Assembly: GCA_029262675.1 (NCBI GenBank)
Contig: JAJCYW010000009.1
Coordinates: 47,198 to 111,197 of the forward strand
Length of the DNA: 64,000 nucleotides
Reading direction: 5' to 3'
DNA from: Chloroflexota bacterium
GTDB lineage: Bacteria; Chloroflexota; Dehalococcoidia; DSTF01; RBG-16-68-14
Shown: positions 1 to 64,000 of the stretch, in pieces
How positions within the stretch are numbered: the stretch's first letter is position 1
Layout: the number at the start of each line of letters is the position of its first letter
Notes under the pieces: generated by a model
What the model was told of the DNA's origin: nothing
What the model saw: the letters and a program-made list of their open reading frames with translations, nothing else
Databases searched by the model: none
Program-made: the position numbers and the translations under genes

Positions 1-141
1 GTGCTCGAGCTGGCCCGCCGCGGCCACATCCAAAGCCGCGTTCAGACGTATCCACTCGAGAAGGTCAACGAGGCCCTGGAGGACCTTGAGGCAGGCGCGG
101 TCGATGGTCGTGCCGTGGTCACGCCGGGAGCAAAGGCCTGA
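1..141 (+). CDS. Zn-dependent alcohol dehydrogenase (MDR family), 3' fragment; 5' end lies outside the window
   Basis: Frame 1 reads ...VLELARRGHIQSRVQTYPLEKVNEALEDLEAGAVDGRAVVTPGAKA then TGA at 139-141. This matches the typical C-terminus of MDR alcohol dehydrogenases. Confidence 0.45.
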   Translation: MLELARRGHIQSRVQTYPLEKVNEALEDLEAGAVDGRAVVTPGAKA

Positions 142-282
142 GCAGGACGGCGGCAGCATTCGTTGGCCTCGCAGTGACTTGACACTCGACTCACTGCGAG
201 TCAGAATCCGCGTGGCCGGTCGTGCGACAACCCGGCCATCACTAGGAGCCAATCGGGCAGGGCGAGCTAAGGGAGGCAGATC

Positions 283-1071
283 ATGGAGTTCAAGCAAGTC
301 ATTGGCAACAGGCGTTCCATACGGTTCTTCGAGCCGGAGAAGCCGGTCGAGCGAGAGAAGATCCAGACGATGTTGGAGGCTGCGAGACTAGCGTCGTGCG
401 CTGTCAACGCGCATTGGGCGAAGGCAGTCGTCATCGAACGCGACAAGCTGCCGGAAGACAAGTTGGAGCAACTCAAGACTCCGGTGACGGCGCTGAACGT
501 GGAGCTCGCTCCCGTCCACATCTACTGGTACGCCGACCTGAGCGTCGTCAACCGGATCGAGGGCAGCCGCCTCAAGGAGTTGGTGGACGTCGGAGCGCTG
601 GCGCCTACGCACGGCTGGACCCACAAGTTCGTGGATGAGCTCGTCTACCCGCAGATCCTGAAGCCGATGACCGAGAGCCCGGGCTACGCCGTTGCCGCCG
701 CCGCCGACTGCGGGATCGCCATGTGCCAGGCGCTGCTGACGGCCTTTGAAGAGGGTCTAGGCGCCTGCTTTAGCGCCTTCACTCCCAACATCGCCAAGGA
801 AGTGTTCAACGTTCCCGACGAGTGGATCCCTCTCTACGTTCTGCTGGTCGGCTATCCCGCGGAGTCGCCGGACGGCGGCGGCCAGCGGCCGCGACCGCCG
901 TTCGAGGAGCAGTATTTTGACGGTGCTTATGGCACACCGTTCCAGCGCGACGATGCCGTCGTAGAGAAGCTGAAGCAGGCGAACATGATCCAGCCGCCCG
1001 CAACGCCCGGCAACCCGGAGCGCATGGACGAGATCAAGCGCCTGGCAGAGCGCCTCGGCCTGCCCCTTTAG
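283..1071 (+). CDS. nitroreductase-family flavoprotein with a ~60 aa C-terminal extension; paralog of 38732..39565
   Basis: ATG at 283 preceded by AAGGGAGG. N-terminus reads VIGNRRSIRFFEP...KIQTMLEAARLA, the classic nitroreductase RRS-R motif. It is alignable along its length with the ORF at 38732. Confidence 0.7.
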   Translation: MEFKQVIGNRRSIRFFEPEKPVEREKIQTMLEAARLASCAVNAHWAKAVVIERDKLPEDKLEQLKTPVTALNVELAPVHIYWYADLSVVNRIEGSRLKELVDVGALAPTHGWTHKFVDELVYPQILKPMTESPGYAVAAAADCGIAMCQALLTAFEEGLGACFSAFTPNIAKEVFNVPDEWIPLYVLLVGYPAESPDGGGQRPRPPFEEQYFDGAYGTPFQRDDAVVEKLKQANMIQPPATPGNPERMDEIKRLAERLGLPL

Positions 1072-1078
1072 CGGCTGA

Positions 1079-1453
1079 ATGACAGACCTGCAACCGCTGA
1101 TGGACTACGCCACGGTGCAGACGTGGCTCGATGATCTGCGCCGGCACTGGGGCGACGACACTGACGGCGTCAACGCGGAGCGTCTCGATATCCTCGAAGC
1201 GTTCTGTAGGTTCGCGGACAAGGACCCCGACAGCGTGATCGACGAGTGTCTCCGGGTAAAGGACGGCGAGAAGGTGGTGCGGGCCAAGGGCCGTCGCCGC
1301 TACGCGGACCTGATCACGCAGTTCCAGGCCCAGGTCGAGGGATCGCGGCTGAAGCGAGGCAAGTGGGGCAATACCGTCCGCAGCTTCCTGATCCACAACG
1401 GCATCTTGCTCCAGGCCGGGCTGCAAGGCGGAGATTCCGCGGACGAAGGCTGA
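1079..1453 (+). CDS. hypothetical protein (124 aa), probably co-transcribed with the nitroreductase
   Basis: ATG lies 8 nt after the upstream stop on the same strand. No recognisable motifs. Confidence 0.35.
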   Translation: MTDLQPLMDYATVQTWLDDLRRHWGDDTDGVNAERLDILEAFCRFADKDPDSVIDECLRVKDGEKVVRAKGRRRYADLITQFQAQVEGSRLKRGKWGNTVRSFLIHNGILLQAGLQGGDSADEG

Positions 1454-1579
1454 CGCCGTCTCACGAGCAGGCCCAGCCCAACTCCCCGAGGTTTGGCGGA
1501 CTTCCGGCGCCTGTCTGCGGGCCACCTGTTTCGAAGGGTAGAACGAGTTCGTTTGCAGACGCGTTTGCAGATCAGCGAG

Positions 1580-2320
1580 CTAGTCGGGCGGTGTGAGGAG
1601 TGGGTCTGTCAGCCCGTTGTCCTTGATGAGTTGCTCCGGCGAACGCACGCAACCATAGTCGTAGCCTACCAAGCCATCCTCCAAGGTAAGTGTCCAGCCG
1701 AGGGGGCCGAAAACGTCAGCGCGCTCCGGTTCAAACGAGAGAACCACCACATATCTGGGGACTTCGCTAGCGGTGCGAGGCAAAGGCGGTACGCGGTACA
1801 CGCCGTGGACTCTCGATTCTGGCAACCGTTCGTTCAGTAGCCGAATCGTGCCTTGGACTCCACGATTTATTGGCACAAACCCGCCCTTACAAGTCACGAC
1901 GTAGAACGCCTCGACTAACGAGCCATCGACCTGTTCTGGTGGGCAGGTTGGCTCTGTGGCGAGCTGCTGCGGTGTCGCTCTACACGGGACATCTCTGGGT
2001 CGAATGAGCGAGATCAGCATTTCTAAGTCTAGAGACTCAAGCGCGTCGATGACAGCGTCAACGTCGGGAATCCCCGTGTCGGGTAGCGGCGTGGCTGTGC
2101 TTGAGGCAGGCACTTGTGTCGGTGACAGGTCTGGCGTCGGCAGCGGCGTCGTTGTGCTGGCCGGAGCGAGCACTTGTGTCGGTGATAGCTCTGGCTGTTG
2201 GAGCGGTGTCGGGCTTGCCAAGGGGCCAGAGTTGCTGTCCTCGCCGCCACCACACGCCGCGACGATGAGCCCAACAACTAGACCTGAGAGTACCCCTGTA
2301 CGTAGTGTCATGCTCGCCAT
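1580..2320 (-). CDS. secreted lipoprotein with Pro/Thr-rich tandem repeats, unknown function
   Basis: N-terminal signal with lipobox (LIVAACGGG). Repeated LSPTQV...P(T/A)STTTPLP units, mirrored by ~66-bp-spaced DNA direct repeats around 2060-2230. Confidence 0.5.
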   Translation of the reverse strand: MASMTLRTGVLSGLVVGLIVAACGGGEDSNSGPLASPTPLQQPELSPTQVLAPASTTTPLPTPDLSPTQVPASSTATPLPDTGIPDVDAVIDALESLDLEMLISLIRPRDVPCRATPQQLATEPTCPPEQVDGSLVEAFYVVTCKGGFVPINRGVQGTIRLLNERLPESRVHGVYRVPPLPRTASEVPRYVVVLSFEPERADVFGPLGWTLTLEDGLVGYDYGCVRSPEQLIKDNGLTDPLLTPPD

Positions 2321-2433
2321 CTCCTACTGTGATGGTCGGAGTGTAGCACGCAGTGATCAGGCAAGTGGCGAACCAAGTGTTGTCAGGTTGCTTCGCTCTC
2401 CGTAGTCGCGTGGGCGCGTCGCACCGAGGCCCC

Positions 2434-3246
2434 TTACTTCGTGAGAAGGCCGGCGTCGATGACGAACGGGGAGCCGGTGACGTACCTCGCGCGGTCGGAG
2501 GCGAGGTAGAGAACGGCCTCCGCTACGTCCTCGGGCTCGATCCAGGGCACGGGCAGTAGGTTGCCGGCCGAACGCTCGGCGATCTCCTCTGTCGTTGCGC
2601 CTTCGAGAGACGCCAGGCCATCGTTCATCGGCGTATTGACGCCGGTCGGGTGAATGGAGACGACGCGGATGCCGTGGGGCGCTAATTCGAGCGCCCAGGA
2701 CTGGGACAGGCCGGTCAGCCCCCACTTGGAGGCGGCGTAGTGGCTGAGCCGGTTCATCCCGCGCAGTCCGGCAATCGACGAGTTGTTGATGATAACGCCG
2801 GAGCCCTGGCGTATCATGACGGGGATCACGCGCCGGCCCACGAGCCAGCTACCCTTTAGGTTGATGTCGATCATCGCGTCCCAGGCCTCTTCCGTGAGCT
2901 CATGCGCGAGGCCGTAGGCGCAGATGCCCGCGTTGTTGAAGAGGATGTCGATGCGCTCGAACTCCGCGACCGTGCCGTCAACGGCGGCCGAGATGGCGTC
3001 GTCGTCGCGGACGTCTCCTTCGAACGTCAGGCAATCGGAACCGGCCTCGCGGCACTCCGACTGAAGGCTGCCCAGGTCGTCCCCGGAGCCCATCGCATAG
3101 CCCGGGTAGGGTAGGGGCTTGGCGACGTCGAACCCCGCGATCCGGGCGCCGGCCCGCGCGAGGGCCAAGGCTGTGGCGCGGCCCTGGCCGTGGGCAGCGC
3201 CGGTGATGAACGCGACCTTGCCGGCGAATTCGCGATCTGCCATCAT
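2434..3246 (-). CDS. SDR-family oxidoreductase of the carveol-dehydrogenase / mycofactocin-coupled subfamily
   Basis: GKVAFITGAAHGQGRATA Rossmann motif matching the M. tuberculosis Rv0687 subfamily (GKVAFITGAARGQGRSHA as recalled from memory). Insertion PLPYPGY after the second beta-strand, catalytic YxxxK (YAASK), and a C-terminal IHPTGVNTPM motif. Confidence 0.75.
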   Translation of the reverse strand: MMADREFAGKVAFITGAAHGQGRATALALARAGARIAGFDVAKPLPYPGYAMGSGDDLGSLQSECREAGSDCLTFEGDVRDDDAISAAVDGTVAEFERIDILFNNAGICAYGLAHELTEEAWDAMIDINLKGSWLVGRRVIPVMIRQGSGVIINNSSIAGLRGMNRLSHYAASKWGLTGLSQSWALELAPHGIRVVSIHPTGVNTPMNDGLASLEGATTEEIAERSAGNLLPVPWIEPEDVAEAVLYLASDRARYVTGSPFVIDAGLLTK

Positions 3247-3794
3247 GCTGTTCCTTCTGCTGGCGTCGACCCGTCCTTCCGGTACGGGTCCAAGAAGCCA
3301 TCAAGCTCGACATCGAGCGCGTTGTTGAAGACGTTGGTCGCGACCATCAGCGCGCCGAATGCGGTGAGCGCTACGATCTGTTCAGCGGTGAACGTGGCGG
3401 CGAGCCGTGTATACGTCTCATCGGGGACGCGGGCGAACGGCTTCGCGAGGCAGCGGCCAAACTCGACGACGGCCTCTTCGCGTTCGTCGAGCTCGTATCG
3501 GTCCGGGTCCTCGCCCGATTCGGTGATGATCTGCCGGAAGAACGTTGAGCAGACCAGGCAGTCATTCTCGCTGGAGATCGCGTGGGAGAAGAGATTGACC
3601 AGACGCTCGCCGAGGAACGGCTGGACGGTATCGCGCAGCGCGTACCACTCCATGAGCGCGTGGAATGCGGGCGGGGAGTGGAGCAACGTTCGCTTCATGC
3701 TCGTGATGCGACCGTGTTCACGGACCACCTCGTCGTGGGCTGCGCGGACGGCAGGTGTTGCTTCGTCGTACTCAACGGGACGGATGCGTGGCAT
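3243..3794 (-). CDS. carboxymuconolactone decarboxylase (AhpD-like) family protein
   Basis: Start taken at internal Met (MPRIRPVEYDE), which has a GGAGAG RBS. AhpD-like helical pattern with CxxC-like ...ENDCLVCS. Overlaps the SDR gene by 4 nt, which suggests an operon. Confidence 0.6.
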   Translation of the reverse strand: MPRIRPVEYDEATPAVRAAHDEVVREHGRITSMKRTLLHSPPAFHALMEWYALRDTVQPFLGERLVNLFSHAISSENDCLVCSTFFRQIITESGEDPDRYELDEREEAVVEFGRCLAKPFARVPDETYTRLAATFTAEQIVALTAFGALMVATNVFNNALDVELDGFLDPYRKDGSTPAEGTA

Positions 3795-3905
3795 GTGCTC
3801 GCTCTCCTTTCTGTGGAGCCGTCTTCGCGCCGGTCGAGAGGCGGGCGTCTCTGTGGTCGCTCCCATGTGCAAACACAGGCGGACCCGCGGCGACCAACAG
3901 GCGCT

Positions 3906-4433
3906 TCACGCCTCCTCGCTAACCTCCAGTACCATCTCGGGCAGTGATCGCCGCGGCGTTACTTGAGGTTCCTCCGCAGGGTATCCGAGCGGGAGGAGAG
4001 CGACTGGGCGCAGCGTCTCTTCCGCACCTAGAGCCGCCCGCACGTTGTCTTCACGAAAGGCCCCCACCCAGCATGCGCCCAGACCGGCGTTGGCGGCTGC
4101 CAGTTGTGCGTAGGCGCAGGCGATGGTCGCGTCTTGAATCGCGAACATCGTTTCGCCGTGTGGACCGTATTTCACTGCGGAGGCGGCAGGGTCAGACAGG
4201 AAGACCAGGACGACGGGAGCTTGCGCGACGAAGCCCTGGTCGAACGCGGCCAGGGCCAGCAATCGGCGGACCGACGAGGCCCGGGCGACGGCGACTCTGT
4301 ACGCCTGCAGGTTTCCGGCGGAAGGCGCTCTCCTGGCGGCGCGCAGGATGGCTTCCAGGGTGTCGCTGTCCACGTCGCGCTCCTGGAACGCCCGGATCGA
4401 ATGCCGCCCCTCGACTACGTCGACAAAGTCCAT
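3906..4433 (-). CDS. nitroreductase family protein
   Basis: Start at MDFVDVVEGRHSIRAF. Motifs RHSIRAF, ...LEAILRAARRAPSAGNLQ and C-terminal LPLGYPAE, all typical of the family. Confidence 0.7.
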   Translation of the reverse strand: MDFVDVVEGRHSIRAFQERDVDSDTLEAILRAARRAPSAGNLQAYRVAVARASSVRRLLALAAFDQGFVAQAPVVLVFLSDPAASAVKYGPHGETMFAIQDATIACAYAQLAAANAGLGACWVGAFREDNVRAALGAEETLRPVALLPLGYPAEEPQVTPRRSLPEMVLEVSEEA

Positions 4434-4464
4434 ACGCACCGATCTCCCTGTTCCGCCCGCGCGA

Positions 4465-5013
4465 TCACAGGGGCGCACCTTTCATCCCCATTCGACCCTT
4501 GACGTACTGAACTTCGCCCAGGTGCTCCGCCGTATGGCCGATGCAGAAGAATGACAGGATGTCCTCCCTGCTGGCACTGCTAATTATCGGGTACACGTCC
4601 TGGAAGAATGGAAGCGGTATCTCGTGGGTTGCCGCCTCCCCGTCCAGCCCGTCAGCGTACGTCTGGATAGCCTGACGGACAGCTTCAGCGTAATCTAGAA
4701 GGTCTTCCAGTCGTAGGTGGATCTGACCGATCTGCTCACGACTCAGGCCGCTCCCGAACGGGGGGCTCCCCGGTTCGGCTACCGGCAGCCGCTCCGCCCA
4801 GCCATCGGACGTGAACACGCTGGGTTGTCCTATGAGGAGGCCATGCACGATCTCGTCTTCCGATCGGTAGGCGTGCCACAGAGTGAACATGATGTGGTTG
4901 GGATGGTCCTCGGGCTGCCAGTGGAGCTGGTCGCCCGTCAGCCCTTCGCAGATGAGACGGGGGTACCAGTGCCAGAACTCTAGATTCTTGCGGAGTGAAT
5001 CGCCGACGCTCAT
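4465..5013 (-). CDS. DinB/YfiT-like (DinB_2) metal-dependent four-helix-bundle protein
   Basis: AAGGAGA RBS. His-rich pattern (HW..P..HPNHIMFTLWH ... H..EH) typical of DinB_2. First gene of a minus-strand tandem: DinB, nitroreductase, CMD, SDR. Confidence 0.55.
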   Translation of the reverse strand: MSVGDSLRKNLEFWHWYPRLICEGLTGDQLHWQPEDHPNHIMFTLWHAYRSEDEIVHGLLIGQPSVFTSDGWAERLPVAEPGSPPFGSGLSREQIGQIHLRLEDLLDYAEAVRQAIQTYADGLDGEAATHEIPLPFFQDVYPIISSASREDILSFFCIGHTAEHLGEVQYVKGRMGMKGAPL

Positions 5014-5106
5014 CGTGAGTCTCCTTCAACAGACAGGGTCTTTCTTGTCTGAACCCGGTCCTAGTCGACCGGCCCCCTATACGCTACCACTCGCTATGTT
5101 AGTCCG

Positions 5107-6486
5107 ATGAGCGCCCTGGCTCCAGGCGGAGTGCGGCTCCGCCTGGAGCGGCAGGTCTTTCAGTATTCAGGCAGCCGCCTGTTAGCTTCCATCGCGGTAT
5201 CATGGCGCATCATGGCAATTCGATTGCACAACGCGTTGCCCTTAGCCGCGCAGTTGATCGGCAGCTCGGCGCGGCGGCTGCGGGGACTGTCCGCCGTCGA
5301 CGTGCCGGCCGAGGGCGACCCGTTCATTATCGTCGCCGGCCCGGGACGCTCGGGCACGAGCGCTGTCGCACGCGTGCTGCACGAATCCGGCCTCTCGATG
5401 GGTTCGCACTTTCGAGACCCTACCGTGGAGAACGCCACCGGCTTCTACGAAGAGCTGCCGGTCTGTTACCTCAACGACAAGATCATGGCCGAGTCCGGCA
5501 TGGCGGGCATTGGTCACTATCCGATGCGGTCGACCGTCCTGGTCGCGGCCAGGCGTTATACGAGCCAACTAGCGGCTCTCGCGGATACAGACGTCGCGGG
5601 TTGGAAGGACCCGCGCTTCGGCGTCACGCTGGAGGCGTGGCTCCCGCATCTGCCAGGGCCTCCCAAGCTCATCATCTGCCTCCGCAGCTCGGAGGCGTAC
5701 CTCCACTCAATCTCGCAGATGTTCGGCCTCGTCGACCGCGACATAGCCGAACGCTGGTGGACAAAGATGCTGCGACGTCTGCTGGATGTTGCCCGCGACT
5801 ACGACCTCGACGCGACCTGCGTGGAGTACGACGACCTCGTGACACGACCCGCAGAGACGGTCGCGGAGCTCTCCAAGTTTGTCGGTAAGGAGCTGGATGC
5901 TTCCCACGTGGAGCCAAAGCTGCGCCACTTCGCGTACCACATTCCTCATCGGCTGGCGCCGCTCTACAACGAAGTACGCGCGCTGGGGCCACACGCCACG
6001 ACTCGTGAGGTTGAGCCCGCGCCCGCGACGCCCGAAGCCGTTGACGCGTACATGCGGCAGATCGGCGACGTGGACACGCGGGTCGAGTCGGCAAGAAACG
6101 ACTGGAGCCGCCGCATCGGCGCGCCGGACTTGCACCTGGTGTCCTACCTGGATCGAGGCCTCGACTCAGCACACGTCTACGCAGAAGGCAGGGAGGCATC
6201 GCAGGCCTACGTCGAAACGTTGAGCGAAGCGCAGGTCGAGTTGGGTGTGTTGATACCCCCTGCGGGTTTCGGGGCATACCACGAAGCGACGCGGGCCGCG
6301 GTAAACGACGCGAGACTCGTCGCGCAACTCACGCTCGAGGCGGCCGAGCAGCGCCGCGCCGTGGAGGACGTAACAGATGCCTACAGGCTCCGCCTCTCAC
6401 CAGAGGCCCTCGCCAAGAAGCAGAAACGGCGGTCAAGAGAACTCGAGCGTGCCCGGCGGGCGGCAGAGACACAACCTGCGCGTTAG
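5107..6486 (+). CDS. sulfotransferase-family protein (start uncertain; in-frame ATG at 5212 is an alternative)
   Basis: PAPS 5'-phosphosulfate-binding-loop-like GPGRSGTS followed by ...RDP..., the Stf0/Sulfotransfer_3-like layout. Long charged C-terminal tail. Confidence 0.5.
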   Translation: MSALAPGGVRLRLERQVFQYSGSRLLASIAVSWRIMAIRLHNALPLAAQLIGSSARRLRGLSAVDVPAEGDPFIIVAGPGRSGTSAVARVLHESGLSMGSHFRDPTVENATGFYEELPVCYLNDKIMAESGMAGIGHYPMRSTVLVAARRYTSQLAALADTDVAGWKDPRFGVTLEAWLPHLPGPPKLIICLRSSEAYLHSISQMFGLVDRDIAERWWTKMLRRLLDVARDYDLDATCVEYDDLVTRPAETVAELSKFVGKELDASHVEPKLRHFAYHIPHRLAPLYNEVRALGPHATTREVEPAPATPEAVDAYMRQIGDVDTRVESARNDWSRRIGAPDLHLVSYLDRGLDSAHVYAEGREASQAYVETLSEAQVELGVLIPPAGFGAYHEATRAAVNDARLVAQLTLEAAEQRRAVEDVTDAYRLRLSPEALAKKQKRRSRELERARRAAETQPAR

Positions 6487-6676
6487 GCCCCGCGCTAGCC
6501 TGCGGTTTACTTTCGTTCCAGTGCGTCCATCGCGCGTGGAGGGCGTCCGGGCTCGGCAGTTCCTGGAGCGAGCGGTTGGCGGCCGGGCGAGCTGTGCGGG
6601 CGGATGGGCCATCCGACTCTTCTAAGTCGAGCCTTGCGCCCCGTGCGCGACGCCGCCTGAGATGACACACTAAGTC

Positions 6677-8071
6677 ATGCAGATGAGCCAGCCCGTCAAT
6701 ATTCCGCTCTCGGAAACGGCCGAACCGTCCTCAGCGGGAGCGTTCTGGCGGCATGACCCTCCCTACCACCTCTTCCTGCTCACGAGCCTGGCCTTCGCTA
6801 TCACGGCCGGCTTCACGCTGGCGATCTTGGCGCCCCTGAGCATGGCCCTCGAGTGGGGGTGGGGACGGCATTACTTGCCGCTCACGCAGGCGCACGGCCA
6901 GGTGCAGGTCCTGGGCTTCGTGGCGCTTTTTATCATCGGCATGGCGTATCGGCTGATGCCGCGGTTCTCAGGCCGGCCGCTCACTCCTCGCCTGCTGGCG
7001 TGGGCATCGTGGCCGATGCTGTCGCTGGCGGTGGTGCTGCGACTGATCGCGCAGCCGGCCGGCGAAGGGCTGTGGCAGCGCACGCTCCTGGTGAGCTCGG
7101 GCTGCCTCGGCATGCTGGCGGCGACGGCGTTTGCCCTGGTGGTCGTGGGGACGCTAATGCACCGGCAGAGCCGAGCGGAGGCAACGGGGTACTTCTTTGT
7201 TCTGGCTGCTGCCTTCTTCGTGCTGCAGGCCGGGATTAACCTCGCGCTGGTCGTCCTGGCAGCCCAGCGCGGCGAGGACGTGATTAGAGCCACGGAAGCA
7301 GCCGGCCTGCTGCATGTCCAGTTCTACGGCTTCATCGCCATGTTCATCTTCGGCGTGGCCTCGCGCGCGATCCCGACGATTTCTGGACTGCCCCGGCCCC
7401 AGATCCAGGCCAAGGCGGTGGCCTTGGCACTGGCGGCGGCGGTGCTGGTGTACACGGTCGCCTCGCTCTGGATCGGCAGCGGCTCGCGGAGTGAGGCGCT
7501 GGTGCGGACGGAAGCGGTCTCGTTCGCGGCGCTTGGGCCGATCTTTCTCGCTGGCGTTTGGGTCGTGGGAATCTTCCGGCCGGCGGCCAACCGGCTCGCG
7601 GGGGCGTCGCAGCACCACATCTGGCTGATCCGGGCGGCATTTGCGTGGGCGCTGATCTCGGCCGGGCTGAGCGCGTACTACGGCGTACGGGCAAGCGCCG
7701 GAGGCGACTTTCTCCCGGTCTTCGGCGTCGATGCCGTGCGACACGCGGCTGGCGTCGGCTGGGCCACGACGATGATCGCCGGCATGGCGATGCTGATACT
7801 GCCCGAGTTCGCTATCCGCCGGACGCGCCATCCAACCGAGCGCTGGCCGGCGCTGACGATCCTCGTGTTGCTCAGCATGGCGGCGGCGCTGCGGGTGGCG
7901 GTGGCGGTGGCGGCGGCGCAGTGGCCGGACACCGACCGCTACTGGCCGATGGCGGCTGGCGGGATGCTGGCCGAAGGCGCGCTGCTGCTCTTCGCGGCGC
8001 TGTTCGTCGTGAGCCTGTGGCAGAAGCAGTCGATTGTGGCATCGATACCGTTGCGGCCGGCGGGGAAGTGA
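6677..8071 (+). CDS. NnrS-family heme-copper membrane protein
   Basis: About 12 predicted TM helices. Segment AHGQVQVLGFVALFIIGMAYRLMPRFSGRPL parallels the NnrS signature HAHEMLFGW...AVPNWTGRPPL (His ligands). Confidence 0.55.
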   Translation: MQMSQPVNIPLSETAEPSSAGAFWRHDPPYHLFLLTSLAFAITAGFTLAILAPLSMALEWGWGRHYLPLTQAHGQVQVLGFVALFIIGMAYRLMPRFSGRPLTPRLLAWASWPMLSLAVVLRLIAQPAGEGLWQRTLLVSSGCLGMLAATAFALVVVGTLMHRQSRAEATGYFFVLAAAFFVLQAGINLALVVLAAQRGEDVIRATEAAGLLHVQFYGFIAMFIFGVASRAIPTISGLPRPQIQAKAVALALAAAVLVYTVASLWIGSGSRSEALVRTEAVSFAALGPIFLAGVWVVGIFRPAANRLAGASQHHIWLIRAAFAWALISAGLSAYYGVRASAGGDFLPVFGVDAVRHAAGVGWATTMIAGMAMLILPEFAIRRTRHPTERWPALTILVLLSMAAALRVAVAVAAAQWPDTDRYWPMAAGGMLAEGALLLFAALFVVSLWQKQSIVASIPLRPAGK

Positions 8072-8446
8072 TCAGCGTCGGCGGCCGGGCCAACTCGTCA
8101 GTCACGTCGCTGCACGTGTCCTCGGAGCGCTCGGATGACGGCTTATACGGTGCTTTGCTCAGACGGCAGATGGCGCCACGGTTGCGGTAGGGGAGAAGAC
8201 GGCCGGGAAGGGCCGCCTCTATCATGAGCCGTTGGGGTTGGAGTGGGAGACGACGCTCGAACGTGCGGCGCTCTGCTTGGGAAGTATTGGGTCGCTGGCT
8301 TAAGAGTCGGGGATGATCCGGTTTCCGGTATCAGACCTGACTCCGTGGCGATGCCGGAGCCAGGGCCGCGGTCGTTCGCGGGCCCTCGTCACGCCTTCAC
8401 AATGGTGTGTTGTTCTAGTCAGGCCCGCATTTCGGCGATCCGAAAC

Positions 8447-8674
8447 TCACTGGCGGAGCCGGCGGCCGCGCTCCAACATCCAGACGCCAATGCCGCCTCC
8501 GAACAGGCCGAGCGGCACGGCCAACGCCGGCCCGAAGGCCAGATAGGTCACGATACCCACGGTGAGGCCAACCGCAACGAAGGCCAACGGAGCAAGACGA
8601 TGGAGGTGCGTGCCGCTGAAGCCGATGCCGTCGTGTTCGTCATCGTGCGGGGCGGACTCGTCTGGCTCGTTCAT
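8447..8674 (-). CDS. small membrane protein (75 aa), hypothetical
   Basis: Start at MNEPDES with a GGAG RBS. Acidic N-terminus followed by two hydrophobic helices. Confidence 0.3.
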   Translation of the reverse strand: MNEPDESAPHDDEHDGIGFSGTHLHRLAPLAFVAVGLTVGIVTYLAFGPALAVPLGLFGGGIGVWMLERGRRLRQ

Positions 8675-8988
8675 TCGATCTCCACTGCAGCACGTCGAAG
8701 AGGATCCACCTAGACCGAGGTTTGCCGTCCGGTGGAACTGGGGACGCGGCTCAAGCTGGCGAGTCTCGGTTGAGGAAGCCCCGTTTTCGGCACTCGGGCT
8801 TGCTGTGTACAGACCCGTCGTGGGCCCGTCGTAGCCCCCCGGCAGCCAGTGGCCTAGCGCCCTCTGCTTTCGCACCTGATTGTACCGCAGACAGCCGGCC
8901 GGCACATGTTCAGTTGGGTCCGCCTGGCCCGCGCCTGTCTTCACACTGGAGGTGCTACTTCAGTTGTCTATCAGGCAGAAGTCGTATT

Positions 8989-9085
8989 TGGAGCGGGAGA
9001 CGAGACTTGAACTCGCGACTCCTTCGGCTGCGTTCAGGACAGGCGGCTGCGTTCAGGACACGCCCTCTGGTTGGGTAGCGTCTGG
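8989..9085 (+). repeat. intergenic repeat family, copy A; minus-strand sense ends in a tRNA-like T-arm + acceptor + CCA; contains an internal 17-bp tandem duplication
   Basis: Core GCGACTCCTTCGGCTGCGTTCAGGACAGGC...CTCTGGTTGGGTAGC is shared with copies at ~16521 and ~32443. The reverse complement ends GCGAGTTCAAGTCTCGTCTCCCGCTCCA (5-bp T-stem, TTCAAGT loop, 7-nt acceptor 3' strand, discriminator T, CCA). Confidence 0.5.
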
Positions 9086-9218
9086 CCCGCTTCCCGTCGA
9101 TGGCCAGGATGCCTTGCCCTGCAAGGCGGACTGAACGACGCGGAAGTCGGTTTTCGTTCGGCGGGCGCGGGCCTGGCCGCCGAACGCCTACAGAGTCAGT
9201 GCGAGAGCGTCAGGTTTC

Positions 9219-10538
9219 CTACGAAGAGCGTGGCCATCGTTTGCCGACTCGCCCTGCTGGCGCTCGCGAGTGGGAAGTGTGCTGAGCCCTCGGGTTTCGT
9301 TGCGGTGGGCGCCGGCCCAAGGCCGGGCGCGTTCGCCGGACGCCGTTCGCATGGGGTTGCGCGGCGATGGGCTCACCGTCCAGTGTCATACGGGGCAACG
9401 TGCGGCCCAGACCACGCTCGATCTTGTGCCACTTCGGCAGGTCGGCCGGGCCTAGCAGCGTGATGGCACGGCCCGAGCGGCCCATGCGGCCGGTGCGCCC
9501 CACGCGATGCGTGAACAGATTGTGCGTCTCCGGCAGGTCATAGTTGATGACACGTTCGATGTGGAGCACGTCTAGTCCGCGCGCGGCGACGTTCGTCGCC
9601 AGCAGGACCGGCATCTTGCCGGCGTCAAACTCGCGCAGCACGCGGTCGCGTTGTGGCTGGCTTAGGTTGCCGTGTAGCACGCCCAGGCTATAGCCCGATT
9701 GCTCCAGCTGCAAGCCCAATCGGCGCACGCCGTGCTTCGTTCGGCCGAAGACAAGCGTCCCGCCCGAAGTCGGCTCGTCCAGAAGACGGCGCAGCGCCTT
9801 GACCTTGTCATCGCTCCGGAGCTCATAGATGACGTGGTCAATGTCGGGCAGCGTGTCTTGTTCCGCGCCCAACTCAATCACGACAGGCTCGCGCAGATAC
9901 TTTGCTGAGACCTCGTGGACCCAGGCTGGCGTTGTTGCTGAGAAGAGCGCCGTCTGGCGTTCTCGCGGCGTGGCGGCAAGGATGCGCTCGACGTCCCGTG
10001 CGAACCCGCGGTCGAGCATCTCATCCGCTTCGTCGAGCACCAAGTAGCGCACCTGGTTCAGTCGCAACGAGCCTCGGTTTAGCAGGTCGACGAGCCGTCC
10101 CGGCGTGCCGACTATGATCTGCACGCCCCTCCGGATCGCCTTTTCCTGGGGACCGATCGATCGCCCGCCGTAGACGATGGCTGAGCGTTTGCCCGTCCCT
10201 GCGATGAGCTGTGAGAGCACCGCGCCGACCTGTTGCGCAAGTTCACGCGTGGGCACCACGACAAGTGCGCTCGGCAATCGCTCGCCGGGCTTCGTACTCT
10301 GCGCGAGTGGTAGGCCGAAGGCAAGAGTCTTGCCTGAGCCTGTGGCTGCCTGGCCAATCAAGTCGCGGCGCTCAAGCAGTGGAGGGATCGCCGCCATTTG
10401 GATGGGGGTCGGCGTGTCTATTTGCATTGCGCTGAGCGCCTTCAGAAGCGAGGCGCTCAGTTGGAATTCGCGAAATGTTGTCAACGTGTGCCTTTCATGT
10501 GAGATTCCGATGGGATTGCGGGTAGCGAAACGCCCCAC
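9219..10538 (-). CDS. DEAD-box ATP-dependent RNA helicase
   Basis: Q-motif (F..TPIQ), Walker A AATGSGKT, DEAD, SAT, HRVGRTGR motifs. Basic Arg/Pro-rich C-terminal tail. Confidence 0.9.
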   Translation of the reverse strand: MGRFATRNPIGISHERHTLTTFREFQLSASLLKALSAMQIDTPTPIQMAAIPPLLERRDLIGQAATGSGKTLAFGLPLAQSTKPGERLPSALVVVPTRELAQQVGAVLSQLIAGTGKRSAIVYGGRSIGPQEKAIRRGVQIIVGTPGRLVDLLNRGSLRLNQVRYLVLDEADEMLDRGFARDVERILAATPRERQTALFSATTPAWVHEVSAKYLREPVVIELGAEQDTLPDIDHVIYELRSDDKVKALRRLLDEPTSGGTLVFGRTKHGVRRLGLQLEQSGYSLGVLHGNLSQPQRDRVLREFDAGKMPVLLATNVAARGLDVLHIERVINYDLPETHNLFTHRVGRTGRMGRSGRAITLLGPADLPKWHKIERGLGRTLPRMTLDGEPIAAQPHANGVRRTRPALGRRPPQRNPRAQHTSHSRAPAGRVGKRWPRSS

Positions 10539-10541
10539 GGT

Positions 10542-10931
10542 CTATGCCTTGGGGTGGGCTACCCATTTTCGTCCGACCCCCTCCATCCTGAGTCGCTGAT
10601 AGATCATGGTGCGGATACCATCAGAGCTCGTGAGGAGCTCTCCATCATGGTTATACAGGCGATACCGGATGTTCTCGTCAGCGTCTTCCGGAACAGATAG
10701 CAGCAACTCGCCGCCGGTGGAGTGAACGTCAACCCCTTCGGGGTAGTGCTCGAGACCTTCGCGGTCTGAGACAAGGTAGCCTCCAGAGTCGTACAAATGG
10801 AACGCCACCAAGTGGAGGCCATCAGCATCGCACGCAAGTTGCAAGATGTTTTCTGCTGAGCTGGCGTCCATGAACGTTGTGGATGTACCTGGTTGCCGAT
10901 CACCGAACCTCATTGCGCCCTCCATTTGCAC
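10542..10931 (-). CDS. hypothetical protein
   Basis: ORF sits immediately upstream of the helicase on the same strand. No recognisable motifs. Confidence 0.3.
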   Translation of the reverse strand: MQMEGAMRFGDRQPGTSTTFMDASSAENILQLACDADGLHLVAFHLYDSGGYLVSDREGLEHYPEGVDVHSTGGELLLSVPEDADENIRYRLYNHDGELLTSSDGIRTMIYQRLRMEGVGRKWVAHPKA

Positions 10932-11166
10932 TGAAACTAACAGACGTTAGCAGGAGTGCCGTCTCGACAGCGGTGTACGCTAGGTCCGAGAGGCGAGGGG
11001 TGTCGCTGGGCGCATCCAGCGCTTCCAGCGTCAAGAACTTGCGACACGACCAGTGTCGATCCGGGTCGATGCCTCGCTGTGCCGCGCGAGTAGCCGCGCG
11101 ACCTCGGGTTGGAGTGAGGGCAGCAACGGTACGTTGGACGCGTTGCTGCCCCTCACTCGGGTTCTC

Positions 11167-11382
11167 TCAGCTACTGAGCCGTACGTGGGCCGCGCGGCTT
11201 CTGTTCGGCTGCTTGGGGTCGGGCTCGGCGTCGAACTCGACCGTCTGGCCTTCGTTCAACTCATCGAACGTGGGCTCGTCGACCGAACTGCTGTGGAAGA
11301 AGACCTCTTCCGTACTGTCCGAGGGCTTGATGAAGCCGAACCCCCGGTCACGAACGATCCTGGATATGTTTCCTGTCGACAT
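11167..11382 (-). CDS. cold-shock protein (CspA family)
   Basis: MSTGNISRIVRDRGFGFIKP...EVFFH...GQTVEFD carries the RNP1/RNP2 cold-shock-domain motifs. AAGGAGGA RBS. Long upstream non-coding region (11383-12001), typical of csp 5'UTRs. Confidence 0.85.
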   Translation of the reverse strand: MSTGNISRIVRDRGFGFIKPSDSTEEVFFHSSSVDEPTFDELNEGQTVEFDAEPDPKQPNRSRAAHVRLSS

Positions 11383-12001
11383 GTGTGTTCCTCCTTGGAA
11401 CCTACTGGACGCCGGTCGGCGTCCTAAGAACGCTAATTATGGGCGCCACTCTTGACGCGCGGCGCGGTGGCGTTAGTTTGTTCGCGCCTCCGCCTTGGCG
11501 ACGTGCTTGTGCGTTGCCCGCGCGCGGACAATGCCGCGTGCGTGGGTCGTTGATGTGACGTCGCGGCGATGTTTGGCGTCACGCCAGACGCGGGAGCGCT
11601 GGACGGCCAAGCCGAAGCGGTCGAGGGGCCACGCGGCTCTCTCGTTATCGCGACGTTCGAGGTTCCGAGCGACGGCCCTCGGGGCGATGTTTCATGCGGT
11701 TGAGCGCCCGGGTGACGGTGGACTAGGTTTTTCTGAATATGAACCTTCTGAATCGCGTCCTGGCCGCCGAGTGCAGAAGGAAGGTGGGATTCTTCGCCTG
11801 CGGGTCGAAGACGAGGTGGCCTGTTGTACATACTGTAGCATGCGCAGGCTGGATAGGCCAGCGTGCGTCGGCAGTACGGGAATCCCGGCGAACTGCGCTC
11901 GCGCCTCACGTGGGCCACAAATACTTCCCAGAGGACCTGGTGAATGAGCGCCCTGGAATCGAATGACTGAGCGCGGGGTTCGCCGATGACGGGGCGACAA
12001 G

Positions 12002-12631
12002 GTGGCACCGTATGACTCCCCAGAGGGCGTAATTGGCCTGCTTGTGACCAGCGGGGCCGGCGGTGCGACCTACCTGAGCCGGCAGTACTCCTCCTACTTC
12101 ATGGAACAAATCGGGCTTGGGCTCGTAATCGGCCTGGGACTGTGGGTCGGCGTGAATGTTGCCTTGATCGTGACTCTTCGGAACGACGAGAGGCCATGGC
12201 GAAAGGAGCTGGGCGAAATCTGGGGTGAGGCGTTCTTCTACGCTGCGCTGCTCCAGGCGATTGTGTTCGTGGGCCTGATCTTCATGGCGATGTCTGTGAT
12301 GACTGGGTCCGCCTCTCTGCCCGACTCCTCCACACTGACACTTGATATGTTTGTCGGTGCCGGCTATCTTTCGTGCTTCGTATTCGGGGCCACAGCTCTG
12401 TACTGCGCGACGATGTCGGACACTTCGGCGCCGCGGTTGCTGGGCGGCATCCTCTCGCTCATCACGATCGGGTTGGCGCTATACATGCTCCTACTACACC
12501 GCGGAGCCTTGGAGACGTTCCAGGGTAACCATCAGTTCGCGTTCGTGTGGCTGGGAATCGCTTACCTGGGTGTCTTCTCGGCTGTCATCATGCACGCCTA
12601 TCGACTCTCCCTTGGCGGCATGAAGCTCTAA
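12002..12631 (+). CDS. hypothetical integral membrane protein (~6 TM)
   Basis: Multiple hydrophobic helices. Divergent from csp. Start uncertain (internal Met at MEQIGLGL). Confidence 0.35.
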   Translation: MAPYDSPEGVIGLLVTSGAGGATYLSRQYSSYFMEQIGLGLVIGLGLWVGVNVALIVTLRNDERPWRKELGEIWGEAFFYAALLQAIVFVGLIFMAMSVMTGSASLPDSSTLTLDMFVGAGYLSCFVFGATALYCATMSDTSAPRLLGGILSLITIGLALYMLLLHRGALETFQGNHQFAFVWLGIAYLGVFSAVIMHAYRLSLGGMKL

Positions 12632-12686
12632 CCGGGGCGGACCACCGCACGCGCCGAGGAGGAGTGCCGGCCTTGCCGCGGTCGCG

Positions 12687-13805
12687 CTACCAACGGGCCT
12701 GGTGTTCCTCGATGAAGCCCACCACGTCGCGCAGAGTCACCTCTTGCCCGTCATCCGTGGTGAACGTCCCACTGTAGTGGCCAAAGACCTGATGGACCTC
12801 GCTCTTGACGAGCAGCAGGTTGGTGCGCGCCACGCGCTCCTTAAACGGCGCGAACTCGAGACGGAGGCGACCATCGGAGGACGTCATGCGCCAGGGCCGC
12901 ATGAGATCGCCGCGGTCGTACTGGATGGCGATCTCATCGAGCTTGTGCACGTGTCCGTCCACGATGACGGCGTTGTCCGGGGCGCCGGCATCGCCGAAAC
13001 CGGCGCCCATGTTAAGACCGACAGTCTGTCCGTTCTCCAGGAACGCAGAGGCGCTGGCCCAGATCCAGGAGGTTTGGTAGGCCCAGACGCCGCGTCCCCA
13101 GTCCAACGTGCCCAGGGATTGGGTCGGCCGGAGTTCGATTCGCCTGTCTCCGTGTTCGATCCGTCCTTCGCTGGGGAGGCAGTTGACTTTCCGTGTGTAG
13201 AAGAAGCGCCGCCCTCCCGTCGGCGTCATGGTCACGACGGATTCATGTGAGGGCGGACAGTGGAGCGTCAGGTCGGCGGCGATCCCCGTACCGGAGCCGA
13301 AACTTGGCCAGCGCACCTGGACTCGGCGCGCCTCCGCCTCGGGCTCAAAGGCCACGCGGACGCGGCCGTTGTCGAACCAACTCTCCCCTGTGCCGCTGTT
13401 GCGAGCGAGGTGGATTCCCCGCCCCAACGGCGCCAGCAACGTTTCCTCAGTTAGCTCGTTCGTGGCGAAGTCCAGGATGTAGACGAAGATGGTGCCGACA
13501 TATCCCAGGTGAGCCAAGGTGACGGAAAAGAAGCACTCCGGTGCCGCGACCGCGTAGTAGTCCCAACGCTTGAGACGCAGGGCCTGAAGAGGGCGCAGCG
13601 GCACGGACCGGGCGAATTCGAGATTGCAGTCGAGATACGGCTGGCGGGCCCACCCAGCGTGCGCCAACTCGCCCCGTTCATCGAGGAGGATGCCGGGAGC
13701 CGTGACCTCGTTCAGCTCGTTTCTCCCTCCTGATTGCACAGCGTAGCGTCGGGCGCTGTGAGTCGCAATGGTGCTGGCGCGCTCGGAGGTGTAGGCCGTC
13801 AGCAT
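12687..13805 (-). CDS. DUF2804-family protein
   Basis: Motifs ...LLDERGELAHAGWAR...L.RWDYY...TLAHLGYVG..FVYILD match my recollection of DUF2804 (KEWDYY region). About 370 aa. Confidence 0.45.
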   Translation of the reverse strand: MLTAYTSERASTIATHSARRYAVQSGGRNELNEVTAPGILLDERGELAHAGWARQPYLDCNLEFARSVPLRPLQALRLKRWDYYAVAAPECFFSVTLAHLGYVGTIFVYILDFATNELTEETLLAPLGRGIHLARNSGTGESWFDNGRVRVAFEPEAEARRVQVRWPSFGSGTGIAADLTLHCPPSHESVVTMTPTGGRRFFYTRKVNCLPSEGRIEHGDRRIELRPTQSLGTLDWGRGVWAYQTSWIWASASAFLENGQTVGLNMGAGFGDAGAPDNAVIVDGHVHKLDEIAIQYDRGDLMRPWRMTSSDGRLRLEFAPFKERVARTNLLLVKSEVHQVFGHYSGTFTTDDGQEVTLRDVVGFIEEHQARW

Positions 13806-13967
13806 GCTCGATCCCGTCCTGGCCAGTCAAAGAAGCGTGAGTTGGCCGTTGACCAGTCGACCGGGCGAGGCGGCGTGGTGGCACCACGCTGGCCGATCGA
13901 TGACGTTGCGACTATGAACCTGATCGAGGGCCCAGCCGTGTCACAGACGCGCCCTACTGGACAATCG

Positions 13968-14586
13968 CGATCAGGCCGGCAATGTACTGGAGGATTAGGG
14001 CTGCGTCGATGGCGTCGACGCTGCTGTTCTGGTTCACGTCTGCAGCGTTCTGACAGGGCAACGAATCGATCAGCCCCGCGCCGAACTGCAGGAGCAGCGC
14101 TGCGTCGATGGCGTTGATCGCGCCGCTACAGTCAACGTCTCCGACCGAGCTGCCGGGCGGTGGTGCTTGGGTCGCTGTCGGTGGCGGCCGGTTGCTCGTC
14201 GTGCGTCACCGAGGATGACGCCGCCTCAAGCGAACCTCCCGGATCGAAGAGCGAGATATCGACGTTTCCCTCCTCGGCGCTGAATCGGGCGTCGACCTGG
14301 AGTTGCTCGTCCGCTGCTAGCCAGAGGGAGAACCAGTCATCGTCGCCAGGACAGGCCCACATGAAAAGCCCCGTGAACGGCACCCTATGGGCAACGCTGT
14401 CGTCCGCGAATCGTACCCCTCCAAGGAGTCGTCGACACAGGCTGCGGGGCCGGCGGGCTCTTGTCCTAGGGAAGGCATTGCGCCTCCAAGACCGAGGATC
14501 GAGCTAGAGGCAAGCCAGAGCGCGGCCACCGTGGCGATGCCGCCTCCAGCTAGCGACAGTGTCAGACGCCGAGTGATGGATCCCAA
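13968..14586 (-). pseudogene. frameshifted gene for a secreted protein: signal peptide, then a pre-peptidase-C-terminal (PPC)-like domain, then a dockerin-like Ca-binding module; the coding path needs two frame changes
   Basis: Three consecutive overlapping minus-strand reading frames. First: MGSITRRLTLSLAGGGIATVAALWLASS (signal). Second: ...DDDWFSLWLAADEQLQVDARFSAEEGNVDISLFDPGGSLEAAS (PPC-like). Third, with no start codon: ...GDVDCSGAINAIDAALLLQFGAGLIDSLPCQNAADVNQNSSVDAIDAALILQYIAGL, ending at the TAG near 13968. The third segment is homologous to the dockerin module inside 22325..26095. Confidence 0.45.
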
Positions 14587-14662
14587 ACCCTTCCGTGCCG
14601 GTCAGGTCAAGGTCACAATGAGCCGCGGCTCATCTCTGGCGTTTTGGGTCAGGTGAGAATAC

Positions 14663-16366
14663 TTGGCTATATTGATTGGTGGCTGCGGAGGCTCCAACGC
14701 CTCGGCCAAACGACCTTCAGAGCATAGATTCACTGCTTGCTTACCGAGGAGATCCAAATTGGCCGAGTACCTCTGGTGGAAACACGGCGTTATCTACCAG
14801 ATCTACCCCCGCAGTTTTCAGGACTCAAACGGTGACGGTATTGGCGATCTGAAGGGCGTGATCGATCGCCTTGATTACCTCAACGACGGTACGGAGCAGT
14901 CGCTCGGTATCGATGCGATCTGGTTCTCGCCAACGTATCCATCGCCGATGGCGGACTTTGGATACGACGTGTCCGACTACGAGGACGTGCATTCGGACTT
15001 CGGCGATCTGGCGACGATGGACCGATTGATCGAAGAAGCGCATAAGCGCAATATTCGGGTCATCCTTGACTTCGTCCCGAACCACACGTCGTCACTGCAC
15101 CCATGGTTTCTCGAATCGCGAACGTCAAGAGACTCGCCGAAACGCGACTGGTACGTATGGCGGGACGCGAAACCGGAAGGAAGCCCGCCCAACAACTGGA
15201 TCGCGGCGTTTGGCGGGCCGGCATGGGAATGGGACCAGAACACGCATCAATACTATCTGCATTCATTCCTCGTGGAGCAGCCCGATTTGAACTGGCGCAA
15301 CCCAGAAGTCGTCGCGCGGATGCACAACGTGCTTCGATTCTGGATGCGGCGCGGCGTCGACGGCTTTCGTATCGATGTGATGGACCGAGTCGTCAAAGAC
15401 CCGGAGCTGCGCGACAATCCACCACAGACCAATCCCCGGTACCGAGAAATGGCCCAGACCGCGCTCCAGATCCACCAGTACGATGTTAACTGGCCGGACA
15501 TCATCGACATCGTGCGCGGCATACGCAGCGTCGTGGATGAGTTCCCGGAGCGCATGACCGTTGGAGAAGTCTTCGGGCGGCCGAAACAAATCGTCGAGTA
15601 CTACGGTACGGACGGCCACGACGGACTCCACTTGGCGTTCAACTTTCCCTTCGTTCGCATTCGGGACAAACGTTGGACAGCGGAGCATGTGCGGAACGTT
15701 GTCGATGCCTTTGAGCAGGCGCTGACCCCAGGCGCCTGGCCGAACCACGTCTTTGGCAACCACGATGTAGACCGCTTGGTCAGCCGTGTGAATAACGACG
15801 GGCGGGGACAGGAGCGGGCGCGCCTTGCGGCGCTGTTGCTACTCACCGTGCGCGGCACGCCCTTCATCTACTATGGAGAAGAACTCGGCATGGAGAACGC
15901 GGTTATCCCGGAGGAGAAGCTCCAAGACCCGGCACGCATCTTCGCGCCCGGGCGCGATCCGGAGCGGACGCCGATGCCGTGGACCCGGAAGGGCGGTTTT
16001 ACAACGGGCGAGCCGTGGCTGCCGTACGGCGACCTGACGCAAAACGTCGCCGACCAAGCCGGCGATCCGCGTTCGCTGCTCACGCTCTATCGCCGCCTGC
16101 TCTGGTTCCGGCGTGCGTCTGATGCGCTGCGGGTTGGCGACTATACACCGGTCGACGTCGCGGCAGATGGTATCTTCGCCTACACGCGGACGACCGGAGA
16201 CGACCGTCTTCTTATGGTGCTCAACTTTACGACCGACATCGTTGACGTGGTTCTGCCGGAGGACTTGCGCGTGACAGCAACGGTCATCGGGACGCACGGC
16301 GAGCCGGCGGCAACGCAGAAGATGACGCTGGCTGGAAACGAAGGGCGCGTACTGCGCTTGGCGTAG
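14663..16366 (+). CDS. GH13 alpha-glucosidase / oligo-1,6-glucosidase-family (TreS-like) glycoside hydrolase
   Basis: WWKHGVIYQIYPRSFQDSNGDGIGDLKGVIDRLDYL...GIDAIWFSP...ILDFVPNHTS...DWYVWRD are GH13 conserved regions I-II. TTG start at 14663. Confidence 0.8.
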   Translation: MAILIGGCGGSNASAKRPSEHRFTACLPRRSKLAEYLWWKHGVIYQIYPRSFQDSNGDGIGDLKGVIDRLDYLNDGTEQSLGIDAIWFSPTYPSPMADFGYDVSDYEDVHSDFGDLATMDRLIEEAHKRNIRVILDFVPNHTSSLHPWFLESRTSRDSPKRDWYVWRDAKPEGSPPNNWIAAFGGPAWEWDQNTHQYYLHSFLVEQPDLNWRNPEVVARMHNVLRFWMRRGVDGFRIDVMDRVVKDPELRDNPPQTNPRYREMAQTALQIHQYDVNWPDIIDIVRGIRSVVDEFPERMTVGEVFGRPKQIVEYYGTDGHDGLHLAFNFPFVRIRDKRWTAEHVRNVVDAFEQALTPGAWPNHVFGNHDVDRLVSRVNNDGRGQERARLAALLLLTVRGTPFIYYGEELGMENAVIPEEKLQDPARIFAPGRDPERTPMPWTRKGGFTTGEPWLPYGDLTQNVADQAGDPRSLLTLYRRLLWFRRASDALRVGDYTPVDVAADGIFAYTRTTGDDRLLMVLNFTTDIVDVVLPEDLRVTATVIGTHGEPAATQKMTLAGNEGRVLRLA

Positions 16367-16520
16367 CTGCCACAAAGCCGTCGGGCGAGAGCCAGGCTTG
16401 CGCAGACCGCGCCGAGACGTCGCGCCGAATCTGGCGCGTCTCGTTCGGAAGGGAAATCGGTGGTTGGCTGCGAGGTCGCTGGTAACGCGGGGTCGTGGGA
16501 GGTCAAAACTCATCCATATC

Positions 16521-16582
16521 TGTGGGCTGCATTCGCAACTCCTTCGGCTGCGCTAAGGACAGGCTCTCTGCCTGGGAAGCAT
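16521..16582 (+). repeat. intergenic repeat family, copy B (degenerate at the tRNA-like end)
   Basis: GCAACTCCTTCGGCTGCGCTAAGGACAGGCTCTCTGCCTGGGAAGCA aligns with copies A and C. Lies between the GH13 stop and the glgA start. Confidence 0.45.
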
Positions 16583-16742
16583 CGGTTCGCGGTGCGCAAA
16601 GGTGGGGGAGAGTGCGGCTTGAGGCCGCTTGCGGGCGTGAAGTTCATGTGAACGTCCGGCTCCTCATGGTATGGTTCAGGCCTAGATCGTCGGGGCCGAC
16701 TGCCGCGGTCCAGCGTCTGGTCGGCCTAGCAGCGAATGAACG

Positions 16743-18200
16743 ATGACGTTGAGACCGCTTCGGATTCTATTCGCGGCTGCGGAAGCCTATCCCTTTGCCA
16801 AGGTTGGCGGCCTTGCCGATGTTGCTGCCTCCTTGCCGAAAGCGCTCACGGGACTAGGTCACGATGTCGTGACGGTCGTGCCCGGGTATCCGTCCGTCCC
16901 GAGAGCGCGGCTGGAGTTCAAATTGGAGATACCGATCGCCGAACGAGTCGAGGTCGCTACGGTCTATAGCTATGCGATTTGTGGCGGGCAGATGTTCACA
17001 GTCTCGAACGATGCCTACTTCGGGCGCGATCGGATCTATGGCTATGAAGACGATGACGAGCGCTTCATCTTCTTCTCGAAAGCAGTTGTCGGAATCGCGG
17101 CACGGACGGGCTTCGAGCCAGATATTCTGCATGGGCATGACTGGCACCTCGGGCTCGCGCCTCAGTACGCCCGCCAAGGACCACACCGCGATGCTCTCGC
17201 GGGAATGGGCATCGTCTTTACGATGCATAACGTTGCTTATCAAGGGCCGTATTCGGAGACCGCGGAGGACCTCATCGGGCTGCAGCAGGCATTCGACGGC
17301 AACCTTCCCTCGCGCGGTATCTCGTTCGCCGACAAGATCACGACCGTAAGTCCCTGTTACGCGAAGGAGATTCTTACGTCGGAACACGGACATGGTTTGG
17401 AAGAACGCCTGCGATCGCGAACCGCAGATCTCCATGGCATCCTTAACGGTATCGATAGCGATGAATTCAACCCCGAGACAGACGGCAATATCAGCGTGCC
17501 CTATAGCGCGCTGGACGTTTCTCAGAAGGCGCCGAACAAGCGCGCGCTCCAGGAGAGGGCTGGACTGACACTGGATTCGAGATCGCCGTTGCTTGCCATG
17601 GTCGCCCGGCTTGTCGATCAGAAAGGGTACGCGATCTTGCTCCGAGCGCTGGACAGAATCGTCGACCTCGGCGCCCAGGTCGTGGTTAACGGCATCGGCG
17701 AAGAGCGGTATGCTCAAGCGCTGGCTGAGGCGGTGGAGCGTCATCCCGGGCACGTCGCCCACCTAGCCACGGATGACGAGACTACGGCACGGCAGGTGTA
17801 CGCGGGCGCAGACCTGCTGCTGGCGCCATCGAACTTCGAGCCGTGCGGTCTCACACCGCTCATCGCCCTACGCTACGGTACGATACCTATTGTGAGACGG
17901 ACGGGTGGACTGGCAGATACAATTGTCGACTACCTGGAGGATCCTGCCGCGGGGATCGGATTCACGTTCATGAGGAAGTACGCAGGCCAGCTTGTGCGGG
18001 CGATAAACAATGGTATTGTCCTGTACAGGAACGTAGACGAGTGGCGGCGTCTGCAGAGGAGAGCCATGTCCGCGGATTTCTCTTGGAAGACATCGGCGTT
18101 GGAGTATGGGCGCCTGTACCGCAGTGCCATCACGGCGGCCTCAGGTGCGGGCCGCGACCGAATTCCGGAAGGCGATCTCCAACCGAGCCGGGGCGGCTAA
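16743..18200 (+). CDS. glgA: glycogen/starch synthase-family GT5 glycosyltransferase
   Basis: N-terminal KVGGLADV motif and C-terminal E..PCGLTPL..LRYGT motif, both characteristic of GT5. 485 aa. Confidence 0.85.
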   Translation: MTLRPLRILFAAAEAYPFAKVGGLADVAASLPKALTGLGHDVVTVVPGYPSVPRARLEFKLEIPIAERVEVATVYSYAICGGQMFTVSNDAYFGRDRIYGYEDDDERFIFFSKAVVGIAARTGFEPDILHGHDWHLGLAPQYARQGPHRDALAGMGIVFTMHNVAYQGPYSETAEDLIGLQQAFDGNLPSRGISFADKITTVSPCYAKEILTSEHGHGLEERLRSRTADLHGILNGIDSDEFNPETDGNISVPYSALDVSQKAPNKRALQERAGLTLDSRSPLLAMVARLVDQKGYAILLRALDRIVDLGAQVVVNGIGEERYAQALAEAVERHPGHVAHLATDDETTARQVYAGADLLLAPSNFEPCGLTPLIALRYGTIPIVRRTGGLADTIVDYLEDPAAGIGFTFMRKYAGQLVRAINNGIVLYRNVDEWRRLQRRAMSADFSWKTSALEYGRLYRSAITAASGAGRDRIPEGDLQPSRGG

Positions 18201-18738
18201 GGAGGATTACCGCAGATCGGACAACGCGCTGCGAAGCGGGTGCGGCGAGAGCCAGCGCGCTTCGATACGACGCCTCGTCTCCCACGGGACTCCCCCAATG
18301 TCACGACGATCTACATGTGCGTAACATTCCTTGCGCACTAGGCGATAGTACCTACGGAGATTGTCATCGCCCGCGTAACCGATATGGTAACGTTCACCCA
18401 TGCCTGGCATGTAGCCTGCCGGGCAGCCGTTTTGGGATGCTTTAACCACGGTTTAAGGACGCCTTAACCTTCTATCCGCTAGCATGACTGACAGTTGGAG
18501 CATTTCTCGCATCGACCCGCGGTAGGGTTCCCGCAGGCGCCAGGCAGCTCCCGGAGGAATACGGTAGGCGAGCACGTCAGGCGTTCCCCCTTTCAGCGAA
18601 CTTCCACATATTTCGGGTGGCCGTCGGGCAGGCCAAAAGAGGAGACAGGCAATCGGATTTAGGTGGGCTGTAGCGATCCTCATTCTTGCCGGCGTCGGTA
18701 TCGCGGGCGCCTCATTCGCGTTCTTCACGCTCCTCCAG

Positions 18739-20511
18739 GTGTCGGAGATGGTGATGCCGCGCGCACGCGATGTCGATCTAGGCACAACCGGCGCGCTTGT
18801 GACCGTCTATGGGACCAGTTCTGACGACAGGCTCGAGGGTATGGCGCTTGGCGACTTCAACGGCGACGGGAACCAGGACATTGTCGTAGCAGCACCCCGC
18901 GCGGACGGCCCTGACGATTCGCGGCGCGACGCGGGAGAAGTCTACGTCATCCTCGGCTCTGAAGCGCTCCCGACCGTTCATGACCTCGCCGAAGGTGCGC
19001 ACCAGACCGTGATTTTCGGAGCGGACCAGTTTGACAGGCTCGGCCGTTCGCTTGTCAGCGCTGATTTCAACGATGACGGTCTTGACGACTTCGCGCTCGG
19101 TGCCCGTGGCGATGGGCTGGCAAATGGGAAGGAAGATGTGGGCGAAGTATACATCTTCTTCGGCAAGCCTCGCATGCCCTCTTCCATCGACCTTGCCAGC
19201 CAGAGCCCGGACGTGTTGCTCATTGGCGCTGACCCGCAGGACGACTTTGGACAGTCGCTTGCCGTTGGCGAACTAGACGGCGACGGCATAGCCGACCTCG
19301 CTCTGGGAGCCGACAACGCAAACGGCGAAAACAATGAGCGCCAGGACGCTGGGGAAGTGCATGTCATGCTGGGCAGCCTGCGATTCCCCTCTCGCTTCGA
19401 CCTCGCCCAAGATTCGCTTGACGCCACGTTCATCGGCGCCGACATCGATGACGAATTCGGGTCCAACATCGCCATCGGCGACGTGAACGGCGATGGTAGC
19501 GATGACCTCGTGGTCTCTGCCGAAGACGCAAACGGACCTGAGAACGGCCGGGGCCAGGCGGGAGAAGCCTACGTCATCTTCGGTCCTGTCGAACCCAACA
19601 CCACAATCGACGTCTTGAATGTGGGCCCCGATGTGACCGTCTTTGGCGCGGACACCGATGACCGGCTGGGCGAAGCTCTGGCGGTGGGGGATGTGACCGG
19701 CGACGGCGTCGCAGACTTGGTCATCGGAGCGCCGAGGGCCGATGGCCCCAACAACGCCCGAAGCAGAGCTGGCGAAGCGTACCTCATTCGCGGTTCATCC
19801 AGCATGCCCTCAGCAATCGATCTGGCCGACGAGGGAAGCGCGCTCGTGATCTTGGGGACGGAGCGCGGCGATGACCTCGGCGGCGCCCTGGCCGCTGGAC
19901 TGGACCTAGACGGCGACGGCATCGGCGACCTACTAGTCGCGGCCGACAACGCCGCAGGTCCGGGCAACCGCCGCTTTAGAGCCGGGGAAGTTTATGTCAT
20001 CCTCGGCTCTAGCGAGTTTGAGCCGCTTCTTGAGCCGTTTATTGACACGGCGCGACGCGCTCAATCGTTCACGATCATCGGCGCGGATGATCACGACGAC
20101 CTGGGCTCGTTTGTCGGTGGAGGAGATTTTGATGGAGACGGTCAGGTCGATCTCCTGTTGGCGGCTCAAACGGGAAACGGACCTGAGGGACGGCGCACGT
20201 CGGCCGGCGAAGTCTACATACTCTCCGGCGGGGACATCGATAGGGATGGCGTGCTCGATATCACAGATAACTGCGTCGATGAGGGGAATCCCGAGCAAGA
20301 AGACGTCGATGGTGACGGTTTGGGTGACACGTGTGATTCATCGCCTACCGCGCAGTCGCGTTCGTCCTCGGCGCCGCGAGCGCTTGACGTAATGCACGTG
20401 GGACAGCTACTCTTGCCTGCATCTGTCCGCATTCGCTGCGGCCCAGAAGCACAATGTGGCGTCGCCGCGAGTGTCCGAGTAGGGCGGGGGAGCGGAGAGC
20501 GCCTGGCTTAA
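18739..20511 (+). CDS. FG-GAP (integrin-alpha-like beta-propeller) repeat protein with C-terminal thrombospondin type-3 Ca-binding repeats
   Basis: About 9 repeats of ...GD(F/V)NGDG..D(L/I)V(V/I)(S/G)A...A(D/N)GP...(G/A)GE(V/A)Y(V/I)(I/F)(L/F)G. C-terminal DRDGVLDITDNCVDEGNPEQEDVDGDGLGDTCD is TSP3-like. A hydrophobic segment lies in-frame upstream (see findings). Confidence 0.7.
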   Translation: MSEMVMPRARDVDLGTTGALVTVYGTSSDDRLEGMALGDFNGDGNQDIVVAAPRADGPDDSRRDAGEVYVILGSEALPTVHDLAEGAHQTVIFGADQFDRLGRSLVSADFNDDGLDDFALGARGDGLANGKEDVGEVYIFFGKPRMPSSIDLASQSPDVLLIGADPQDDFGQSLAVGELDGDGIADLALGADNANGENNERQDAGEVHVMLGSLRFPSRFDLAQDSLDATFIGADIDDEFGSNIAIGDVNGDGSDDLVVSAEDANGPENGRGQAGEAYVIFGPVEPNTTIDVLNVGPDVTVFGADTDDRLGEALAVGDVTGDGVADLVIGAPRADGPNNARSRAGEAYLIRGSSSMPSAIDLADEGSALVILGTERGDDLGGALAAGLDLDGDGIGDLLVAADNAAGPGNRRFRAGEVYVILGSSEFEPLLEPFIDTARRAQSFTIIGADDHDDLGSFVGGGDFDGDGQVDLLLAAQTGNGPEGRRTSAGEVYILSGGDIDRDGVLDITDNCVDEGNPEQEDVDGDGLGDTCDSSPTAQSRSSSAPRALDVMHVGQLLLPASVRIRCGPEAQCGVAASVRVGRGSGERLA

Positions 20512-22328
20512 TGTTCCGCCGTCTGCTGAGCTACTTAGTCCCTCAACGCTTCCTTATGGGTGGCGTCATTGGCACTATGCTCGCGAGCACTCTGGTCGCG
20601 ATGGCCGTGCCGTGGCCACTCAAGCTCATTGTCGACAACGTTCTCGGGCTACAGCCCCTCTTCGGACGCGAGATCGAGGGCACCGGCCAGCAGGTGCTAC
20701 TGGCGTTGGCCGCGTTCGGGTTCATTCTTCTCGCCGCGCTGAAAGGCTCGCTCACGGCTGTCCGAAGCCGCTGGGTGGCCCGCGTGAGCCAATCGGCGGG
20801 CCTCGAAATGCGACGCGACCTATACGCGCAGCTACAGAGGCTCTCCCTTCGCTTCCACGACACCAGCCGGACGGGCGATATTATCACCCGCATCACGACC
20901 GACGTGGACAGGCTTCAGAGCGCGTTCGTTTCCGGCCTCAGCCTATTCTCAGTAGACATGCTGACGGTCCTCGGAATCGCCGTCGTCATGTTCCTCGTAG
21001 ACTGGCAGTTCGCTCTCGTGGCGATGATCGTCCTGCCCAGCCTGCTCCTGATCTACACGAAATTCCGCGGCCGTGTGAAAGAAGCCGCGGTCGAGGCCCG
21101 GCAGAGCGAAGGCGGCATGGCGTCCGTCGCGCAAGAGATGCTCTCATCCATTCGAGTGGTGAAGGCGTTTGGACAGGAAGACCAGGAGCAGGAGCGATTC
21201 GACACGAAGACCAAGTCGAAAGCCGATGCGAGTGTTGAAGTTGCGACCTGGGAGGGGCTGTTCTCACTTTGGATCGAGCTGGCGACGGCAGCAGGTATCG
21301 CCGCCGTCCTCTGGTACGGGGGCTGGCGTGTGCTCGCGGGAAACCTGACGGTTGGGGAGATGATCCTGTTCAGCCAGTACCTGACCACACTCTATAGTCC
21401 GCTTCGACGTCTCAGCCGGCTGACGACCCTGGTGCAGCGCGCGAGCGCCAGCGCCGATCGTCTGAGCGAGATCTTCGACCTCGAAGCTGAGGTGCCAGAG
21501 GCCCCGGAGCCTGTGCATATCGAACGCGCGTCGGGCCGTCTGCAGCTAGAGCAGGTATCGTTCTCGTACTTCGGTGGCCAACCGGTGTTACAGGGCATCG
21601 ATCTCGATCTTGCGGCCGGCGAGACGCTCGCGCTCGTCGGCCCGACGGGTACCGGCAAGTCGACGCTCGTCAGCCTGATCCCCAGGTTCTACGATCCCGG
21701 AGAAGGCCGCATCCTCCTCGACGGCACCGACCTTCGACAGCTAGAGGTCAAAGCCTTACGCAGGCAAATCTCGTTTGTTCTGCAGGACACGGCTCTCTTT
21801 TCTGGCACGATCCGAGACAACATCGCCTACGGTCAGCCGGACGCCGGCGATGCCGCAATAATCGCTGTGGCGAAAGCCGCCAACGCCCACGCGTTCATCG
21901 AGGGCTTTCCTGATGGTTACGACGCTTCTGTTGGCGAGCGAGGCGTCACCCTCTCTGGCGGCCAGCGCCAGCGGATCGCGATCGCGCGTGCGCTCCTTCG
22001 CGACACGCCGATCCTGATCCTGGACGAGCCGACATCGGCCGTAGACAAGCAATCGGAGTCACTCATTCTCGAAGCCCTGTCGCGCTTGATCGAAGGCCGG
22101 ACAGTTGTGATCATCGCCCACCGGCTGGGGACGCTCGACCTCGTCGACCGCGTCGCGGTGCTGTTGGAGGGCAGGATTGCCTTTGCCGGCACGCCCAACG
22201 AGGCGATGCAGAAGCATCCAGACTTGCTGACGTCCCTGCAGGACTCTGGCAGATTAACCGCGCCGCAGGGTGCGGAGCGTGTGCCGCCGGTTACGGCGGC
22301 GAAGCCGAGAGGGAGAAGCCGTACGTGA
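20511..22328 (+). CDS. ABC exporter, fused permease + ATPase (MsbA-like)
   Basis: Six TM helices then an NBD with Walker A GPTGTGKST, signature LSGGQRQR and Walker B ILILDE. The start overlaps the upstream stop (TAATG). Confidence 0.85.
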   Translation: MFRRLLSYLVPQRFLMGGVIGTMLASTLVAMAVPWPLKLIVDNVLGLQPLFGREIEGTGQQVLLALAAFGFILLAALKGSLTAVRSRWVARVSQSAGLEMRRDLYAQLQRLSLRFHDTSRTGDIITRITTDVDRLQSAFVSGLSLFSVDMLTVLGIAVVMFLVDWQFALVAMIVLPSLLLIYTKFRGRVKEAAVEARQSEGGMASVAQEMLSSIRVVKAFGQEDQEQERFDTKTKSKADASVEVATWEGLFSLWIELATAAGIAAVLWYGGWRVLAGNLTVGEMILFSQYLTTLYSPLRRLSRLTTLVQRASASADRLSEIFDLEAEVPEAPEPVHIERASGRLQLEQVSFSYFGGQPVLQGIDLDLAAGETLALVGPTGTGKSTLVSLIPRFYDPGEGRILLDGTDLRQLEVKALRRQISFVLQDTALFSGTIRDNIAYGQPDAGDAAIIAVAKAANAHAFIEGFPDGYDASVGERGVTLSGGQRQRIAIARALLRDTPILILDEPTSAVDKQSESLILEALSRLIEGRTVVIIAHRLGTLDLVDRVAVLLEGRIAFAGTPNEAMQKHPDLLTSLQDSGRLTAPQGAERVPPVTAAKPRGRSRT

Positions 22329-25300
22329 GACACATCGCATTCGTTACCGCACTCATACTCGTTGCCGTCTTCGTACAGGTCACGCCTGCGCCCGCGGGAA
22401 CTCTTGTCGACATCGATCTCGCGATAGACACGCCCATCGCAAGAATCATCGGCCCCGGCTTCGCCGATCAGCTTAATGAGGTAGCGGTCGGCGACGTGAA
22501 CGACGACGGCATCGGCGATGTGATCATCGGCGCACCGAACGCGGACGTCAACGGTCCCCCTGTTCGCACGGACGCGGGAGAGGTGTACGTGGTGTTTGGC
22601 GGCGCGGGCGTTGCCGGAACGCTGGATCTCGACGCCGGCGCGGCGGACATCGTGATTCAGGGCGCAGAGGCATCGGATTCGCTCGGCCGTGCCGTCGCGA
22701 GCGGGGATGTGAACGCCGATGGCATCGATGACATCATCATCGCCGCGAAGGCGTCTGGCGACAGCAACGCGCGGCCGGCCGCCGGGGAAGTGTATATCAT
22801 CTTCGGCTCGACCTCTCTGAGCGGCACGAAAGACATTCTTGCCAACGACCAGGACGTACGAATCATCGGCGCTGATTCAGGCGATGACCTGGGGGCTGCG
22901 CTGGCAGTCGGTTTTCTCACCGGCGATGCGGACGGCGACCTCGTAATCGGCGCGGACAACGCGGATGGGCCGCCGGGCAGTTCGCGGCCTAACGCCGGCG
23001 AGGTCTACCTGATAGCGGGAACATCTGGGTTGCCCGCGATAATCGATCTCTCCGGCGGGCTGAGCAGCGCCAGCGCGATCGTGTACGGGGCTGAGGGCGG
23101 CGACGATGTTGGAACGGCTCTTGGGGTCGGCAACCTTAATGGTAGCGGCCCGGACGACTTAGCTATCGGCGCGGACGATGCGGAGGGTCCGGGGAACGCC
23201 CGCGCCGGCGCAGGCGAGGCGTACGGGCTGGCCGGGGAACTAGTCACGGGCGCCGTTGACCTCGCGGGGTCGGTCGCCAGGCTGACGATTCTGGGCGCGG
23301 AAGCAGGCGACAACCTGGGTACGGAGCTGGCGGTTGCTGACGTGAACAATGATGGCAAGGCCGATGTTGTCGTTTCGGCAGACACAGCCAACGGGCCAGG
23401 GAACGGGCGATTGGACGCGGGGGAGGCTTACGTCGTCTACGGCCGTTCGTCACTGAGCGAAACGGTAGATATCGCTTCGGATGAACAGGACGTGACCATC
23501 TTCGGCGCTGGCGTCCTCGATGGGCTCGGTGGCGCAGTCGCGGTCGGTGATACGACGGGCGATGGTGTGGCGGACATCGTGGTGTCGAATACCAATGGAA
23601 ACGGGCCACCAGGTGACTCCCGTCCAGGCGCTGGCGAAGCATACTTAATCGCCGGTTCCACAAACCTGCCGGCAAATCTGGACATAGCAACCTCCGCTTT
23701 ATTCATCACGATATATGGCGCGGGACCGCAGGACGATCTGGGGCGGGCCTTGGCCATCGGCAACGTAGCCGGGGGTAGTGGACAGGAGATCGTTGTCGCG
23801 GCATCGAAGGCGGACGGTGACCCGGATCCCCCAACCAAATGTCTAGACAACTGTCGAGCAAACGCGGGAGAGGTCTACGTCATCGGCCTTCCGGGCGCCG
23901 ATGCCACCGCAACGCCAACATCGACCTCGGCGTCGACGTCGACGCCGATGCCAACCACAACGCCGGGGTCGACTCCGGTTGTTACCGCGACGGATACGCC
24001 AGCGGCCACGGCCACAGTTCCGGCCACGCCGGGGGTCACGGCTACGCCGCCTGCTTCGTCGACACCGGCCGCGACATCTACGGCACCAGCGATTGCGACG
24101 CCGACGAATACACTGGAACCAACCCCGACGGCAACAGCGACGTCTGCGCCGAAGGTCTACGGCGACGCGAACTGCGACAGCACCGTGAACGCCGTCGACT
24201 CGGCGTTCATCCTGCAGTTACAGGCCGGTCTGATAAGCTCGCTGCCCTGCGAGGATGAGGCGGACGTCAACCGCGACGGCCTCCTCAATCCCATAGATTC
24301 CACGCTTATTCTGCAGTTCAGCGCGGGGCTGCTCAACAACCTGGGTCCTTCCGGCGCTTCAGCCACGTCTGAGGTCGCGCAGGCCGCGGGCGTGGCGCGC
24401 GCGCCGCTGGCACAGGACTCCCTCACGATCGATCTGGCGTCAGCGAGCCCGGCAGCGCGGGTGATCGGTGCAGCTATCGGCGACCAGCTGAATGAACTTG
24501 CGCTGGGCGACATGAATGGAGACGGCGTTCGCGACATCCTGATCGGCGCGCCTCGAGCGAACGGACCGGACGCGCGCCCGAACGCTGGCGCAGCCTTTGT
24601 TGTGTTCAGAGGCGCGGGCCTTCCGGCGACACGGGACCTCGCTGGATCTCCGCCGGATGTCACGATCTATGGAAGCGATGCGTTCGACGGGTTGGGCCGG
24701 TCGGTGGCGAGCGGTGACGTAAACGGCGACGGCGTCGACGACATCATCGTCGGGTCGCTCGGTTCCGGCGAGGGCAACGGACGCCCGGCGGCGGGTGAAG
24801 TCCACATCATCTTCGGCTCCAGCTCGCTGGGCGGGACGATAGACACGGCGAACGGGGGAGAAGACGTCCGCATCATCGGCGCGGACGTTGCCGACGACGC
24901 CGGCACGGCGCTGGCGGTGGCTGACATGAATGGCGATGGTGTCGCCGATCTGCTGATCGGAGCGGATGACGCGGCGGGGCCGGGGAACGCCCGGCCGAAT
25001 GCCGGCGAGATATATCTGATCTTGGGCAGGGCATCGTTGGGAGGAATCGTCGACCTGGCGGCCGGCGGCCCAAGCGCGACGGTGTACGGAGCGGAGTCGG
25101 GCGATGACATCGGCACGGCGCTGGCGGTAGGTGATATCGACGGTGACGGGCGTCTCGACCTGGTAATCGGTGCGGACGACGCGGCGGGGCCGGGGAACGC
25201 CCGCCCAGATGGGGGCGAGGTACACGTACTGTCCGGCACCGCGTTGAGCGGCACGGTCGACCTTGCCAGCAGCGTCAGGCGGCTGACGATCCTCGGCGCG

Positions 25301-26095
25301 GAGCCGACGGACAACTTCGGAACAAGGGTCGCGATCGGTGACGTGAACAACGATGGCTTGGTTGATGTGGTCGCATCGGCAGACATCGCCAGCGGCCCGG
25401 AGAATTCGCGGGGTGAGGCCGGCGAGGCATACGTCGTGTTCGGCCGGGCCTCGTTGAGCGGGACGGTCGACATCGCCGACGGTGGACAGGACGTGACGAT
25501 CCTGGGCGCGGATCTCATCGACAGGCTCGGCGGCGCGCTGGCAGTGGGGGACGTCACGGGCGACGGCGTCGCGGACATCGTGATAAGCAGCGACGACGGG
25601 GACGGGCCCACGAACGAGCGTTTCAACGCCGGCGAAGTGTACGTGATCGCCGGATCACCCGGCTTGTCGGGAACTGTGGACATCCTCACAGGCGGGCAGG
25701 GACTGACGATCTTCGGCGCCGACGTTGGCGATGATCTTGGACGCTCGATGACGGTAGGTAATGTGCTGGGCGACGGCGTACTGGAGATCGTCGTGTCGGC
25801 CTCCAAGGCGGACGGAGAAGCGAACGCCCGCAGCGAAGCTGGCGAAGTCTACGTCATCAATCTGGGAGGCGAAGCTGGACCTGGTGACGCACCCAACGGA
25901 AACGCTAACCATAGCCCTGGCGGACAGACCGCCGCCCCGGGATCAATCTATGCCAGCCTCGGCTCCGGCCCGAGCGCGGGATCTGGAAACGCCGGGCTAC
26001 CCTGGACAACGCTGATCGCGTTGTTAACTATGGGCGGCATCCTGCTGGGAGCGGGAGCTGCCGCACAGATACGCCTACGGGCCGGACATCGTTAG
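22325..26095 (+). CDS. giant (1256 aa) surface protein: signal peptide, ~9 FG-GAP blades, Thr/Pro linker, dockerin-like module, ~9 FG-GAP blades, C-terminal TM anchor
   Basis: N-terminal MRHIAFVTALILVAVFVQVTPAPA (signal). Repeated GDVN(A/D)DG...AGEVY motifs. Linker TPTSTSASTSTPMPTTTPGSTP.... Central module YGDANCDSTVNAVDSAFILQLQAGLISSLPCEDEADVNRDGLLNPIDSTLILQFSAGLL is a dockerin-type duplicated EF-hand. C-terminal LPWTTLIALLTMGGILLGAGAAAQIRLRAGHR. GTGA start/stop overlap with the ABC gene. Confidence 0.75.
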   Translation: MRHIAFVTALILVAVFVQVTPAPAGTLVDIDLAIDTPIARIIGPGFADQLNEVAVGDVNDDGIGDVIIGAPNADVNGPPVRTDAGEVYVVFGGAGVAGTLDLDAGAADIVIQGAEASDSLGRAVASGDVNADGIDDIIIAAKASGDSNARPAAGEVYIIFGSTSLSGTKDILANDQDVRIIGADSGDDLGAALAVGFLTGDADGDLVIGADNADGPPGSSRPNAGEVYLIAGTSGLPAIIDLSGGLSSASAIVYGAEGGDDVGTALGVGNLNGSGPDDLAIGADDAEGPGNARAGAGEAYGLAGELVTGAVDLAGSVARLTILGAEAGDNLGTELAVADVNNDGKADVVVSADTANGPGNGRLDAGEAYVVYGRSSLSETVDIASDEQDVTIFGAGVLDGLGGAVAVGDTTGDGVADIVVSNTNGNGPPGDSRPGAGEAYLIAGSTNLPANLDIATSALFITIYGAGPQDDLGRALAIGNVAGGSGQEIVVAASKADGDPDPPTKCLDNCRANAGEVYVIGLPGADATATPTSTSASTSTPMPTTTPGSTPVVTATDTPAATATVPATPGVTATPPASSTPAATSTAPAIATPTNTLEPTPTATATSAPKVYGDANCDSTVNAVDSAFILQLQAGLISSLPCEDEADVNRDGLLNPIDSTLILQFSAGLLNNLGPSGASATSEVAQAAGVARAPLAQDSLTIDLASASPAARVIGAAIGDQLNELALGDMNGDGVRDILIGAPRANGPDARPNAGAAFVVFRGAGLPATRDLAGSPPDVTIYGSDAFDGLGRSVASGDVNGDGVDDIIVGSLGSGEGNGRPAAGEVHIIFGSSSLGGTIDTANGGEDVRIIGADVADDAGTALAVADMNGDGVADLLIGADDAAGPGNARPNAGEIYLILGRASLGGIVDLAAGGPSATVYGAESGDDIGTALAVGDIDGDGRLDLVIGADDAAGPGNARPDGGEVHVLSGTALSGTVDLASSVRRLTILGAEPTDNFGTRVAIGDVNNDGLVDVVASADIASGPENSRGEAGEAYVVFGRASLSGTVDIADGGQDVTILGADLIDRLGGALAVGDVTGDGVADIVISSDDGDGPTNERFNAGEVYVIAGSPGLSGTVDILTGGQGLTIFGADVGDDLGRSMTVGNVLGDGVLEIVVSASKADGEANARSEAGEVYVINLGGEAGPGDAPNGNANHSPGGQTAAPGSIYASLGSGPSAGSGNAGLPWTTLIALLTMGGILLGAGAAAQIRLRAGHR

Positions 26096-26149
26096 GAGAA
26101 TGAGCATGCCATCGAACGTCAGTAGCACTATGGAGGACAGGTACTAGTC

Positions 26150-27172
26150 ATGGCGAAGAATCCGCTGTTCTTTCTCGTTGGATGCTCGCGATCCGGAACG
26201 ACACTGGTTCAACACATGATGGACGCGCATGAGCAACTGGCGGTTGTCCCGGAGACGCGCTGGTTCGTTCATTGGTTCGACAAGCGCTACGGCATATCGG
26301 AAGACGGATTCGTTACTCCCGATCTGGTTCCCAGGTTGCTTCAGCGGCATCGCCTGTTCAGAGATGCGGACATCGGCGTGACGCAGCAGCAACTGGAACA
26401 CTTGGTTTCGGATGGCGGGAAAATGCGGTATCAGGATTTCGTTTCAATCCTCTTCGATCGCTATGCCGAGGCACGCGGCGTCGCGCACGCGGGAAACAAG
26501 ACTCCCGGATATGTGCGCAGCCTGCAAACCATCCACTTACTGTGGCCGGCCGCCAAGCTTATCCACGTCATTCGCGACGGGCGCGAGGTGAGTCTCTCCA
26601 TCATCCAGAAGCGGACGATGAGAAACCGGCCGGGCAAGCCGGGTGGCCGCTTCGCGACATGGCAAGAAGACGCGGTGACGACGTCGGCGCTCTGGTGGGA
26701 GTGGAACGTCAGGCTCGGCCAGGAAGCCGGCAGAGCCATCGGCCCCGGCCACTACTACGAGCTTCGCTACGACGCGCTCGTCGCGCGCCCTGAGGCCGAG
26801 AGCAGAGCCCTGTGCGATTTCCTAGGTGTGCCGTTCGACGATGCGATGCTCCGCCATCATGAGGGGCGCGTGAAAGCGGATCCCCGCCTGGTCGAGAAGC
26901 ACACAGGGCTAGATAAGCCCGTGACCGCCGGGATGCGAAACTGGAACACAGAGATGCCGCGCGACGATATCGAACGATTCGAAGCCTCGGCCGGCGGTCT
27001 CTTGGAAGAACTCGGCTACGAGTTCGGCGTTCAGAACCATTCGCCGGAGAGTCTAGCGCACGCGGCGCGACTTCGAGGGCTGTTCATGGGACGGCCCTTG
27101 CCAGAAAACTGGCGCGCCTGGAATGGCACGCGCGGTTCAGTAGAGGCGCATGCAGACCACGTGGGAAACTGA
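26150..27172 (+). CDS. sulfotransferase-family protein (Stf0 / Sulfotransfer_3-like)
   Basis: N-terminal 5'-PSB loop FFLVGCSRSGTTL, plus ...HVIRDGREV and ...YYELRYDALV motifs typical of the family. Confidence 0.65.
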   Translation: MAKNPLFFLVGCSRSGTTLVQHMMDAHEQLAVVPETRWFVHWFDKRYGISEDGFVTPDLVPRLLQRHRLFRDADIGVTQQQLEHLVSDGGKMRYQDFVSILFDRYAEARGVAHAGNKTPGYVRSLQTIHLLWPAAKLIHVIRDGREVSLSIIQKRTMRNRPGKPGGRFATWQEDAVTTSALWWEWNVRLGQEAGRAIGPGHYYELRYDALVARPEAESRALCDFLGVPFDDAMLRHHEGRVKADPRLVEKHTGLDKPVTAGMRNWNTEMPRDDIERFEASAGGLLEELGYEFGVQNHSPESLAHAARLRGLFMGRPLPENWRAWNGTRGSVEAHADHVGN

Positions 27173-27287
27173 CGAGATCGGACGGCCAGCGGTCGTTCAA
27201 CTGCAAACAGGCGCGAGAGAACGGAATGGCACGGGATGCCCGTGGAATCAGGCCAAGGACGGCCGGACTGATGAACGGAGGAGAGAC

Positions 27288-29351
27288 ATGGTGCATTTGA
27301 AAGTCCGACCCAGGAATACGATCCTCTTGGCCGCCGCCGTCGCTCTCGGCCTCGTCGTGGTGTGGGGCATAAGCATCATTTACGCAACTCTCACCACGCC
27401 CACCATGGATCTTAAGTCGACGACAGCGGACGTCACGATCCTGGGAGCGACAGGCGGATTACCTCAAGGCGACGCCATCGGCAGGCGTCTTGCGGCGGGA
27501 GATTTCAACGGCGACACGATAGCCGATGTTCTCATCGGCGCGCCAAACGCGGACGGGCCGGGTAATGCTCGCCTCGACTCGGGGGAGGCCTACGTCGTCT
27601 TTGGGCGGAGCGTCGGATCGCCGATCACGGTCGACATCAATAGCGGCGGCCAGGACGTCACGATTGTCGGCGCCGCCACGGGGAACCGCCTTGGCACGGC
27701 CGTCGCAGCCGGAGACGTCAACGGTGATACGTTCGACGACGTCATCATCGGCGCATCGGAGGCCGCCAACGGAGCGCTGTTGAGCGCCGGCGCGGTCTAT
27801 GTATTCTACGGTTCGGCAGCGATTTCCGGCACCAAGGACATCTCCAGCGTCGCGCCGGACGTGACGATCAAGGGCGGCAGCGCCCTGGATAAGCTCGGCC
27901 AAGCGCTCGCCGCGGGCGACATCGACAACGATGGCGATGACGACATCATCATCGGCGCACCACGGTCGCCCGCCGGCGGCCGGGCAGAAGCCGGCCAGGT
28001 CTACGGCATCTTCGGCTCCGGTTCGCTGCCCGCGACGCTCACGACCGGCGCCCTGGGAACGGCCGGATTCTCAATCATCGGCGCGAGTTCAGGCGACACG
28101 CTTGGATCCGACGTCGCCGTGGGGCGGGTGGACAGCGACAGCAACGCGGACATCCTCATCGGCGCGGAAAACGCGCTAGATGCCATCGGGGTCATGAGCG
28201 GTGAAGCCTATCTTGTGCTGGGCTCCCCGGCGCCCGGCAGCTCGATCGATCTGGCTGTCGGAGGCTGGGCTCTGAAAGTCGTCGGCGCTGATGAGGTAGA
28301 CGAGTTGGGTTCCCGTGTGGTTATCGGCGATGTCAACAACGACGGCTTCGGCGACATGATCATCGCGGCACCGAACGCTGCCGGCCCCGGCAACGTCAGG
28401 AACGCGGGCGGGTTCGGCGCGGGCGAGGCTTACGTCGTCTATGGCGCCGCGACCGTGTCCGGCACGGTCAACATCGTGCCCGGCGGGGGGAGCATCACGA
28501 CCATCTATGCCGCCGAAGCCGAGGATGAGATGAGTCGAGTCGGTGCGGCGGACGTGGATGGCGATACCATCGCTGACATTGTGTTCAGCTCCGACGACGG
28601 AGACGGCGCCGGTAACAGCCGGACCGACGCCGGCGAAGCATTCGTGTCCTACAGTTCCTCCACGCTTCCGGCGGCTGGTACTGTGATCGACGTCGCTGGC
28701 ACAGTGCCGGGCTCGGTCACGCCTGCGCTTACCGTCTTCGCCGCGGAGGCGCTTGATGACCTTGGCGCCGGGTATCTCGTTGCCGACTTCGACGGAGACA
28801 ACGGCGGCGACCTGGTGATCGGCGCGCCGGGCGCGGACGGGCCTTCGAACGGTCGCCCTAACGCAGGCGAGGTCTACGTGCTGCTGGGAGCGGCCGGTAC
28901 GCCACCGGGGCCGACGGCGACGCCTACGATCACGCCGACGCCGTGCCCAGGGGGCAAGGTGCCAGCTAGCGGTGGTGGGTGCGGCACGCCCACGCCGACG
29001 CCTCCCAAGCTCCCGTTCCCCGCCGACACCGACGGCGACGGTTGCGCCGACGTGAACGAGAGCTTACCTAAGGCCCAGTCATCTAATGGCGGGGGCCGTG
29101 ACTGGCTGAACCCCTGGGACTACTACAACGTCAACGGTGACGGCGTCATCGATTTGTTGAACGACATCCTCGGCGTAATCCAGCACTATCAGCCAACGCC
29201 AGGAGGAGCTGCGCCGTACGGCGCAGCATTCGACCGCGGGCCGACTACAGGGCCTCACCCGTGGAACATGACGGCGCCAGACGGTGTCATCGACCTGCTG
29301 AACGACGTTTTGGGAGTAATACTGCAGTACAACCCGACGGGCTGCACATAG
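27288..29351 (+). CDS. FG-GAP repeat protein with an N-terminal signal-anchor and C-terminal dockerin-like Ca-binding repeats
   Basis: Start at ATG 27288 with a GGAGGAGAGA RBS. TM segment ILLAAAVALGLVVVWGISIIY. Repeated GDVNGD...AGE(A/V)YV(V/F)(F/Y)G blades. C-terminal NVNGDGVIDLLNDILGVIQHY ... APDGVIDLLNDVLGVILQY pair. Confidence 0.7.
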   Translation: MVHLKVRPRNTILLAAAVALGLVVVWGISIIYATLTTPTMDLKSTTADVTILGATGGLPQGDAIGRRLAAGDFNGDTIADVLIGAPNADGPGNARLDSGEAYVVFGRSVGSPITVDINSGGQDVTIVGAATGNRLGTAVAAGDVNGDTFDDVIIGASEAANGALLSAGAVYVFYGSAAISGTKDISSVAPDVTIKGGSALDKLGQALAAGDIDNDGDDDIIIGAPRSPAGGRAEAGQVYGIFGSGSLPATLTTGALGTAGFSIIGASSGDTLGSDVAVGRVDSDSNADILIGAENALDAIGVMSGEAYLVLGSPAPGSSIDLAVGGWALKVVGADEVDELGSRVVIGDVNNDGFGDMIIAAPNAAGPGNVRNAGGFGAGEAYVVYGAATVSGTVNIVPGGGSITTIYAAEAEDEMSRVGAADVDGDTIADIVFSSDDGDGAGNSRTDAGEAFVSYSSSTLPAAGTVIDVAGTVPGSVTPALTVFAAEALDDLGAGYLVADFDGDNGGDLVIGAPGADGPSNGRPNAGEVYVLLGAAGTPPGPTATPTITPTPCPGGKVPASGGGCGTPTPTPPKLPFPADTDGDGCADVNESLPKAQSSNGGGRDWLNPWDYYNVNGDGVIDLLNDILGVIQHYQPTPGGAAPYGAAFDRGPTTGPHPWNMTAPDGVIDLLNDVLGVILQYNPTGCT

Positions 29352-29358
29352 CCAAGCT

Positions 29359-30366
29359 ATGATGACCATTCCGACTGACAGCTCCGAGATCGTCGACCTG
29401 TTGCGCGAGCGCGTTCCCGAATTTGCCTCCGGCGCACTGCGAATCGAGTCGTGCGAACCGCGGTGGGTCAGGAAGAAGATGCGCAAGCACCTTGCGGAGT
29501 TCGAGGTTCGATTTCTTGGCCAGGGTGGCAGCCGTCAATCAATCTCAATCATCGCGAAGCAGTACCCAAAAGACAGAGGAGGCCACGCCTATCTCGCGAT
29601 GTGCTGGCTGCACGCGCAAGGCTTCTGGCCAGAGGCGTCGTTGAGCGTCTCGAGGGCGCTATTCTACGATCCGCAGCGATTCCTGCTCTTGCAAGGGAAG
29701 GCAGAAGGGGTGGAGGTGGCGTCGGCCCTGCAGGATGGCGAATCGACTCTGCGCCGTCGTTCGCAACAGGCGGCGCATTGGCTGGCGATGCTACACCAAA
29801 GCGATGGGGGCGGGTTCAAGCGTTCGCGTGCCAGTGCCGTGCGTTCGATTCACTCGCGGTTGAGGCGGCTCGCGAAGGAGTATCCTGACATCCAACCTCG
29901 TCTCGATCGCTTCGGCGAAGAGCTCGTGCAGCGGCTGCGGGACTCCCGGGAGTGCCCCTCCGTACCGACTCACGGCGACTACCATCCGAAGAACATCTTT
30001 GCCCAAGATGACCAGGTGACGGTCATTGACCTCGATCACTTCGGCTTGCGCGAGGCGGCCGCCGACGTTGGGTATTTCCTCGGTCAGATGGCGATTATGG
30101 CGTACCTGAAGCTCGGATCGTTCTCCGCTGCCCTGCCTGCAGTCGATAGCTTCCTGGAAGCGTACCACGACCGCGCAGACCTTCCTGTGCCCTGGGATCG
30201 CACGGCAACTCATGTCAGCCGTACCTTCGTCCAGAGCCTTCACTATGAACTCTGCGTCCTCCGCAACGGGCGGACGGACCTCATCGAAGGGTGGCTCCAC
30301 CAAGCAGAGCAATGGCTCCAATGTGAGAGCCCGGACGGAATCGAAGAGTTACTCGGCAAGTCGTGA
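29359..30366 (+). CDS. protein-kinase-like phosphotransferase (APH/CotS/maltokinase-like family)
   Basis: Brenner catalytic motif HGDYHPKN and metal-binding IDLDHFG. About 335 aa. The start lies 8 nt after the upstream stop. Confidence 0.6.
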   Translation: MMTIPTDSSEIVDLLRERVPEFASGALRIESCEPRWVRKKMRKHLAEFEVRFLGQGGSRQSISIIAKQYPKDRGGHAYLAMCWLHAQGFWPEASLSVSRALFYDPQRFLLLQGKAEGVEVASALQDGESTLRRRSQQAAHWLAMLHQSDGGGFKRSRASAVRSIHSRLRRLAKEYPDIQPRLDRFGEELVQRLRDSRECPSVPTHGDYHPKNIFAQDDQVTVIDLDHFGLREAAADVGYFLGQMAIMAYLKLGSFSAALPAVDSFLEAYHDRADLPVPWDRTATHVSRTFVQSLHYELCVLRNGRTDLIEGWLHQAEQWLQCESPDGIEELLGKS

Positions 30367-32342
30367 CACAACGGATTCCATTTGCACTCGTCCACCACGC
30401 CAACCAGTACCTGATCACGAACGGATACGAGAATCGCGAGGGAGTGTCTAACGTCCTCGATCGGCTCTCGTCGTTCCTTGAGCTTCACGAGCGCTTTAGA
30501 ATCCCATTCAACCTGCACATAAGCGGCACCCTCATCGAGGCGATCCTTTGGTACCGGCCGCGATTTCTGAATCAGGTGAAACGCCTGCGCGAAGCCGGGA
30601 TCGTGAAGCTCGTCGGTGGCTCGTACGGCCAGAACATCATGCCGCTCTCTTCGCCCGAGCATAACCGTCGGCAGCTCCGAGAGCTCCTGAGCGTCTATGA
30701 GCGACACCTCGATTGTCCGCCGGAGACTGTCAAGGTCTGCTGGATACCAGAGCGCGTCTGGAGCACTGAAGCCCTAGCTTCGGCTCTAACAGATGGCGGT
30801 CTTCCCAACGGTGGGTATCGCGCCGTCCTGCTGGACGATCGCTTGCTCTACGACATTGGACGGGCGTATGAAGGCAGTTCTCGTCAGCGCTTCGACGCGA
30901 CCGGTCCGGCGGACGTCCTACCGTGGCCTGACGGCGAGGCGGAGGGTTGGGATCCCGAGAGCGTCTGCGCGATCGCGATCGAATCAGGGAAAGGCCTGGT
31001 CGCCATACCGTTCTCGGCCGGAGTTCGTTACGCAATCCCACCGTCCCGTGAAGGTCATTGGAGCTTCCTGTCGTCGTTCGTCGCCCGACTGCGCGAACAC
31101 GGGCGGCCAAATTCGATCCTCGTATTCGCCGACGACGTTGAGAAGTCGGCCGGTATTGGAAGCTGGGATGCACGAGGTCCGGCTCAATACCGAGCTCTTT
31201 TGAAGTGGCTGGTGAAACATGAGGGGCTACGTCCTGTATTCCTCGACGAGTGGCTTGGCGAGCTGCCTGAGAAGATGCCGCAGAGGCCCATTGATGACGG
31301 AACATTCTACGAACTCGATCGTCAATGGGGAGCCAGCAACGACTATCGTGGTTGGTGGGACAGCGATGCCTGGCGCCCACATCGCGGCTACCTCGAGACG
31401 AGTGAGGCTGCGCTAGCCGACGCTGAGGACGCGGGAGCTGATAAGCGACTGCTGGAGCTTGGCTGGAAGCACCTGCTAGCCTCCTCGTACGAAAGCGGAT
31501 GGTTTGCTGAAACGGGAGGGTCGATTGGGCCAGCACCGTGGTCCCAGGCGCTGGCTAGTCACGCGCGGGCGTCTATAGTGATCGCAGAGGCGGCCAAGTG
31601 GCAGCATGATGTCGATGCGGCGCCGGACGTGAGGCGACTCGATGTTGATGCTGACGGTGAGGAGGAGTTCGTGCTGACCAACGACCAGATCTCTGCCGTC
31701 GTATCTCCAAAGCACGGCGGGAGGCTCGTCTACCTGTTCGAACGCGGAAACGACGGCGGGCGCCTGATGGTCGGTAACCCAACTGACGATTGGAACTGGC
31801 AGCAGGAGCTAAACCGCTACATGGATCAGCCTCCCAACCATCCGGGAGCCTTTGCAGACGTGGGTTTCGAGCACAACGCGTACGAAATCGACGATGTAAG
31901 CTGCGACTCGGATTCAGCAGTCGCTCGCCTCCGCAACACAACTCCGACTAGTCCTCTCACACGATCGAGCAAGACCTTCGCGCTCATGGCCGGCGAGTCT
32001 ATTCTCGTCGTTTGTTACCAGCTAGTAGGGCTTCGATTCCTGTCCACTGAGTTTTGTCTCTCGCCTGACTATCTCAATCTGCTCAGGGACGGGAGCCGGA
32101 ACGTCCGTGCGCTGCGCGGCCCGACGTGGCGAGGCTGGCGCCACGATAACGCTCGAGTCTGGGTTGCGCTGGTGGACGCGGAGCAAACGCAATGGGACAA
32201 GCCAAAGCAGCGTCGCGTTGGACATGGACTCGCTCTGCGTGTGACCGCTCAAACCCCGCACTTCCATGTCGTATTAGGGCTCGGGCGAGTCTCACGAGCG
32301 AAGATGAATCGCGCGATCGATTCTCTGCACAGCGTCCGCTGA
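30363..32342 (+). CDS. GH57-like glycoside hydrolase-family protein
   Basis: N-terminal ...ALVHHANQY and WIPERVW (GH57 region with the catalytic Glu, cf. W(L)xERVW). The GTG start overlaps the upstream stop (GTGA). Confidence 0.5.
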   Translation: MTQRIPFALVHHANQYLITNGYENREGVSNVLDRLSSFLELHERFRIPFNLHISGTLIEAILWYRPRFLNQVKRLREAGIVKLVGGSYGQNIMPLSSPEHNRRQLRELLSVYERHLDCPPETVKVCWIPERVWSTEALASALTDGGLPNGGYRAVLLDDRLLYDIGRAYEGSSRQRFDATGPADVLPWPDGEAEGWDPESVCAIAIESGKGLVAIPFSAGVRYAIPPSREGHWSFLSSFVARLREHGRPNSILVFADDVEKSAGIGSWDARGPAQYRALLKWLVKHEGLRPVFLDEWLGELPEKMPQRPIDDGTFYELDRQWGASNDYRGWWDSDAWRPHRGYLETSEAALADAEDAGADKRLLELGWKHLLASSYESGWFAETGGSIGPAPWSQALASHARASIVIAEAAKWQHDVDAAPDVRRLDVDADGEEEFVLTNDQISAVVSPKHGGRLVYLFERGNDGGRLMVGNPTDDWNWQQELNRYMDQPPNHPGAFADVGFEHNAYEIDDVSCDSDSAVARLRNTTPTSPLTRSSKTFALMAGESILVVCYQLVGLRFLSTEFCLSPDYLNLLRDGSRNVRALRGPTWRGWRHDNARVWVALVDAEQTQWDKPKQRRVGHGLALRVTAQTPHFHVVLGLGRVSRAKMNRAIDSLHSVR

Positions 32343-32442
32343 GCCGCGAGAGCCTTGCGGCCTCCTAAGCCTCCAATTTCAGAGGCCCTAAGCTTCCGCT
32401 ACGAAGGGTCAAAGGCGGGTGAATAGAGGTGATACTGAATCT

Positions 32443-32516
32443 GGAGCGGGAGACGGCGCTCGAATTCGCGACCCCTTCGGCTTCGCTCAGGACAGGCCTC
32501 TGCTTGGGAAGCAGAT
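32443..32516 (+). repeat. intergenic repeat family, copy C
   Basis: TGGAGCGGGAGACGGCGCTCGAATTCGCGACCCCTTCGGCTTCGCTCAGGACAGGCCTCTGCTTGGGAAGCAG. Shares both the 5' TGGAGCGGGAGACG block and the core with copy A. Lies between convergent genes. Confidence 0.45.
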
Positions 32517-32663
32517 GTGGGGCAAACGACGTGGTTCTCGTCAAGCTTTGGCAGCTATTAAACAGAGCGGAACCAGCAAGTACTACGGCTCGCAGAGATC
32601 GTCATCTCCCGCGCGGCAACCGAGATCGAGGCGACGCGGCCGCGCTCGTGGCTCACACGAGGG

Positions 32664-33941
32664 TCACTTAGCCCCGTCGGTGTCCGTGGCCTCGCCCGAT
32701 AGGTCGGGTTCGTTGGGCCGCCAGCCGCCGCCCTGAGCCTGCTTCTGCGCCTGTTCCATCGTCACCTTCATCGCGGCGGCGGCGCGCTCGTCGCCCTGAA
32801 TCTTCGCCACCACGGCGGCAGTCGCGCCGCTGATGAGGTCCTTCTTGTTCTCCTCGACGAAGTCGGCCGAGGCCTGCAAGCTCCGCGTATAGCCGTTCAG
32901 TTCCGGCGCGACGTAGCGAGCGAAGAGATCCCAAGACCTCAGTGTCGCCTCCCGGTTCGCCCAGTCGTGGACGAAGCCGATTACCACGCCGAAGCCTCCC
33001 GTCACCCCCTGGAGATTGCGAATCGCGGCGACCAGCTCGTCCGGCGTGCCGATGACGGACGCGCCGCCGCCCGCCGCGCCCTGGCCGGCGACCTGGGCCA
33101 GCAGCTCGTCGGGGTCATCGACGTGCGTGGCGCCGGGGCGGCCCAGCACGCGCACGGTGTATTCGTTGTGCCAGCGATGGAGACCCTGCCGCGCCTCGTC
33201 CTCGGCCTGCTTCTTCGACTCGGCAAGGTGCCAGCTCATCAGCACGCGCCAGTCCTTGCGCTCGACCGTTTGGCCGTGCTTCTCGGCCGCCTCTTCGGCG
33301 AACGACCACTGCGTCGGCAGCGCCGTAAGGCCTGCCGTCGACGTCGATGCAATCGATATCACGCCGATGCCGTACTTGCCTGCGATCTGCATCCCGGACG
33401 GTGAAATCGACGACGCGGTGACCGTCGGCATCTCTTCCTGGAGCGGCAGGATTTGCAGCTTGGCGTCGTGCAGTTGGAACCAGTCGCTCTCGTAGCTGAA
33501 GCGCTCTTCGCCGCGCAGCAGCCGAATAATGACGCCCAGCGCTTCGTCCTGCTGGTCGCGCTGGCCCATTGGGTCGATGCCGAGCGTGTGGGCATCGGAC
33601 GGCAACGCGCCGGGCCCAGAGCCGAACATAGCCCGGCCTTTCGTCATGTGATCGAGCTGCGCTATGCGCTGCGCGACGTTGAACGGGTGGTGATATGGCA
33701 ACGAGACGACGCCTGTGCCGAGCATGATGCGCTCGCTGCGCTGGCCCGCGGCGGCGAGAAACATCTCCGGCGACGCGATCATCTCCCAGCCGGAAGAGTG
33801 GTGCTCGCCGCACCAGAACTCGTCGTAGCCGAGCCGGTCCAGGTGCGCGACGAAGTCGAGGTCGCGCTGGAACTGGAGCATCGGGTGTTCGCCGAGCGGG
33901 TGATGTGGCGCCAGAAACGCGCCGAACTTCAGTCTGTTCAT
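32664..33941 (-). CDS. LLM-class (luciferase-like) flavin-dependent oxidoreductase
   Basis: Start at MNRLKFGAF, which has a GGAGGA RBS. FGAFL...HH...LGYDE.W..EHH, the classic LLM N-terminus. C-terminal ~80 aa extension. Confidence 0.75.
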   Translation of the reverse strand: MNRLKFGAFLAPHHPLGEHPMLQFQRDLDFVAHLDRLGYDEFWCGEHHSSGWEMIASPEMFLAAAGQRSERIMLGTGVVSLPYHHPFNVAQRIAQLDHMTKGRAMFGSGPGALPSDAHTLGIDPMGQRDQQDEALGVIIRLLRGEERFSYESDWFQLHDAKLQILPLQEEMPTVTASSISPSGMQIAGKYGIGVISIASTSTAGLTALPTQWSFAEEAAEKHGQTVERKDWRVLMSWHLAESKKQAEDEARQGLHRWHNEYTVRVLGRPGATHVDDPDELLAQVAGQGAAGGGASVIGTPDELVAAIRNLQGVTGGFGVVIGFVHDWANREATLRSWDLFARYVAPELNGYTRSLQASADFVEENKKDLISGATAAVVAKIQGDERAAAAMKVTMEQAQKQAQGGGWRPNEPDLSGEATDTDGAK

Positions 33942-34203
33942 ATCCGTTCCTCCGGGTGAATCATAGCGGCCATGAAGCGTTGCTAATTGGCCGGCGTCGC
34001 ATCGCTGAAACCTAGATCCGAACGCGGGACGCGGTTGGTTGCCGAAGCTTACTTGGCGCCGTATTGGGGCGTCAAGCTGAAAAGCGAATTGCGGCACGGT
34101 GTGGCATACTGGGCCTGAGCCGGTATTGTGCTTGGCATTCACGGGCAACGTGGCCCCGGGCCGGGCTGCTCGTATCATCTAAAGAAGGCTCAACGGAGGC
34201 ATC

Positions 34204-35379
34204 ATGACTACTGAGACACGATATGAAGGCGGGCTTGGCATCGAGCCGGGCAGCGATCCCTACGAATCGTATGAGCGCATGAGGCGGGACGCTCCCGTGA
34301 ACCGTGTGGGCGAGGGCTTCTGGGCCGTCGCCAAGTTTGAGGATGTTAACGCGATCCTCCGCGATTGGCAGACCTTCTCATCGATTGTCGGCGCGAAAGC
34401 GATCTCGGGCGAGGTGCCCGCGAGCGGCATGATATTCAACGACCCGCCAATCCATACGCGACTGCGCGGCATGATCCAGAAGGCGTTCACGCCGCGGGTC
34501 GTCGAGGAGCAGCGCCCGGCGATCCAGGCCTACTGCGATGAGCTTGTGGAGAAGATGCTGGCCGAGGAGGACCCGGACCTGGTCGCCTCGCTGGCGTACC
34601 CGCTGCCGGTTATGGTGATCGCCAACATGCTGGGCGTCGCTGACGGCGACATGGCGGTGTTCAAGCGCTGGTCCGACGTCATCATCCAGAACATTGGCCC
34701 TTCGCTTCTGAACGGGGATGACAGTGGACTTGGCGACACGAACGCTGAGTTCAACGCCTACTTTGGAGAACGGCTTGAAGAGTTGCGTCGCCAGCCCGAC
34801 GACAGCCTTCTGAGCGGGCTCATTCAGGTAGAGACCGAAGAGGGGAAGCTGACGCGGGACGAGCTGCTGATGTTCTGCCGGCTGCTCCTGGTCGCGGGGA
34901 ACGAGACGACGACGGGTCTGATCGTGAACTCAATGCGTGTCTTTTCGGAGTTCCCGGACGCTCTCCAGCAGGTCAAGGAGGACCTCGACCTGATACCTGT
35001 CGCCGTCGAGGAGGCGCTGCGCTACTACGCGCCGTTCCAGGCGACCATCCGCCGGGCGACGAAGGACGTCGAACTGCGCGGCCAGAAGATCGCGAAGGAC
35101 GAACGCATCCTCGTACTCCTCGCGTCGGCCAATCGCGATGAGGAGGCCTTCGAGAACCCAAAGGACTTCCGCCTCGACCGCGGCCGCAATAGGCACGTCG
35201 CGTTCGGCTTCGGCATCCACTCCTGCGTCGGCGCGCCGCTCGCTAGGCTGGAAGGCGGCATCGCGCTGGCCACGCTGCTTCCGAAGATCCGGAGCGTCAC
35301 GCTGCTGGACGATGATGCCGGCGAGATGCTGCTCCCTGGCGGCCCGAACTCACTGAGAGTCCACTTCGAACTCGAGTAG
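34204..35379 (+). CDS. cytochrome P450
   Basis: Heme-binding loop FGFGIHSCVGAPLA, EXXR (EEALRY), and I-helix AGNETT. GGAGG RBS. Confidence 0.9.
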   Translation: MTTETRYEGGLGIEPGSDPYESYERMRRDAPVNRVGEGFWAVAKFEDVNAILRDWQTFSSIVGAKAISGEVPASGMIFNDPPIHTRLRGMIQKAFTPRVVEEQRPAIQAYCDELVEKMLAEEDPDLVASLAYPLPVMVIANMLGVADGDMAVFKRWSDVIIQNIGPSLLNGDDSGLGDTNAEFNAYFGERLEELRRQPDDSLLSGLIQVETEEGKLTRDELLMFCRLLLVAGNETTTGLIVNSMRVFSEFPDALQQVKEDLDLIPVAVEEALRYYAPFQATIRRATKDVELRGQKIAKDERILVLLASANRDEEAFENPKDFRLDRGRNRHVAFGFGIHSCVGAPLARLEGGIALATLLPKIRSVTLLDDDAGEMLLPGGPNSLRVHFELE

Positions 35380-35521
35380 GGCGGGGGCGAGTGGCAGTTC
35401 GTAGGCGACGCGCGTCATCTCGCGGATACTGTGTCCGTGCTAGCCTGCGGTTCAGTTAACCGAGGGGCCGGTCAATTGCGGCCGCTGGTCAACGAGTTCA
35501 GGCGCGCACGGAGAACTCGGC

Positions 35522-36097
35522 CTAGAGCTTCACGAACTCCTCGACTTCACCGTCCGCTATGGAATAGATGATAAAGGGCTGCTCCTTCTTGCCGCTCATG
35601 CCAGGTGAGCCGTCCGGCATGCCCGGCAGCGCGATGCCGTCGATCTCCGGCTGCTCTTGGAGGAGCTTCCAGATTGCCTCTACGGGAACGTGCCCTTCCA
35701 CGTAGTAGTCGCCCATAATTGACGTGTGACAACTCCGCATGTCCTCCGGGATGCCGTAATCATCCTTGACTTCGTCGCCACTGTCCGTCATCACCTCGTT
35801 TATCTCGAACCCCTCGTCCTCCAGGTATTCACGATACCCTCCGCAACATCCTCACGTAGGCGACCTGTACAACGTGACAACGACATCCCGCCCGACGGGG
35901 GCGGGCGAGCCGGTGCTATCCGAGACCACACCTGGCACGTCCGACGTTGCCGCTGGCTCAACGTCCGTCGTCCCTCCGCACGCCGCGACGAGGAGGACGA
36001 CTAATGTGGCTACAGCGCCCAGAAGCAAGAATGAGTCCGGGCGACGAATCGTCAACCGGTTGGCTCTCGTAAGACGGTTCAAAGCGTTTTCCTCCAA
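35522..36097 (-). CDS. CopG/DUF411-like periplasmic metal-binding lipoprotein interrupted by an in-frame TGA at the first Cys of its CxCC motif (selenocysteine candidate or nonsense-mutated pseudogene)
   Basis: Minus-strand frame reads [lipoprotein signal ...LLVAACGG]...VVVTLYRSPT-TGA-GCCGGYREYLEDEGFEINEVMTDSGDEVKDDYGIPEDMRSCHTSIMGDYYVEGHVP...GIALPGMPDGSPGMSGK.... Same frame on both sides of the TGA (plus 35852-35854). Family consensus as I recall it is YKSPTCGCC ... SCHTA..GY.IEGHVP ... PGMPxGSPGM. Confidence 0.5.
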
Positions 36098-36563
36098 GTG
36101 TCCTGTACGTCAATCACTGAGACGAGTCGCTCGGACACCCTCTCAGATTCACCAAAGTTAGCCCACACCTATACTGTATGGGTTTCTACCCCAAGGAAGA
36201 CAAGGGCTGGTCGGCCCGTCTTCATGGTTCATCCGGCGGCTCAGCCGCGATCTGACTTACGATGTCAACCAACGGTTCTTCGACCTCCAGAATGCGGTGG
36301 CGTGCCGCTTCACGTCCTCCACGGTATCGCGGTTGATGTTCACGCCCTGGAGCCCAACGACGACCGGGTTGCTCAGGTTCATCACACGAGTGGCCGCGTG
36401 GGTTCGCCGTCTTCGGCGTGCGTGCCCGAACTACCCTGAACATCGGCAGGCTGGCGGAAGCGAAGCCTGGGCGATGCCAGCGCTTCCGCGTGCCAGGACT
36501 ACGTGGTGATCATGCCGGAGCTTCTAAATGGGTTAGCGTCGGCTGCCCCTGTGTCGCCGCGGT

Positions 36564-37328
36564 TCAGCTGCTGGCTTGCAGACTGCTGATCGGCGCGAGT
36601 TCCACTGCCTCAACCGAGACGCTGCTGCCTCCGAGCGAGAGCAGCAGAATGTGGCCGGGCTGGTCGGGGAAATCGAGCGCCAGCGGGACGCCCGGATAGC
36701 CATAGCGCGGCTGGTCCTGGGGAGTGAGGGTCATCGTGTGATAGTGGCCGACCAACGCGAAATCGACGCCTGAGCGTTCCACGTCGTCTTCGGTGAAGGG
36801 ACAGTGAAGAATGCCTCGAGGTGGTGCGGCATCCATATCCCAGCCGTGGAACAGCGCGATGTTTGTGCCATCTGGGCTGACGCGAAGCCGCCGCAGAGCG
36901 TTTTCCTGGAGCTCGGGCCGGTCATGCCCGATCCCCCAGATCTTGACGTCCGGCGCGAGGCTCACCGATCTCCATTGCGTGTCGCGAAAGATCTCTACGT
37001 TGGTTGGCCACGCCGTTCGTTTATAGAGGCTACCGGCGACGTGCGGATCGTGGTTGCCGGGAGCGAGCAGCACGGGTCTCGACCCCAGCCGGTTGAACTG
37101 CGCCGCGATGAAGTCGCCGGTCTCCGCGGTGGCGTGCTCGTGGTCATAGAGATCGCCGCCGACCGTGAGCGCATCGACGGAAAGGTTCAGCGCCAGGTCG
37201 ACGATGCGCTGCAGAGCGTTGGTACGAGAATCGAAGTCCGATGCACGGCCTCCATCCTCTCCTGAAGGGCCGGCCCAGCCTGGAGGGCCCGCAATGTGCA
37301 GGTCGGCGAAGTGCAGAATCTTCAGCAT
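36564..37328 (-). CDS. metallophosphoesterase (calcineurin-like phosphoesterase)
   Basis: Motifs ILHFADLH, GGDLYD, GNHD and GHYH. Confidence 0.7.
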   Translation of the reverse strand: MLKILHFADLHIAGPPGWAGPSGEDGGRASDFDSRTNALQRIVDLALNLSVDALTVGGDLYDHEHATAETGDFIAAQFNRLGSRPVLLAPGNHDPHVAGSLYKRTAWPTNVEIFRDTQWRSVSLAPDVKIWGIGHDRPELQENALRRLRVSPDGTNIALFHGWDMDAAPPRGILHCPFTEDDVERSGVDFALVGHYHTMTLTPQDQPRYGYPGVPLALDFPDQPGHILLLSLGGSSVSVEAVELAPISSLQASS

Positions 37329-37467
37329 CGAAACTTAGAATAACCTATGATGGCTCTCGACGGACCGGGTAAGTGCCGAACGGCCCGCGTGAATCGAGTA
37401 TAGTGGCACTGGGTAGCCTTTGGCCCAACACATAGGATCGCTTCTATATGGTTCATAGGAGGGTAGC

Positions 37468-38688
37468 ATGAGGAACGTCGCGATAGTCGGCGCCGGAATG
37501 ACGCGTTTCGCGAAGTATCAGGATCGCGGGCTCAAGGAGTTGACGAACGAAGCCGTTAGTGCAGCTCTTGAGTCCGCCGGAGTCGACAAGTCAGGATTTG
37601 AGGTCGCGGTCGTGGGCAACGCCGCCGCCGGGGTGATCACAGGACAGGAGTGCGTCCGCGCGCAGGTCGTTCTGCGCGAGATGGGGATCGACAAGATCCC
37701 GATGGTCAACACGGAGAACGCCTGCGCCAGCTCGTCGACTGCGTTCCAAGTCGCTTGGCTGTATGTCGCGTCCGGCCTCTACGATGTGGCGCTTGCTGTC
37801 GGCGTGGAGAAGATGTTCGTCGATGACAAGCTGAAGACGATGGCGGCCTTCAGCGGCGCTGTCGATGTCGAGCAAATTCGCGAACTCATGAGCAGCCTCA
37901 AGCCGCCTTCGGAGAAGAAGGCTGGCACGGAGAGCGGCGCAGGTACCAAGCGCAGCCTCTTTATGGACATCTATGGCGCCGTCGCGCGTTCCCATATGGA
38001 GCGCTACGGCACGACGAAGGAGCACTACGCGCGCATCGCGGTGAAGAACCACAACAACGGCAGCCTTAACCCGCACGCGCAATACCAGGAGCGCTACACG
38101 CTCGAGGAGATCCTGGCGTCGCCGGCCGTGTCCGAGCCGCTGACGCGTCTCATGTGCTCGCCCATCGGTGATGGTGCGGCTGCCGCGGTCCTGATGAGCG
38201 AGGAGAAGGCCAAACAGTTCACCACCGATCCCGTAATGGTTCGCGGCTCGGCGATCGTATCCGGCGCCGACGACCGTGGGGAGGTCGGCGGCGAAACGGG
38301 TCGCGCGGCACAGCGAGCGTTTGAGATGGCGGGGATGACGCCACGGGACGTCAACGTGATGGAGGTCCATGACGCCACGGCTCCGTCGGAGTTGTTCATC
38401 TATGAGGAGCTGGGTCTCTGTGAAGAGGGTGAGGGAGGCCGGCTGATCGAAGAGGGCGTGACCGAAATCGGCGGGCGTTTGCCTGTCAACACCAGTGGCG
38501 GGTTGCTGGCCAAGGGCCACCCGATCGGAGCGACTGGCATCGCCCAGATCTACGAGATCTGGTTGCAACTTCACGGCAAGGCCGGTGACCGCCAGGTAGC
38601 TGGCGCGAAGGTCGGCTTGACGGAGAACGGCGGTGGAATGATACGCGGCGAGGCCGCCGCGACGGCGGTTCACATTCTGGCCAAGTAA
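37468..38688 (+). CDS. thiolase-family protein of the SCP-x / lipid-transfer-protein type
   Basis: VAIVGAGMTRFAKY N-terminus and NTSGGLLAKGHPIGATG C-terminal motif, typical of SCP2-thiolase-like enzymes rather than biosynthetic thiolases. GGAGGG RBS. Confidence 0.75.
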   Translation: MRNVAIVGAGMTRFAKYQDRGLKELTNEAVSAALESAGVDKSGFEVAVVGNAAAGVITGQECVRAQVVLREMGIDKIPMVNTENACASSSTAFQVAWLYVASGLYDVALAVGVEKMFVDDKLKTMAAFSGAVDVEQIRELMSSLKPPSEKKAGTESGAGTKRSLFMDIYGAVARSHMERYGTTKEHYARIAVKNHNNGSLNPHAQYQERYTLEEILASPAVSEPLTRLMCSPIGDGAAAAVLMSEEKAKQFTTDPVMVRGSAIVSGADDRGEVGGETGRAAQRAFEMAGMTPRDVNVMEVHDATAPSELFIYEELGLCEEGEGGRLIEEGVTEIGGRLPVNTSGGLLAKGHPIGATGIAQIYEIWLQLHGKAGDRQVAGAKVGLTENGGGMIRGEAAATAVHILAK

Positions 38689-38731
38689 CACGGGCCAAGT
38701 AACATCTGCCCAGCGAACAGAGGAGGTTCCA

Positions 38732-39565
38732 ATGGAAGTCATGCAGGTTCTCGGTAACCGGCGGAGCATCCGCTACTATCTGCCACATCGGCCGGTGGAG
38801 CGTGAGAAGGTACAGAAGATGCTGGAGGCCGCCCGGCGTGCTTCTTGCGTGGGGAATGTCACCGTCGCCAGGGCGATCGTCATCTGGAAAGACCAGGCAT
38901 CTGAAGAGGTGATCAAAGCGATCACCCCGCCCCTTGGCTATCAGCAGATGAACACCGCACCCTGCTTCATCCTGTTCTACCACGACAAGCTGTCTTACGA
39001 AGGCAACAAGTGGATCGACGACCTGAAGAACCTAGCAACACAAAGGCGTATCGGCGAAGACCTCGAGCAGACGCACGAGCTCATTGAGAAGTCGCTGCGC
39101 CCGGCGTTTGGCGCCGCCTGGGAGCAGATGGCTGTCGCCCCTCTCGCGTTCATGGACGTCGGTCAGGTTGTAGCGCAAGCCACCTTCGCGGCCTGGGACG
39201 AGGGTCTGGGCACGTGCCTGATGAGCAGTCCGCGTATCGAGCAGATCGGAGGTCTGCTCAATCTGCCGGAGACAGCCATTCCGGTCTGTCTGATGTCGGT
39301 CGGCTACCCAGCGGAGTCCTGGGAAGCGGGCGGCCAGACGAGCCGGCCGCCGCTAGAGGACATCTTCTTTGAGATGGAGTACGGCAAGCCGTTCAAGTCG
39401 GACCCGGCGGTCGTGGAGGAGTTGAAGAAGGACGGCCTGATCCAGACGCCGGCGCCGCTGCCCTGGCGCGAGGCTGAGCTGCAGTACATTGCGCACGCTC
39501 TTAACATGGAGTTCCAGCTCGCGATGCCAGGCGCTCCCCCGGCAAGCGGGGACGGTAAGGAGTGA
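38732..39565 (+). CDS. nitroreductase-family flavoprotein with C-terminal extension; paralog of 283..1071
   Basis: VLGNRRSIRYYLP...KVQKMLEAARRAS. Colinear with the 283 gene, including SVGYPAESW/LVGYPAESP and the extended tail. Confidence 0.7.
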   Translation: MEVMQVLGNRRSIRYYLPHRPVEREKVQKMLEAARRASCVGNVTVARAIVIWKDQASEEVIKAITPPLGYQQMNTAPCFILFYHDKLSYEGNKWIDDLKNLATQRRIGEDLEQTHELIEKSLRPAFGAAWEQMAVAPLAFMDVGQVVAQATFAAWDEGLGTCLMSSPRIEQIGGLLNLPETAIPVCLMSVGYPAESWEAGGQTSRPPLEDIFFEMEYGKPFKSDPAVVEELKKDGLIQTPAPLPWREAELQYIAHALNMEFQLAMPGAPPASGDGKE

Positions 39566-40533
39566 CCGTCGTCGCGGAGGGCACGGGAGCCTTCTTGGCG
39601 CCTGACCCGGACGCCCACCGGCGCTATATCCGCGACCACAAGGAAAAGGGCCTCGTCTCCAAGGTGATGTCCGAGCACGAAGCCATCGAGCGCTTCGTCG
39701 AGGACGGCGACTATGTCGCGTACGACTGCAACCTCTGGGTGCGCGGGCCGGCGGCCCTCATGCGCGAGATCATCCGCCAGAAGAAGCGGGAGTTGTGGAT
39801 CGCGGCCAAGTTCACGGCCCACGACGCGACGATGCTCGTCGCGGCCGGATGCGTGAACCGCATCGACGTTGGCTGGATGGAAGTGGGCCGGGTGATCACG
39901 GAGGCCCAGCTAGAAGGCCGCGTGGAGCTCCACGAATGGAGCAACGGCGCGATGACCTATAGACTGCTTGCTGGCTCCTTGGGCCTGCCGTTTCTGCCGT
40001 TGCGTTACCTGGGCGGTACCGACGTGTTCAATACATCCGGCACAAAGCTGATCGATGACCCGTACAGCGGAAAGCCGATCTGCGTAGTTCCCGCTCTTAA
40101 CCCCGACGTCGGGCTCGTGCACGTCAACCAGTGCGACGAATTCGGTAACGCACGTGTCTTCGGCGCCGGCATCTCGCCGGTCGAAACGGCGATGGCCGCG
40201 AAGAAGGTGATCCTCTCGACTGAGGAGATCATCGACAGCGACGAGCTCCGCAGGCATCCCCAACAGACGAGGATTCCTTACTACGCGGTGGACGCAGTCG
40301 TCCACGCCCCGTTTGGCGGCTACCCAGGCACCGTGCCGGGGCTCTACAAGGCGGACATAGAGCACTTGATGGAGTCGGGCGCGGCCCAGATGCAAGGCAA
40401 GATGGATGAGTACCTGGAGAAGTGGGTGTTCAGCGTTTCGTCACACGAGGAGATGCTGGGGACGCACGTGGGCCAGGAGAAGCTGGACGTGCTGAAGGCG
40501 GAGGAGACGATCAAAGAAGGCTACTACGAATGA
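39562..40533 (+). CDS. CoA-transferase family I, subunit A (GctA/IpdA-like)
   Basis: GTGA overlap with the upstream gene. Subunit-A-like pattern ...AAKFTAHDATMLVAAGCV.... Confidence 0.7.
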   Translation: MTVVAEGTGAFLAPDPDAHRRYIRDHKEKGLVSKVMSEHEAIERFVEDGDYVAYDCNLWVRGPAALMREIIRQKKRELWIAAKFTAHDATMLVAAGCVNRIDVGWMEVGRVITEAQLEGRVELHEWSNGAMTYRLLAGSLGLPFLPLRYLGGTDVFNTSGTKLIDDPYSGKPICVVPALNPDVGLVHVNQCDEFGNARVFGAGISPVETAMAAKKVILSTEEIIDSDELRRHPQQTRIPYYAVDAVVHAPFGGYPGTVPGLYKADIEHLMESGAAQMQGKMDEYLEKWVFSVSSHEEMLGTHVGQEKLDVLKAEETIKEGYYE

Positions 40534-41393
40534 CAGAAACCCGAACGTTCACGGACATGGAACAGATCATCACGACCAGTTCCCGTCTGATGGACGGCGA
40601 CAAGCTGTATTTCACTGCCATCGGAGGGCCGCCTCTGGTTGCGGTCCTGCTCGCGAAGCGCCTGCGCGCCCCGGAGCTGGCCTACATCGTGGAAGACGGG
40701 ACCATCGCCCCGCAGGTCTCGCTGCCAGCGCCACCGTTTCTGATCGCGGCCAGCGGCGCCAGCTATCGCGCCGCGGCGTGGGCGGACATGAACACCGTCA
40801 GCTTCCATGCCGGCCTGGGCTACATCGACTACGGCGTCCTGGCGGCGGTGCAGGTGGACGAGTATGGCAACTTCAACTCGACCTTCGTCGGTCCGGCGTA
40901 CGAAAGGCCGGCGCGCCGCTTCGGCGGCCCCGGCGGCGCGAACGAGATCGCCTCGCTCTGTTGGCGGACGATCTTGATGACGCGCCAGCAGGGACGCAAG
41001 TTCGTCAAGAAGCTGGATTTCATGTCGTCGCCGGGCTTTCTGGACGGCAGCGCCGGCGCCCGCGAACGGGCCGGCCTCCCTGCGGATACCGGGCCCTGGC
41101 GCGTCGTGACGGAGATGGCCGTGTTCGACTTCGACGAGGAGACGCGGCGTATTCGTCTGAAGGCACTGGCACCTTGGGCGACGGTCGACGACGTGATCGC
41201 CGAGATGGAGTTTGAGCCCATGATCGGTCCTTCGCTGGAGAGCATCGAGGTACCCAGCGAGGAGGAGCTATCCGTGCTTCGGGCAGAAGTTGACACGACG
41301 GGCCGGACCGTGCGAGGCTGCTGGATCACGGTCGAACTCGATGGCGAGAATGCACGCCTCGTGGAGCAGGAGACCTCAGCCGAGGGGGCATAG
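40530..41393 (+). CDS. CoA-transferase family I, subunit B (GctB/IpdB-like)
   Basis: ATGA overlap with subunit A. ...YFTAIGGPPLVAVLLAKRL... and ...GGPGGANEIA..., the subunit-B pattern. Confidence 0.65.
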   Translation: MTETRTFTDMEQIITTSSRLMDGDKLYFTAIGGPPLVAVLLAKRLRAPELAYIVEDGTIAPQVSLPAPPFLIAASGASYRAAAWADMNTVSFHAGLGYIDYGVLAAVQVDEYGNFNSTFVGPAYERPARRFGGPGGANEIASLCWRTILMTRQQGRKFVKKLDFMSSPGFLDGSAGARERAGLPADTGPWRVVTEMAVFDFDEETRRIRLKALAPWATVDDVIAEMEFEPMIGPSLESIEVPSEEELSVLRAEVDTTGRTVRGCWITVELDGENARLVEQETSAEGA

Positions 41394-41463
41394 CACAGTG
41401 GCAGAACAGCCAGTCTATCAGGCCCGCGCAGCGCACGGCCCCGGCCGTCGCCGGGCAAGTCGC

Positions 41464-44322
41464 ATGCCCGTTGGCCGGCTTGGCATCTGTTTACTGATCG
41501 CGTTTCTTGGGCTCTGCCTTGGCTCGGCCGGCGTTCCGCTTGCGGCGGTCCCTCTGGCGGGGGCCGCCGCGACGGAGGGCGACGCGCGACCAAGCGAGTC
41601 TTGGACCGCTTACCCTCAGACCGGAGCGCAGCAGGACACCGAATTCGTCATTGTTCGCCAGCGCAACAAGCGGTTCGACCCGCCGGTGGTAGTGATCCAC
41701 GAAGGCGACACCGTCCTCTGGGTCAACGAGACAGCCGGCGGGTGGCACGACGTCCAGAGCTTCGAAGGCGAGTTCTCGTCCGAGCGGATGGATTTCGGTG
41801 ACACGTTCGTCCGCACGTTCGACGAGGCCGGCGTGTTCGGTTACTACTGTACACCTCATGTCGTCGATGGCATGCAAGGCGCCGTGGTAGTGCTGCCTCA
41901 GGACAGGCCGCTGCCCGATCCGCTGCCGACGCCGGCCCTACCCGCGCCTGACTCGCCGCCCACGCCCGACGTGCAAGCAGAAGACGGCCCGCCAGATGCC
42001 ATCGGTACGGTGGCCGGGGGCGGAGGCAATGGAGGCCTGGCCACGGAAGCCAGCCTCTACCTGCCGGAGGGTGTGGCAGTCGATGACGACGGTGCGGTCT
42101 ATGTATCAGACACAGAGAACTGCCAGGTGCGCCGAATCGATCCTGGAGGCAGGGCGGTTGGCGTATTGGGGCATGCGTCCTGCGGGTTCAGCATGGGTGG
42201 AGACGCCGACCTCGGCACCTGGCAACACACGAACTATCCACGGGGTGTGGCGGTCGGGCCGGATGGGCTCCTCTACGTCGCGGATACGATCAACTGCCGC
42301 GTGCGCCGAATCGAGGCGGCGGGGACGGTCATGACAATCGCCGGCCGCGGCTCGTGCCGGGCGAGCGGCGACGGCGGCCCCGCCGTCCATGCCGGCCTCT
42401 CGCCGTGGGGGCTGGGTTGGGACGAGCAGGGGAACCTGTACATCGCGGACGTATTCAACTGTCGCATCCGCAGGCTGGACAGCGAGGGCACGATCACGAC
42501 CGTGGCGGGCAATGGCGACTGCGGCTTCTCCGGCGACGGCGGCACGGCGACGGCAGCGAGCCTGTTCTTCCCTCGGGACGTGGCCGTCGGGCGAGACGGT
42601 GCGATCTTCATCGCGGACGCGGAGAACTGTCGCGTGAGGCGAATCGACCCGGCCACCGGCGTTATTGAGACCGTGGCCGGAGCGACCGTGGCCGGAGGTG
42701 AGTCCTGCGACGACGGTGGTGATGGCGAGGCGGCCGAAGCGGCCAGTCTCCAGCCATGGGCGCTCGCCGCTGAGCCGGGTGGCGCTGTGCTGGTGGCGGA
42801 CCGGGCCCACTGCCGCGTTCGCCGCTTCGTCCCCGGCGGCATCATCGAGACGGTCGCCGGAACCGGCCGCTGCGGCTACTCAGGCGACGGCGGCGACGCG
42901 ATCGACGCGGCGCTGCGCCAGCCATCGGACATCGCACTCGCGCCTGACGGCGTTCTCTACGTCGCCGATACAGGGAACTGCCGTATCCGGCGAATAGAGA
43001 CGAGCGGCACGATCACCACCATAGCCGGCGGCGGGGCCTGCGCGCCCGGAGGTGACGGCGGCTGGGCCGTTAGCGCCAGCGCTTGGCATCCCATGGGGCT
43101 GGCGATGGGCGAAGGCGGCGAATGGTACTTTTCCGAACTGGATACCTGCCGGGTGCGGCGTGTGGACGCCAACGGCATCATCTCGACGTATGCGGGCAAC
43201 GGGCTCTGTGGCTACGCCGGCGACGGCGGAGCCGCCGTCGACGCGAGGCTCAGCGACATGCTGGGCGGGCTGGCGTTGGCCGAAGACGGGACGCTCTACA
43301 TCGCTGAGGGCTACAACTGCCGCGTGCGAAGTGTCACTACCCGCGGGCTGATACATACTGTTGCCGGCAACGGCAGGTGCGAGTTCTCCGGCGACGGCGG
43401 TCCGGCGCGGGAGGCCGCCCTCAATTTCGTCGCCGATGTAGAGCCGGACGGAAGCGGAGGCCTCCTGATAGCGGAGCCGTTCAACTGTCGCGTGCGACGG
43501 GTCGACCTAGCGACTGGCATCATCGACACGGTTGTTGGTGACGGCTCATGTCATTTCAATGGGGAGGGCGTCCCGGCCGGGCAGGCTGGCGTGGAGCCGT
43601 GGGCAGTGGCCGCGGGCCCGGATGGCTCGATCTTCTTGGCCGACTCGGGTAACTGCCGGGTCAGGAGCGTCAACGCGGATGGGCTGATCGCCACGGTGGC
43701 AGGCGGAGATGAATGCGGCATTGGTGGCGACGGCGGACCCGCGCTCCAGGCACAGTTCTTGTTGCCCTACGATCTCGCACTGGATCAGGCCGGCAACCTC
43801 TACGTCGCGGATCTACGGGCGTTCACCGTGCGGAAGGTGGATGCGCAGGGTGTCATCAGCACGGTCGCTGGTATCGGCATCTCCCGCCCAATCGATATCG
43901 GCGGCTATGATCCACTGAACGGGCTGCTCTGCTCGATCCACGCCCTTCCGGTGCCGGTACCCTCGTATCTGGGCGACGGTGGTCCCGCGAAAGAGGCCGG
44001 GCTCTACTTCCCATACGGGATCGCGCTGGATACCGAAGGGCATCTCTATATTGCCGATACGTTTGACCATCGAGTGCGTCGCGTGGCCTGCGGTGGCGTC
44101 GTGCCCTGCGCGGATTCCGCGGCGTTGGTCGATACGCCAAGCGACGCGTCAGACGATGAGACGCCGCCCGTGGCGCTGCCGGAGACTGGGCAGGCCGCCC
44201 AGCAGCCGTATGGCGGGGTCTCGCTGGCCGGTCTGGCTGCCTTGCTTAGCGCTTCGCTGGTGCTGTTGGCGGCCCTGGTGGGCCTCCGCAGGCGGGGGGC
44301 CAGTCGAAAACGGCCGTACTAG
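41464..44322 (+). CDS. cell-wall-anchored protein: signal peptide, type-1-copper cupredoxin domain, 12 NHL repeats (two 6-bladed propellers), LPETG sortase signal
   Basis: MPVGRLGICLLIAFLGLCLGSAG (signal). Cupredoxin ligands H...C-x2-H-x4-M (GGWHDV ... YYCTPHVVDGM). Twelve repeats of (Y/F)(V/I)AD..NC(R/Q)(V/I)RR(I/V)D. C-terminal LPETG, then a hydrophobic stretch, then RRRGASRKRPY. Confidence 0.75.
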   Translation: MPVGRLGICLLIAFLGLCLGSAGVPLAAVPLAGAAATEGDARPSESWTAYPQTGAQQDTEFVIVRQRNKRFDPPVVVIHEGDTVLWVNETAGGWHDVQSFEGEFSSERMDFGDTFVRTFDEAGVFGYYCTPHVVDGMQGAVVVLPQDRPLPDPLPTPALPAPDSPPTPDVQAEDGPPDAIGTVAGGGGNGGLATEASLYLPEGVAVDDDGAVYVSDTENCQVRRIDPGGRAVGVLGHASCGFSMGGDADLGTWQHTNYPRGVAVGPDGLLYVADTINCRVRRIEAAGTVMTIAGRGSCRASGDGGPAVHAGLSPWGLGWDEQGNLYIADVFNCRIRRLDSEGTITTVAGNGDCGFSGDGGTATAASLFFPRDVAVGRDGAIFIADAENCRVRRIDPATGVIETVAGATVAGGESCDDGGDGEAAEAASLQPWALAAEPGGAVLVADRAHCRVRRFVPGGIIETVAGTGRCGYSGDGGDAIDAALRQPSDIALAPDGVLYVADTGNCRIRRIETSGTITTIAGGGACAPGGDGGWAVSASAWHPMGLAMGEGGEWYFSELDTCRVRRVDANGIISTYAGNGLCGYAGDGGAAVDARLSDMLGGLALAEDGTLYIAEGYNCRVRSVTTRGLIHTVAGNGRCEFSGDGGPAREAALNFVADVEPDGSGGLLIAEPFNCRVRRVDLATGIIDTVVGDGSCHFNGEGVPAGQAGVEPWAVAAGPDGSIFLADSGNCRVRSVNADGLIATVAGGDECGIGGDGGPALQAQFLLPYDLALDQAGNLYVADLRAFTVRKVDAQGVISTVAGIGISRPIDIGGYDPLNGLLCSIHALPVPVPSYLGDGGPAKEAGLYFPYGIALDTEGHLYIADTFDHRVRRVACGGVVPCADSAALVDTPSDASDDETPPVALPETGQAAQQPYGGVSLAGLAALLSASLVLLAALVGLRRRGASRKRPY

Positions 44323-45515
44323 AGCTCCTCGGCCGCTCTGAGAGAGACCACCTCGTTCGTTCCGTCCATGATCTGTAGGAGCTTGGCGTCGCGATAGAAT
44401 TTCTCGACCGGGTTCTCCTTGGAGATGCCGTAGCCTCCGAACACCTGGATCATATCGGCCGTTACCTGCATCGCCATGTCGCTCGCGAAGGTGCGGGCCG
44501 CCATGGCGGTCGGGAGGTGAGGCTTGCCCGTGCTCAGCAGCCACGAGGACTTCCAGAGCAGGGCGCGTGCGGCTTCGATTTGGCGGAAGGCGTTGAAGAG
44601 CGTCATCTTGACCACCTGGTGGTCGAAGATTACGGTGTCTCCCTGTACGCGTTCCTTCGCGTAGGCGAGTGCCTCTTCGTAGGCCGCGCGAGCTACGCCC
44701 ACGGCCAGCGTGCCAACGGCGGTGTTCCCGCCGGTGACAATGCGCTCGATCAGCATCTTGTAGGCGGGCCCGCCGGGCATGACGAGAAACTCCGCCGGGA
44801 TCCTGACGTCGTCGAAGAAGACCTCGCCCTGGTTGAGCGTCCGGAGGCCGAGCTTGTTCAGCGGCTTGCCGCGCGACATGCCCGGCAGATCGCCAGGGAT
44901 AGCGAAGGTCGCTGTGCTCTCCATGCCGTCGCCGTTTCCCACGTGGACCATGAGAAGGAAGGCGTCGGCCATCCAGCCGTTGCTCACGAACGCCGACTTC
45001 TGGCCGTTCACGACGTAGTCGTCGCCGTCTCTCACGGCGTTCGCCTCCATATGAATGGAGGGCTGGCCGAACTGGAAGAGGTCGGACCCGTGCTGCGGCT
45101 CGGTGATCGCCCACGCTCCTCCGTGCTCGCCCTTCGTGTCGTTCACGAACGCGTCTAGGTACTCGGCATAGAACGGGTGTCTGTCCTTGGCCGCCGCCGC
45201 GCTGCCCGCGATCATGGGAGCGACCAGCAGATGGCTGGCAAATCCGGCATCGCCCACCGCCAGCTCTTCCTGCACGATCGTGCTCGTCATGGCAGGCGCT
45301 CCCAGACCTCCGATATCGCGACCAAGCATCATTTTGTGGAAGCCAATCTCGTATGCTCGGGATAGTACGCGCCGCATGGTGTCGCTAGTGTAGGCTGCTT
45401 CGGGGTCCTGCATCAGATCGAGCTCCGCCGCTGCTGGGCGCAACTCCTTTTGCGCGAACTCACGTGTCATGTCGCGGATTTTCTCAATTTCCTCGGGTAG
45501 GGCGAAATCTACCAC
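44319..45515 (-). CDS. acyl-CoA dehydrogenase
   Basis: ACAD-like N-terminal (F.LPEE....R...REFA..E), middle and C-terminal domains with ...YRDAKLLQI..GTNEV. Confidence 0.85.
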   Translation of the reverse strand: MVDFALPEEIEKIRDMTREFAQKELRPAAAELDLMQDPEAAYTSDTMRRVLSRAYEIGFHKMMLGRDIGGLGAPAMTSTIVQEELAVGDAGFASHLLVAPMIAGSAAAAKDRHPFYAEYLDAFVNDTKGEHGGAWAITEPQHGSDLFQFGQPSIHMEANAVRDGDDYVVNGQKSAFVSNGWMADAFLLMVHVGNGDGMESTATFAIPGDLPGMSRGKPLNKLGLRTLNQGEVFFDDVRIPAEFLVMPGGPAYKMLIERIVTGGNTAVGTLAVGVARAAYEEALAYAKERVQGDTVIFDHQVVKMTLFNAFRQIEAARALLWKSSWLLSTGKPHLPTAMAARTFASDMAMQVTADMIQVFGGYGISKENPVEKFYRDAKLLQIMDGTNEVVSLRAAEEL

Positions 45516-45919
45516 TCTGACCTCCTTGGATGAGAACAGGGTCGTCTGTGAGAACTGGGTTGTTAGAATGCAGCCTACGCTTGCTATCGAATGCGTCCTA
45601 GGGCCAGGATGCCTTCATTTTGAAGGTCATATGGCCCGTCCCCAGCTTGGCCAGCGATGAAAGATAGCCTCGACCGCGGCGGATCAAGTCGACCCAGCGC
45701 CATGACGCTTGCTATCCTGAAATCAGACGGCCCCAGTAGCTACGTTGAATATGGAGTGATCTCCTGGAACGCGATGAGCTTCTGGGCCAAGATGGCCCTC
45801 GTCTTTGCGCGAGGGCCATCTGGACGCCGTATTCAACGTAGCTGGCTCTCTACCGCACCATTCGAGAGTAGCCTGCGCTGCCAGGAGAACGATTGAGTTT
45901 ACAAGGAGGCAATTAGGAA

Positions 45920-46543
45920 ATGAACGGGAAACGAGTATACTTCGGTGCCGCTGGGGCGTTGTCTTTTCTGCTGATATTGGTGTTGTTCGCCGCTGCCTGC
46001 GGCGGCGGTGACGAAGAGGCGGATCCGACGGCTACGGCGCCAGCAGGAGGGGATCCGACTGCCACGAAAACCACACTGGGCGAGCCGACAGACCCGCCTG
46101 CGGATCCGACAGACCCGCCTGCGGATCCGACAGACGCGCCCGCGGAGCCGACAGATGTGCCTGCGGACCCGACAGTTGTGCCTACGGTGCCAGTGATTTC
46201 GGATACGACGGTCGATGTGACGTTGACGGAGTTCGTTCTCGATCCGTCCGCCAACGCGGCGCCTGCTGGAATCGTTAGGTTCAACGTGAGCAGCGACGGT
46301 GCAATTTTCCACAACCTCAAGGTTATTGAGACGGACCTCGCTCCCAACGCACTGCCGACCGACGATACCATATTCTCGGTGGACGAGGAGCAAGTGGACG
46401 TCGTTGCCACTACGGCAGACCTTAATCCCGGCGAGCAGGAAACGCTCAGCGTCGAATTGGCTGCCGGCAGCTACGTGCTCATCTGCAACGTTCCAGGGGG
46501 ACATTACCAAGGGGGTATGACGGCAGCATTCACCGTCGAATAG
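45920..46543 (+). CDS. cupredoxin-domain lipoprotein with Pro/Asp/Thr tandem repeats
   Basis: Lipobox LFAAACGGG. Repeats PTDPPADPTDPPADPTDAPAEPTDVPADPT encoded by 24-bp tandem DNA repeats (~46078-46170). Type-1 copper ligands FHN ... C-x5-H-x4-M (LICNVPGGHYQGGM). Confidence 0.65.
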   Translation: MNGKRVYFGAAGALSFLLILVLFAAACGGGDEEADPTATAPAGGDPTATKTTLGEPTDPPADPTDPPADPTDAPAEPTDVPADPTVVPTVPVISDTTVDVTLTEFVLDPSANAAPAGIVRFNVSSDGAIFHNLKVIETDLAPNALPTDDTIFSVDEEQVDVVATTADLNPGEQETLSVELAAGSYVLICNVPGGHYQGGMTAAFTVE

Positions 46544-46615
46544 GCAAAACAGGATTCTAGGTGAAGACGGCCGGGGCTTGTGCCCCGGCCGTCTCGCTAT
46601 GTGCGCGGAACGGGC

Positions 46616-46845
46616 CTATCGGCCGACCAAGTTCAAGGTGGGGTAGAAGAAGACCCAGACGACATTGACGAAGTGCCAGTAGTAGATCGTGCCTCCACTC
46701 TCCAGTGCTCTTCTGCTGAGAAGTGGCCTCGAAGTCCGAGCCGGTGGAGCAAGCCGAGCATGACGATGCCGCTCACGACGTGTGAGGCGTGCCAGTGAGC
46801 ACGCCGTTTGCGGCCGGGCGTAGGGGCCGGATGGCCTGCCTGCAT
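46616..46845 (-). pseudogene. remnant of a cytochrome c oxidase subunit III gene (C-terminal ~60 aa, frameshifted)
   Basis: One frame gives ...HASHVVSGIVMLGLLHRLGLRGHFSAEEH (cf. COX3 HGLHVIIGTIFL...HF). An overlapping frame gives ...GGTIYYWHFVNVVWVFFYPTLNLVGR* (cf. COX3 C-terminus AAWYWHFVDVVWLFLY). No upstream COX3 sequence remains. Confidence 0.4.
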
Positions 46846-46897
46846 AGGCCGAACGGCCTAAGACGTATCGAATGGCGCTAGCTACAGTAAGCATGCG

Positions 46898-47143
46898 ATG
46901 GAGAAGTTACGAGTTCCGGTGACGCTGGCCACTACGGCCTGCGGGACGATGCTCGCGCGGACGCTGGCCCCGCACCCGGTCTATGCCGGCGACGAGAGTC
47001 GGGACCGGGTGCTGGGTGGCGCGGGCACCGGCGTCCTGCTGTTTGCGCTGGTTCTGCTCGCGGCAGTCGGCGCGTTCGCCGCGGGTATCCTCTGGCGGGA
47101 GCGTCAGGACGGGGATACGCCTGACAGCGAACAGCTATACTAG
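46898..47143 (+). CDS. possible small single-TM protein upstream of the GMC oxidoreductase (speculative)
   Basis: 81-aa ORF with one hydrophobic helix (VLLFALVLLAAVGAFAAGILW). No recognisable homology. Confidence 0.2.
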   Translation: MEKLRVPVTLATTACGTMLARTLAPHPVYAGDESRDRVLGGAGTGVLLFALVLLAAVGAFAAGILWRERQDGDTPDSEQLY

Positions 47144-47174
47144 TTCGGCCCGACCGGCTAGAGGGAGGCGGAAC

Positions 47175-48689
47175 ATGCATTACGATGTCATCGTCGTCGG
47201 CGCCGGAGCGTCCGGGGCGGTTACAGCCGCCCGCGTCTCGGAAGACGCGGCGCGCTCGGTGCTGCTGCTGGATGCCGGCCCGTACTATCGAACCGCATCG
47301 CAGACGCCCGCCGACCTGCTGAACGGCAACGACAACTCCTATTTCGCCCATGATTGGGGATACGAGGTAACGGCGAACGTCGCCGGTCGGGTCGTGCCGC
47401 TGCCGGCCGGGCGCGTCGTCGGCGGTTCTTCCGCCGTGAACACGGCCATCGCCCTGAGGGGGACGCCTGAGGACTACGATGGCTGGGCAGCGCTCGGCAA
47501 CGACGAGTGGTCATGGGATAAGGTGCTGCCGTATTTCCGCCGCCTGGAGCACGATCTCGATTTCGACGACGATAACCACGGCCAAGACGGGCCTATCCCC
47601 GTGCGCCGTCATACAGAGGACGAGCTGGTGCCCGTGCAGGCGGCCTTCGTCCGGGCTATGCGGGCGCTTGGCTACGCGGAAACGTCCGACAACAACGATC
47701 CGCAGTCGACGGGGCTCGGCTTTCATCCGATGAACAAGCTGGACGGCCGCAGGATGAGCGTCGCCATCTGCTACCTAGAGCCGGCGCGAAAGCGGCCAAA
47801 TCTCACCATCATGGGAGACTGCCACGTCCGGCGGATCGTCTTCGACGGCGATCAGGCGACAGGCCTTGAAGTGGAGGGCGACGCCGGCATGGAGACGATT
47901 ACGGGCGATCGCATCGTGATCTCCTGCGGCGCCATTGGTACGCCTGCGCTTCTCATGCGCTCCGGCATCGGGCCTGCGGACCACCTGCGCGAACTCGACA
48001 TTGACGTGGTGCGGGACCTGCCGGGTGTTGGTGACAACCTGGACGACCATCCGATGCTCGGCGCGACGTTCATTGCCAAGGAGGGGATGCTAGAGAGATC
48101 CGACCCTGTTGTGCAGGTCACGTATCGATACACGTCGAGCGATGACGAAGAGCGAAACGACATGCAACTCATGCCGGTTTCCCAGATCCCAACGCGCTCA
48201 GGCGGCTTCGTCTACGCAATCGGAAGCGTCATCTACCTCCAGAAGTCTAGAGGGCGGCTCACGCTGACGTCGGCGGACCCCCGCATCCCACCGCACGTCG
48301 ACGAGCGCTTCCTCGAAGCTGACGAGGACGTCCGGCGCCTGGTGGAAGGCCTGCGCATGGCATTGGACGTGGGCTCTCATCCAGCGTTCGATGAGCTGTC
48401 AGAAGGCCTGAGATTTCCCGACGCGGCGGTCGTGCTGGATGACGATGCGCTGGCGGAGTGGTGCAAGAGGGTTGCGTCGAGCGGCTTCCATCCGAGCTGC
48501 ACGGCGATGATGGCGCCCGCGGACGATCCCATGGGGGTTGTCGACCAGCACCTGCGAGTGCGCGGGATCGATGGTCTGCTCGTGGCCGATGCCTCGGTGA
48601 TGCCAAGGTGCCCGCGAGCCAATATCCACCTCACGTCCGTGATGATCGGTGAACGCGCCGGCGAGTGGCTGCGCGAGGGTGTCGTCTAG
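47175..48689 (+). CDS. GMC-family FAD oxidoreductase (choline dehydrogenase / cholesterol oxidase superfamily)
   Basis: Start at MHYDVIVVGAGASG with a GAGGGAGG RBS. GMC N-terminal ADP-binding fold, internal ...GGSSAVN..., and the C-terminal His/Asn active-site region. Confidence 0.8.
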   Translation: MHYDVIVVGAGASGAVTAARVSEDAARSVLLLDAGPYYRTASQTPADLLNGNDNSYFAHDWGYEVTANVAGRVVPLPAGRVVGGSSAVNTAIALRGTPEDYDGWAALGNDEWSWDKVLPYFRRLEHDLDFDDDNHGQDGPIPVRRHTEDELVPVQAAFVRAMRALGYAETSDNNDPQSTGLGFHPMNKLDGRRMSVAICYLEPARKRPNLTIMGDCHVRRIVFDGDQATGLEVEGDAGMETITGDRIVISCGAIGTPALLMRSGIGPADHLRELDIDVVRDLPGVGDNLDDHPMLGATFIAKEGMLERSDPVVQVTYRYTSSDDEERNDMQLMPVSQIPTRSGGFVYAIGSVIYLQKSRGRLTLTSADPRIPPHVDERFLEADEDVRRLVEGLRMALDVGSHPAFDELSEGLRFPDAAVVLDDDALAEWCKRVASSGFHPSCTAMMAPADDPMGVVDQHLRVRGIDGLLVADASVMPRCPRANIHLTSVMIGERAGEWLREGVV

Positions 48690-48758
48690 GGCAGGTGGGG
48701 AGGCCCGATCGCCACGCATGACGAAGAAGCCTGTCCTGATTCGTTGTTAGGGACACCT

Positions 48759-48899
48759 GGCCTTATGGGCCAAGACAAATTAGCGGTCACCCATCGATTA
48801 GGTAGAAGAGGAAGTCAAAACGGCGAACTCGCCACGAAGGCCTACGATGCAGGTTGGCCCAAACTACCCTAAATGACGTGCCATTTGGCCCTTTATGGC
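48759..48899. promoter_or_regulatory. AT-rich promoter region of the Mo-enzyme operon with repeated TTGGCCC / GGGCCAA half-sites (candidate operator)
   Basis: GGCCTTATGGGCCAA at 48759-48773. TTGGCCCAAAC at ~48854. TTGGCCCTTTATGGC at 48885-48899. GC content is visibly lower than the surroundings. Confidence 0.2.
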
Positions 48900-48970
48900 T
48901 TAACTTAGTAAGCGCTAAATTAAGAACCGATAGCCATGGAGCCATCGCGACTATCTGAGGGGGTTATGCC

Positions 48971-50557
48971 TTGAGCGATGCCACATTCGACGCAGTCATT
49001 ATCGGGGCAGGCCACAACGGGCTTTCGTTAGGTACCTACCTATCGAAGTGTGGCTGGGATGTCGCGATATTCGAGAAGCGCACTGAAGAGGGCGGCGGCC
49101 TCTGTACGGAAGAGCTGACGCGCCCCGGGTTTCTTCACAACGTTCACTGCAACTACCACACGCTGGTCGGCGTCTGTCCCGTCTATGACGATTTGGACCT
49201 GTACGATCATGGCCTGAAGTACGTCCAGCCGGAAGTGCAGATGGGGAGCGTCTTCCGTGACGGCACGGCGCTGACCGTACATACGGACATCGACAAGACG
49301 TGCGCGTCGTTTGCGCGTTTCTCGGAGAAGGACGCTGAGACGTTCCGCCGGCTGCACGATGAGGTGAAGGGCTACCTGGACCTGATCCTGAGTACGCTGA
49401 TGTACTCGCCGCCCATCCCGTTGCTCGATATTACGAAGGCGCTTGTCGTCTGGAAAATCACCGACAAGGCGGAGTTCCTGAGCGTCCATCTGCGCAACAT
49501 GACGATCAACGAGTTCCTGGACGAGCACTTCGAGAGCGACAAGATCAAGGCGATGCTTGCTTTCCAGGCAGCCATTTCCGGCTACGCGACGGACCTAAGA
49601 GGGCTCGCCGTGTCGTTCCCGCTCTTGGTTGGCAAAATGGATAATTGGCACGTCTGCGTCGGCGGTTCTCATCAACTCGCGCACTCGCTCTGGGAGGCGT
49701 TCGCGCATGCGGGCGGGAGCGTCTTCCTGAACACGCCGGTTGCAGGCATCGTGACGGACAACGGCAAGGCGACCGGCGTTCGCCTCTACGACGGCAGCGA
49801 GGTGAAGGCCCGGCACGCCGTCATCAGCACGATCGACGTGGAGCAGACGTTCCTGAAGATGTTGCCGCGCGAGAAGCTGGACCCGGAGCTCGTGAAGCAT
49901 GTGGAAGACGTCTCGCACATCGATTGGTCATATTACAGCGTTCACCTGGCCATGAGCGAAGCTCCTCAGTACGAGGCGGCATCATTCGACCCGGACATCC
50001 AGAATGCTTGGGTACTCAATGCCGGCTATGAGTCGCTGGATGACCTGAGTCAGGACTGGAAGACCGTCCGCGCGGGCAAGCTGGCCGATCCCAAGCCGAA
50101 CTGCGCCGTGAACTCGCTGTTCGATCCGACGGACTCGCCCGATGGCTCGTTTACGGGCCTGATGCGCCAGTTCGCCCCGATCGAGATCGGGAGCGGCGGT
50201 ATGGAGGCGTGGGACGAGATGGCTGGCCCATACGGAGAGCGCCTCATCGACGCGTGGACGTCGTACGCTCCGAACGTGAGAGGCGCGACGATCGAATGGC
50301 AGTCATACACGCCTCTGGACATCTCGCGCCGGATGGTGAACATGGTCCGCGGCGACTGGATGGGCGGCGTCATCGCGCTCGACAACCTGCTGACGGAGCG
50401 GCCAACTCCGGAGCTATCGCAGTACAAGACGCCGTTCGAGGGCCTGTACATGGCTGGGGCCACGCAGCATCCGCACGGATTCATCACGTTCGCGCCGGGC
50501 TACAACGCGCTGCAGGTAATCGCAGAAGATCACGGATTGGAGCGCTGGTGGCAATGA
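48971..50557 (+). CDS. FAD/NAD(P)-dependent oxidoreductase of the phytoene-desaturase (CrtI-like) family, copy 1
   Basis: TTG start with a GAGGGGG RBS. FDAVIIGAGHNGLSLGTYLSKCG (Rossmann GxGxxG) and ...EKRTEEGGGLCTEEL. About 528 aa. Confidence 0.7.
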   Translation: MSDATFDAVIIGAGHNGLSLGTYLSKCGWDVAIFEKRTEEGGGLCTEELTRPGFLHNVHCNYHTLVGVCPVYDDLDLYDHGLKYVQPEVQMGSVFRDGTALTVHTDIDKTCASFARFSEKDAETFRRLHDEVKGYLDLILSTLMYSPPIPLLDITKALVVWKITDKAEFLSVHLRNMTINEFLDEHFESDKIKAMLAFQAAISGYATDLRGLAVSFPLLVGKMDNWHVCVGGSHQLAHSLWEAFAHAGGSVFLNTPVAGIVTDNGKATGVRLYDGSEVKARHAVISTIDVEQTFLKMLPREKLDPELVKHVEDVSHIDWSYYSVHLAMSEAPQYEAASFDPDIQNAWVLNAGYESLDDLSQDWKTVRAGKLADPKPNCAVNSLFDPTDSPDGSFTGLMRQFAPIEIGSGGMEAWDEMAGPYGERLIDAWTSYAPNVRGATIEWQSYTPLDISRRMVNMVRGDWMGGVIALDNLLTERPTPELSQYKTPFEGLYMAGATQHPHGFITFAPGYNALQVIAEDHGLERWWQ

Positions 50558-51081
50558 CGGGCTCTGTTTCGACAAACGGGACCGTGCCGATTCGGGCGGT
50601 GGCAGGCGACGAAGCCAGTGGGCTGGCCAACATCATTACGCAGTACCTGGAACAGCTCTTGGGCGACTCGGCGGAGAAGCGCGCCGCGGCGTCGTCGCTG
50701 CGGGGCCGTCTTGGCATGAACGCGCGCGAGAGCGACGTGGCGGTGACGATCGTGTTCGCGGACGGCGCCATCGAAATCGAAGAAGGCCTGCAGGAGCCGG
50801 ACGCCGTGATCGGCGGCGAATTGGAATTCCTAATGCACATGATGGCGGGCCGGGCTAACCCGGCGTGGGAGATGCTGAACCGGAAGATGACGATCCGGCC
50901 AGGACGGCGGCCGCTCTTCGCATACCAGGCCTACAGCCTGATGCGGCTGCCGGGCGTACATGTGTGGAACGGGGTGCCGAGGCCGCCCACAGGCGTTCTG
51001 GTGGGCGCGGCGGCCGCGCTGGTGATTGGACTATCGATCATGTACGCCCGACGCAGGGCACCAGGAGGTGACGATGCCTGA
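50554..51081 (+). CDS. SCP2 (sterol-carrier-protein-2)-like lipid-binding protein with C-terminal TM helix
   Basis: ATGA overlap with the upstream gene. ...VAVTIVFADGAIEIEEG...DAVIGGELEFLMHMMAGRANPAWEMLNRKMTIRPGR is SCP2-like. C-terminal GVLVGAAAALVIGLSIMYA helix. Confidence 0.5.
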   Translation: MTGSVSTNGTVPIRAVAGDEASGLANIITQYLEQLLGDSAEKRAAASSLRGRLGMNARESDVAVTIVFADGAIEIEEGLQEPDAVIGGELEFLMHMMAGRANPAWEMLNRKMTIRPGRRPLFAYQAYSLMRLPGVHVWNGVPRPPTGVLVGAAAALVIGLSIMYARRRAPGGDDA

Positions 51082-52687
51082 GGCAACGTATGATGCAGTG
51101 ATCATCGGCGCGGGCCACAACGGACTCACGCTGGCGGCCTACCTCGCGAGGTCGGGGTTGTCCGTTGGGATCTTCGAGCGCAGGCACGAGGACGGCGGTG
51201 GTGTAAACACGGAGGAGGCGACCGTTCCCGGCTTCCACCACAACCTTCATGCTCAGTACATGGAGTTCATCGACTACATGCCGGTCTACCACGACTTCGA
51301 GCTGGAGAAGTGGGGCTCTCGGATGATCAAACCAGACACCCAACTGGGTATCACGTTCGCTGACGGGAGGCCGCCGCTCATTATCTACCGGCCCGATCCT
51401 GAGCTGGACAAGAAGACCCACAAGAGCATCTCCGAGCACTCCAAGCACGACGCGGACACGTGGCTGGAACTGAAGACGAAGATGATGGAAAGAGAGTTCC
51501 AGATAGCAGCCACGCTCTACAGCCCGGCGGAGGCCGAGGACGACGCCGAGGCGTCGGCTGCCATGATGAGCGCGGGCCTTAGCCTCTGGCAGGACCTGGG
51601 CCTAACGGCGAACGATATCGGCAAGGCGCCGAAGGTGCTGATCGATCGCTTCTTCGAATCGACGGAGATGCGGGCGTTGCTCTACCGCCAGTGCATCGAG
51701 TGGGGCGCAAACGTACACGCCGGCAACGGGTACGGCTTCCTGGTCTCCGTCCTCTGGCTCAGCGCGATCCACTATATGTCCGCCGGCGGCACGCATACGT
51801 TGGCGCACGCCATGGCGAACGCTGCGTTGAAGGCGGGCGCGTGCATGCGTTTCAGCAGCCCCGTGGTCAAGATCCTCTTTGAAGGCGGGCGCGCCTCGGG
51901 CATCCAGCTCAAGGACGGAACGAAGGTCAATGCGACGAAACTCGTCGCTTCGAACGTCGATCCCAGGCAGACGTTCGTGGACTTCATCGGCGAAGAGAAC
52001 CTGGAGCCGTTCCGCAAGGAGCGGTTGGCCGGCTGGCACTTCGGTCCGGAGCACGTCCTCGGCACGCCGTCGTTCGCGCTTCACGAAGCGCCGAACTACA
52101 AGTCCGCGAAATGGAACGAGGACATCAACCGCTGCTTCTACACCGTCGTTGGGTTCGAGACAGCGGAGCAAGTGTCCAACTACATCCTGCAGGCATACGG
52201 CGGCCAGATACCGGACCGGCCGGGCGCCGGCACGTGGGTCAACTCGCTGTGGGATCCCACGCAGGCGCCGGCGGGCAAGCACGTGATGAACGGCTGGTTC
52301 TTCTTCCCCAAGGCCTCATGCCTCAGCGAAGCAGAGTGGGATGAGGTACGTGCTACGTACAATGACAAGTTCCTGAAGCTGTGGGAGGAGTACGCTCCGA
52401 ACATGACGCGCAAGAACGTCATCGCGGACCGGCTGTATACGGCCTTCGACATCGAGAAGAAGATGTCGATGCCGGAGGGTGATTTCTCGCAGGGCCGCGC
52501 CGGCGGTATCGGCGTTGGTGTGGCTCGTGAGTACCAGTACCGGACGGAGTTTCCGGGCCTATACCTCTGCGGTCCGTCCGCCGGAGGTGGGGGCGTCAGT
52601 TCCGCCCCGGGCTACGGCTCGTTCAAAGTCATCTGCAAAGACCTCGACCTGCCAAAGATCTGGCAACAGGGGGGTCGGAACTACTAA
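51074..52687 (+). CDS. FAD/NAD(P)-dependent oxidoreductase of the phytoene-desaturase (CrtI-like) family, copy 2
   Basis: CCAGGAGG RBS. YDAVIIGAGHNGLTLAAYLARSG. Colinear paralog of 48971..50557. Confidence 0.7.
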   Translation: MPEATYDAVIIGAGHNGLTLAAYLARSGLSVGIFERRHEDGGGVNTEEATVPGFHHNLHAQYMEFIDYMPVYHDFELEKWGSRMIKPDTQLGITFADGRPPLIIYRPDPELDKKTHKSISEHSKHDADTWLELKTKMMEREFQIAATLYSPAEAEDDAEASAAMMSAGLSLWQDLGLTANDIGKAPKVLIDRFFESTEMRALLYRQCIEWGANVHAGNGYGFLVSVLWLSAIHYMSAGGTHTLAHAMANAALKAGACMRFSSPVVKILFEGGRASGIQLKDGTKVNATKLVASNVDPRQTFVDFIGEENLEPFRKERLAGWHFGPEHVLGTPSFALHEAPNYKSAKWNEDINRCFYTVVGFETAEQVSNYILQAYGGQIPDRPGAGTWVNSLWDPTQAPAGKHVMNGWFFFPKASCLSEAEWDEVRATYNDKFLKLWEEYAPNMTRKNVIADRLYTAFDIEKKMSMPEGDFSQGRAGGIGVGVAREYQYRTEFPGLYLCGPSAGGGGVSSAPGYGSFKVICKDLDLPKIWQQGGRNY

Positions 52688-52697
52688 GGAGTGCGCC

Positions 52698-53168
52698 ATG
52701 GCCGAGATCTACACCACCGCCTGGTACGACAGCATGAAGGATCTCCTCAACAAGAGCGATGAGGTCACGAAGAACGCACCGCAGGGTGTCTGGCGCATCC
52801 TGGCGGAGATTCGCGGCGATGGCACATCACCCTACATCGGCGGCGATGATGTCAAACGCTTCTCGATAGTGCTCGACGATGGCAAATGCGCGAGCTACCA
52901 GGAGCTGACAGAGGCGCCGCCGCGGAAGGACTTCGAATTCATCCTGGAGATGCCCGCCGGCCTCTTCGAGCGTATCGTCGCCAACCAGGCAGATCCGCTT
53001 GAGGCCGGGCTAAAGGGTGACGTGAAGATCGTCGGCGACATGCGGGTGCTGATCCAGAACGCGGAGCTAGTGAACGTCCTCTCTGAGATCTACCAGCGCG
53101 AGATCGAAACGGAGTGGCCTAACGGTACCCCTCCGTACGAGGCAGCGACTGCTGGAGGTGCGGCATGA
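52698..53168 (+). CDS. SCP2-domain protein
   Basis: AAGGAG RBS. ...FSIVLDDGKCASYQELTE...FEFILEMPAGLFERIVANQADPLEAGLKGDVKIVGDMRVLIQNAELVNVL is an SCP2 fold signature. Confidence 0.55.
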   Translation: MAEIYTTAWYDSMKDLLNKSDEVTKNAPQGVWRILAEIRGDGTSPYIGGDDVKRFSIVLDDGKCASYQELTEAPPRKDFEFILEMPAGLFERIVANQADPLEAGLKGDVKIVGDMRVLIQNAELVNVLSEIYQREIETEWPNGTPPYEAATAGGAA

Positions 53169-55945
53169 CCGAAGCAGGCCTATTGCTACACGCCCTCGCC
53201 GAAAAGAAGGGAGGCGGCAGCGAATCCTATGGCTCCTGGGAGGATCTGTATCGCGGGAAATGGACGTGGGACCGCGTCGTCAAAGGTACGTGCAACCGGG
53301 CTGACTGCATCGCAGCTTGCTCGTTGGACCTGTTCGTTAAGGACGGCATCGTGTGGCGAGAAGAGCAGAACGCCATCTACGACCAGACCAACGAGGCGGT
53401 GCCAGACTTCAACCCACGTGGCTGCCAGAAGGGCATCTGCTACAGCGACCTGATGTACGATGCGTCTCGCATCAAGTACCCGCTGCGAAGAGTTGGCGAG
53501 CGTGGCTCCGGAAAGTGGGAGCGCATCTCATGGGATGAGGCGCTAACGGAGATCTCCGACAAGGTCCTTGATGTCTGCAAGGAGGATGGCCCGGAGAGCA
53601 TCATCTACGACTTCGGCACAACGAACATCGACTTCGGACCTGGAACGCCCGCCGAGCAGCAACTGACCCGCCTGATCGGCACGACGTCGCTCGATGAGTG
53701 GGCCGGCGTGGGCGACCTTCCCATGGGCGCCATCCAGACCTGGGGCCTCTTCAACGCTGATGGGACCTCCGACGATTGGTTCAACGCCGATACGATCTTG
53801 GTCTGGCTGGGCAATCCCGTCTACACGCGGGTGCCGGACGTGCACTTTATGTTCGAGGCGCGCTACAAGGGCGCCGAAGTGGTAACGATCGCGCCTGATT
53901 ACAACGCCACCGTGGTGCATTCCGACCTCTGGGTGAACCCGCGCGTCGGAACGGACGCCGCTCTGGCGCTTGCGATGTGCAACGTGATCGTGGAGGAGGG
54001 GCTGCAGAAGGATCGCTACGTGCAGGAACAGACCGACCTGCCGTTCCTGGTACGCGAAGACGCCGGCCGCTTCCTCCGCCAATCCGACATCGCCAAGGAT
54101 GGCAAGGATGACGTTTTTTACGTCTGGGATCTAGCCACCAAATCGCTACAAGAAGCGCCAGGGACGATGGGACAGCCGGATGCGTCGCTCGACCTGGGTG
54201 ACCTCGACCCCGCGATGGAGGGCGATTTCGAGGTAGAGCTGCTGGACGGCAGGAAGGTGACCGTACGACCCGCCTTCCTGGCGCTCAAGAAACGTTTGGA
54301 CGAATACACGCCGGAGCGCGCCGCAGAGATCACAGGCGTCGCCGCCAGCACGATCCGGCGTTTGGCCCGACGGGTAGCTGAGAGTCCCGCCACGCTGATT
54401 TTCTGCTCGTGGGGGGCCTGCAAGCACTACCACATGGACCTCGTGCAGCGATCCATCATCCTGCTGCTCGCGCTCACCGGCAACACGGGTAAGCGCGGCG
54501 CCGGTATGCGCATCGGCGCTTGGTGGAACATGTCGCTCAGCTACGACAAGGCTGGCGTCGGCGCACTTGCGGCGGCCGGCGCCCCAGCAGAGCGGCCCAA
54601 GGTCCGCGACCTTGAGAACTTGATGAAGACGCTGATGAAGGCAAACTCGTCGATCAGCCCGACGATGCCGTTCCTCTATAAGCACGACAAGGGCTACGCG
54701 AAGCTGGTCGACACGCCCGGCTATCACGACCCCGATCTGAAGCGCCCCATTAGCGAGTACATGCAGGAGGCGTTCGATAAGGACTGGATGCCTGTCTATC
54801 CCAGGGACGGCAAGTCGCCGCGGGTCTTCCTCTACACGGGTATGAACCCGCTGCGCCGCTGGCCGGCCCCCGATGCCATTCGCGAGAATCTGTGGGCGAA
54901 TTTCGAGTTGATCGTGACATGGGATTTCCGCATGTCCAGCTCCGGCATGTACTCGGACATCATCCTGCCCGCGGCAGGATGGCACGAGAAGTCCGGCGTC
55001 AAGTTCACCCAGAGCTATGTGCCGTACATCTGTGTTGGTGAGCAGGCCGTGGAGCCGCTCTACGAGTCAAAGAACGAGTTCGACATCATGGCCAAGCTGG
55101 CGGCTACGCTGGAGCGGCGGGCCAAAGAGCGGGAAGAAGCCCCGTACAAGGATGTGTTCGGTAACGAGCACGATCCAACAGACATCGCCCGCCTCTGGAG
55201 CTTGGACGGTGAGTTCGGCGAGGGAGACGCGGAAAAGGCGCTGGACGTCCAATTCGAGCTCTCAGATCCGGTTGGAGATGCTACGTGGGCGGAGGCGGCT
55301 GAGAAGGGGGCGGTGCGCGTGACGTCGACGGGAGGCTATGGGCCGATCACCGCCATCACGAATGAAGTTGAGGAAGGTGAGACGCTCTACCCGTTCGCGT
55401 GGTTTGTCAGGGACAAGGAGTCTTGGCCCACGCTCACCGGACGCCAGCAGTTCTACATCGACCATCCGTGGTTCCTAGAGGCCGGCGAAGAGTTGCCCAC
55501 GCACAAGGAGGCCCCTCCCGCTGGCGGCGATTACCCGCTGCGGATGACAGGTGGACATACGCGTTGGAGCATCCACGCTATCTGGAGGAGCAATCGCACG
55601 CTCCTTCGACTCCAACGCGGCGAGCCCGTGATGTACATCAGCACGCAGGACGCGGCGGCGCGCGGCCTGGATGACCATGACCTGGCCTTGGTCCACAACG
55701 ATGTAGGCGGGTTCAAGGTGAGAGTGAAGCTGGCGCCCAGTGTTCAGCCGGGCCAGGTGGTCATGTATCACGCCTGGGAGCCGTACCAGTTCGAGCAGTG
55801 GTCGGGCCAGCAGGCTGTTAACCCATCGCCGCTGAAGCCCCTCCACCTAGTGGGGGACTACGTCCAGCTTTCGTATCGGTTTGCCCTGGCCCAACCCAGC
55901 AACATTTCTCGGGCGATGACGGTCGAACTGACAAAGGTGGAGTGA
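53165..55945 (+). CDS. molybdopterin (bis-MGD) oxidoreductase alpha subunit, type II DMSO-reductase family (NarG/EbdA/C25DH-like), paralog 1; no Tat signal
   Basis: N-terminal ...WTWDRVVKGTCNRADCIAACSLDLFVKDGIVWREEQ...NPRGCQKGICYSDLMY..RIKYPLRRVGERGSGKWERISWDEAL parallels the NarG FS0-cluster/N-domain. No RR motif. 926 aa. ATGA overlap with the SCP2 gene. Confidence 0.8.
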   Translation: MTEAGLLLHALAEKKGGGSESYGSWEDLYRGKWTWDRVVKGTCNRADCIAACSLDLFVKDGIVWREEQNAIYDQTNEAVPDFNPRGCQKGICYSDLMYDASRIKYPLRRVGERGSGKWERISWDEALTEISDKVLDVCKEDGPESIIYDFGTTNIDFGPGTPAEQQLTRLIGTTSLDEWAGVGDLPMGAIQTWGLFNADGTSDDWFNADTILVWLGNPVYTRVPDVHFMFEARYKGAEVVTIAPDYNATVVHSDLWVNPRVGTDAALALAMCNVIVEEGLQKDRYVQEQTDLPFLVREDAGRFLRQSDIAKDGKDDVFYVWDLATKSLQEAPGTMGQPDASLDLGDLDPAMEGDFEVELLDGRKVTVRPAFLALKKRLDEYTPERAAEITGVAASTIRRLARRVAESPATLIFCSWGACKHYHMDLVQRSIILLLALTGNTGKRGAGMRIGAWWNMSLSYDKAGVGALAAAGAPAERPKVRDLENLMKTLMKANSSISPTMPFLYKHDKGYAKLVDTPGYHDPDLKRPISEYMQEAFDKDWMPVYPRDGKSPRVFLYTGMNPLRRWPAPDAIRENLWANFELIVTWDFRMSSSGMYSDIILPAAGWHEKSGVKFTQSYVPYICVGEQAVEPLYESKNEFDIMAKLAATLERRAKEREEAPYKDVFGNEHDPTDIARLWSLDGEFGEGDAEKALDVQFELSDPVGDATWAEAAEKGAVRVTSTGGYGPITAITNEVEEGETLYPFAWFVRDKESWPTLTGRQQFYIDHPWFLEAGEELPTHKEAPPAGGDYPLRMTGGHTRWSIHAIWRSNRTLLRLQRGEPVMYISTQDAAARGLDDHDLALVHNDVGGFKVRVKLAPSVQPGQVVMYHAWEPYQFEQWSGQQAVNPSPLKPLHLVGDYVQLSYRFALAQPSNISRAMTVELTKVE

Positions 55946-55961
55946 GAAGCGAGGTGCAGTC

Positions 55962-56612
55962 ATGCGCGTAGGTCGAGTTGATACAAGAGATGAGGAGCTG
56001 CTGAGCCCTGAGTCGACGGCCTGGCAGGAAGCCGCCGTCAATGAGGTTGTGTTGTCGCCGACACCCCTCGAGTTGCAGCCTACCGATTACATTCGCGTTT
56101 CCCGAAACGGCCGTCCGTACGGCGCGGTTTCGAGCATGAGGGTGAGCGCCCTGCACAACGGCGACAGTGTGTTCTTCCACTTGGTTTGGCAGGATGACTC
56201 TGAAGATCGGGCGATCAAGGACATCAACCAGTTCGTGGATGGCGCCGCCGTGATGTTCCCGATAGTCGAGGATGCGCCGCTCATTGGCATGGGAATCCAA
56301 GGCAAGCCAGTGAACGTATGGATGTGGCGCGCCGACTGGGAACGGCCGAAGAACGTCGCTGCGGAAGGGATGGGGACGACTCAGCGCCGGGACGACCCGG
56401 CACTTTCGTCCGCGGTGCGTCATGCCGATGGGAATTGGGATCTGATCGTTGGCAGATCGCTCGAAGAAAGAGACGCCCCTCCGGGGACGATCGCACTGGC
56501 GCCCGGAGCGGCGTCGAAGATCGGATTCGCAGTCTGGCAGGGTTCCGAACAGGAGCGAGCCGGTCTGAAGGCATTCTCTCCCGCCTGGCAAGATCTAGAG
56601 CTTGATGCGTAG
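55962..56612 (+). CDS. EbdC/DdhC-like heme-b gamma subunit (EB_dh domain), without signal peptide
   Basis: GAGGTG RBS. ...MRVSALHNGDSVFFHLVWQDDSEDRAIKDINQFVDGAAVMFP...GKPVNVWMWRADWE matches the ethylbenzene-dehydrogenase gamma-subunit fold pattern. N-terminus is hydrophilic. Confidence 0.6.
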   Translation: MRVGRVDTRDEELLSPESTAWQEAAVNEVVLSPTPLELQPTDYIRVSRNGRPYGAVSSMRVSALHNGDSVFFHLVWQDDSEDRAIKDINQFVDGAAVMFPIVEDAPLIGMGIQGKPVNVWMWRADWERPKNVAAEGMGTTQRRDDPALSSAVRHADGNWDLIVGRSLEERDAPPGTIALAPGAASKIGFAVWQGSEQERAGLKAFSPAWQDLELDA

Positions 56613-56630
56613 CGGAAAGTAGGGCTCGCC

Positions 56631-57683
56631 ATGACTGAACGACAACTCGCGTTCGTCTTCGACCTCAACAAGTGCTTGGGCTGTCAGACGTGCACTATTT
56701 CGTGCAAGACGCTTTGGACGGACCAGCCGGGCATGGAATACATGTGGTGGAACATCGTCAATACGATGCCCGGCCGGGGCACGCCGCGCGATCGGGACCA
56801 AATGGGCGGCGGTTTCGATGCTGAAGGGCGCGCGCAAGCGGGCGTGCTGCCGAGCGCAAAAGACTTCGGCGAGGCCTGGGACTTCAACTACGATGAGGTC
56901 TTTTACGAAGGGAAGGGCCAATCGGCACACCTCCACCCGCGCAGTCCAAGCGCGAACGGCAAGGACGAAGCACCAGAGTGGGGGCCGAACTGGGATGAGG
57001 ATCAGGGCGCGGGCGATTACCCGAACAGCTACTATTTCTACCTACCGACGATTTGCATGCACTGCACGGACCCGGCCTGCCTGGCCGCGTGCCCGCGTCA
57101 GGCGATCTCCAAGCGGGAGGAGGACGGCATCGTCCTCATCGACGAAGACCGCTGCGACGGATACCGATTCTGCATGGAGGCCTGTCCGTACAAGCGCATC
57201 TACTTCAACCCGGACCGTTTCATCTCACAGAAGTGTGTCATGTGCTTCGCGAGGCTGGAACAGGGCGTCGCGCCCGCCTGCGTTCGCCAGTGTCCCGGGC
57301 GCGTTCGCCACTTCGGCTATCTCGACGATGAGGAGAGCGACATCTTTAAGCTCGTCAAGACGTGGAAGGTGGCGATCCCGTTGCACCCTGAGTTCGGCAC
57401 ACAGCCGAACGTGTACTATGTGCCGCCGCTCGCCCCGCCGCGCTTCGACGAGAACGGTGAGATCGATGAAGAGAACCCTCGCATCCCCATGGACTACCTG
57501 CGCTCGCTCTTCGGCCCGGCGGTGGATCAGTCGCTCGCGACGCTCAAGCTGGAGATGGAGAAGACGCGGCAGGGAGAGAAGTCAGAGCTGACGGATATTC
57601 TCATCGCTTACAAGTGGCAGAACATGTTCATTCCGTTTGTGGAGGACCCGGGTGAATTGAGCCGCCCGGCGCCTAAGTCATGA
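56631..57683 (+). CDS. 4Fe-4S/3Fe-4S beta subunit (NarH/EbdB-like)
   Basis: Four Cys clusters: CLGCQTCTISC, CMHCTDPACLAACP, CDGYRFCMEACP, CVMCFARLEQGVAPACVRQCP. About 350 aa. Confidence 0.85.
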   Translation: MTERQLAFVFDLNKCLGCQTCTISCKTLWTDQPGMEYMWWNIVNTMPGRGTPRDRDQMGGGFDAEGRAQAGVLPSAKDFGEAWDFNYDEVFYEGKGQSAHLHPRSPSANGKDEAPEWGPNWDEDQGAGDYPNSYYFYLPTICMHCTDPACLAACPRQAISKREEDGIVLIDEDRCDGYRFCMEACPYKRIYFNPDRFISQKCVMCFARLEQGVAPACVRQCPGRVRHFGYLDDEESDIFKLVKTWKVAIPLHPEFGTQPNVYYVPPLAPPRFDENGEIDEENPRIPMDYLRSLFGPAVDQSLATLKLEMEKTRQGEKSELTDILIAYKWQNMFIPFVEDPGELSRPAPKS

Positions 57684-58357
57684 TGCAAATCGAATCGCTC
57701 GGCACGCAGGAAGGAATCGTCGCGGCCGCCCACAGCCGCCTCTATCGGCTGCTTGCGGACGGCATCTTGTTCCCGGATCGTGACGCTTTCGATGAGATCA
57801 AGGCGGGGCGCGTTCGCGACTACGTTGTGGAGACGTGCCGGGAGTTGCCGTACGCTCTGGAGCCAGCGTTCGATGGGCTGGTGGCTTCGGGTGAGTACGT
57901 GGACTTTCAGTCCGAGTTCCTCAGGGTATTCGAAGTCGGCCAAGGCATGCCGCCATGCCCGCTCTACAGCGGGATCTATAGAGGCGGGAGAAAGGCCGTG
58001 ATGGAAGAGTTGGCGCGCTTCTATTCCTACTTCGGCCTGTCGATCGAACACGGCTCAGGGGAGCTGCCAGATCACTTGGCGACCGAGCTGGAATTCATGC
58101 ACTTCCTCGCATTCAAGGAGTTGACCGCCCTTCACCAGGAGAAGGACCCGATGCCGTACCGGCGTGCCCAGGCAGATTTTCTGGAGCGTCAGCTTGTATC
58201 GTGGGTGCCTTCGCTGGAGAAGAGACTACAGGGAGCGGCACCGCCTCCGTTCTATACAGCGCTTGTTTGGCTGACCAACGCGTTGGCTCGCGAGCACCTT
58301 GCGTTGCTCAATGGATCAGTCGATCGGAATGCCACGATTTCATTGGATGCAGTGTGA
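57680..58357 (+). CDS. TorD/NarJ/EbdD-family assembly chaperone (delta)
   Basis: ATGA overlap with beta. The all-helical ~225 aa protein in the position and size of NarJ/EbdD. Identification is largely by context. Confidence 0.55.
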
Positions 58358-59481
58358 TGACCGCAGCCATCTGCGTTGTTGGGCGAAAGAACAGCGGCAA
58401 GACGACCCTCATCGAACGTCTCTTGCCAGAACTGCGGGCTCGCGGCCGAAAGGTGGCGACGCTCAAGCACGATGCGCACGACTTCGAGATCGACCTACCG
58501 GGGAAGGACACGTGGCGTCACCGCCAGGCGGGGAGCACCACCACTGTGATTTCGTCCTCTTCGAAGGTTGCCATGGTGCGATCGACCGATCGCGAGACGC
58601 CGTTGGATGAGTTGCTGCGGCTAGTAGACGACTCATGCGATCTGGTGCTCATCGAAGGGCTGCGGCGCAGCGCGTGTCCGAAGATCCTTGTTCATCGACC
58701 GGAAGTCGGTGGCCCGCCAGGCGTTCTTGGTGAGGTCTGGGCCGTCGTCGGAGACGAGACGCCGGAGACGAATCGAAGCGCCACGCGGATCGCGGCGAAC
58801 GACGTCAAGGCGCTTGCCGATCTTATCGAGGAGCGGCTCCTGGGTGGAAGCGTCCAGGCTCCTGCCTGGAACCTGCCGGCGTTGTTGGCCGAGGCAAGCC
58901 GCCATCATGGCCATATCTGCCCCGGACAGGTGCTGGGAGTGCGGATGGCGATCTTGGGATGCGAGCGGCTGGGGATCTACGAACCGAAGTCATCGAAGCG
59001 CCTCATTACATTTGTCGAGACGGATCGATGCGGGACGGACGCGGTGCAGACCGTGACGGGCTGCACGCTCGGCAAGCGGACGCTCAAGTTCGTTGACTAT
59101 GGCAAGCTTGCGGCGACGTTCCTCGATTCGGAGACAGGCCGCGCTGTGCGGATCGTCGCCAGGGAGAGCGCGCGCGACGCCGCGCTACAGTTTGCGCCGG
59201 ACGAGATAGACGCGCATGCTGCGCAGTTGAGAGCGTACAAGGCGCTGCCGGAGGACGTCCTGTTCAGCGTGCAGGACGTACGAGCTACGTTGGCTGAGAC
59301 GGAGCTACCTGGCCGGCCTCACGGTCGCGTCGTCTGCGCAGAGTGCGACGAGGGAGTCAACAACGGTCGCGAGTTGGCAGTCGCTGGAAGAACGTTGTGC
59401 CGCGCGTGCGCCGGCGTGCCGTACTACCAGGAAGCTGAAGACATCGTAACAACACAGAAGCAGAAATCGGAAGCGCCGTAA
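58357..59481 (+). CDS. MobB (molybdopterin-guanine dinucleotide biosynthesis, P-loop) fused to an FmdE/FwdE-like Zn-binding domain
   Basis: N-terminus [22 protein letters not shown] (MobB Walker A). C-terminal half ...[16 protein letters not shown]... plus CAECDE...CRAC (FmdE-like with Zn-ribbon). The ATG overlaps the upstream stop. Confidence 0.65.
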
Positions 59482-59498
59482 GCGAATGGAGGGACACC

Positions 59499-62330
59499 AT
59501 GGCACGGAAGAAAGCGTCAGCGAAGAAGGGAAATCGAACGGCAGATAGCTATCGCGATCGCTGGCGCTGGGACTCGGTGACCTGGGGCAGCCACTGCGTC
59601 GACTGCTATCCGAGCAACTGCCCGCACCGCGTCTTCGTGCGCGACGGCAAGATTGTGCGCGAAGAACAGTCGGGGACCTTCCCGGTCATCGAGAAGGGCG
59701 TGCCGGACATGAACCCGGCCGGCTGTCAGAAGGGCGCCATGTGGAGCCAGATGCACGACAGCGAGGATCGCATCATCTACCCGATGAAGCGGGTAGGCGA
59801 GCGAGGTTCCGGTGAATGGGAGCGCGTGTCTTGGGACGACGCGCTCACGGACATAGCCGACAAGATCATCGACGCTATCCAAGAGTACGGGTCGGAGTCC
59901 CTCGTCCGCATCGGCGAGCCGGCTGAAGGCGGCACGCAGGTGCTGGTCTGCGCCAGCATGCTGATCAACATGATTGGCGGCATCACGACTGACGTTCAGG
60001 CGGAGATCAACGACTTCAGTCCCGGTCTCTACACTACCTTCGGGAAGTTCGACCCGGCCGCGAGCGTGGACGACTGGTTCCACACGGAGCTCGTGCTGAT
60101 CTGGCACTGCAACCCGATCTACACGAACATCCCCTGGTACCACTACGTGGCGGAAGCGCGTTACAACGGTGGCGAAGTCATGCTCTTCGCGCCGGACTAC
60201 AGCCCTTCCGCGCTTCATACGGACCTGTTCGCGTCCGTGCGCCCCGGCACCGACGCGGCGCTTGCGCTCGGGATGTGCCAGGTGCTGGTCGAAGAGGGGC
60301 TCTATCACGATGACTTCGTGAAGGACCAGACGGACCTGTCTTTGCTGGTGCGAACGGACAACCAGCATTTCCTGCGCGCCAGCGATGTCGACGGCGGTCG
60401 GGACGACCAGTTCTACTGGTACGACACGGTGACGAAGAGCGTCGTCGAAGCGCCGCGAGGCACGCTCGCGCTTGGCGACGTCGATCCCGCTCTCGCCGGA
60501 GAGTTCGAGGCGACGCTCGCGGACGGCTCGAAGGTCACGGTAACGCCGGTCTTCGCGCTGCTTCGCGAAATGCTGAACCGCGACTATACGCCGGAGAAGG
60601 CCTCGGAGATCTGTGGCGTGCATCCGGACGTGATGCGGCGGGTGGCGCGCACGGCCGCGCGCAAGCGGACCCGCCTGCTCATGGGCTGGAACTCCGGCAA
60701 GTACTACCACGGCGACCTGATGGAACGGACGATGGCTCTCTTCCTCGGCCTGACCGGTAACTGGGGCCGGAAGGGGACCGGGGCCCGTTCATGGGCAGTA
60801 GGTTGGTATGAAGGTTTGTTCGCGCCGCTGGCCAAGGAAAAGCCAGGCCGCCAGGCCGCGCGCGACATGAAGAACATGATGGACCAACTGCTGGCGGCGG
60901 CTAAAGAGGCAGATCCCACCATGACCGATGAGATCGCGGTGGTGGAGGGGGAGTACGAGGCCGCTCGCATGGGTGGCATGGTCCCGGCCGTGTTCTTCTG
61001 GTACTACCACTGCGGGTTCCGGGAGCGCTGGAACAAGCCGGAGTGGAACGACCCCAGCATGAAGCGTACCTTCGACGAGTATGTCGAAGAGGGTATCGAA
61101 CGCGGCTGGTGGGAGGGGTTCCGCACGCCGGACGAAAAGACGCCGCCACAGGTGATCTTCGAGATTGGGAGCAACGTCCTGCGGCGCACACGTGGCGGCC
61201 AGGACATCCTTCTGGAGAACCTGTGGCCCGATCTGAAGCTCATCCTCACCATCGACTGGCGAGTGAGCACCACGGGGCTCATGTCGGACTACATCCTGCC
61301 GGCCGCCCATCACTACGAAAAGCTGAACTTCTGCTACCAGACGCCGCACGTCATGAATCTGACGTTCTCTGACAGGGCGGTAGACCCGCCGGGTGAGGCG
61401 AAGTCCGAGTGGCAGATCGTACTCGCACTGGCGAAGAAGCTCGGGGAACGGGGGAAGGCGCGCAACTTTGTTGAGTACCAGCATCGAGGCATGCCGATTC
61501 GCCTCGATACTCTCTACGATGCCCTGAGCAAGAACGGTGCTTACGACGATGACGAACGCTTGGTAGACGAGATGGTGAAGGACAGCGCCACCTTCGGCGT
61601 GATCCCCAAGGGGACCAATCTCAAGACGATGCGCGAGAAGGGATTCGTGCGCTTCACCGACTGGGGCCTCAGTTCCATGACCCTCGCCCAGGCTTCTGAC
61701 CTGAAGCCGGACGAGGCGCACGCGCCGTTCCGCAGACACACGGAGAAGAAGGAACCGTTCCCGACGTTGACGCGGCGCGCGCAGTTCTACATCGACCACG
61801 ACTGGTTCCTGGAGGCCGGCGAGGAGCTGCCGGTGCACAAGGAAACACCGAAGCAGGGCGGCAACTATCCACTCGTGCTCACGTCGGGCCACCCGCGGCA
61901 CAGCATCCACTCGATGAACATGACGAACAAGGTGATCCTGGCGACGCACCGTGGCCACCCCTCGATGTTCATCAGCCCAGAGGACGCGAAGGCGCGCGGC
62001 ATCAAGAACAACGAAACTGTGCGTATGCACAACGACGTGTCATCGGTCGAAATCGATACAAAGGTGTCCACGCTGGTTCGCCCGGGCCAGGTGATCGTTT
62101 ACAACGGCTGGGAGCCGTATCAGTTCGAGCAATGGAAGGGTACGGAGAACGTGGAGCCTGGGATGGTGAAGTGGCTTCACCTGGCGGGTGGCTATGGGCA
62201 TTTGCAGTATCGCAGCATCCACTGGCAGCCGGTGCCAATCGACCGGGCGATCCACGTCGACGTCGAGAAGATTAAGTCGAAGCGAAAGGCGAAGGCCGGC
62301 GCGAAACGAGTAGCCGCCAAGAGGAAGTAG
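59499..62330 (+). CDS. molybdopterin oxidoreductase alpha subunit, type II DMSO-reductase family, paralog 2; no Tat signal; Lys-rich termini
   Basis: ...WRWDSVTWGSHCVDCYPSNCPHRVFVRDGKIVREEQ...NPAGCQKGAMWSQMHD..RIIYPMKRVGERGSGEWERVSWDDAL. Colinear with 53165..55945 to the C-terminal ...GWEPYQFEQW.... 943 aa. Confidence 0.8.
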   Translation: MARKKASAKKGNRTADSYRDRWRWDSVTWGSHCVDCYPSNCPHRVFVRDGKIVREEQSGTFPVIEKGVPDMNPAGCQKGAMWSQMHDSEDRIIYPMKRVGERGSGEWERVSWDDALTDIADKIIDAIQEYGSESLVRIGEPAEGGTQVLVCASMLINMIGGITTDVQAEINDFSPGLYTTFGKFDPAASVDDWFHTELVLIWHCNPIYTNIPWYHYVAEARYNGGEVMLFAPDYSPSALHTDLFASVRPGTDAALALGMCQVLVEEGLYHDDFVKDQTDLSLLVRTDNQHFLRASDVDGGRDDQFYWYDTVTKSVVEAPRGTLALGDVDPALAGEFEATLADGSKVTVTPVFALLREMLNRDYTPEKASEICGVHPDVMRRVARTAARKRTRLLMGWNSGKYYHGDLMERTMALFLGLTGNWGRKGTGARSWAVGWYEGLFAPLAKEKPGRQAARDMKNMMDQLLAAAKEADPTMTDEIAVVEGEYEAARMGGMVPAVFFWYYHCGFRERWNKPEWNDPSMKRTFDEYVEEGIERGWWEGFRTPDEKTPPQVIFEIGSNVLRRTRGGQDILLENLWPDLKLILTIDWRVSTTGLMSDYILPAAHHYEKLNFCYQTPHVMNLTFSDRAVDPPGEAKSEWQIVLALAKKLGERGKARNFVEYQHRGMPIRLDTLYDALSKNGAYDDDERLVDEMVKDSATFGVIPKGTNLKTMREKGFVRFTDWGLSSMTLAQASDLKPDEAHAPFRRHTEKKEPFPTLTRRAQFYIDHDWFLEAGEELPVHKETPKQGGNYPLVLTSGHPRHSIHSMNMTNKVILATHRGHPSMFISPEDAKARGIKNNETVRMHNDVSSVEIDTKVSTLVRPGQVIVYNGWEPYQFEQWKGTENVEPGMVKWLHLAGGYGHLQYRSIHWQPVPIDRAIHVDVEKIKSKRKAKAGAKRVAAKRK

Positions 62331-62523
62331 GCAGCCGCGACGGGCAAGAGAATGGAAGAGAAACTACGCGGCCGGCGACGCTGGATGGTCGAGTCGCAGA
62401 TAGCACGCGAACGTACTGAATCGCCGGGTCGTGGGAACGGCGGCCCGCCGATCACCCGCCGGCGCTAGAGGTCGAACCGACGCAGCGTCCGCTCGGCGAG
62501 ACCTCAGCGCTCAAGGAGGCGCG

Positions 62524-64000
62524 ATGTCACGTGGACCGGAGCGGTCGCAGGGAATGACACCTAGTGATGCGTCGCTCCCGCTGCTGAACGAAGTCGTCAC
62601 CCGAAGAAGGTTCCTCCAGGGAGTCTCAGCGGGTGCTGCCGCGCTGTATCTGACACAGCTAGGTTGCAGCGGCGGCGCCGACGGCATTCGCCGGGTGGTC
62701 GAGCAGAATCAAGCGTTCGGGAACTGGACAGACGTCTTTCGGCAGAAGTGGTCGTGGGACAAGGTGACGTGGGGCACGCACCTGATCGATTGCTATCCCG
62801 GGAGCTGCCTCTTCCGTGTCTACACTAAGGACGGCGTCGTCTGGCGGGAAGAGCAAGCCGGCCGCTATCCGGAGATAGAGGCGGGTGTGCCGGACATGAA
62901 CCCTCGCGGGTGTCAGAAGGGCTCCTGTTTCAGCGACGTCATGTATGGCGCCGAACGCCTGCGCTACCCTCTGCGGCGCGTGGGCGAGCGGGGGAGCGGC
63001 AAATGGGAGCGTATTTCTTGGGACGAAGCGCTCACGGAAGTGGCGGACGGCATCCTGGACGGGATCGACGAGGTCGGGCCGGAGTCGATCATCTACGAGA
63101 CGGGGCCGGGCAACGGCGGCATCGTAAACGGGCCGCTGCCGGGCTGGCGCCTGAGCCGCCTGATCGGCGCGACCGTGCTCGACACCAACGGCCTGGTAGG
63201 CGACTTCAACGTCGGCCTATTTGAGACGTTCGGGAAGTTCCACTTCGTCTCCTCTGTAGATGACTGGTTCCACTCCGACCTGATCCTGACCTGGCACATG
63301 AACCCGGTCTACACGCGCATTCCTAGCGCCCACTTCATCTATGAGGCGCGCTACCACGGCACCCGCGTCGTCAACATCGCGCCGGACTACAACGCCTCAA
63401 GCGTGCACGCCGACATGTGGGTGCCTGTCGAGCCCGGGACGGACGCCGCGCTGGCGCTGGCGCTCTGCCGAATCATCATCGACGAGGGCTGGATGAATCG
63501 GGACTTCGTCGTGGAACAGACGGACCTGCCACTCCTCGTGCGGCTGGACACGAACCAGTTCCTGCGAGAAACCGATCTCCGCATCGATGACGACGGCGCG
63601 CGTGACGACCAGTTCTATGTCTGGGACGAAGCTACCGGCGGGCTGTCGCCCGCGCCACGGGACACGCTCCGGCTCGAATCGACGCCCGCGCTCGAAGGGC
63701 GGTTCGCTGTTGAACTGGGCGATGGGACGGAGGTCGAGGTGACGCCCGCGTTCGTGCTGCTACGGGCGCGCCTGCAGGAGTACACGCCTGAGCACGCCTC
63801 CTCAGTTTCGGGTGTCAAGCCCTCCATGATACGCAAGCTCGCGCAGATGGTGGGTGAAGCAAAGCGAGTGCATATCCTGCAGGGCTTCAACACCAACAAG
63901 TACTACCACGGCGATCTAATCGAACGGGCACAGGCCCTGCTGCTGGCCTTGACGGGTAACTTCGGCCGGAAAGGCACGGGGATGCGCGGTTTCAATACCG
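62524..64000 (+). CDS. molybdopterin oxidoreductase alpha subunit, paralog 3, WITH twin-arginine (Tat) signal; 3' end outside the window
   Basis: ATG 62524 with an AAGGAGG RBS. N-terminus MSRGPERSQGMTPSDASLPLLNEVVTRRRFLQGVSAGAAALYLTQLGCSG has the Tat motif RRRFLQG. It continues ...WSWDKVTWGTHLIDCYPGSCLFRVYTKDGVVWREEQ... colinear with paralogs 1 and 2. Open to the window end. Confidence 0.75.
   Translation, partial: MSRGPERSQGMTPSDASLPLLNEVVTRRRFLQGVSAGAAALYLTQLGCSGGADGIRRVVEQNQAFGNWTDVFRQKWSWDKVTWGTHLIDCYPGSCLFRVYTKDGVVWREEQAGRYPEIEAGVPDMNPRGCQKGSCFSDVMYGAERLRYPLRRVGERGSGKWERISWDEALTEVADGILDGIDEVGPESIIYETGPGNGGIVNGPLPGWRLSRLIGATVLDTNGLVGDFNVGLFETFGKFHFVSSVDDWFHSDLILTWHMNPVYTRIPSAHFIYEARYHGTRVVNIAPDYNASSVHADMWVPVEPGTDAALALALCRIIIDEGWMNRDFVVEQTDLPLLVRLDTNQFLRETDLRIDDDGARDDQFYVWDEATGGLSPAPRDTLRLESTPALEGRFAVELGDGTEVEVTPAFVLLRARLQEYTPEHASSVSGVKPSMIRKLAQMVGEAKRVHILQGFNTNKYYHGDLIERAQALLLALTGNFGRKGTGMRGFNT

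Follow-up and report, generated by a model that had tools for sequence, protein, structure and literature searches.

The intergenic DNA of this locus holds a short repeat, one copy of which ends on the minus strand in the manner of a tRNA, and this raises the question of whether the repeat is a tRNA-derived RNA, a mobile element, or the relic of an integration event. Four copies (A, B, C, and D) occur in the window, that is, the whole 64-kb stretch of DNA that was analysed, and all are intergenic, lie in one orientation, and fall within 24 kb. The tRNA sense of all four is the minus strand. The initial annotation had described a repeat family with a conserved core in intergenic gaps and a common orientation, and this description holds. 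The core, CCTTCGGCT[G/T]CG[T/C]T[C/A]AGGACAGGC on the plus strand, is found at 9021-9044 (A), 16541-16564 (B), and 32474-32497 (C), which amounts to 3 matches against 0.01 expected from shuffles. Chance or low-complexity similarity was ruled out, its probability being negligible, by this count and by nhmmer E-values of 1e-16 to 1e-23 for A, B, and C. Three copies had been counted originally; these three stand, and the total was raised by an insert-free fourth, D, recovered by nhmmer with the A/B/C profile at E = 0.04 and containing TGGAGTGGGAGACG with one mismatch. The features are as follows.

8239..8284, minus strand: copy D, tRNA-Gly(CCC)-like 3' fragment from anticodon loop to CCA, insert-free ("empty-site" paralogue)
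8989..9080, minus strand: copy A, whole composite
8989..9019, minus strand: copy A, intact T arm GCGAG/TTCAAGT/CTCGT, acceptor 3' strand CTCCCGC, discriminator U, and CCA
9021..9044, minus strand (the hairpin-forming strand): copy A, 24-nt insertion module, plus strand CCTTCGGCTGCGTTCAGGACAGGC
9045..9061, minus strand: copy A, 17-nt partial tandem duplicate of the insert, GGCTGCGTTCAGGACAC
9065..9080, minus strand: copy A, decayed anticodon-arm remnant, plus strand CTCTGGTTGGGTAGCG, from alignment with tRNA-Gly genes
16512..16581, minus strand: copy B, whole composite, T arm and acceptor part degenerate or deleted
16541..16564, minus strand: copy B, 24-nt insertion module CCTTCGGCTGCGCTAAGGACAGGC
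16566..16581, minus strand: copy B, anticodon-arm remnant, minus strand TGCTTCCCAGGCAGAG
32442..32515, minus strand: copy C, whole composite, best preserved overall
32442..32473, minus strand: copy C, CCA, discriminator U, acceptor 3' strand, and T arm with broken stem
32474..32497, minus strand: copy C, 24-nt insertion module CCTTCGGCTTCGCTCAGGACAGGC
32499..32515, minus strand: copy C, perfect anticodon arm TCTGC-TTCCCAA-GCAGA with anticodon CCC (glycine)

The gaps that hold the copies are flanked by ORFs with Pfam support or a coding-type GC pattern. The block said to be shared by A and C is present, with TGGAGCGGGAGACG exact at both 8989 and 32442, and the 17-bp tandem duplication reported in A is confirmed, with GGCTGCGTTCAGGACAG at 9026-9042, GGCTGCGTTCAGGACAC at 9045-9061, and a period of 19. 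The odd structure of copy A is not an artefact of one assembly because copies A and D are 100% identical in the independent Logan assembly L178.

A tRNA-Gly fragment in each copy

All four copies align colinearly with two bona fide tRNA-Gly genes over the stretch between anticodon stem and CCA end. The 5' acceptor strand and D arm are absent from every copy, and on the 5' side of each anticodon arm the sequence bears no relation to tRNA. A 24-nt block, CCTTCGGCTNCGCTCAGGACAGGC, which is the core described above, occupies the variable-loop position in A, B, and C and is lacking in copy D and in real tRNAs; when it is deleted from copy C, the alignment to tRNA-Gly is free of gaps, and C and D become colinear as well. 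Among the 14 tRNAs in the fetched loci, the two tRNA-Gly genes alone match, with scores of 30 (C without the insert), 23 (D), and 25 (A), compared to 13 or less for the other tRNAs. The minus strand of A reads GCGAG-TTCAAGT-CTCGT-CTCCCGC-T-CCA, as had been noticed from the start, with a perfect T arm, acceptor 3' strand, discriminator, and CCA that are intact together in this copy only. Annotated tRNA genes of all 5426 E. coli genomes match this part of A at 88-90%. Read as its reverse complement, the CTCTGCNTGGGAAGC block is a Gly-CCC anticodon arm, the CTCTGC..GGGAAGC block listed in the initial annotation is this anticodon arm, and the combination of anticodon CCC with discriminator U is consistent with glycine. 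Judged from these alignments, each copy is very likely the decaying 3' two-thirds of a tRNA-Gly(CCC) gene, from anticodon stem to CCA. The initial annotation had overlooked a nested structure, in which a tRNA-Gly(CCC) 3' fragment carries a separate 24-nt insertion in its variable loop.

None of the copies is called as a tRNA or forms a complete cloverleaf. ARAGORN identified 0 tRNA genes in the 64-kb window, Rfam at the gathering threshold gave 0 matches in the window, and Rfam at E ≤ 10 around A, C, and D gave no tRNA match; no complete tRNA is called at A, where the initial annotation had folded no full cloverleaf. Decay is visible in all copies: C and D each have a broken T stem, the acceptor part of B is gone, and the anticodon arm of A is mutated.

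The copies could instead be functional tRNA-like RNA elements in 3' UTRs, through which the transcript of the upstream gene is processed, stabilised, or terminated. Copies A, C, and D lie 134, 146, and 152 nt after the stop codons of same-strand ORFs (a DEAD helicase, a luciferase-like monooxygenase, and a 75-aa membrane ORF, respectively), and the strand on which the insert would fold into a hairpin is the sense one. However, copy B is antisense, between two plus-strand genes, the folding z-scores range from -0.9 to +0.7, Rfam offers no matches, and helicase orthologues at 84-85% protein identity have no copy A downstream. These points, together with the decay and the lack of orientation bias of the 24-mer relative to genes across genomes, make such a role quite improbable, and the structured ncRNA or tRNA-derived small RNA suggested initially likewise finds little support.

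Relatives in metagenomes and the origin of the fragment copies

Related composites were found on three other metagenome contigs. Further copies and covariation, whose absence would have counted against the initial annotation, were both found. Contig L166 encodes a full-length tRNA-Gly(CCC) that also carries the insert; the Rfam tRNA model scores this gene at 52.5 bits (E = 3e-9) and takes the insert as a variable-region insertion. A repeat of the anticodon-stem-to-CCA segment, 96% identical, lies 1.17 kb downstream in the same orientation and begins exactly at the anticodon stem; the intervening 1.17 kb contains no integrase and only a PRC-barrel ORF. Contigs L141 and L160 have in common a sharp-ended block of 185 nt, within which 110 nt of unrelated sequence adjoin the anticodon loop. 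Covariation of the T stem is seen between lineages (GCGAG/CTCGT versus GCGGG/CCCGT). Copy C shares 91-92% identity with the L166 copies, compared to 82% with A and 69% with B, and the window copies are not each other's nearest relatives.

Long variable arms characterize the class II tRNAs (Leu, Ser, and bacterial Tyr), whereas glycine tRNAs belong to class I. The insert of the L166 tRNA sits at the long-variable-arm position, as in class II, but its arm of about 28 nt is insertion-derived and is carried by a putative glycine tRNA known from sequence. A glycine tRNA with a long extra arm would be an oddity in tRNA biology. The L166 gene is the only full-length insert-bearing one found, and with its A3.C70 mismatch and G38 it may itself be decaying.

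Integrative elements recombining at tRNA-gene anticodon loops reportedly leave duplicated tRNA 3' segments (attL/attR). In the window, too, the direct repeats extend from the anticodon stem/loop as far as the tRNA 3' end; L166 adds a full gene and a fragment 1.17 kb apart, and L141/L160 a conserved non-tRNA block at the anticodon loop. An integrative element recombining inside the anticodon loop would duplicate the anticodon-stem-to-CCA segment, and the four same-orientation copies, no longer functional, may each trace back independently to one conserved tRNA gene or attP-like copy. The source tRNA would have carried the 24-nt insertion, (Y)CCTTCGGCTNCGCTCAGGACAGG(C), where its variable loop begins, and we infer that an integrase made the fragment copies. 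The window differs from typical att duplications in that the duplicated segment has a 24-nt variable-region insert, and in that no full-length tRNA ends the array within the 64 kb, as one does on L166. Among the 43 window ORFs scanned against Pfam, none matched an integrase, transposase, or reverse transcriptase, and neither a tyrosine or serine recombinase nor island-like DNA lies between the repeats. The genes between the copies look ordinary chromosomal (glycogen metabolism, DEAD-box helicase, ABC transporter), and the GC content of the window is flat (0.60-0.68). The att-type reading is weakened because the window has neither an integrase nor an intact tRNA. The relic att sites mentioned in the initial annotation are now the best reading of the tRNA-like flanks; that the copies are att-type relics of an unusual insert-bearing tRNA-Gly gene falls slightly short of an even chance. 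On balance, we lean towards the broader account of tRNA-Gly 3' fragments as att-type relics together with a nested 24-nt insertion.

An alternative is that the composite of tRNA-Gly 3' fragment and insert (~75-95 nt) is itself a non-autonomous MITE- or SINE-like mobile element that spreads by itself in the genome. Four intergenic copies of one orientation in 24 kb, the related composites on other contigs, and the lack of a nearby integrase would suit such an element. However, it has neither terminal inverted repeats nor target-site duplications, the window copies are not mutual closest relatives, the 5' boundary is the anticodon stem/loop, like that of att duplications, copy D has no insert, and a scan of metagenomes for the insert/anticodon junction gave no match. 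Self-spreading of the composite therefore appears unlikely.

The 24-nt insert as a separate module

The core is a pan-bacterial insertion module and not a local family. In a scan of one genome per species, the 24-mer was found at no fewer than 120 loci in ~14 or more phyla, with random unrelated flanks and sharp motif edges; a rough arithmetic estimate gives about 1 locus by chance. Members were also found in Nostoc (L006, L046, L060, and L079). Twelve filled/empty sequence pairs, including copy D versus A, B, and C, show a clean insertion of 24-25 nt without target-site duplication at the junctions, and the eleven from other genomes have the same clean gap as that between A/B/C and D. One pair consists of two paralogous group II introns (Rfam RF02001) and another of two Reg_prop paralogues that differ by an 8-aa insert. 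The host sites comprise hairpin loops, such as those of CCTGAGC..CGAAGG units (L082, L048, L051, L055, and L106), a group II intron, other short repeats, and coding sequence, in which the 24-mer is in frame and the genes stay open (L038 and L086). It also occurs inside tandem arrays (L071, L056, and L088). In related loci, the Rfam matches that overlap the 24-mer are host RNAs only (group II intron and tRNA). These comparisons of filled and empty sequences indicate that the core is very probably an insertion.

Flanking inverted repeats of 7 bp or longer were observed around 13 instances of the 24-mer, compared to 2.9 expected. For the position pair (-1, +19), the 156 instances comprise T/A 75, C/A 67, C/G 14, and T/G 0, and these counts indicate pairing on the reverse-complement strand only (T-A, T.G, C-G, and never C.A). 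In sequence comparison, this one covarying pair assigns the predicted hairpin to the tRNA-sense strand, and 5-bp stems that covary occur in related units. In nearest-neighbour folding, neither strand of the 24-mer showed excess stability, whether treated as RNA or as DNA. Across genomes, the orientation of the 24-mer follows neither the local GC skew (57:50) nor that of neighbouring genes, and no gene-family enrichment was found nearby.

The fusion of the 24-mer to the last 19 nt of tRNA-Ile in L071, in 3.3 tandem 64-nt units, is in line with a further possibility, namely that the copies are retro-copies: reverse transcription primed at the CCA end of tRNA-Gly would have halted near the anticodon arm, the cDNA would have been integrated, and the 24-mer would have been gained by template switching. 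Every copy does end exactly at CCA with a truncated 5' side, and the 24-mer also lies inside a retromobile group II intron. However, the insert is located between two colinear tRNA segments, so that two precise template switches would be needed, and D is a fragment that exists without the insert. Moreover, the window has no reverse transcriptase gene, and a T arm adjoins the motif in only 2 of 125 instances. Retro-copying is rated quite improbable, slightly more so than a 3' UTR function.

Separately from the origin of the fragments, the 24-mer behaves like an extremely small mobile element and is not specific to the source genome. The insertion belongs to a family of 24-25 nt modules spread over many bacterial phyla, whose members interrupt hairpin loops, structured RNAs, short repeats of other kinds, and in some cases coding sequence, cleanly and without target-site duplication. 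We infer that it moves via a single-stranded (RNA or ssDNA) hairpin intermediate with an enzyme encoded elsewhere. More tentatively, and with a clearly smaller chance than the att-type reading, the module may be a trans-mobilised "nano-element", active in most bacterial phyla, well outside the range of the Nostocaceae small dispersed repeats, and moving as a single-stranded hairpin into hairpin loops, that landed in the tRNA-Gly(CCC) variable loop in one Chloroflexota-like lineage. The resulting long-extra-arm glycine tRNA would have remained under tRNA-type constraint long enough for a compensatory T-stem change and for integrative copying of its 3' part.

Comparison with known repeats and possible significance

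The closest known analogue of the 24-nt block, compared by description, appears to be the cyanobacterial small dispersed repeats. These repeats of Nostocaceae (SDR1-8) are said to be "very small mobile repeated elements" of 21-27 nt, and they have been reported from that family only. The 24-mer (24-25 nt) resembles them in unit length, precise presence or absence in homologous sequence (the twelve pairs), nesting in related repeats, occurrence in tandem repeats, lack of a linked gene, and a predicted hairpin with compensatory change, which for the 24-mer concerns one pair and is without support from energy models. It differs in its range of ~14 or more phyla. Rickettsia palindromic elements also insert in frame and leave genes open, but they measure ~100-150 bp and belong to one genus.

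REP/REPIN sequences are species- or genus-specific, begin with 5' GTAG, form inverted pairs, and are mobilised by RAYT transposases (PMC3116915; PMC3479197). Like them, the 24-mer is a short, hairpin-forming intergenic repeat with no adjacent gene; unlike them, it is near-identical across phyla, occurs singly, lacks GTAG, and is also found in coding DNA, and it was therefore not assigned to the REP/REPIN-RAYT group. MITE membership was rejected as well, as neither the composite nor the 24-mer junctions have terminal inverted repeats or a target-site duplication. The suggestion of a MITE/REP-like element had nevertheless come near the truth for the core. No Rfam RNA family could be assigned, since no covariance model matched in the window. 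On its tRNA-sense strand, the insert reads ..GA-GCGNAGC-CGA.., with no constraint on N, and recalls the GCGNAGC DNA mini-hairpin (review PMC13037366), but related units have loops such as GAGCCTGTCGA without the GNA motif, and standard energy models give the insert no stability.

For the window alone, the finding is modest, as the copies are decayed and probably inert relics. If the 24-mer is truly mobile across Acidobacteriota, Chloroflexota, Cyanobacteriota, Bacteroidota, Pseudomonadota, Planctomycetota, and other phyla, it would rank with the smallest mobile DNA known, and its near-identity across phyla would imply a conserved or widely transferred machinery. Practical effects would then include 8 codons added to real proteins, structured RNAs that are split, and spurious ORFs seeded in metagenome annotations, with peptides such as LRLRSGQA or PSAxLRTG.

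tRNA-Gly(CCC)-like fragments in the window

The core pattern CCTTCGGCT[G/T]CG[T/C]T[C/A]AGGACAGGC has three matches in the window against 0.01 expected, all placed where the initial annotation had put them. The block TGGAGCGGGAGACG, described there as common to copies A and C, is exact at 8989 and 32442, and both the T-arm/acceptor/CCA reading of copy A and its 17-nt internal duplication were right. A profile made from the three copies recovered a fourth, copy D, which reads TGGAGTGGGAGACGACGCTCGAACGTGCGGCG joined to CTCTGCTTGGGAAG, the two flanking blocks being present and the core absent. Across the 1 kb containing copies A and D, the independent Logan assembly L178 agrees with the window at 100% identity.

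Copy D, 8239-8284, minus strand: tRNA-Gly-like 3' segment, core absent
Copy A, 8989-9080, minus strand: tRNA-Gly-like 3' segment, core at 9021-9044 (plus strand)
Copy B, 16512-16581, minus strand: tRNA-Gly-like 3' segment, core at 16541-16564 (plus strand)
Copy C, 32442-32515, minus strand: tRNA-Gly-like 3' segment, core at 32474-32497 (plus strand)

Read in the tRNA sense (minus strand), copy C consists of an anticodon arm, the core, GGTC, a degenerate T arm, CTCCCGC, T, and CCA. Its anticodon arm is perfect (TCTGC-TTCCCAA-GCAGA), with anticodon CCC. When copy C without its 24-nt core was compared with 14 tRNAs called by ARAGORN in the fetched loci, it matched only the two tRNA-Gly genes; the tRNA-Gly match scores were 30 for copy C without the insert, 25 for A, and 23 for D, and every other tRNA scored 13 or less. 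A MAFFT alignment shows copies A-D to be colinear, from anticodon stem through CCA, with tRNA-Gly(TCC) of L117 and tRNA-Gly(GCC) of L003; in A, B, and C, but not in D or the real tRNAs, an additional block separates the anticodon stem from the variable loop. Moreover, the 3' end of copy A matches annotated tRNA genes in Escherichia coli genomes, which confirms its tRNA nature.

The 5' acceptor strand and D arm are absent from all four copies, and neither ARAGORN nor Rfam (gathering threshold and E ≤ 10) made any call on them. The copies fit no Rfam family, and nearest-neighbour folding of the composites (tRNA-Gly fragment plus insert; both strands, as RNA and as DNA) gave no excess stability, which leaves little support for the structured-RNA option raised initially. 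The colinearity, the missing 5' acceptor strand and D arm, and the lack of a tRNA call argue firmly that the copies derive from tRNA-Gly(CCC) as 3' fragments decayed to varying degrees. A tRNA-Leu origin was considered, as E. coli leuW was the best BLAST match, and was ruled out by the discriminator U and the anticodon CCC, which point to glycine.

The 24-nt core as an insertion

A scan for the pattern CCTTCGGCTNCGNTNAGGACAGG in one genome per species returned at least 120 loci, with about one expected by chance by our own arithmetic. By record title, the matches listed include members of Acidobacteriota, Chloroflexota, Planctomycetota, Cyanobacteriota (Nostoc), Bacteroidota, Pseudomonadota, Myxococcota, Desulfobacterota, Binatota, Fibrobacterota, Gemmatimonadota, Verrucomicrobiota, Nitrospirota, Methylomirabilota, Armatimonadota, and Spirochaetota, among them the cultured isolates Maribacter, Croceitalea, Aestuariivivens, and Pseudothauera. 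Among these listed matches, the flanks differ wholly from locus to locus and the conserved stretch is sharp-edged (Y-CCTTCGGCT-N-CGCTCAGGACAGG-C-T); position N is fully free, while the other two unconstrained positions of the pattern are 96-98% conserved. The 24-mer is rare in viral contigs (only 10 matches), and literature searches with its peptide or nucleotide strings returned nothing relevant.

The flanks of each instance were joined and searched in the fetched DNA, which yielded eleven pairs of homologous sequences with and without the 24-mer; copies C and D of the window form a twelfth. The eleven include two paralogous group II introns of Maribacter (both Rfam RF02001), one of which has 25 additional nt at CTGAC^GAACAGG; two Reg_prop paralogues, 67% identical, that differ by WRYD[PSAALRTG]SGTF; a repeat of ~170 nt from Acidobacteriaceae that occurs with and without the insert; a hairpin resembling a terminator (L080); a GTCATCCTGAGC..GCGAAG unit, in its loop (L082); and a Nostoc pair (L046 and L060), as well as others beyond these six. 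Each gap measures 24 or 25 nt, and neither a target-site duplication nor a common target sequence was seen there. From these sequence pairs, we are confident in regarding the core as an insertion. The ~170-nt repeat itself is interspersed, specific to Acidobacteriaceae, and ends in a ..GCGCTTCGCTCAGGATGAC unit.

L001:2436-2720: ~170-nt repeat; relatives in L018, L029, L034, L043, L050, L067, L070, L081, L093, L095, and L103

The 24-mer also lies within an FtsW/RodA gene (L086), and among the matches listed ~29% of instances are inside ORFs of at least 150 aa, in either orientation. With a length of 24 nt and five of its six frames open, the module can persist in genes. Exact inverted repeats of at least 7 bp flank 13 of the listed instances against 2.9 expected, an excess that points to hairpin loops as favoured targets.

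An adapter or assembly artefact was rejected on account of the lineage-specific flanks, the presence of the motif in isolate genomes, the filled/empty pairs inside one genome, and the independent assembly L178. A CRISPR repeat was likewise rejected, as tandem arrays repeat the whole unit without spacers. At several loci (L088:2660-2802, L085, L020, L107, and L056:5747-6013), each half of the 24-mer (CCTTCGGCTNCGCT or CAGGACAGG) is repeated locally, and in L056 entire units recur at a 62-nt period; such reiteration suggests slippage-prone or modular behaviour.

Hairpin, pairing strand, and comparison with known repeats

Within the reverse complement of the 24-mer, GCCTG(T/C)CCT-GA-GCGNAGC-C-GA-AGG(R), lies the GCGNAGC mini-hairpin motif, whose N is the free position; GCCTGTCCTGAGCGNAGCCGAAGGR is a candidate for the sequence of a compact hairpin. 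Standard energy models gave no excess stability for the 24-mer on either strand, as RNA or as DNA. Across 156 instances, the base preceding the module and the one following AGG were T/A in 75, C/A in 67, C/G in 14, and T/G in none, where about 7 T/G would be expected under independence (p ~1e-4, our own arithmetic). On the reverse-complement strand this covarying pair is T-A, T.G, or C-G and never C.A, whereas on the plus strand C/A is a mismatch. Because the pair is allowed on the reverse complement only, the pairing strand is the tRNA-sense strand of the window. In related units with the loop GAGC-N3-5-CGA, the 5-bp stems show free covariation, at least four contiguous pairs occurring in 35 against 4.3 expected.

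Hairpin units of ~25 nt form a broader family (TCA-NNNN-GAGCGNAGCGA-N'N'N'N'-TCT and GAGC(C/T)TGTCGA variants; e.g., L031, L033, L082, and L102), which has a conserved loop and covarying stems, is often targeted by the 24-mer, and gives rise to spurious peptides such as VILSEAKDL and PFDKLRAN.

No protein family common to the neighbours of the listed motif loci (n = 120) was linked to the 24-mer, the largest cluster covering 10 loci. Among the matches listed, its orientation is unbiased relative to local GC skew (57:50) and to the direction of neighbouring genes, which makes coupling to replication of the IS200/IS605 type, or a strand-specific role in host transcripts, less likely. In size, clean presence/absence, nesting, and a hairpin with compensatory change, the 24-mer is like the small dispersed repeats (SDRs) of Nostocaceae (Elhai, 2008). 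However, it spans phyla, a spread not reported for SDRs; the comparison with SDR1-8 is by description. The 24-mer is neither a REP/REPIN nor a MITE, a MITE/REP-like element having been one of the initial proposals, and it belongs to no Rfam family.

Origin and surroundings of the four copies

A metagenome scan for the junction of insert and anticodon arm gave 0 matches, and a scan for TGGAGCGGGAGACG-N12-24-CCTTCGGCT gave 45 loci (L133-L177), 41 of them ordinary tRNA-Gly(CCC/UCC) genes. In these 41 genes, AAGCCGAAGG forms the anticodon-stem 3' strand and variable loop, and it is also the last 9-10 nt of the reverse complement of the 24-mer; this identity could be coincidence, a clue to the origin of the module, or microhomology used in insertion. 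Three of the 45 are composites of the window type (L166, L141, and L160). In L166, the module sits in the variable region of a full-length tRNA-Gly(CCC) that has an A3.C70 mismatch; this tRNA was missed by ARAGORN and matched by Rfam (52.5 bits, E 3e-9) over the whole tRNA model with a 28-nt insertion. A second copy, 96% identical and comprising the segment from anticodon stem to CCA only, lies 1.17 kb downstream in the same orientation. L141:3651-3836 and L160:1746-1923 share a 185-nt block, 90% identical and with sharp ends, on otherwise unrelated contigs. The block consists of 110 nt of non-coding sequence abutting the composite at the anticodon loop; it has no Rfam match and could represent the terminus of an integrative element, or an RNA.

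Identity of copy C is 91-92% with the L166 copies, 82% with A, and 69% with B; the nearest relative of each window copy is not another window copy, and the T stem shows a compensatory change between lineages. Together with the L166 pair and the 185-nt block, this pattern argues for repeated copying from a tRNA gene and against MITE copy-and-paste. The source would be an insert-bearing tRNA-Gly gene, conserved and once functional, that was copied repeatedly.

Relic att sites, another initial proposal, agree in part. The L166 gene and its downstream fragment give the attL/attR picture of tRNA att duplications, and the window copies share the tRNA-like repeat unit, but the window has neither an integrase nor an intact tRNA. 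Pfam searches of 43 window ORFs found no mobile-element genes (integrase, transposase, or RT), ARAGORN and Rfam found no intact tRNA in the window, its GC profile is flat without islands, the genes between the copies are ordinary, no integrase lies between the L166 repeats, and the full-length tRNA there bears the A3.C70 mismatch. Given these points, we place an att-relic step at slightly less than even odds, though it is the favoured reading of the tRNA-like flanks. In a tandem-integration series, the original native 3' end would occupy the position of D, and the insert-free D is the most downstream copy in the tRNA sense. The window helicase is closest to helicases of Chloroflexota/Dehalococcoidia MAGs. 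In L122 (2140-3004), 3' of a helicase 84% identical to it, a tRNA-Lys(TTT) adjoins a phage-integrase gene, so an integrase with a tRNA does occur at that position in the lineage.

That the copies are 3'-UTR elements is suggested only by spacing, as A, C, and D lie 134-152 nt past same-strand stop codons; however, the copies are decayed, B is antisense, and A is missing beside the helicase orthologues of L121 and L122.

We rejected any general association of the 24-mer with tRNA T arms, since among the matches listed it is seen only in the window and L071. In L071 (5610-5819), an rRNA operon spacer of Croceitalea dokdonensis, 3.3 tandem 64-nt units directly 3' of tRNA-Ile each comprise a 22-nt spacer, the 24-mer, and the last 19 nt of tRNA-Ile, a second fusion of the module to the 3' part of a tRNA, in this case joined at the T loop.

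Cumulative GC skew climbs steadily over the entire window, which indicates that neither a replication origin nor a terminus lies within it. Between copies D and A, a 75-aa ORF (8447-8674, minus strand) with a hydrophobic C-terminal half is also a gene call in L178, has a coding-type GC1/2/3 pattern, and has no Pfam match. Glycogen/starch genes (alpha-amylase, glycogen synthase, and GH57; 14663-18200 and 30363-32342) are split by a 12-kb block encoding three FG-GAP repeat proteins, an ABC exporter, a sulfotransferase, and an APH-type kinase, and copies B and C lie at opposite edges of the segment from glgA to GH57. Farther along (53165-62330), two molybdopterin oxidoreductase genes (926 and 943 aa) enclose genes for a 4Fe-4S subunit, a NarJ-like chaperone, and a MobB-FmdE fusion.

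Follow-up and report, generated by a model that had tools for sequence, protein, structure and literature searches.

A conserved gene cluster for a putative exported, charged alpha-glucan, interleaved with FG-GAP propeller genes in a Chloroflexota bacterium

Introduction

The window analyzed here is a stretch of 64,000 nucleotides from a Chloroflexota bacterium. Between positions 14663 and 32342 it carries genes for alpha-glucan enzymes side by side with genes for surface beta-propellers, an ABC exporter, a sulfotransferase and an APH-like kinase. This arrangement raises the question of whether the enzymes form one system and, if so, what the system makes. We found no published description of this gene cluster in the literature. 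Our answer starts from gene content, intact catalytic motifs, gene fusions, conserved synteny and membrane topology, all of which were observed.

Organization of the locus

The region contains nine open reading frames, all on the plus strand, which together with profile matches confirm the gene positions, strand and domain content given by the first-pass annotation. A GH13 gene and a glgA-like gene are followed by a block of seven genes, encoding FG1, the ABC exporter, FG2, the sulfotransferase, FG3, the APH-like kinase and a GH57-like enzyme. The earlier description of these genes as mostly overlapping by 1-4 nt applies to three of the six junctions, where the overlaps are read directly as TAATG (20509-20513) and GTGA (22325-22328 and 30363-30366). 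The other three do not fit it: a 54-nt gap lies between 26095 and 26150, a 7-nt gap between 29351 and 29359, and at 27172 the two genes overlap by 23 nt or stand 115 nt apart, according to the FG3 start chosen. GC3 is alike in all seven genes of the block.

GH13 is spaced from glgA by 376 nt (16367-16742), and glgA from the seven-gene block by 450 nt (18201-18651). These gaps suggest that GH13, glgA and the block are separate units and, given the 450-nt gap, glgA may be transcribed separately from the block. The region 18201-18651, located 5' of the block, is its likely operon start. It harbors the sole intergenic promoter-like site (TTGTCA-16-TATGGT, 18361-18388), the overall site count being at chance level, and it gave no Rfam match. 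Promoter-like and terminator-like sites within the region do not exceed the frequency found in shuffles, so a single transcript is plausible only from the gene spacing. No glgC, glgB or glgP gene was seen in the window. Co-directional gene runs are common, GH13 and glgA are set off by gaps of 376-450 nt, and the promoter and terminator scans are uninformative. All three points would fit a chance neighborhood, in which ordinary glycogen genes (GH13, GlgA and a GH57 branching enzyme) stand beside unrelated surface-protein, transporter and resistance genes.

A cluster conserved across phyla

For 80 genome loci, drawn from Actinomycetota, Chloroflexota, Acidobacteriota, Myxococcota, Geobacteraceae and Bacillota, co-directional genes within 8 kb were compared. 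The GH57-like gene is accompanied by an APH gene in 67 loci, an ABC exporter in 51, GT5 in 33 and a sulfotransferase in 5. When the count is restricted to the 52 loci flanked by 6 kb or more on each side, the respective figures are 49, 40, 22 and 3, and in the 40 the exporter is nearly always immediately adjacent and co-directional. That tblastn detects GT5 in no more than 22 of these 52 loci (42%) counts against a charged glucan as the product; the Bacillota versions contain a more distant GT4/5 enzyme. On the metagenomic contig L087, APH, GT5, GH57-like and sulfotransferase genes form one co-directional run, and the ABC exporter gene, 5 kb downstream, is read in the opposite direction. In addition, L005 and L019 combine APH, GH57-like, sulfotransferase and ABC genes. 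Because of the synteny in the genome loci and the presence of all five genes on L087, the GlgA, ABC, sulfotransferase, APH and GH57-like genes of the window are assigned to one conserved system, found by sequence comparison in at least five bacterial phyla. The sulfotransferase belongs to the core in a minority of cluster versions, the window's among them.

Gene fusions link the same functions. The 120 top-ranked homologues of the GH57-like protein include 16 with fused GT5 domains (about 1150 aa; Geodermatophilus, Modestobacter and Arthrobacter) and 22 with a fused APH domain (about 1000-1100 aa; Polyangium and Blastocatellia). The fusions and the cross-phylum synteny tie GT5, GH57-like, APH, ABC and sulfotransferase genes together, and the GH57-like family is compact and distinct from branching enzymes, with just 108 library representatives at E<=1e-30 among 1.84 billion. 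These observations, together with a 4-alpha-glucanotransferase as the best structural match of the GH57-like protein, contradict a chance neighborhood for the five core genes and make it extremely improbable as an account of the locus; for GH13 it may hold.

The cluster versions also differ in accessory genes. In Geobacteraceae, an ATP-sulfurylase/APS-kinase (PAPS synthase) gene is located between the sulfotransferase and the exporter. The Acidobacteriota version includes a GlgC-like nucleotidyltransferase, and diderm versions have an outer-membrane beta-barrel after the exporter. Moreover, relatives have tandem sets of 2-4 paralogous sulfotransferases and kinases, as expected if several positions are modified on one scaffold. 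The functional linkage of the enzymes proposed by the first-pass annotation, pointing to an exported, charged product derived from an alpha-glucan, is supported by the fusions, the co-directional neighborhoods in many phyla and the PAPS synthase in one relative.

The glucan enzymes

The glgA-like gene (16743-18200, plus strand) encodes a predicted cytoplasmic, ADP-glucose-type alpha-1,4-glucan synthase of family GT5 (TIGR02095, 473 bits, cut-off 328). The protein is below every GlgA equivalog cut-off, aligns along its full length with the GlgA structures of E. coli and A. tumefaciens (E 5e-80) and contains the KVGGL motif. Its best homologues (48-55% identity) adjoin or are fused to GH57-like genes in all three contexts looked up, and by this neighborhood the window GlgA is classed as a member of a cluster-associated clade.

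The GH57-family enzyme (30363-32342, plus strand; PF03065, 44 bits, cut-off 21) is encoded by the signature gene of the cluster, which is coupled to the kinase gene by a GTGA junction. Its family profile aligns with the structure 1K1W (E 5e-21), pairing WxPERVW with WLTERVW and DDxEK with HDDGEKF. E130, D257 and D258 are invariant, and the invariant GH57 nucleophile Glu and proton-donor Asp align with those of 1K1W. The AF2 model (pLDDT 87, pTM 0.90) has 1K1X as its best fold match (E 1e-24). Both profile and model indicate a two-domain architecture of the Thermococcus litoralis 4-alpha-glucanotransferase type.

The GH13 gene (14663-16366, plus strand; PF00128, 446 bits) encodes a putative alpha-glucosidase or transglucosidase, whose nearest solved structures, aligned from residue 36, are Halomonas alpha-glucosidase 3WY1 (E 3e-130), QsGH13 and XgtA. 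The first-pass annotation had counted it with the glucan genes. About 170 related loci contain no relative of it, and on neighborhood comparison GH13 stands beside the conserved cluster in the same orientation without demonstrably belonging to it.

The kinase and the sulfotransferase

The kinase (29359-30366, plus strand; PF01636, 51 bits) has the APH (eukaryotic-like) fold and is predicted to be a cytoplasmic small-molecule kinase. Its catalytic residues are intact, with K67, H205-G206-D207, N212, D224 and D226 invariant in 15 orthologues. It had been proposed to resemble maltokinase; the Mak check gave no match to a maltokinase model or a Mak structure. The best NCBIfam match is LxmK, at 36 bits versus a cut-off of 315, and the best PDB match is corramycin phosphotransferase (E 0.005), with MTR kinase as a weak match. 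The best named relatives are thus peptide or antibiotic kinases, which counts against a charged glucan.

The sulfotransferase (26150-27172, plus strand; PF13469, 114 bits) is a predicted cytoplasmic, PAPS-dependent enzyme. The 5'-PSB motif GCSRSGTT and the 3'-PB motif IRDGREVSLS are conserved in the cluster orthologues (46-56% identity), and orthologues adjoin GH57-like, APH or ABC genes in L005, L019, L049, L061, L075, L081, L087, L090, L103 and L112. Contrary to the Stf0 type initially suggested, the protein belongs to the Sulfotransfer_3 family of TPST/CurM type. Among solved structures, those of TPST1/2 (E 4e-24) and the CurM sulfotransferase (CurM/OLS type) are closest to it. The substrates of these enzymes are peptide tyrosine or polyketide intermediates rather than sugars, and this too speaks against a charged glucan. 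The sole NCBIfam match covers a 33-residue stretch of NoeE (28 bits versus a cut-off of 500).

These relationships raise the alternative that the kinase, the TPST-like enzyme and the ABC protein modify and export a ribosomal peptide (compare RaxST/RaxX/RaxB and class V lanthipeptides) or modify the FG-GAP proteins, with the glucan enzymes glycosylating the peptide or being unrelated. The TPST1/2, LxmK and corramycin phosphotransferase matches agree with this, as does a long Thr/Pro linker in FG2. However, the TPST match reflects which members of the broad shared Pfam family have solved structures, the LxmK score is far below its cut-off, and the signature gene encodes a GH57 enzyme that occurs fused to glycogen synthase or kinase. 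The intergenic regions of the window, 18201-18651 included, yielded no conserved small ORF, no lyase or cyclase partner was seen, and the exporter lacks a C39 peptidase domain in the window and in relatives. We consider a peptide or protein substrate very improbable.

The ABC exporter and the side of the membrane

The exporter gene (20511-22328, ORF from 20454, plus strand) encodes a half-size ABC exporter with TMD and NBD (PF00664, 181 bits; PF00005, 119 bits) and an MsbA/NdvA-like fold. It is below all NCBIfam equivalog cut-offs. Proteins 35-56% identical to it adjoin GH57-like genes in the 51 of the 80 genome loci. ABC exporters with the same fold move not only glucans but also lipids, peptides and drugs, a breadth that counts against a charged glucan. 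The window enzymes lack signal peptides and transmembrane segments, and the FG proteins are membrane-anchored, an arrangement in favor of export.

The exporter also bears on a purely intracellular use, either reversible glucan phosphorylation that controls a storage glucan, as with starch GWD/SEX4, or formation of sugar-1-phosphate donors, as by maltokinase for GlgE, with the ABC and surface proteins serving another purpose. The GT5 is a close GlgA relative; APH-fold sugar kinases such as Mak, NahK and MtnK transfer phosphate to the anomeric hydroxyl, and MTR kinase is a weak PDB match; some clusters also include DSP-type phosphatases and a GlgC-like gene. Intracellular use is nevertheless quite improbable, given the adjacent, co-directional exporter in 40 of the 52 fully flanked loci, the signal peptides on the DSP phosphatases, the outer-membrane barrels and surface propellers that accompany the cluster, and the missing match of the kinase to any maltokinase model.

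The same phosphatases suggest another scheme, in which phosphate (and sulfate) groups on an oligosaccharide derived from an alpha-glucan serve for a time as handles or protecting groups. They would be attached in the cytoplasm, pass through the ABC exporter and be taken off outside by secreted phosphatases to yield a neutral, possibly bioactive end product. Streptomycin-6-phosphate and acarbose-7-phosphate are parallels, and antibiotic self-resistance kinases are similar to the kinase. In the Acidobacteriota versions L016, L063 and L073, the exporter is followed by DSP-type phosphatases with a signal peptide, and in bacterium HR25 the kinases are followed by a metallophosphatase that also has one. 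Several clusters contain alkaline-phosphatase-superfamily 'sulfatase' and phosphodiesterase genes, but those proteins in L007 and L087 lack a signal peptide and would therefore act inside the cell. Moreover, the window cluster has no phosphatase or sulfatase gene, and no cyclases or aminotransferases, the typical secondary-metabolite enzymes, were seen in the neighborhood census. Transient charging is possible, though we regard it as unlikely.

The FG-GAP propeller proteins

FG1 (18652-20511, plus strand; PF01839, 180 bits, 7 stretches) begins with a membrane anchor, continues with a seven-blade FG-GAP propeller and ends in a TSP3-like Ca-binding tail. GTG at 18739 is the earliest canonical start, and an in-frame transmembrane helix is encoded upstream of it (18664-18735). 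The true start is probably the non-canonical ATC at 18652, with GAGGAG 7 nt before it. FG2 (22325-26095, plus strand; PF01839, 227 bits, 10 stretches) consists of a signal peptide, an FG-GAP propeller, the Thr/Pro linker, a dockerin-like module, a second FG-GAP propeller and a C-terminal transmembrane helix. Its hydrophobic segments span residues 1-28 and 1223-1249, and its two halves are 57% identical. FG3 (27288-29351, longest ORF from 27150, plus strand; PF01839, 125 bits; NF041520, 124 bits, cut-off 40) has an N-terminal membrane anchor, an FG-GAP propeller and a C-terminal flexitail; an identical database protein of 687 aa sets the start at 27288. FG1 is a paralogue of FG2 and FG3 (34-40% identity). 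The overlapping junctions, TAATG with FG1 and GTGA with FG2, couple both genes translationally to the exporter.

The dockerin and TSP3 assignments made earlier both fall below Pfam cut-offs (Dockerin_1 in FG2, 20.8 bits versus 22.9; TSP_3 in FG1, 17.1 bits versus 25), although a duplicated dockerin Ca-binding motif is visible in FG2 residues 612-662. A Ca-dependent surface scaffold is not conserved with the enzymes: about 170 loci contain no FG-GAP relatives in other clusters, save the nearest FG3 orthologue (52% identity, L169), which is again followed by an APH orthologue. More distant FG-GAP homologues sit in unrelated contexts. The clusters of other lineages have different membrane-anchored or secreted beta-propellers (ELWxxDGT and PLL/BNR), a suggestive trait that keeps the idea of a surface partner alive.

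Proposed pathway and comparison with known systems

We infer the substrate, the product chemistry, the sequence of reactions and what the FG-GAP proteins do as follows. The GT5 synthase would build an alpha-1,4-glucan chain in the cytoplasm, and the GH57-like enzyme would remodel it, trimming, branching or cyclizing the chain by transglycosylation. Phosphate and sulfate esters would then be added by the kinase and the sulfotransferase, giving a phosphorylated and/or sulfated chain, and the anionic glycan would cross the membrane via the ABC exporter. In the weakest step, the three paralogous membrane-anchored FG-GAP propellers probably bind, hold or process the exported product, while in other lineages different propellers or secreted phosphatases would be the outside partners.

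The classical glycogen pathway (GlgC-GlgA plus a GH13/GH57 branching enzyme) shares a GT5 that matches GlgA over its full length and a GH57 with catalytic Glu and Asp. However, the cluster GH57 is of the T. litoralis glucanotransferase type instead of the branching-enzyme type, its synthase is below the GlgA equivalog cut-offs, and the neighbors of its genes are kinases, a sulfotransferase and an ABC exporter instead of glgB/glgC/glgP. Cyclic beta-1,2-glucans and osmoregulated periplasmic glucans are made by the NdvB/Cgs synthase, exported by the NdvA/ChvA ABC exporter and given anionic substituents by periplasmic transferases. The logic of cytoplasmic glucan synthesis, export by a half-size ABC protein of the same fold and anionic decoration is common to both, and the window exporter scores 355 and 286 bits with the NdvA/ChvA models, under the cut-offs. 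The cluster differs in its alpha- instead of beta-glucan machinery, in enzymes not homologous to NdvB, and in predicted decoration in the cytoplasm via ATP-dependent kinases and a PAPS sulfotransferase.

The mycobacterial MGLP locus Rv3030-Rv3037c encodes the GH57 Rv3031 and the glucosyltransferase Rv3032 (GT4), and MGLP is cytoplasmic, methylated and acylated. It likewise pairs a GH57 with an alpha-1,4-glucosyltransferase for a specialized, decorated alpha-glucan oligomer, whereas it lacks APH kinases, a sulfotransferase and an ABC exporter, and its transferase is GT4 instead of GT5. Sugar antibiotics are phosphorylated, exported and dephosphorylated by StrA/StrK for streptomycin and AcbK/AcbWXY for acarbose, the latter with GT5-like AcbI/AcbS. 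A cytoplasmic kinase, an ABC exporter and, in some cluster versions, an extracytoplasmic phosphatase are shared with these schemes, as are GT5-like transferases with the acarbose cluster, but the present cluster lacks cyclitol/amino-sugar enzymes, its window version lacks a phosphatase and its kinase family is not that of AcbK. PAPS-based sulfation of oligosaccharides, with a dedicated PAPS synthase in one cluster relative, recalls Nod-factor and sulfolipid sulfation (NodH/NodPQ; Stf0), from which the TPST/CurM-like Sulfotransfer_3 enzyme differs.

The window contains a rearranged copy of a widely conserved cluster, interleaved with three surface beta-propeller genes. With a probability of roughly 0.55, this cluster would make, charge and export an alpha-glucan, and the FG-GAP proteins would be its lineage-specific extracytoplasmic partners.

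A conserved enzymatic core

The core genes of the cluster encode a GT5 synthase of the GlgA type, a GH57-like enzyme, an APH kinase and an ABC exporter, joined in some lineages by a sulfotransferase, and together they form a real, conserved system. Homologues of the GH57-like enzyme occur in three forms: alone (~670 aa), behind a GT5 domain (~1150 aa), or joined to an APH kinase (~1000–1100 aa). The GT5::GH57-like fusions are found in Geodermatophilus, Modestobacter and Arthrobacter, and the APH fusions in Polyangium and Blastocatellia. In bacterium HR25, the neighbourhood is composed of APH, GH57-like, ABC, three further APH genes and a beta-propeller gene, and in one other MAG the APH, GH57-like, sulfotransferase and ABC genes stand side by side.

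A systematic scan with one genome per species yielded 80 loci with a GH57-like gene, spanning Actinomycetota, Chloroflexota, Acidobacteriota, Myxococcota, Geobacteraceae and Bacillota. The window proteins then served as tblastn queries to count neighbours in the same orientation within 8 kb, in all loci and in the 52 flanked by at least 6 kb on both sides. An APH gene (0–4 copies) accompanies the GH57-like gene in 67 of the 80 loci and in 49 of the 52 well-flanked ones. The ABC exporter (35–56% identity to that of the window) is present in 51/80 and 40/52, GT5 in 33/80 and 22/52, and the sulfotransferase (44–55% identity) in 5/80 and 3/52. All five genes meet on one metagenomic contig (L087), in which APH, GT5, GH57-like and sulfotransferase form a co-directional run, continued by alkaline-phosphatase-family genes; the ABC exporter is encoded on the other strand, ~5 kb downstream. 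The GlgA-type synthase, GH57 enzyme, APH kinase(s) and ABC exporter, first grouped from their adjacency in the window, are thus functionally linked through shared inheritance, and some of them are fused; chance adjacency of independent genes fits less well. In two loci, L025 (7316–10157) and L086 (11380–13585), the GH57-like gene seems to be divided between two ORFs; a frameshift, an assembly error or decay into a pseudogene might explain this. Cultivable soil carriers of the cluster include Arthrobacter/Pseudarthrobacter, Geodermatophilus, Modestobacter, Cellulomonas, Pseudonocardia, Nocardioides and Paenibacillus.

The cluster is undescribed in the literature searched; most subscription journals lie outside that literature, and an earlier description is possible. 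Such fusions go unmentioned in reviews on alpha-glucan enzymes and on GH57. A known anti-phage defence system was also considered and finds no support, as no PADLOC system matches: among the PADLOC models, the core proteins give generic ABC-ATPase matches alone, and the GT5, sulfotransferase, APH, GH57-like and FG-GAP proteins give none.

The GH57-like enzyme and the GT5 synthase

GH57 enzymes are characterized by a catalytic (beta/alpha)7 barrel followed by a helical bundle, with the Glu nucleophile in CSR-3 and the Asp proton donor in CSR-4 (PMC6037648). The confident AF2 model of the GH57-like protein (30363–32342; pLDDT 87, pTM 0.90) has 1K1X as its best PDB fold match (E 1e-24), followed by the GH57 structures 1UFA, 7E1Y, 5WU7 and 4CMR, and PF03065 is matched with 44 bits (cut-off 21). 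The motifs W127-P-E130-R-V-W133 and D257-D258-x-E260 are invariant across 20 homologues and align with WLTERVW and HDDGEKF of 1K1W, so that CSR-3 and CSR-4 can be clearly recognized. In the N-terminal region, inspection by eye gives HHANQY in place of the usual H-x-HQP type. Both the fold and the catalytic residues of CSR-3 and CSR-4 are those of the family, in agreement with the GH57 assignment proposed by the first-pass annotation, and the enzyme is predicted to be catalytically intact.

The GH57-like family is compact: of 1.84 billion library representatives, 108 reach E ≤ 1e-30. Searched against solved structures, the family profile finds a sole match, the 4-alpha-glucanotransferase of Thermococcus litoralis (E 5e-21), which covers both catalytic motifs plus the start of the C-terminal domain; this enzyme is also the best fold match of the AF2 model. 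Since the T. litoralis enzyme also produces cycloamylose, ring closure of the product is possible. The fusion to a GT5 glycogen synthase suggests that the GH57-like enzyme, too, acts on alpha-glucans. Stand-alone GH57-like proteins without a GT5 domain (P0003, P0006, P0008 and others) are often named 'starch synthase' by one source; this label is probably a systematic annotation error, the name being carried over from the fused forms.

The gene at 16743–18200 encodes a synthase of the GT5/GlgA type, as initially annotated: TIGR02095 is matched with 473 bits (cut-off 328), PF08323 and PF00534 are present, residues 7–460 align to 2QZS and 1RZU, and the motif AKVGGLADV (KxGGL) is found. A housekeeping GlgA was rejected, because NF001898, the best equivalog, scores 433 bits where 603 are required, and no other equivalog reaches its cut-off. 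The best homologues of the window GlgA (48–55% identity) are cluster-associated in 3/3 contexts looked up, and ordinary GlgAs share 42–45% identity with it. The nearest relatives of the GH13 protein encoded upstream are alpha-glucosidases and transglucosidases of GH13, for example 3WY1. No relative of it is found by tblastn in ~170 loci, and GH13 has no demonstrable place in the conserved system.

Kinase, sulfotransferase and exporter

The kinase (29359–30366) harbors the features of the APH fold, namely the ATP-binding Lys, the HGDxxxxN loop and the DxD metal site, and matches PF01636 with 51 bits versus 23. K67, H205-G206-D207, N212, D224 and D226 are invariant across 15 orthologues. The proposed identity as a maltokinase (Mak/Pep2) finds no support: no maltokinase is among the NCBIfam matches at E ≤ 0.01, in a library that contains the maltokinase model TIGR02457 (it appeared weakly for another protein), and no Mak structure is matched at E ≤ 1. 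The weak named relatives of the kinase are LxmK, APH(3'), corramycin phosphotransferase and MTR kinase. Peptide modification, for which the weak relation to LxmK might speak, fits less well than a glycan substrate. A RiPP-type cluster likewise finds no support: the LxmK match reaches 36 bits against a cut-off of 315, a C39 exporter is absent, and the five intergenic regions searched contain no conserved small ORF for a precursor peptide.

The sulfotransferase (26150–27172) keeps both PAPS-binding motifs (5'-PSB and 3'-PB), and R14-S-G-T-T18 and R142-D-G-R145 with the following Ser are invariant in 8 orthologues. The Stf0 type had been suggested for this enzyme; its Pfam matches are Sulfotransfer_3 (114 bits) and Sulfotransfer_1 (41 bits) alone. 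In the PDB, its profile matches TPST1/2, CurM/OLS, StaL and, weakly, two mycobacterial-type entries, none of them labelled Stf0. Judged by these profiles, the enzyme groups with TPST and CurM-type sulfotransferases rather than with Stf0. A second, distant sulfotransferase-like ORF (5107–6486, plus strand, 459 aa; Sulfotransfer_3 24 bits, under the cut-off of 27) is located 20 kb upstream of the cluster.

A metagenome scan with the sulfotransferase profile returned mostly contigs too short to show context, plus tandem arrays at ~30% identity. Arrays of 3–5 sulfotransferase paralogues occur on contigs L090, L097 and L098 and on L140, L160 and L165. The closer arrays (41–49% identity) are accompanied by ABC and APH genes in L090, the sole such contig long enough to show neighbours, and the distant ones (~30% identity) lie on long contigs without any other cluster gene.

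The ABC exporter is a generic half-transporter of the MsbA/NdvA fold without a peptidase domain. It contains PF00664 and PF00005 alone, as do its counterparts in loci L001–L005. Given the exporter among the linked genes, phosphorylation of a glucan that stays inside the cell fits less well than an exported product.

Gene layout and the FG-GAP proteins

The nine plus-strand ORFs listed by the first-pass annotation are all present with their domains confirmed, and small corrections are needed. The order is GH13, GT5/GlgA, FG1 (FG-GAP with a TSP3-like tail), ABC exporter, FG2 (a large FG-GAP/linker/dockerin-like/FG-GAP protein), Sulfotransfer_3, FG3 (FG-GAP with a flexitail), APH and Glyco_hydro_57. 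The assignment to Chloroflexota is based on two observations, the flexitail domain and the nearest ABC relative. Of the short overlaps proposed between these genes, TAATG at 20509–20513 and GTGA at 22325 and 30363 stand, and the other junctions are gaps of 54 nt and 7 nt. The junction at 27172 is a 23-nt overlap, or a 115-nt gap if the start of the public record (687 aa protein) is used. Upstream of the seven-gene block that runs from FG1 to the GH57-like gene, 376 nt lie between GH13 and glgA, and 450 nt between glgA and the block. A promoter/terminator scan of the region gave internal sites at chance-level counts, and Rfam and tRNA scans of the window revealed no riboswitch, other RNA or tRNA.

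According to hydropathy, the GH13, GlgA, sulfotransferase, kinase and GH57-like proteins are cytoplasmic, and the three FG-GAP proteins (3/3) are in or on the membrane. In the FG1 gene, GTG 18739 is the first ATG, GTG or TTG codon after the upstream stop (18565–18567), yet the in-frame stretch 18664–18735 encodes a clear transmembrane helix, as in the paralogues of FG1. ATC 18652, which lies 7 nt behind GAGGAG, may serve as a non-canonical start; alternatively, the start codon may be mutated.

The four FG-GAP propeller units are paralogues with 34–57% identity. Several features tie them to the cluster. FG1 overlaps the exporter gene, and the exporter gene overlaps FG2, at their stop and start codons, and the FG-GAP genes have their codon bias in common with the rest of the block. 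GC3 is alike throughout the block, and the FG-GAP genes therefore bear no mark of recent foreign insertion. In addition, on the sole informative near-relative contig, a kinase orthologue again comes after the FG3 orthologue (52% identity). However, more distant FG-GAP homologues (L172 and L173) occur in unrelated contexts without adjoining cluster genes, and tblastn of the three FG-GAP proteins finds no relatives in ~170 other loci. The FG-GAP 'scaffold', put forward as part of the system, is thus restricted to this lineage, and with low confidence we regard the FG-GAP proteins as lineage-specific extracytoplasmic partners. In FG2, residues 612–662 score 20.8 bits against Dockerin_1, under the cut-off of 22.9, with a duplicated Ca-binding segment visible; no cohesin was seen among the scanned window ORFs.

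Other clusters carry other propellers: those of Rubrobacteraceae add a membrane-anchored ELWxxDGT-repeat propeller, and that of HR25 a signal-peptide-bearing PLL/BNR propeller. Together with the FG-GAP proteins of the window, three unrelated kinds of extracytoplasmic propeller therefore occur in three lineages. This recurrence is suggestive of propellers as cluster partners, although the cases are few.

Elsewhere in the window, 41290–44322 (plus strand) encodes another large repeat protein of 1010 aa, composed of a cupredoxin-like domain and many NHL/teneurin-type beta-propeller repeats. In the region 53165–62330 (plus strand), an ethylbenzene-dehydrogenase-gamma-like gene, a 4Fe–4S subunit and a MobB/FmdE fusion lie between two paralogous genes for molybdopterin oxidoreductases (926 and 943 aa); the region looks like an operon of the type II DMSO-reductase family.

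Accessory genes in other lineages

A census of 107 unlabelled co-directional neighbours, with additional spot checks, comprises 13 glycosyltransferases, 8 HipA-like kinases, 6 phosphodiesterases, 5 further APH genes, 4 sugar nucleotidyltransferases (one of them GlgC-like), 4 sulfatase-like proteins with DUF5666, 3 DSP-type phosphatases and 2 APS kinases. The totals are not split by locus; from the locus layouts and one spot check, the glycosyltransferases appear to derive mostly from the Bacillota versions. One APS kinase is part of a bifunctional PAPS synthase whose gene, in a Geobacteraceae genome, is located between those of the sulfotransferase and the exporter. In some lineages, the cluster includes sulfotransferases that come with a PAPS supply of their own. 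Signal peptides are present in the DSP phosphatases and in a metallophosphatase of HR25, and absent from the sulfatase-like and phosphodiesterase proteins.

In the Acidobacteriota loci L016 (18412–20428), L063 (18381–20350) and L073 (16177–20635), the exporter is followed by a DSP-type phosphatase carrying a signal peptide. A GlgC-like nucleotidyltransferase comes next in L016, and a CarboxypepD_reg/TonB-receptor-like outer-membrane barrel in L073; in L048 (17347–21123), such a barrel directly follows the exporter. Such outer-membrane beta-barrels downstream of the exporter belong to the diderm versions of the cluster. A recurrent accessory pair consists of a sulfatase-like protein of the alkaline-phosphatase superfamily (C-terminal DUF5666) and a type I phosphodiesterase, found in L007 (13887–18813), L086 (15600–20503) and L087 (9661–14439); L007 and L086 add a membrane-anchored ELWxxDGT-repeat protein, which completes a trio.

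A Bacillota version without ABC exporter is present in L052–L054, L058, L059, L066, L068, L069, L072, L078 and L085 (~6000–13000). Its gene order is a ~215-aa protein, probably of the HipA_2 family, a GT4/5 glycosyltransferase, APH, GH57-like and one downstream gene, which is a Wzx-like flippase in L052, the one locus scanned there. This order recalls the cotSA–cotS spore-coat gene pair, and the kinase falls short of the CotS model cut-off.

Discussion

We class the cluster as one that would build, modify and export a glycan. Its closest analogies are the glycogen pathway, the synthesis and export of cyclic beta-glucan (NdvB/NdvA), the MGLP locus of mycobacteria, the phosphorylate-then-export schemes of sugar antibiotics and Nod-factor sulfation, none of which has this gene set. 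In the pathway proposed here, the synthase would build an alpha-1,4-glucan from ADP-glucose, which would be remodelled through transglycosylation, possibly with ring closure; phosphate and sulfate esters would then be added, and the esterified glucan would be exported. The enzymes are predicted to be cytoplasmic and their partners to lie outside the membrane. The phosphate may stay on the product, or it may be removed outside by the secreted phosphatases of some versions.

The product of the core is probably a charged, exported alpha-glucan derivative. The conserved enzymatic core bears out this part of the original idea, and the Stf0 and maltokinase assignments fall away; GH13 is not demonstrably a member, and the FG-GAP scaffold is particular to this lineage. 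The fuller reading is an unrecognised, phylum-spanning pathway, in which GT5, GH57-like, APH and ABC proteins, in some versions with a sulfotransferase, make and export through the ABC transporter a polyanionic alpha-glucan that is multiply phosphorylated and/or sulfated and linear or ring-closed (cycloamylose-like), and lineage-specific propellers (FG-GAP; ELWxxDGT and PLL/BNR elsewhere) serve as surface receptors or anchors. We give this reading roughly one chance in three.

How alpha-glucans leave the bacterial cytoplasm is an unsolved question (PMC4981310). Here, fusion and cross-phylum synteny tie an enzyme of the glycogen-synthase type to an ABC exporter of its own, which offers a concrete, testable candidate route, and our analysis corrects the 'starch synthase' mislabel common in public data for stand-alone GH57-like members. 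If the pathway holds, it would be the first genetically defined alpha-glucan export route in bacteria and would define a new class of charged bacterial surface glycan. Glucan O-phosphorylation by APH-fold kinases and O-sulfation by TPST-like sulfotransferases would each be new chemistry, and sulfated/phosphorylated alpha-glucans would represent a new bacterial surface polymer, which might contribute to desiccation tolerance, ion binding or adhesion.

Follow-up and report, generated by a model that had tools for sequence, protein, structure and literature searches.

Why should a duplicated, dockerin-like calcium-binding segment lie in the middle of a long propeller-containing polypeptide, and is it a dockerin at all? 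This question is raised by the gene at 22325..26095 on the plus strand of a 64-kb window, the whole stretch of Chloroflexota DNA that was analysed. The central module of its product, referred to here as the 22325 protein, is a true type I dockerin by family and fold. Every component of this protein is of a common kind; it is unusual only in how they are arranged.

Gene structure and predicted topology

The initial annotation had described a 1256-aa protein encoded at 22325-26095, and a genuine ORF of that size was recovered at this position, with a frame of 3.8 kb unbroken by a stop codon. Its GTG start at 22325 follows a Shine-Dalgarno-like AGGGAG at 22310-22315 and shares bases with the stop codon of an upstream ABC exporter gene (GTGA). 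The hydropathy of residues 1-28 exceeds 1.8, which is the basis of the predicted signal peptide. The polypeptide then runs through a seven-bladed propeller, a 76-aa Thr/Pro/Ala linker, a 61-aa dockerin, a short linker, a second seven-bladed propeller, a Gly/Ser/Pro linker and a TM helix to a basic tail, as listed below together with the basis of each assignment.

22325..22399 (+): GTG start codon and predicted Sec-type signal peptide, aa 1-25, MRHIAFVTALILVAVFVQVTPAPAG (hydropathy and SD-like site; cleavage site inferred)
22400..23929 (+): propeller 1, seven FG-GAP repeats of ~70 aa each, aa 26-535 (Pfam, AGE-motif series, DNA repeats)
23930..24157 (+): Thr/Pro/Ala-rich linker, aa 536-611 (composition; same linker type before this dockerin subtype in relatives)
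24158..24340 (+): type I dockerin with two Ca loops and the Cys617/Cys642 pair, aa 612-672 (Pfam, PDB phmmer, AF2, Foldseek)
24341..24409 (+): short Ala/Ser/Gly linker, aa 673-695 (comparison with relatives that end right after the dockerin)
24410..25903 (+): propeller 2, seven FG-GAP repeats, duplicate of propeller 1, aa 696-1193 (identity, DNA copies, PDB phmmer)
25904..26002 (+): Gly/Ser/Pro/Ala/Asn-rich stalk, aa 1194-1226 (read from sequence)
26003..26095 (+): predicted C-terminal TM helix, aa 1227-1249, basic tail RLRAGHR and stop codon (hydropathy)

The C-terminal TM anchor and the Thr/Pro linker, both claimed previously, were recovered as well. Hydropathy values of 1.6-1.9 over aa 1223-1249 point to a hydrophobic helix at aa ~1227-1249 that is followed by RLRAGHR, and hydropathy is the sole basis of both the signal-peptide and the helix predictions. 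The linker contains T22, P15, A15 and S5 among the 72 residues of aa 541-612, and no tandem DNA repeat was found in it. A sortase-type (LPXTG) anchor was considered on account of the sequence LPWTT and rejected because no NCBIfam model of a C-terminal sorting signal matched the protein at E ≤ 10. LPWTT differs from LPXTG and abuts the helix directly; sortase genes were absent from the 64-kb window (Pfam, ORFs of at least 200 aa). The product of the gene is probably a large surface protein with predicted calcium binding.

Identification of the central module as a type I dockerin

The central module consists of two tandem segments of ~22 residues, each containing an intact 12-residue Ca loop with Asp/Asn at positions 1, 3, 5, 9 and 12. 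Loop 1 is DANCDSTVNAVD (aa 614-625, nt 24164-24199), loop 2 is DVNRDGLLNPID (aa 647-658, nt 24263-24298), and the model places a helix after each of them (H24-34 and H57-67). When the 68-aa module was scanned alone, Pfam Dockerin_1 (PF00404) scored 28.5 bits (E = 1.8e-6, profile positions 1-52 of 57) against a gathering threshold (GA) of 22.9 bits, and within the full-length 1256-aa protein the score was 20.8 bits, just below GA. All matches of the module in a phmmer search of the PDB were dockerin modules or dockerin-bearing enzymes, the best at E = 3e-5. The AlphaFold2 (AF2) model reached a pLDDT of 86 overall and 95-98 in the core, and its top 33 Foldseek matches in the PDB were all dockerins (target TM 0.8-0.86, rmsd 1.0-1.6 Å). 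Pfam with the module scanned alone, the PDB sequence search, AF2 and Foldseek therefore agree with the initial annotation that the duplicated calcium-binding segment is a dockerin, and that it lies inside the chain (aa 612-672) rather than at a terminus. TSP_3, which had also been proposed for this protein, is absent from it, and the single Pfam match, in the 18739 gene, is sub-threshold.

At position 6 of Ca loop 1 the module has Ser in place of the Gly that is nearly invariant in the family (CDS, not CDG). The family consensus is otherwise kept at every Ca-ligand position, in the Cys pair and on the helix surfaces. The equivalents of Cys617 and Cys642 are invariant across an alignment of 32 modules, and a disulfide between these two residues is probable.

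Related modules and neighbouring genes

Two further modules in the window had been regarded as dockerin-like.

13963..14157 (-): further dockerin that belongs to the Cys-pair subtype and closes a frame-disrupted gene for a small secreted protein (~14586..13957) (Pfam, family profile)
29019..29348 (+): flexitail domain that ends the product of the neighbouring FG-GAP gene, 27288..29351 (NCBIfam NF041520)

The first, in the frameshifted 13968-14586 gene, was upheld with 39.7 bits on Pfam Dockerin_1 and 111 bits on the family profile built here in a six-frame scan. The second, described as a VIDLLNDILGVI pair in the 27288 gene, is instead a flexitail domain (NF041520, 124.3 bits, E = 3.3e-36, aa 626-729; curated cut-off 40 bits) and is not detectably a dockerin: it gave no Dockerin_1 match at E ≤ 10, no dockerin in the PDB and no match to the dockerin profile built here, and hhalign against the dockerin profile returned a probability of 2 % and aligned no more than the NVNGDG loop. 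An AF2 model of flexitail from a 3-sequence alignment had a pLDDT of 37, which is too poor to decide the fold. Assignment of flexitail to the dockerins by iterative jackhmmer was discarded as unreliable, since the search drifted into dockerins through shared DxNxDG loops. The literature search returned no paper that uses "flexitail" in the sense of a domain, and both flexitail and the Cys-pair dockerin subtype are without experimental characterisation.

Three paralogous propeller genes form an operon-like cluster in this region, and their tails are TSP3-like, dockerin and flexitail. Glycogen/starch genes, namely those for an alpha-amylase, a glycogen synthase and a GH57 protein, are also located nearby.

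Duplicated propellers on both sides of the dockerin

FG-GAP repeats (PF01839) were detected on both sides of the centre with a Pfam score of 227 bits (E = 7e-69), above the threshold. In the first half, AGE[VAI][YHF] motifs occur at aa 84, 153, 224, 296, 365, 436 and 514 with a spacing of 69-78 aa, the second half has an equivalent series, and the DNA encoding the blades repeats with a period of 207-219 nt. The FG-GAP flanks of the earlier description were thus retained, and its count of ~9 blades on each side was revised to 7 + 7 on the basis of the ~70-aa period. The strict D-x-[DN]-x-D-G-x-x-D Ca-loop motif is found in 10 of these 14 blades. In a phmmer search of the PDB, the closest solved sequences to the propeller were the Ca-binding blades 4-7 of integrin alpha-5, alpha-IIb and alpha-V (E = 2e-8), and each half is predicted from its repeats to be a seven-bladed propeller of the integrin-alpha type.

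The two propellers are 58.6 % identical in register over 495 aa, and their DNA copies, offset by 2001-2007 nt (~2004), are 67-69 % identical; with the window's two paralogous propellers, protein identity drops to 36-43 %. Such similarity indicates that propeller 2 arose by internal duplication of propeller 1.

The propellers could also be enzymatic, like those of certain beta-propeller polysaccharide lyases, in which case the 22325 protein would be a dockerin-tagged carbohydrate-active enzyme of a cellulosome-like kind. The nearby alpha-amylase, glycogen synthase and GH57 genes would fit such a role, as would the existence of cellulosomal enzymes with a dockerin between two catalytic modules. 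However, Pfam and NCBIfam detected no catalytic family in the protein and returned FG-GAP and dockerin domains only, the closest solved sequences are integrin alpha blades and not lyases, the nearby sugar genes belong to intracellular glycogen metabolism, and no scaffoldin is present in the window. An enzymatic function of this kind is considered extremely improbable.

Distribution of the dockerin subtype and origin of the arrangement

No matches were obtained in a word-indexed search that used only the 73-aa module, and an exhaustive HMMER search was required, which recovered 10,877 cluster representatives of the Cys-pair dockerin subtype at E ≤ 1e-3. On Pfam Dockerin_1 the relatives reach 40-87 bits, and their record name is [quoted passage not shown]. 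The module is 44-64 % identical to other members of the subtype, the consensus of which is GDVNCDGxVNAIDAALILQ..AGLIxSLPC..ADVNxDGxVNAIDAALILQ..AGL. Among the best 149 of the 10,877 representatives, the module is C-terminal in 114 (77 %), N-terminal in 17 and internal in 16; the Cys pair is present in 118, and a C-terminal TM helix downstream of the dockerin in 3. This subtype is very large, mostly C-terminal, non-cellulosomal and typical of Chloroflexota.

One relative, P0160, consists of an FG-GAP propeller, a TP linker and a C-terminal dockerin, in the same order as the first half of the 22325 protein. In the latter, the Ala/Ser/Gly linker at aa 673-695 (model pLDDT 50-54) takes the place of the family-typical C-terminus ending in ...SLPP. 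Most likely, the ancestor had the order signal peptide, propeller, TP linker and C-terminal dockerin that survives in P0160, and it lost its stop codon and gained a duplicate of its own propeller together with a membrane anchor. As matters stand, the 22325 protein is chiefly an example of the domain shuffling and duplication that are ordinary among surface proteins of bacteria that bind Ca. In none of the 120 other FG-GAP relatives is the dockerin flanked by blades on both sides, no orthologue sharing the architecture was found, and a search of genome contigs yielded distant FG-GAP loci only, the top ones in an Acidobacteria MAG (32 %) and a Dehalococcoidia MAG (40 %). Because the protein is a singleton without an orthologue of the same architecture, selection on the arrangement is not demonstrable.

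Its occurrence on one contig only, together with the result for the 120 relatives, would also be expected if mis-assembly or an indel in this metagenome-assembled contig had joined two neighbouring paralogous genes, one encoding a signal peptide, propeller, linker and dockerin and the other a propeller and TM helix. Proteins of the family usually stop within a few residues of the module, and another gene of the window is frame-disrupted, both of which would be in line with an artefactual fusion. On the other hand, the frame is continuous and free of stop codons across the entire 3.8 kb, tandem DNA repeats are absent from the linker, and the second half has neither its own signal peptide nor a start-like N-terminus but begins exactly where mature propeller 1 begins. 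The level of DNA identity between the halves speaks against a fusion as well, and they are too diverged for assembly collapse, which was rejected as the origin. A fusion artefact is thus very unlikely.

Proposed function and the search for a cohesin partner

Based on these features, a possible mode of action was proposed for the 22325 protein. After Sec export, the single C-terminal helix would hold the protein in the cytoplasmic membrane, with the short basic tail inside the cell and the two propellers, at least 10 of whose 14 blades keep a calcium loop, displayed outside. The extended Thr/Pro linker and the 61-residue dockerin would lie between the propellers. The most likely mode of action would be calcium-dependent protein-protein docking, in which the propellers may provide ligand or adhesion surfaces and the dockerin may plug into a cohesin-type module of another secreted or surface protein, tethering this partner to the cell. 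In the classical cellulosome the anchored partner bears the cohesins, and the polarity proposed here would be the reverse. The reading as an anchored double-propeller surface protein with Ca-dependent docking to a cohesin-type partner is mildly favoured, at slightly better than an even chance.

The cohesin-dockerin-like assembly system suggested by the initial annotation is a plausible hypothesis. No cohesin was found in the 64-kb window, either by Pfam among all ORFs of at least 200 aa or by a cohesin-like profile run over all six frames (0 hits); cohesin and this dockerin subtype co-occur only in relatives elsewhere. A cohesin-like domain stands beside this dockerin subtype in 10 of the best 149 of the 10,877 representatives, and in P0140 the cohesin region exceeds the Pfam Cohesin GA of 24.1 bits with a score of 26.4. 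Searched against the PDB, the cohesin-like profile gave three matches, all cohesin-side chains of cohesin-dockerin complexes, at weak E-values of 0.035-0.45.

A general survey of non-cellulosomal dockerin-containing proteins has reportedly been made, and many organisms are said to carry such dockerins without recognisable cohesins. The module could likewise be a dockerin by descent that has no cohesin here and serves as a Ca-stabilised spacer or hinge, or binds a glycan, an S-layer component or its own copy. The lack of a cohesin in the window, the small share of top representatives with a cohesin-like domain, and the loss of the module's terminal position in this protein are consistent with such a role. 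In addition, a passage of an Omnitrophota paper citing Peer et al. 2009 describes non-cellulosomal dockerins as widespread and proposed to act simply as adhesins. In contrast, the conserved Ca ligands, Cys pair and helix surfaces argue for a maintained function typical of the family, and the cohesins of other proteins co-occur with exactly this dockerin subtype. A dockerin without a cohesin partner is accordingly regarded as possible but rather doubtful.

If docking to a cohesin-type partner is the function and the dockerin does recruit such partners, a use would be shown for the abundant, functionally unstudied dockerins of Chloroflexota (>10,000 sequence clusters). Surface assemblies would then be built independently of cellulose degradation, and the 22325 protein would be a natural example of a membrane-anchored protein that presents a dockerin and not a cohesin. 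As a more speculative and fairly unlikely extension, Chloroflexota might possess a widespread non-cellulolytic cohesin-dockerin network of reversed polarity, in which anchored dockerins capture secreted cohesin proteins, and the three paralogues with different tails could contribute to a combinatorial, calcium-switched surface assembly or to cell-cell adhesion.

Comparison with known systems

The module shares with the cellulosomal type I dockerins of Clostridium thermocellum (Cel9D/CelD, 4fl4/1clc; CelS, 1daq) the duplicated 22-residue segment, in which a D-x-N-x-D-G-x-x-N-x-x-D loop is followed by a helix, and the same predicted three-helix fold (rmsd 1.0-1.6 Å, 23-34 % identity). Unlike these dockerins, it is not carried by a carbohydrate-active enzyme and has no scaffoldin in view, it possesses a conserved Cys pair (position 4 of loop 1 and the ...LPC linker), and it is located between two propellers of a membrane-anchored protein. 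The non-cellulosomal dockerin proteins of Chloroflexota have the same module subtype and the same preceding Thr/Pro linker, but their module is mostly at the extreme C-terminus, whereas that of the 22325 protein is internal and followed by a propeller and TM anchor.

An internal dockerin is known from the bifunctional cellulosomal enzyme XynZ of C. thermocellum, according to a passage of PMC12484212 that cites Grepinet et al. 1988. There too the dockerin lies between two large modules of one polypeptide, although the flanking modules of XynZ are enzymes in a secreted protein that is recruited to a scaffoldin, and those of the 22325 protein are duplicated, apparently non-catalytic propellers with a predicted membrane anchor. 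Proteins of Bipolaricaulota and other groups with FG-GAP, PKD, dockerin-like and cohesin-like domains (P0004, P0006, P0023 and P0045, among others) also have a propeller followed by an internal dockerin-like module. However, this module is of a different, weaker-scoring subtype (8-15 bits on the dockerin profile built here), and these proteins have a single propeller with non-propeller domains after the module.

The likeness to integrin alpha is confined to the repeat (E ~ 1e-8). The 22325 protein is bacterial, with two tandem propellers and Ca loops in nearly all blades, and it lacks a beta subunit as well as the thigh and calf domains. Nevertheless, both proteins have seven FG-GAP repeats of ~60-70 aa per propeller with D-x-D-x-D-G Ca loops, and both share a type I membrane topology, predicted in the case of the 22325 protein, in which a C-terminal TM helix leads into a short tail in the cytoplasm.

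Domain Organization and Internal Duplication

The organization of the protein under study is as follows:

22325..26095 (+): ORF of 1256 aa, with propeller 1, Thr/Pro linker, dockerin, propeller 2 and transmembrane anchor
aa 1-25: signal-peptide-like segment by hydropathy, ending in TPAPAG
aa 541-612: linker of 72 residues, rich in Thr (22), Pro (15) and Ala (15)
aa 612-672: central dockerin module
aa ~1227-1249: C-terminal hydrophobic helix by hydropathy, followed by RLRAGHR

The central observation of the initial annotation, namely this ORF with FG-GAP repeats on both sides of an internal dockerin and a C-terminal helix, was correct. Because AGGGAG (22310-22315) precedes the GTG start codon, which overlaps the stop codon of the ABC-exporter gene immediately upstream (GTGA), the start is credible and co-transcription with that gene is suggested. 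Both termini are strongly hydrophobic. The sorting-signal models of NCBIfam (LPXTG, PEP-CTERM, PGF-CTERM, and others) gave no match to the last 43-75 residues, even at E ≤ 10, and the C-terminal LPWTT motif is directly continuous with the helix; a sorting-signal anchor was therefore rejected, and the C-terminus is treated as a putative plain transmembrane anchor. Judging from established knowledge of the families, the protein may be exported by Sec and adopt a type I topology with a cytoplasmic basic tail, and the Thr/Pro linker is probably extended. Elsewhere in the window, 41290..44322 (+) encodes an NHL-repeat protein of 1010 aa that also has a plastocyanin-like copper domain. Its C-terminus comprises LPETG, a spacer, hydrophobic residues and RRRGASRKRPY, a sortase-signal-like but sub-threshold arrangement (9.8 vs 15.9 bits); no sortase gene was found in the window.

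Pfam assigned FG-GAP (E = 7e-69) and FG-GAP_3 to the protein. AGE[VAI][YHF], the repeat motif, is found at aa 84, 153, 224, 296, 365, 436, and 514 in the first half and at aa 823, 893, 1032, 1102, and 1172 in the second, with degenerate copies near 754 and 963. Seven repeats of ~70 aa thus lie on each side of the centre, and the DNA repeat period of 207-219 nt is consistent with this count, so that the earlier estimate of about nine blades per side was wrong. The strict calcium-loop motif D-x-[DN]-x-D-G-x-x-D is present in 10 of the 14 blades, and among sequences with a solved structure, those of the Ca-binding integrin blades (alpha-5, alpha-IIb, and alpha-V) are the closest (E = 2e-8). By analogy with these families, calcium would be bound by the loops of the blades and by both loops of the dockerin.

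The two propellers share 58.6% identity over 495 aa, in register; against the propellers of the two paralogous window genes, the identity of each is only 36-43%. Propeller 2 lacks a separate signal peptide and begins exactly at the point equivalent to the start of mature propeller 1 (TLVDIDLAIDTPIARIIG vs SLTIDLASASPAARVIG). Since the halves are 67-69% identical in DNA (offset 2001-2007 nt) and the linker contains no tandem DNA repeat, propeller 2 represents an old internal duplication and not an assembly collapse. An artefactual gene fusion as the origin of the protein appears very unlikely.

Identity of the Central Dockerin Module

In the full-length protein, Pfam Dockerin_1 matched aa 612-662 with 20.8 bits, just below the gathering score of 22.9, and the module alone (68 aa) scored 28.5 bits (E = 1.8e-6), above threshold, over profile positions 1-52 of 57. 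Both 12-residue loops (DANCDSTVNAVD and DVNRDGLLNPID) carry Asp/Asn at positions 1, 3, 5, 9, and 12. The AlphaFold2 model, calculated from a 50-sequence alignment, has a mean pLDDT of 86 (core 95-98) and shows the helix, short helix, helix order expected for a dockerin; the best 33 PDB matches that Foldseek found with this model were all dockerins (target-normalised TM 0.8-0.86, rmsd 1.0-1.6 Å, ~65 residues). All phmmer matches among PDB sequences were dockerin modules or dockerin-bearing enzymes, led by the Clostridium thermocellum Cel9D dockerin in 4fl4 (E = 3e-5). Identification of the protein itself as a dockerin-tagged enzyme is scarcely credible. The central module is a dockerin by every test run, and domain searches support the original assignment, because Pfam, phmmer, the loops, AlphaFold2, and Foldseek all give this result. 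Of the four cysteines in the protein (506, 510, 617, and 642), 617 and 642 lie inside the module.

A profile built from the two dockerin modules of the window retrieved, in an exhaustive HMMER search, 10,877 cluster representatives at E ≤ 1e-3 (2,039 at E ≤ 1e-10). The consensus of the best matches is GDVNCDGxVNAIDAALILQ..AGLIxSLPC...ADVNxDGxVNAIDAALILQ..AGLIxSLPP; both cysteines are invariant in an alignment of 32 modules and, from general knowledge of such families, may form a disulfide. These relatives score 40-87 bits on Dockerin_1, and the three with a source name are all “Chloroflexi bacterium”, two being titled “dockerin type I repeat-containing protein”. Among the 149 best representatives, the module is at the extreme C-terminus in 114, typically behind a Thr/Pro linker, just behind the signal peptide in 17, and internal in 16; the Cys pair is found in 118, and a C-terminal transmembrane helix follows the dockerin in three. 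The domains joined to it are of many kinds, including RCC1-like repeats, P-domain-like modules, and FG-GAP propellers.

P0160, a 641-aa database relative, exactly matches the first half of the present protein in its order of signal peptide, FG-GAP propeller, TP linker, and C-terminal dockerin. Of 120 FG-GAP relatives retrieved with the entire protein, about three dozen carry a weaker dockerin-like module behind the propeller; within this set, blades on both sides of a dockerin occur in the present protein only. It is a singleton, its next best relative being 35% identical. In a large family of relatives, some labelled Bipolaricaulota (P0004, P0006, P0020, P0023, P0045, and about 30 more), an FG-GAP propeller, PKD, and an internal dockerin-like module (KGDVDLDGDVDIIDA...NIDVTDVRWIAEY) follow one another in this order. 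A cohesin-like domain and a C-terminal sorting-type domain are also present in some of these proteins, so that dockerin and cohesin would share one polypeptide.

Neighbouring Genes

Two loci of the window are as follows:

14157..13963 (-): second dockerin of the same subtype (Pfam 39.7 bits; own family profile 111 bits)
18739-32342 (+): gene run in the order FG-GAP/TSP3-like, ABC exporter, FG-GAP/dockerin, sulfotransferase, FG-GAP/flexitail, APH-type kinase, GH57

The second dockerin, which the initial annotation had recognized in a frameshifted gene at 13968-14586, is upheld by these scores. It closes a gene for a small secreted protein (~14586..13957, -), in which a signal peptide is followed by a PPC-like central part that lies in a different frame (14383..14135) and then by a TP linker and the dockerin in the first frame again. 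The dockerin is well preserved, and the two frame changes that disrupt the gene (13957-14586) reflect either a pseudogene or assembly indels.

The neighbouring FG-GAP gene (27288..29351, +) had been credited with a further dockerin-like pair. The “VIDLLNDILGVI pair” belongs instead to the NCBIfam flexitail domain (NF041520; 124 bits; 29019-29348, +), and Pfam (E ≤ 10), the PDB, and the dockerin profile built here gave no dockerin signal. In hhalign, only the NVNGDG loop was aligned, with a probability of 2%, and a dockerin identity of the flexitail is not supported; its AlphaFold model (pLDDT 37) is too poor to use, and a distant F-hand relationship is conceivable. Similar tails occur on the FG-GAP proteins P0087 and P0034, and no literature on the flexitail family was found.

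The operon-like, single-strand run contains three paralogous propeller genes, which all differ in their Ca-type tail module. For the 590-aa FG-GAP protein whose tail is TSP3-like (18600-20511, +), an in-frame TM-like segment lies upstream (FRWAVAILILAGVGIAGASFAFFTLL), and no canonical start codon precedes this segment; begun at the listed GTG (18739), the protein would lack a signal peptide. Around the cluster lie glycogen/starch genes (GH13 alpha-amylase family, glycogen synthase, GH57; 14663-18200 and 30363-32342, +), with no evident functional link to it. At 53165-62330 (+), a pair of paralogous genes for molybdopterin oxidoreductases (926 and 943 aa) encloses an ethylbenzene-dehydrogenase-like haem subunit, a 4Fe-4S protein, a NarJ-like chaperone, and a MobB/FmdE fusion.

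Cohesin Partners and Proposed Mode of Action

Pfam detected no cohesin in any window ORF of at least 200 aa, and a six-frame scan of the window with a cohesin-like profile gave no match; six-frame scanning yielded exactly two dockerins and one flexitail. Among relatives with the same dockerin subtype, the cohesin region of P0140 scored 26.4 bits on Pfam Cohesin (threshold 24.1) and P0172 scored 22.9 bits, and the cohesin-like profile matched 10 of the 149 best representatives. In the PDB, this profile matched only three chains, all on the cohesin side of cohesin-dockerin complex entries and weakly (E = 0.035-0.45), with one labelled as cohesin. Since subtype-bearing proteins contain cohesin modules, a cohesin-dockerin system using this subtype appears to exist in related organisms; for the present organism, such an assembly system is plausible but unproven.

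An orphan dockerin serving as a structural hinge or another binding site is a possible though less probable reading. The best-supported mode of action is that of a Ca-dependent surface adhesin or scaffold, whose dockerin would plug into a cohesin-type module carried by a different extracellular protein. Being putatively membrane-anchored itself, the present protein could tether the cohesin-bearing partner to the cell, a polarity opposite to that of classical cellulosomes.

Dockerins outside cellulosomes have reportedly long been known. Non-cellulosomal dockerins are proposed as adhesins in an Omnitrophota paper citing Peer et al. 2009, and PMC12484212 describes dockerins as usually C-terminal, with N-terminal and internal (between two modules) cases documented. 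FG-GAP proteins with dockerins are already present in databases (P0160, P0105, and P0049). The components of the present protein are all ordinary, and the internal position and the transmembrane anchor each have precedent; only the full propeller-dockerin-propeller-TM combination is unique to this singleton, which is a non-cellulosomal, dockerin-bearing FG-GAP surface protein, probably from Chloroflexota, with a one-off architecture from internal duplication.
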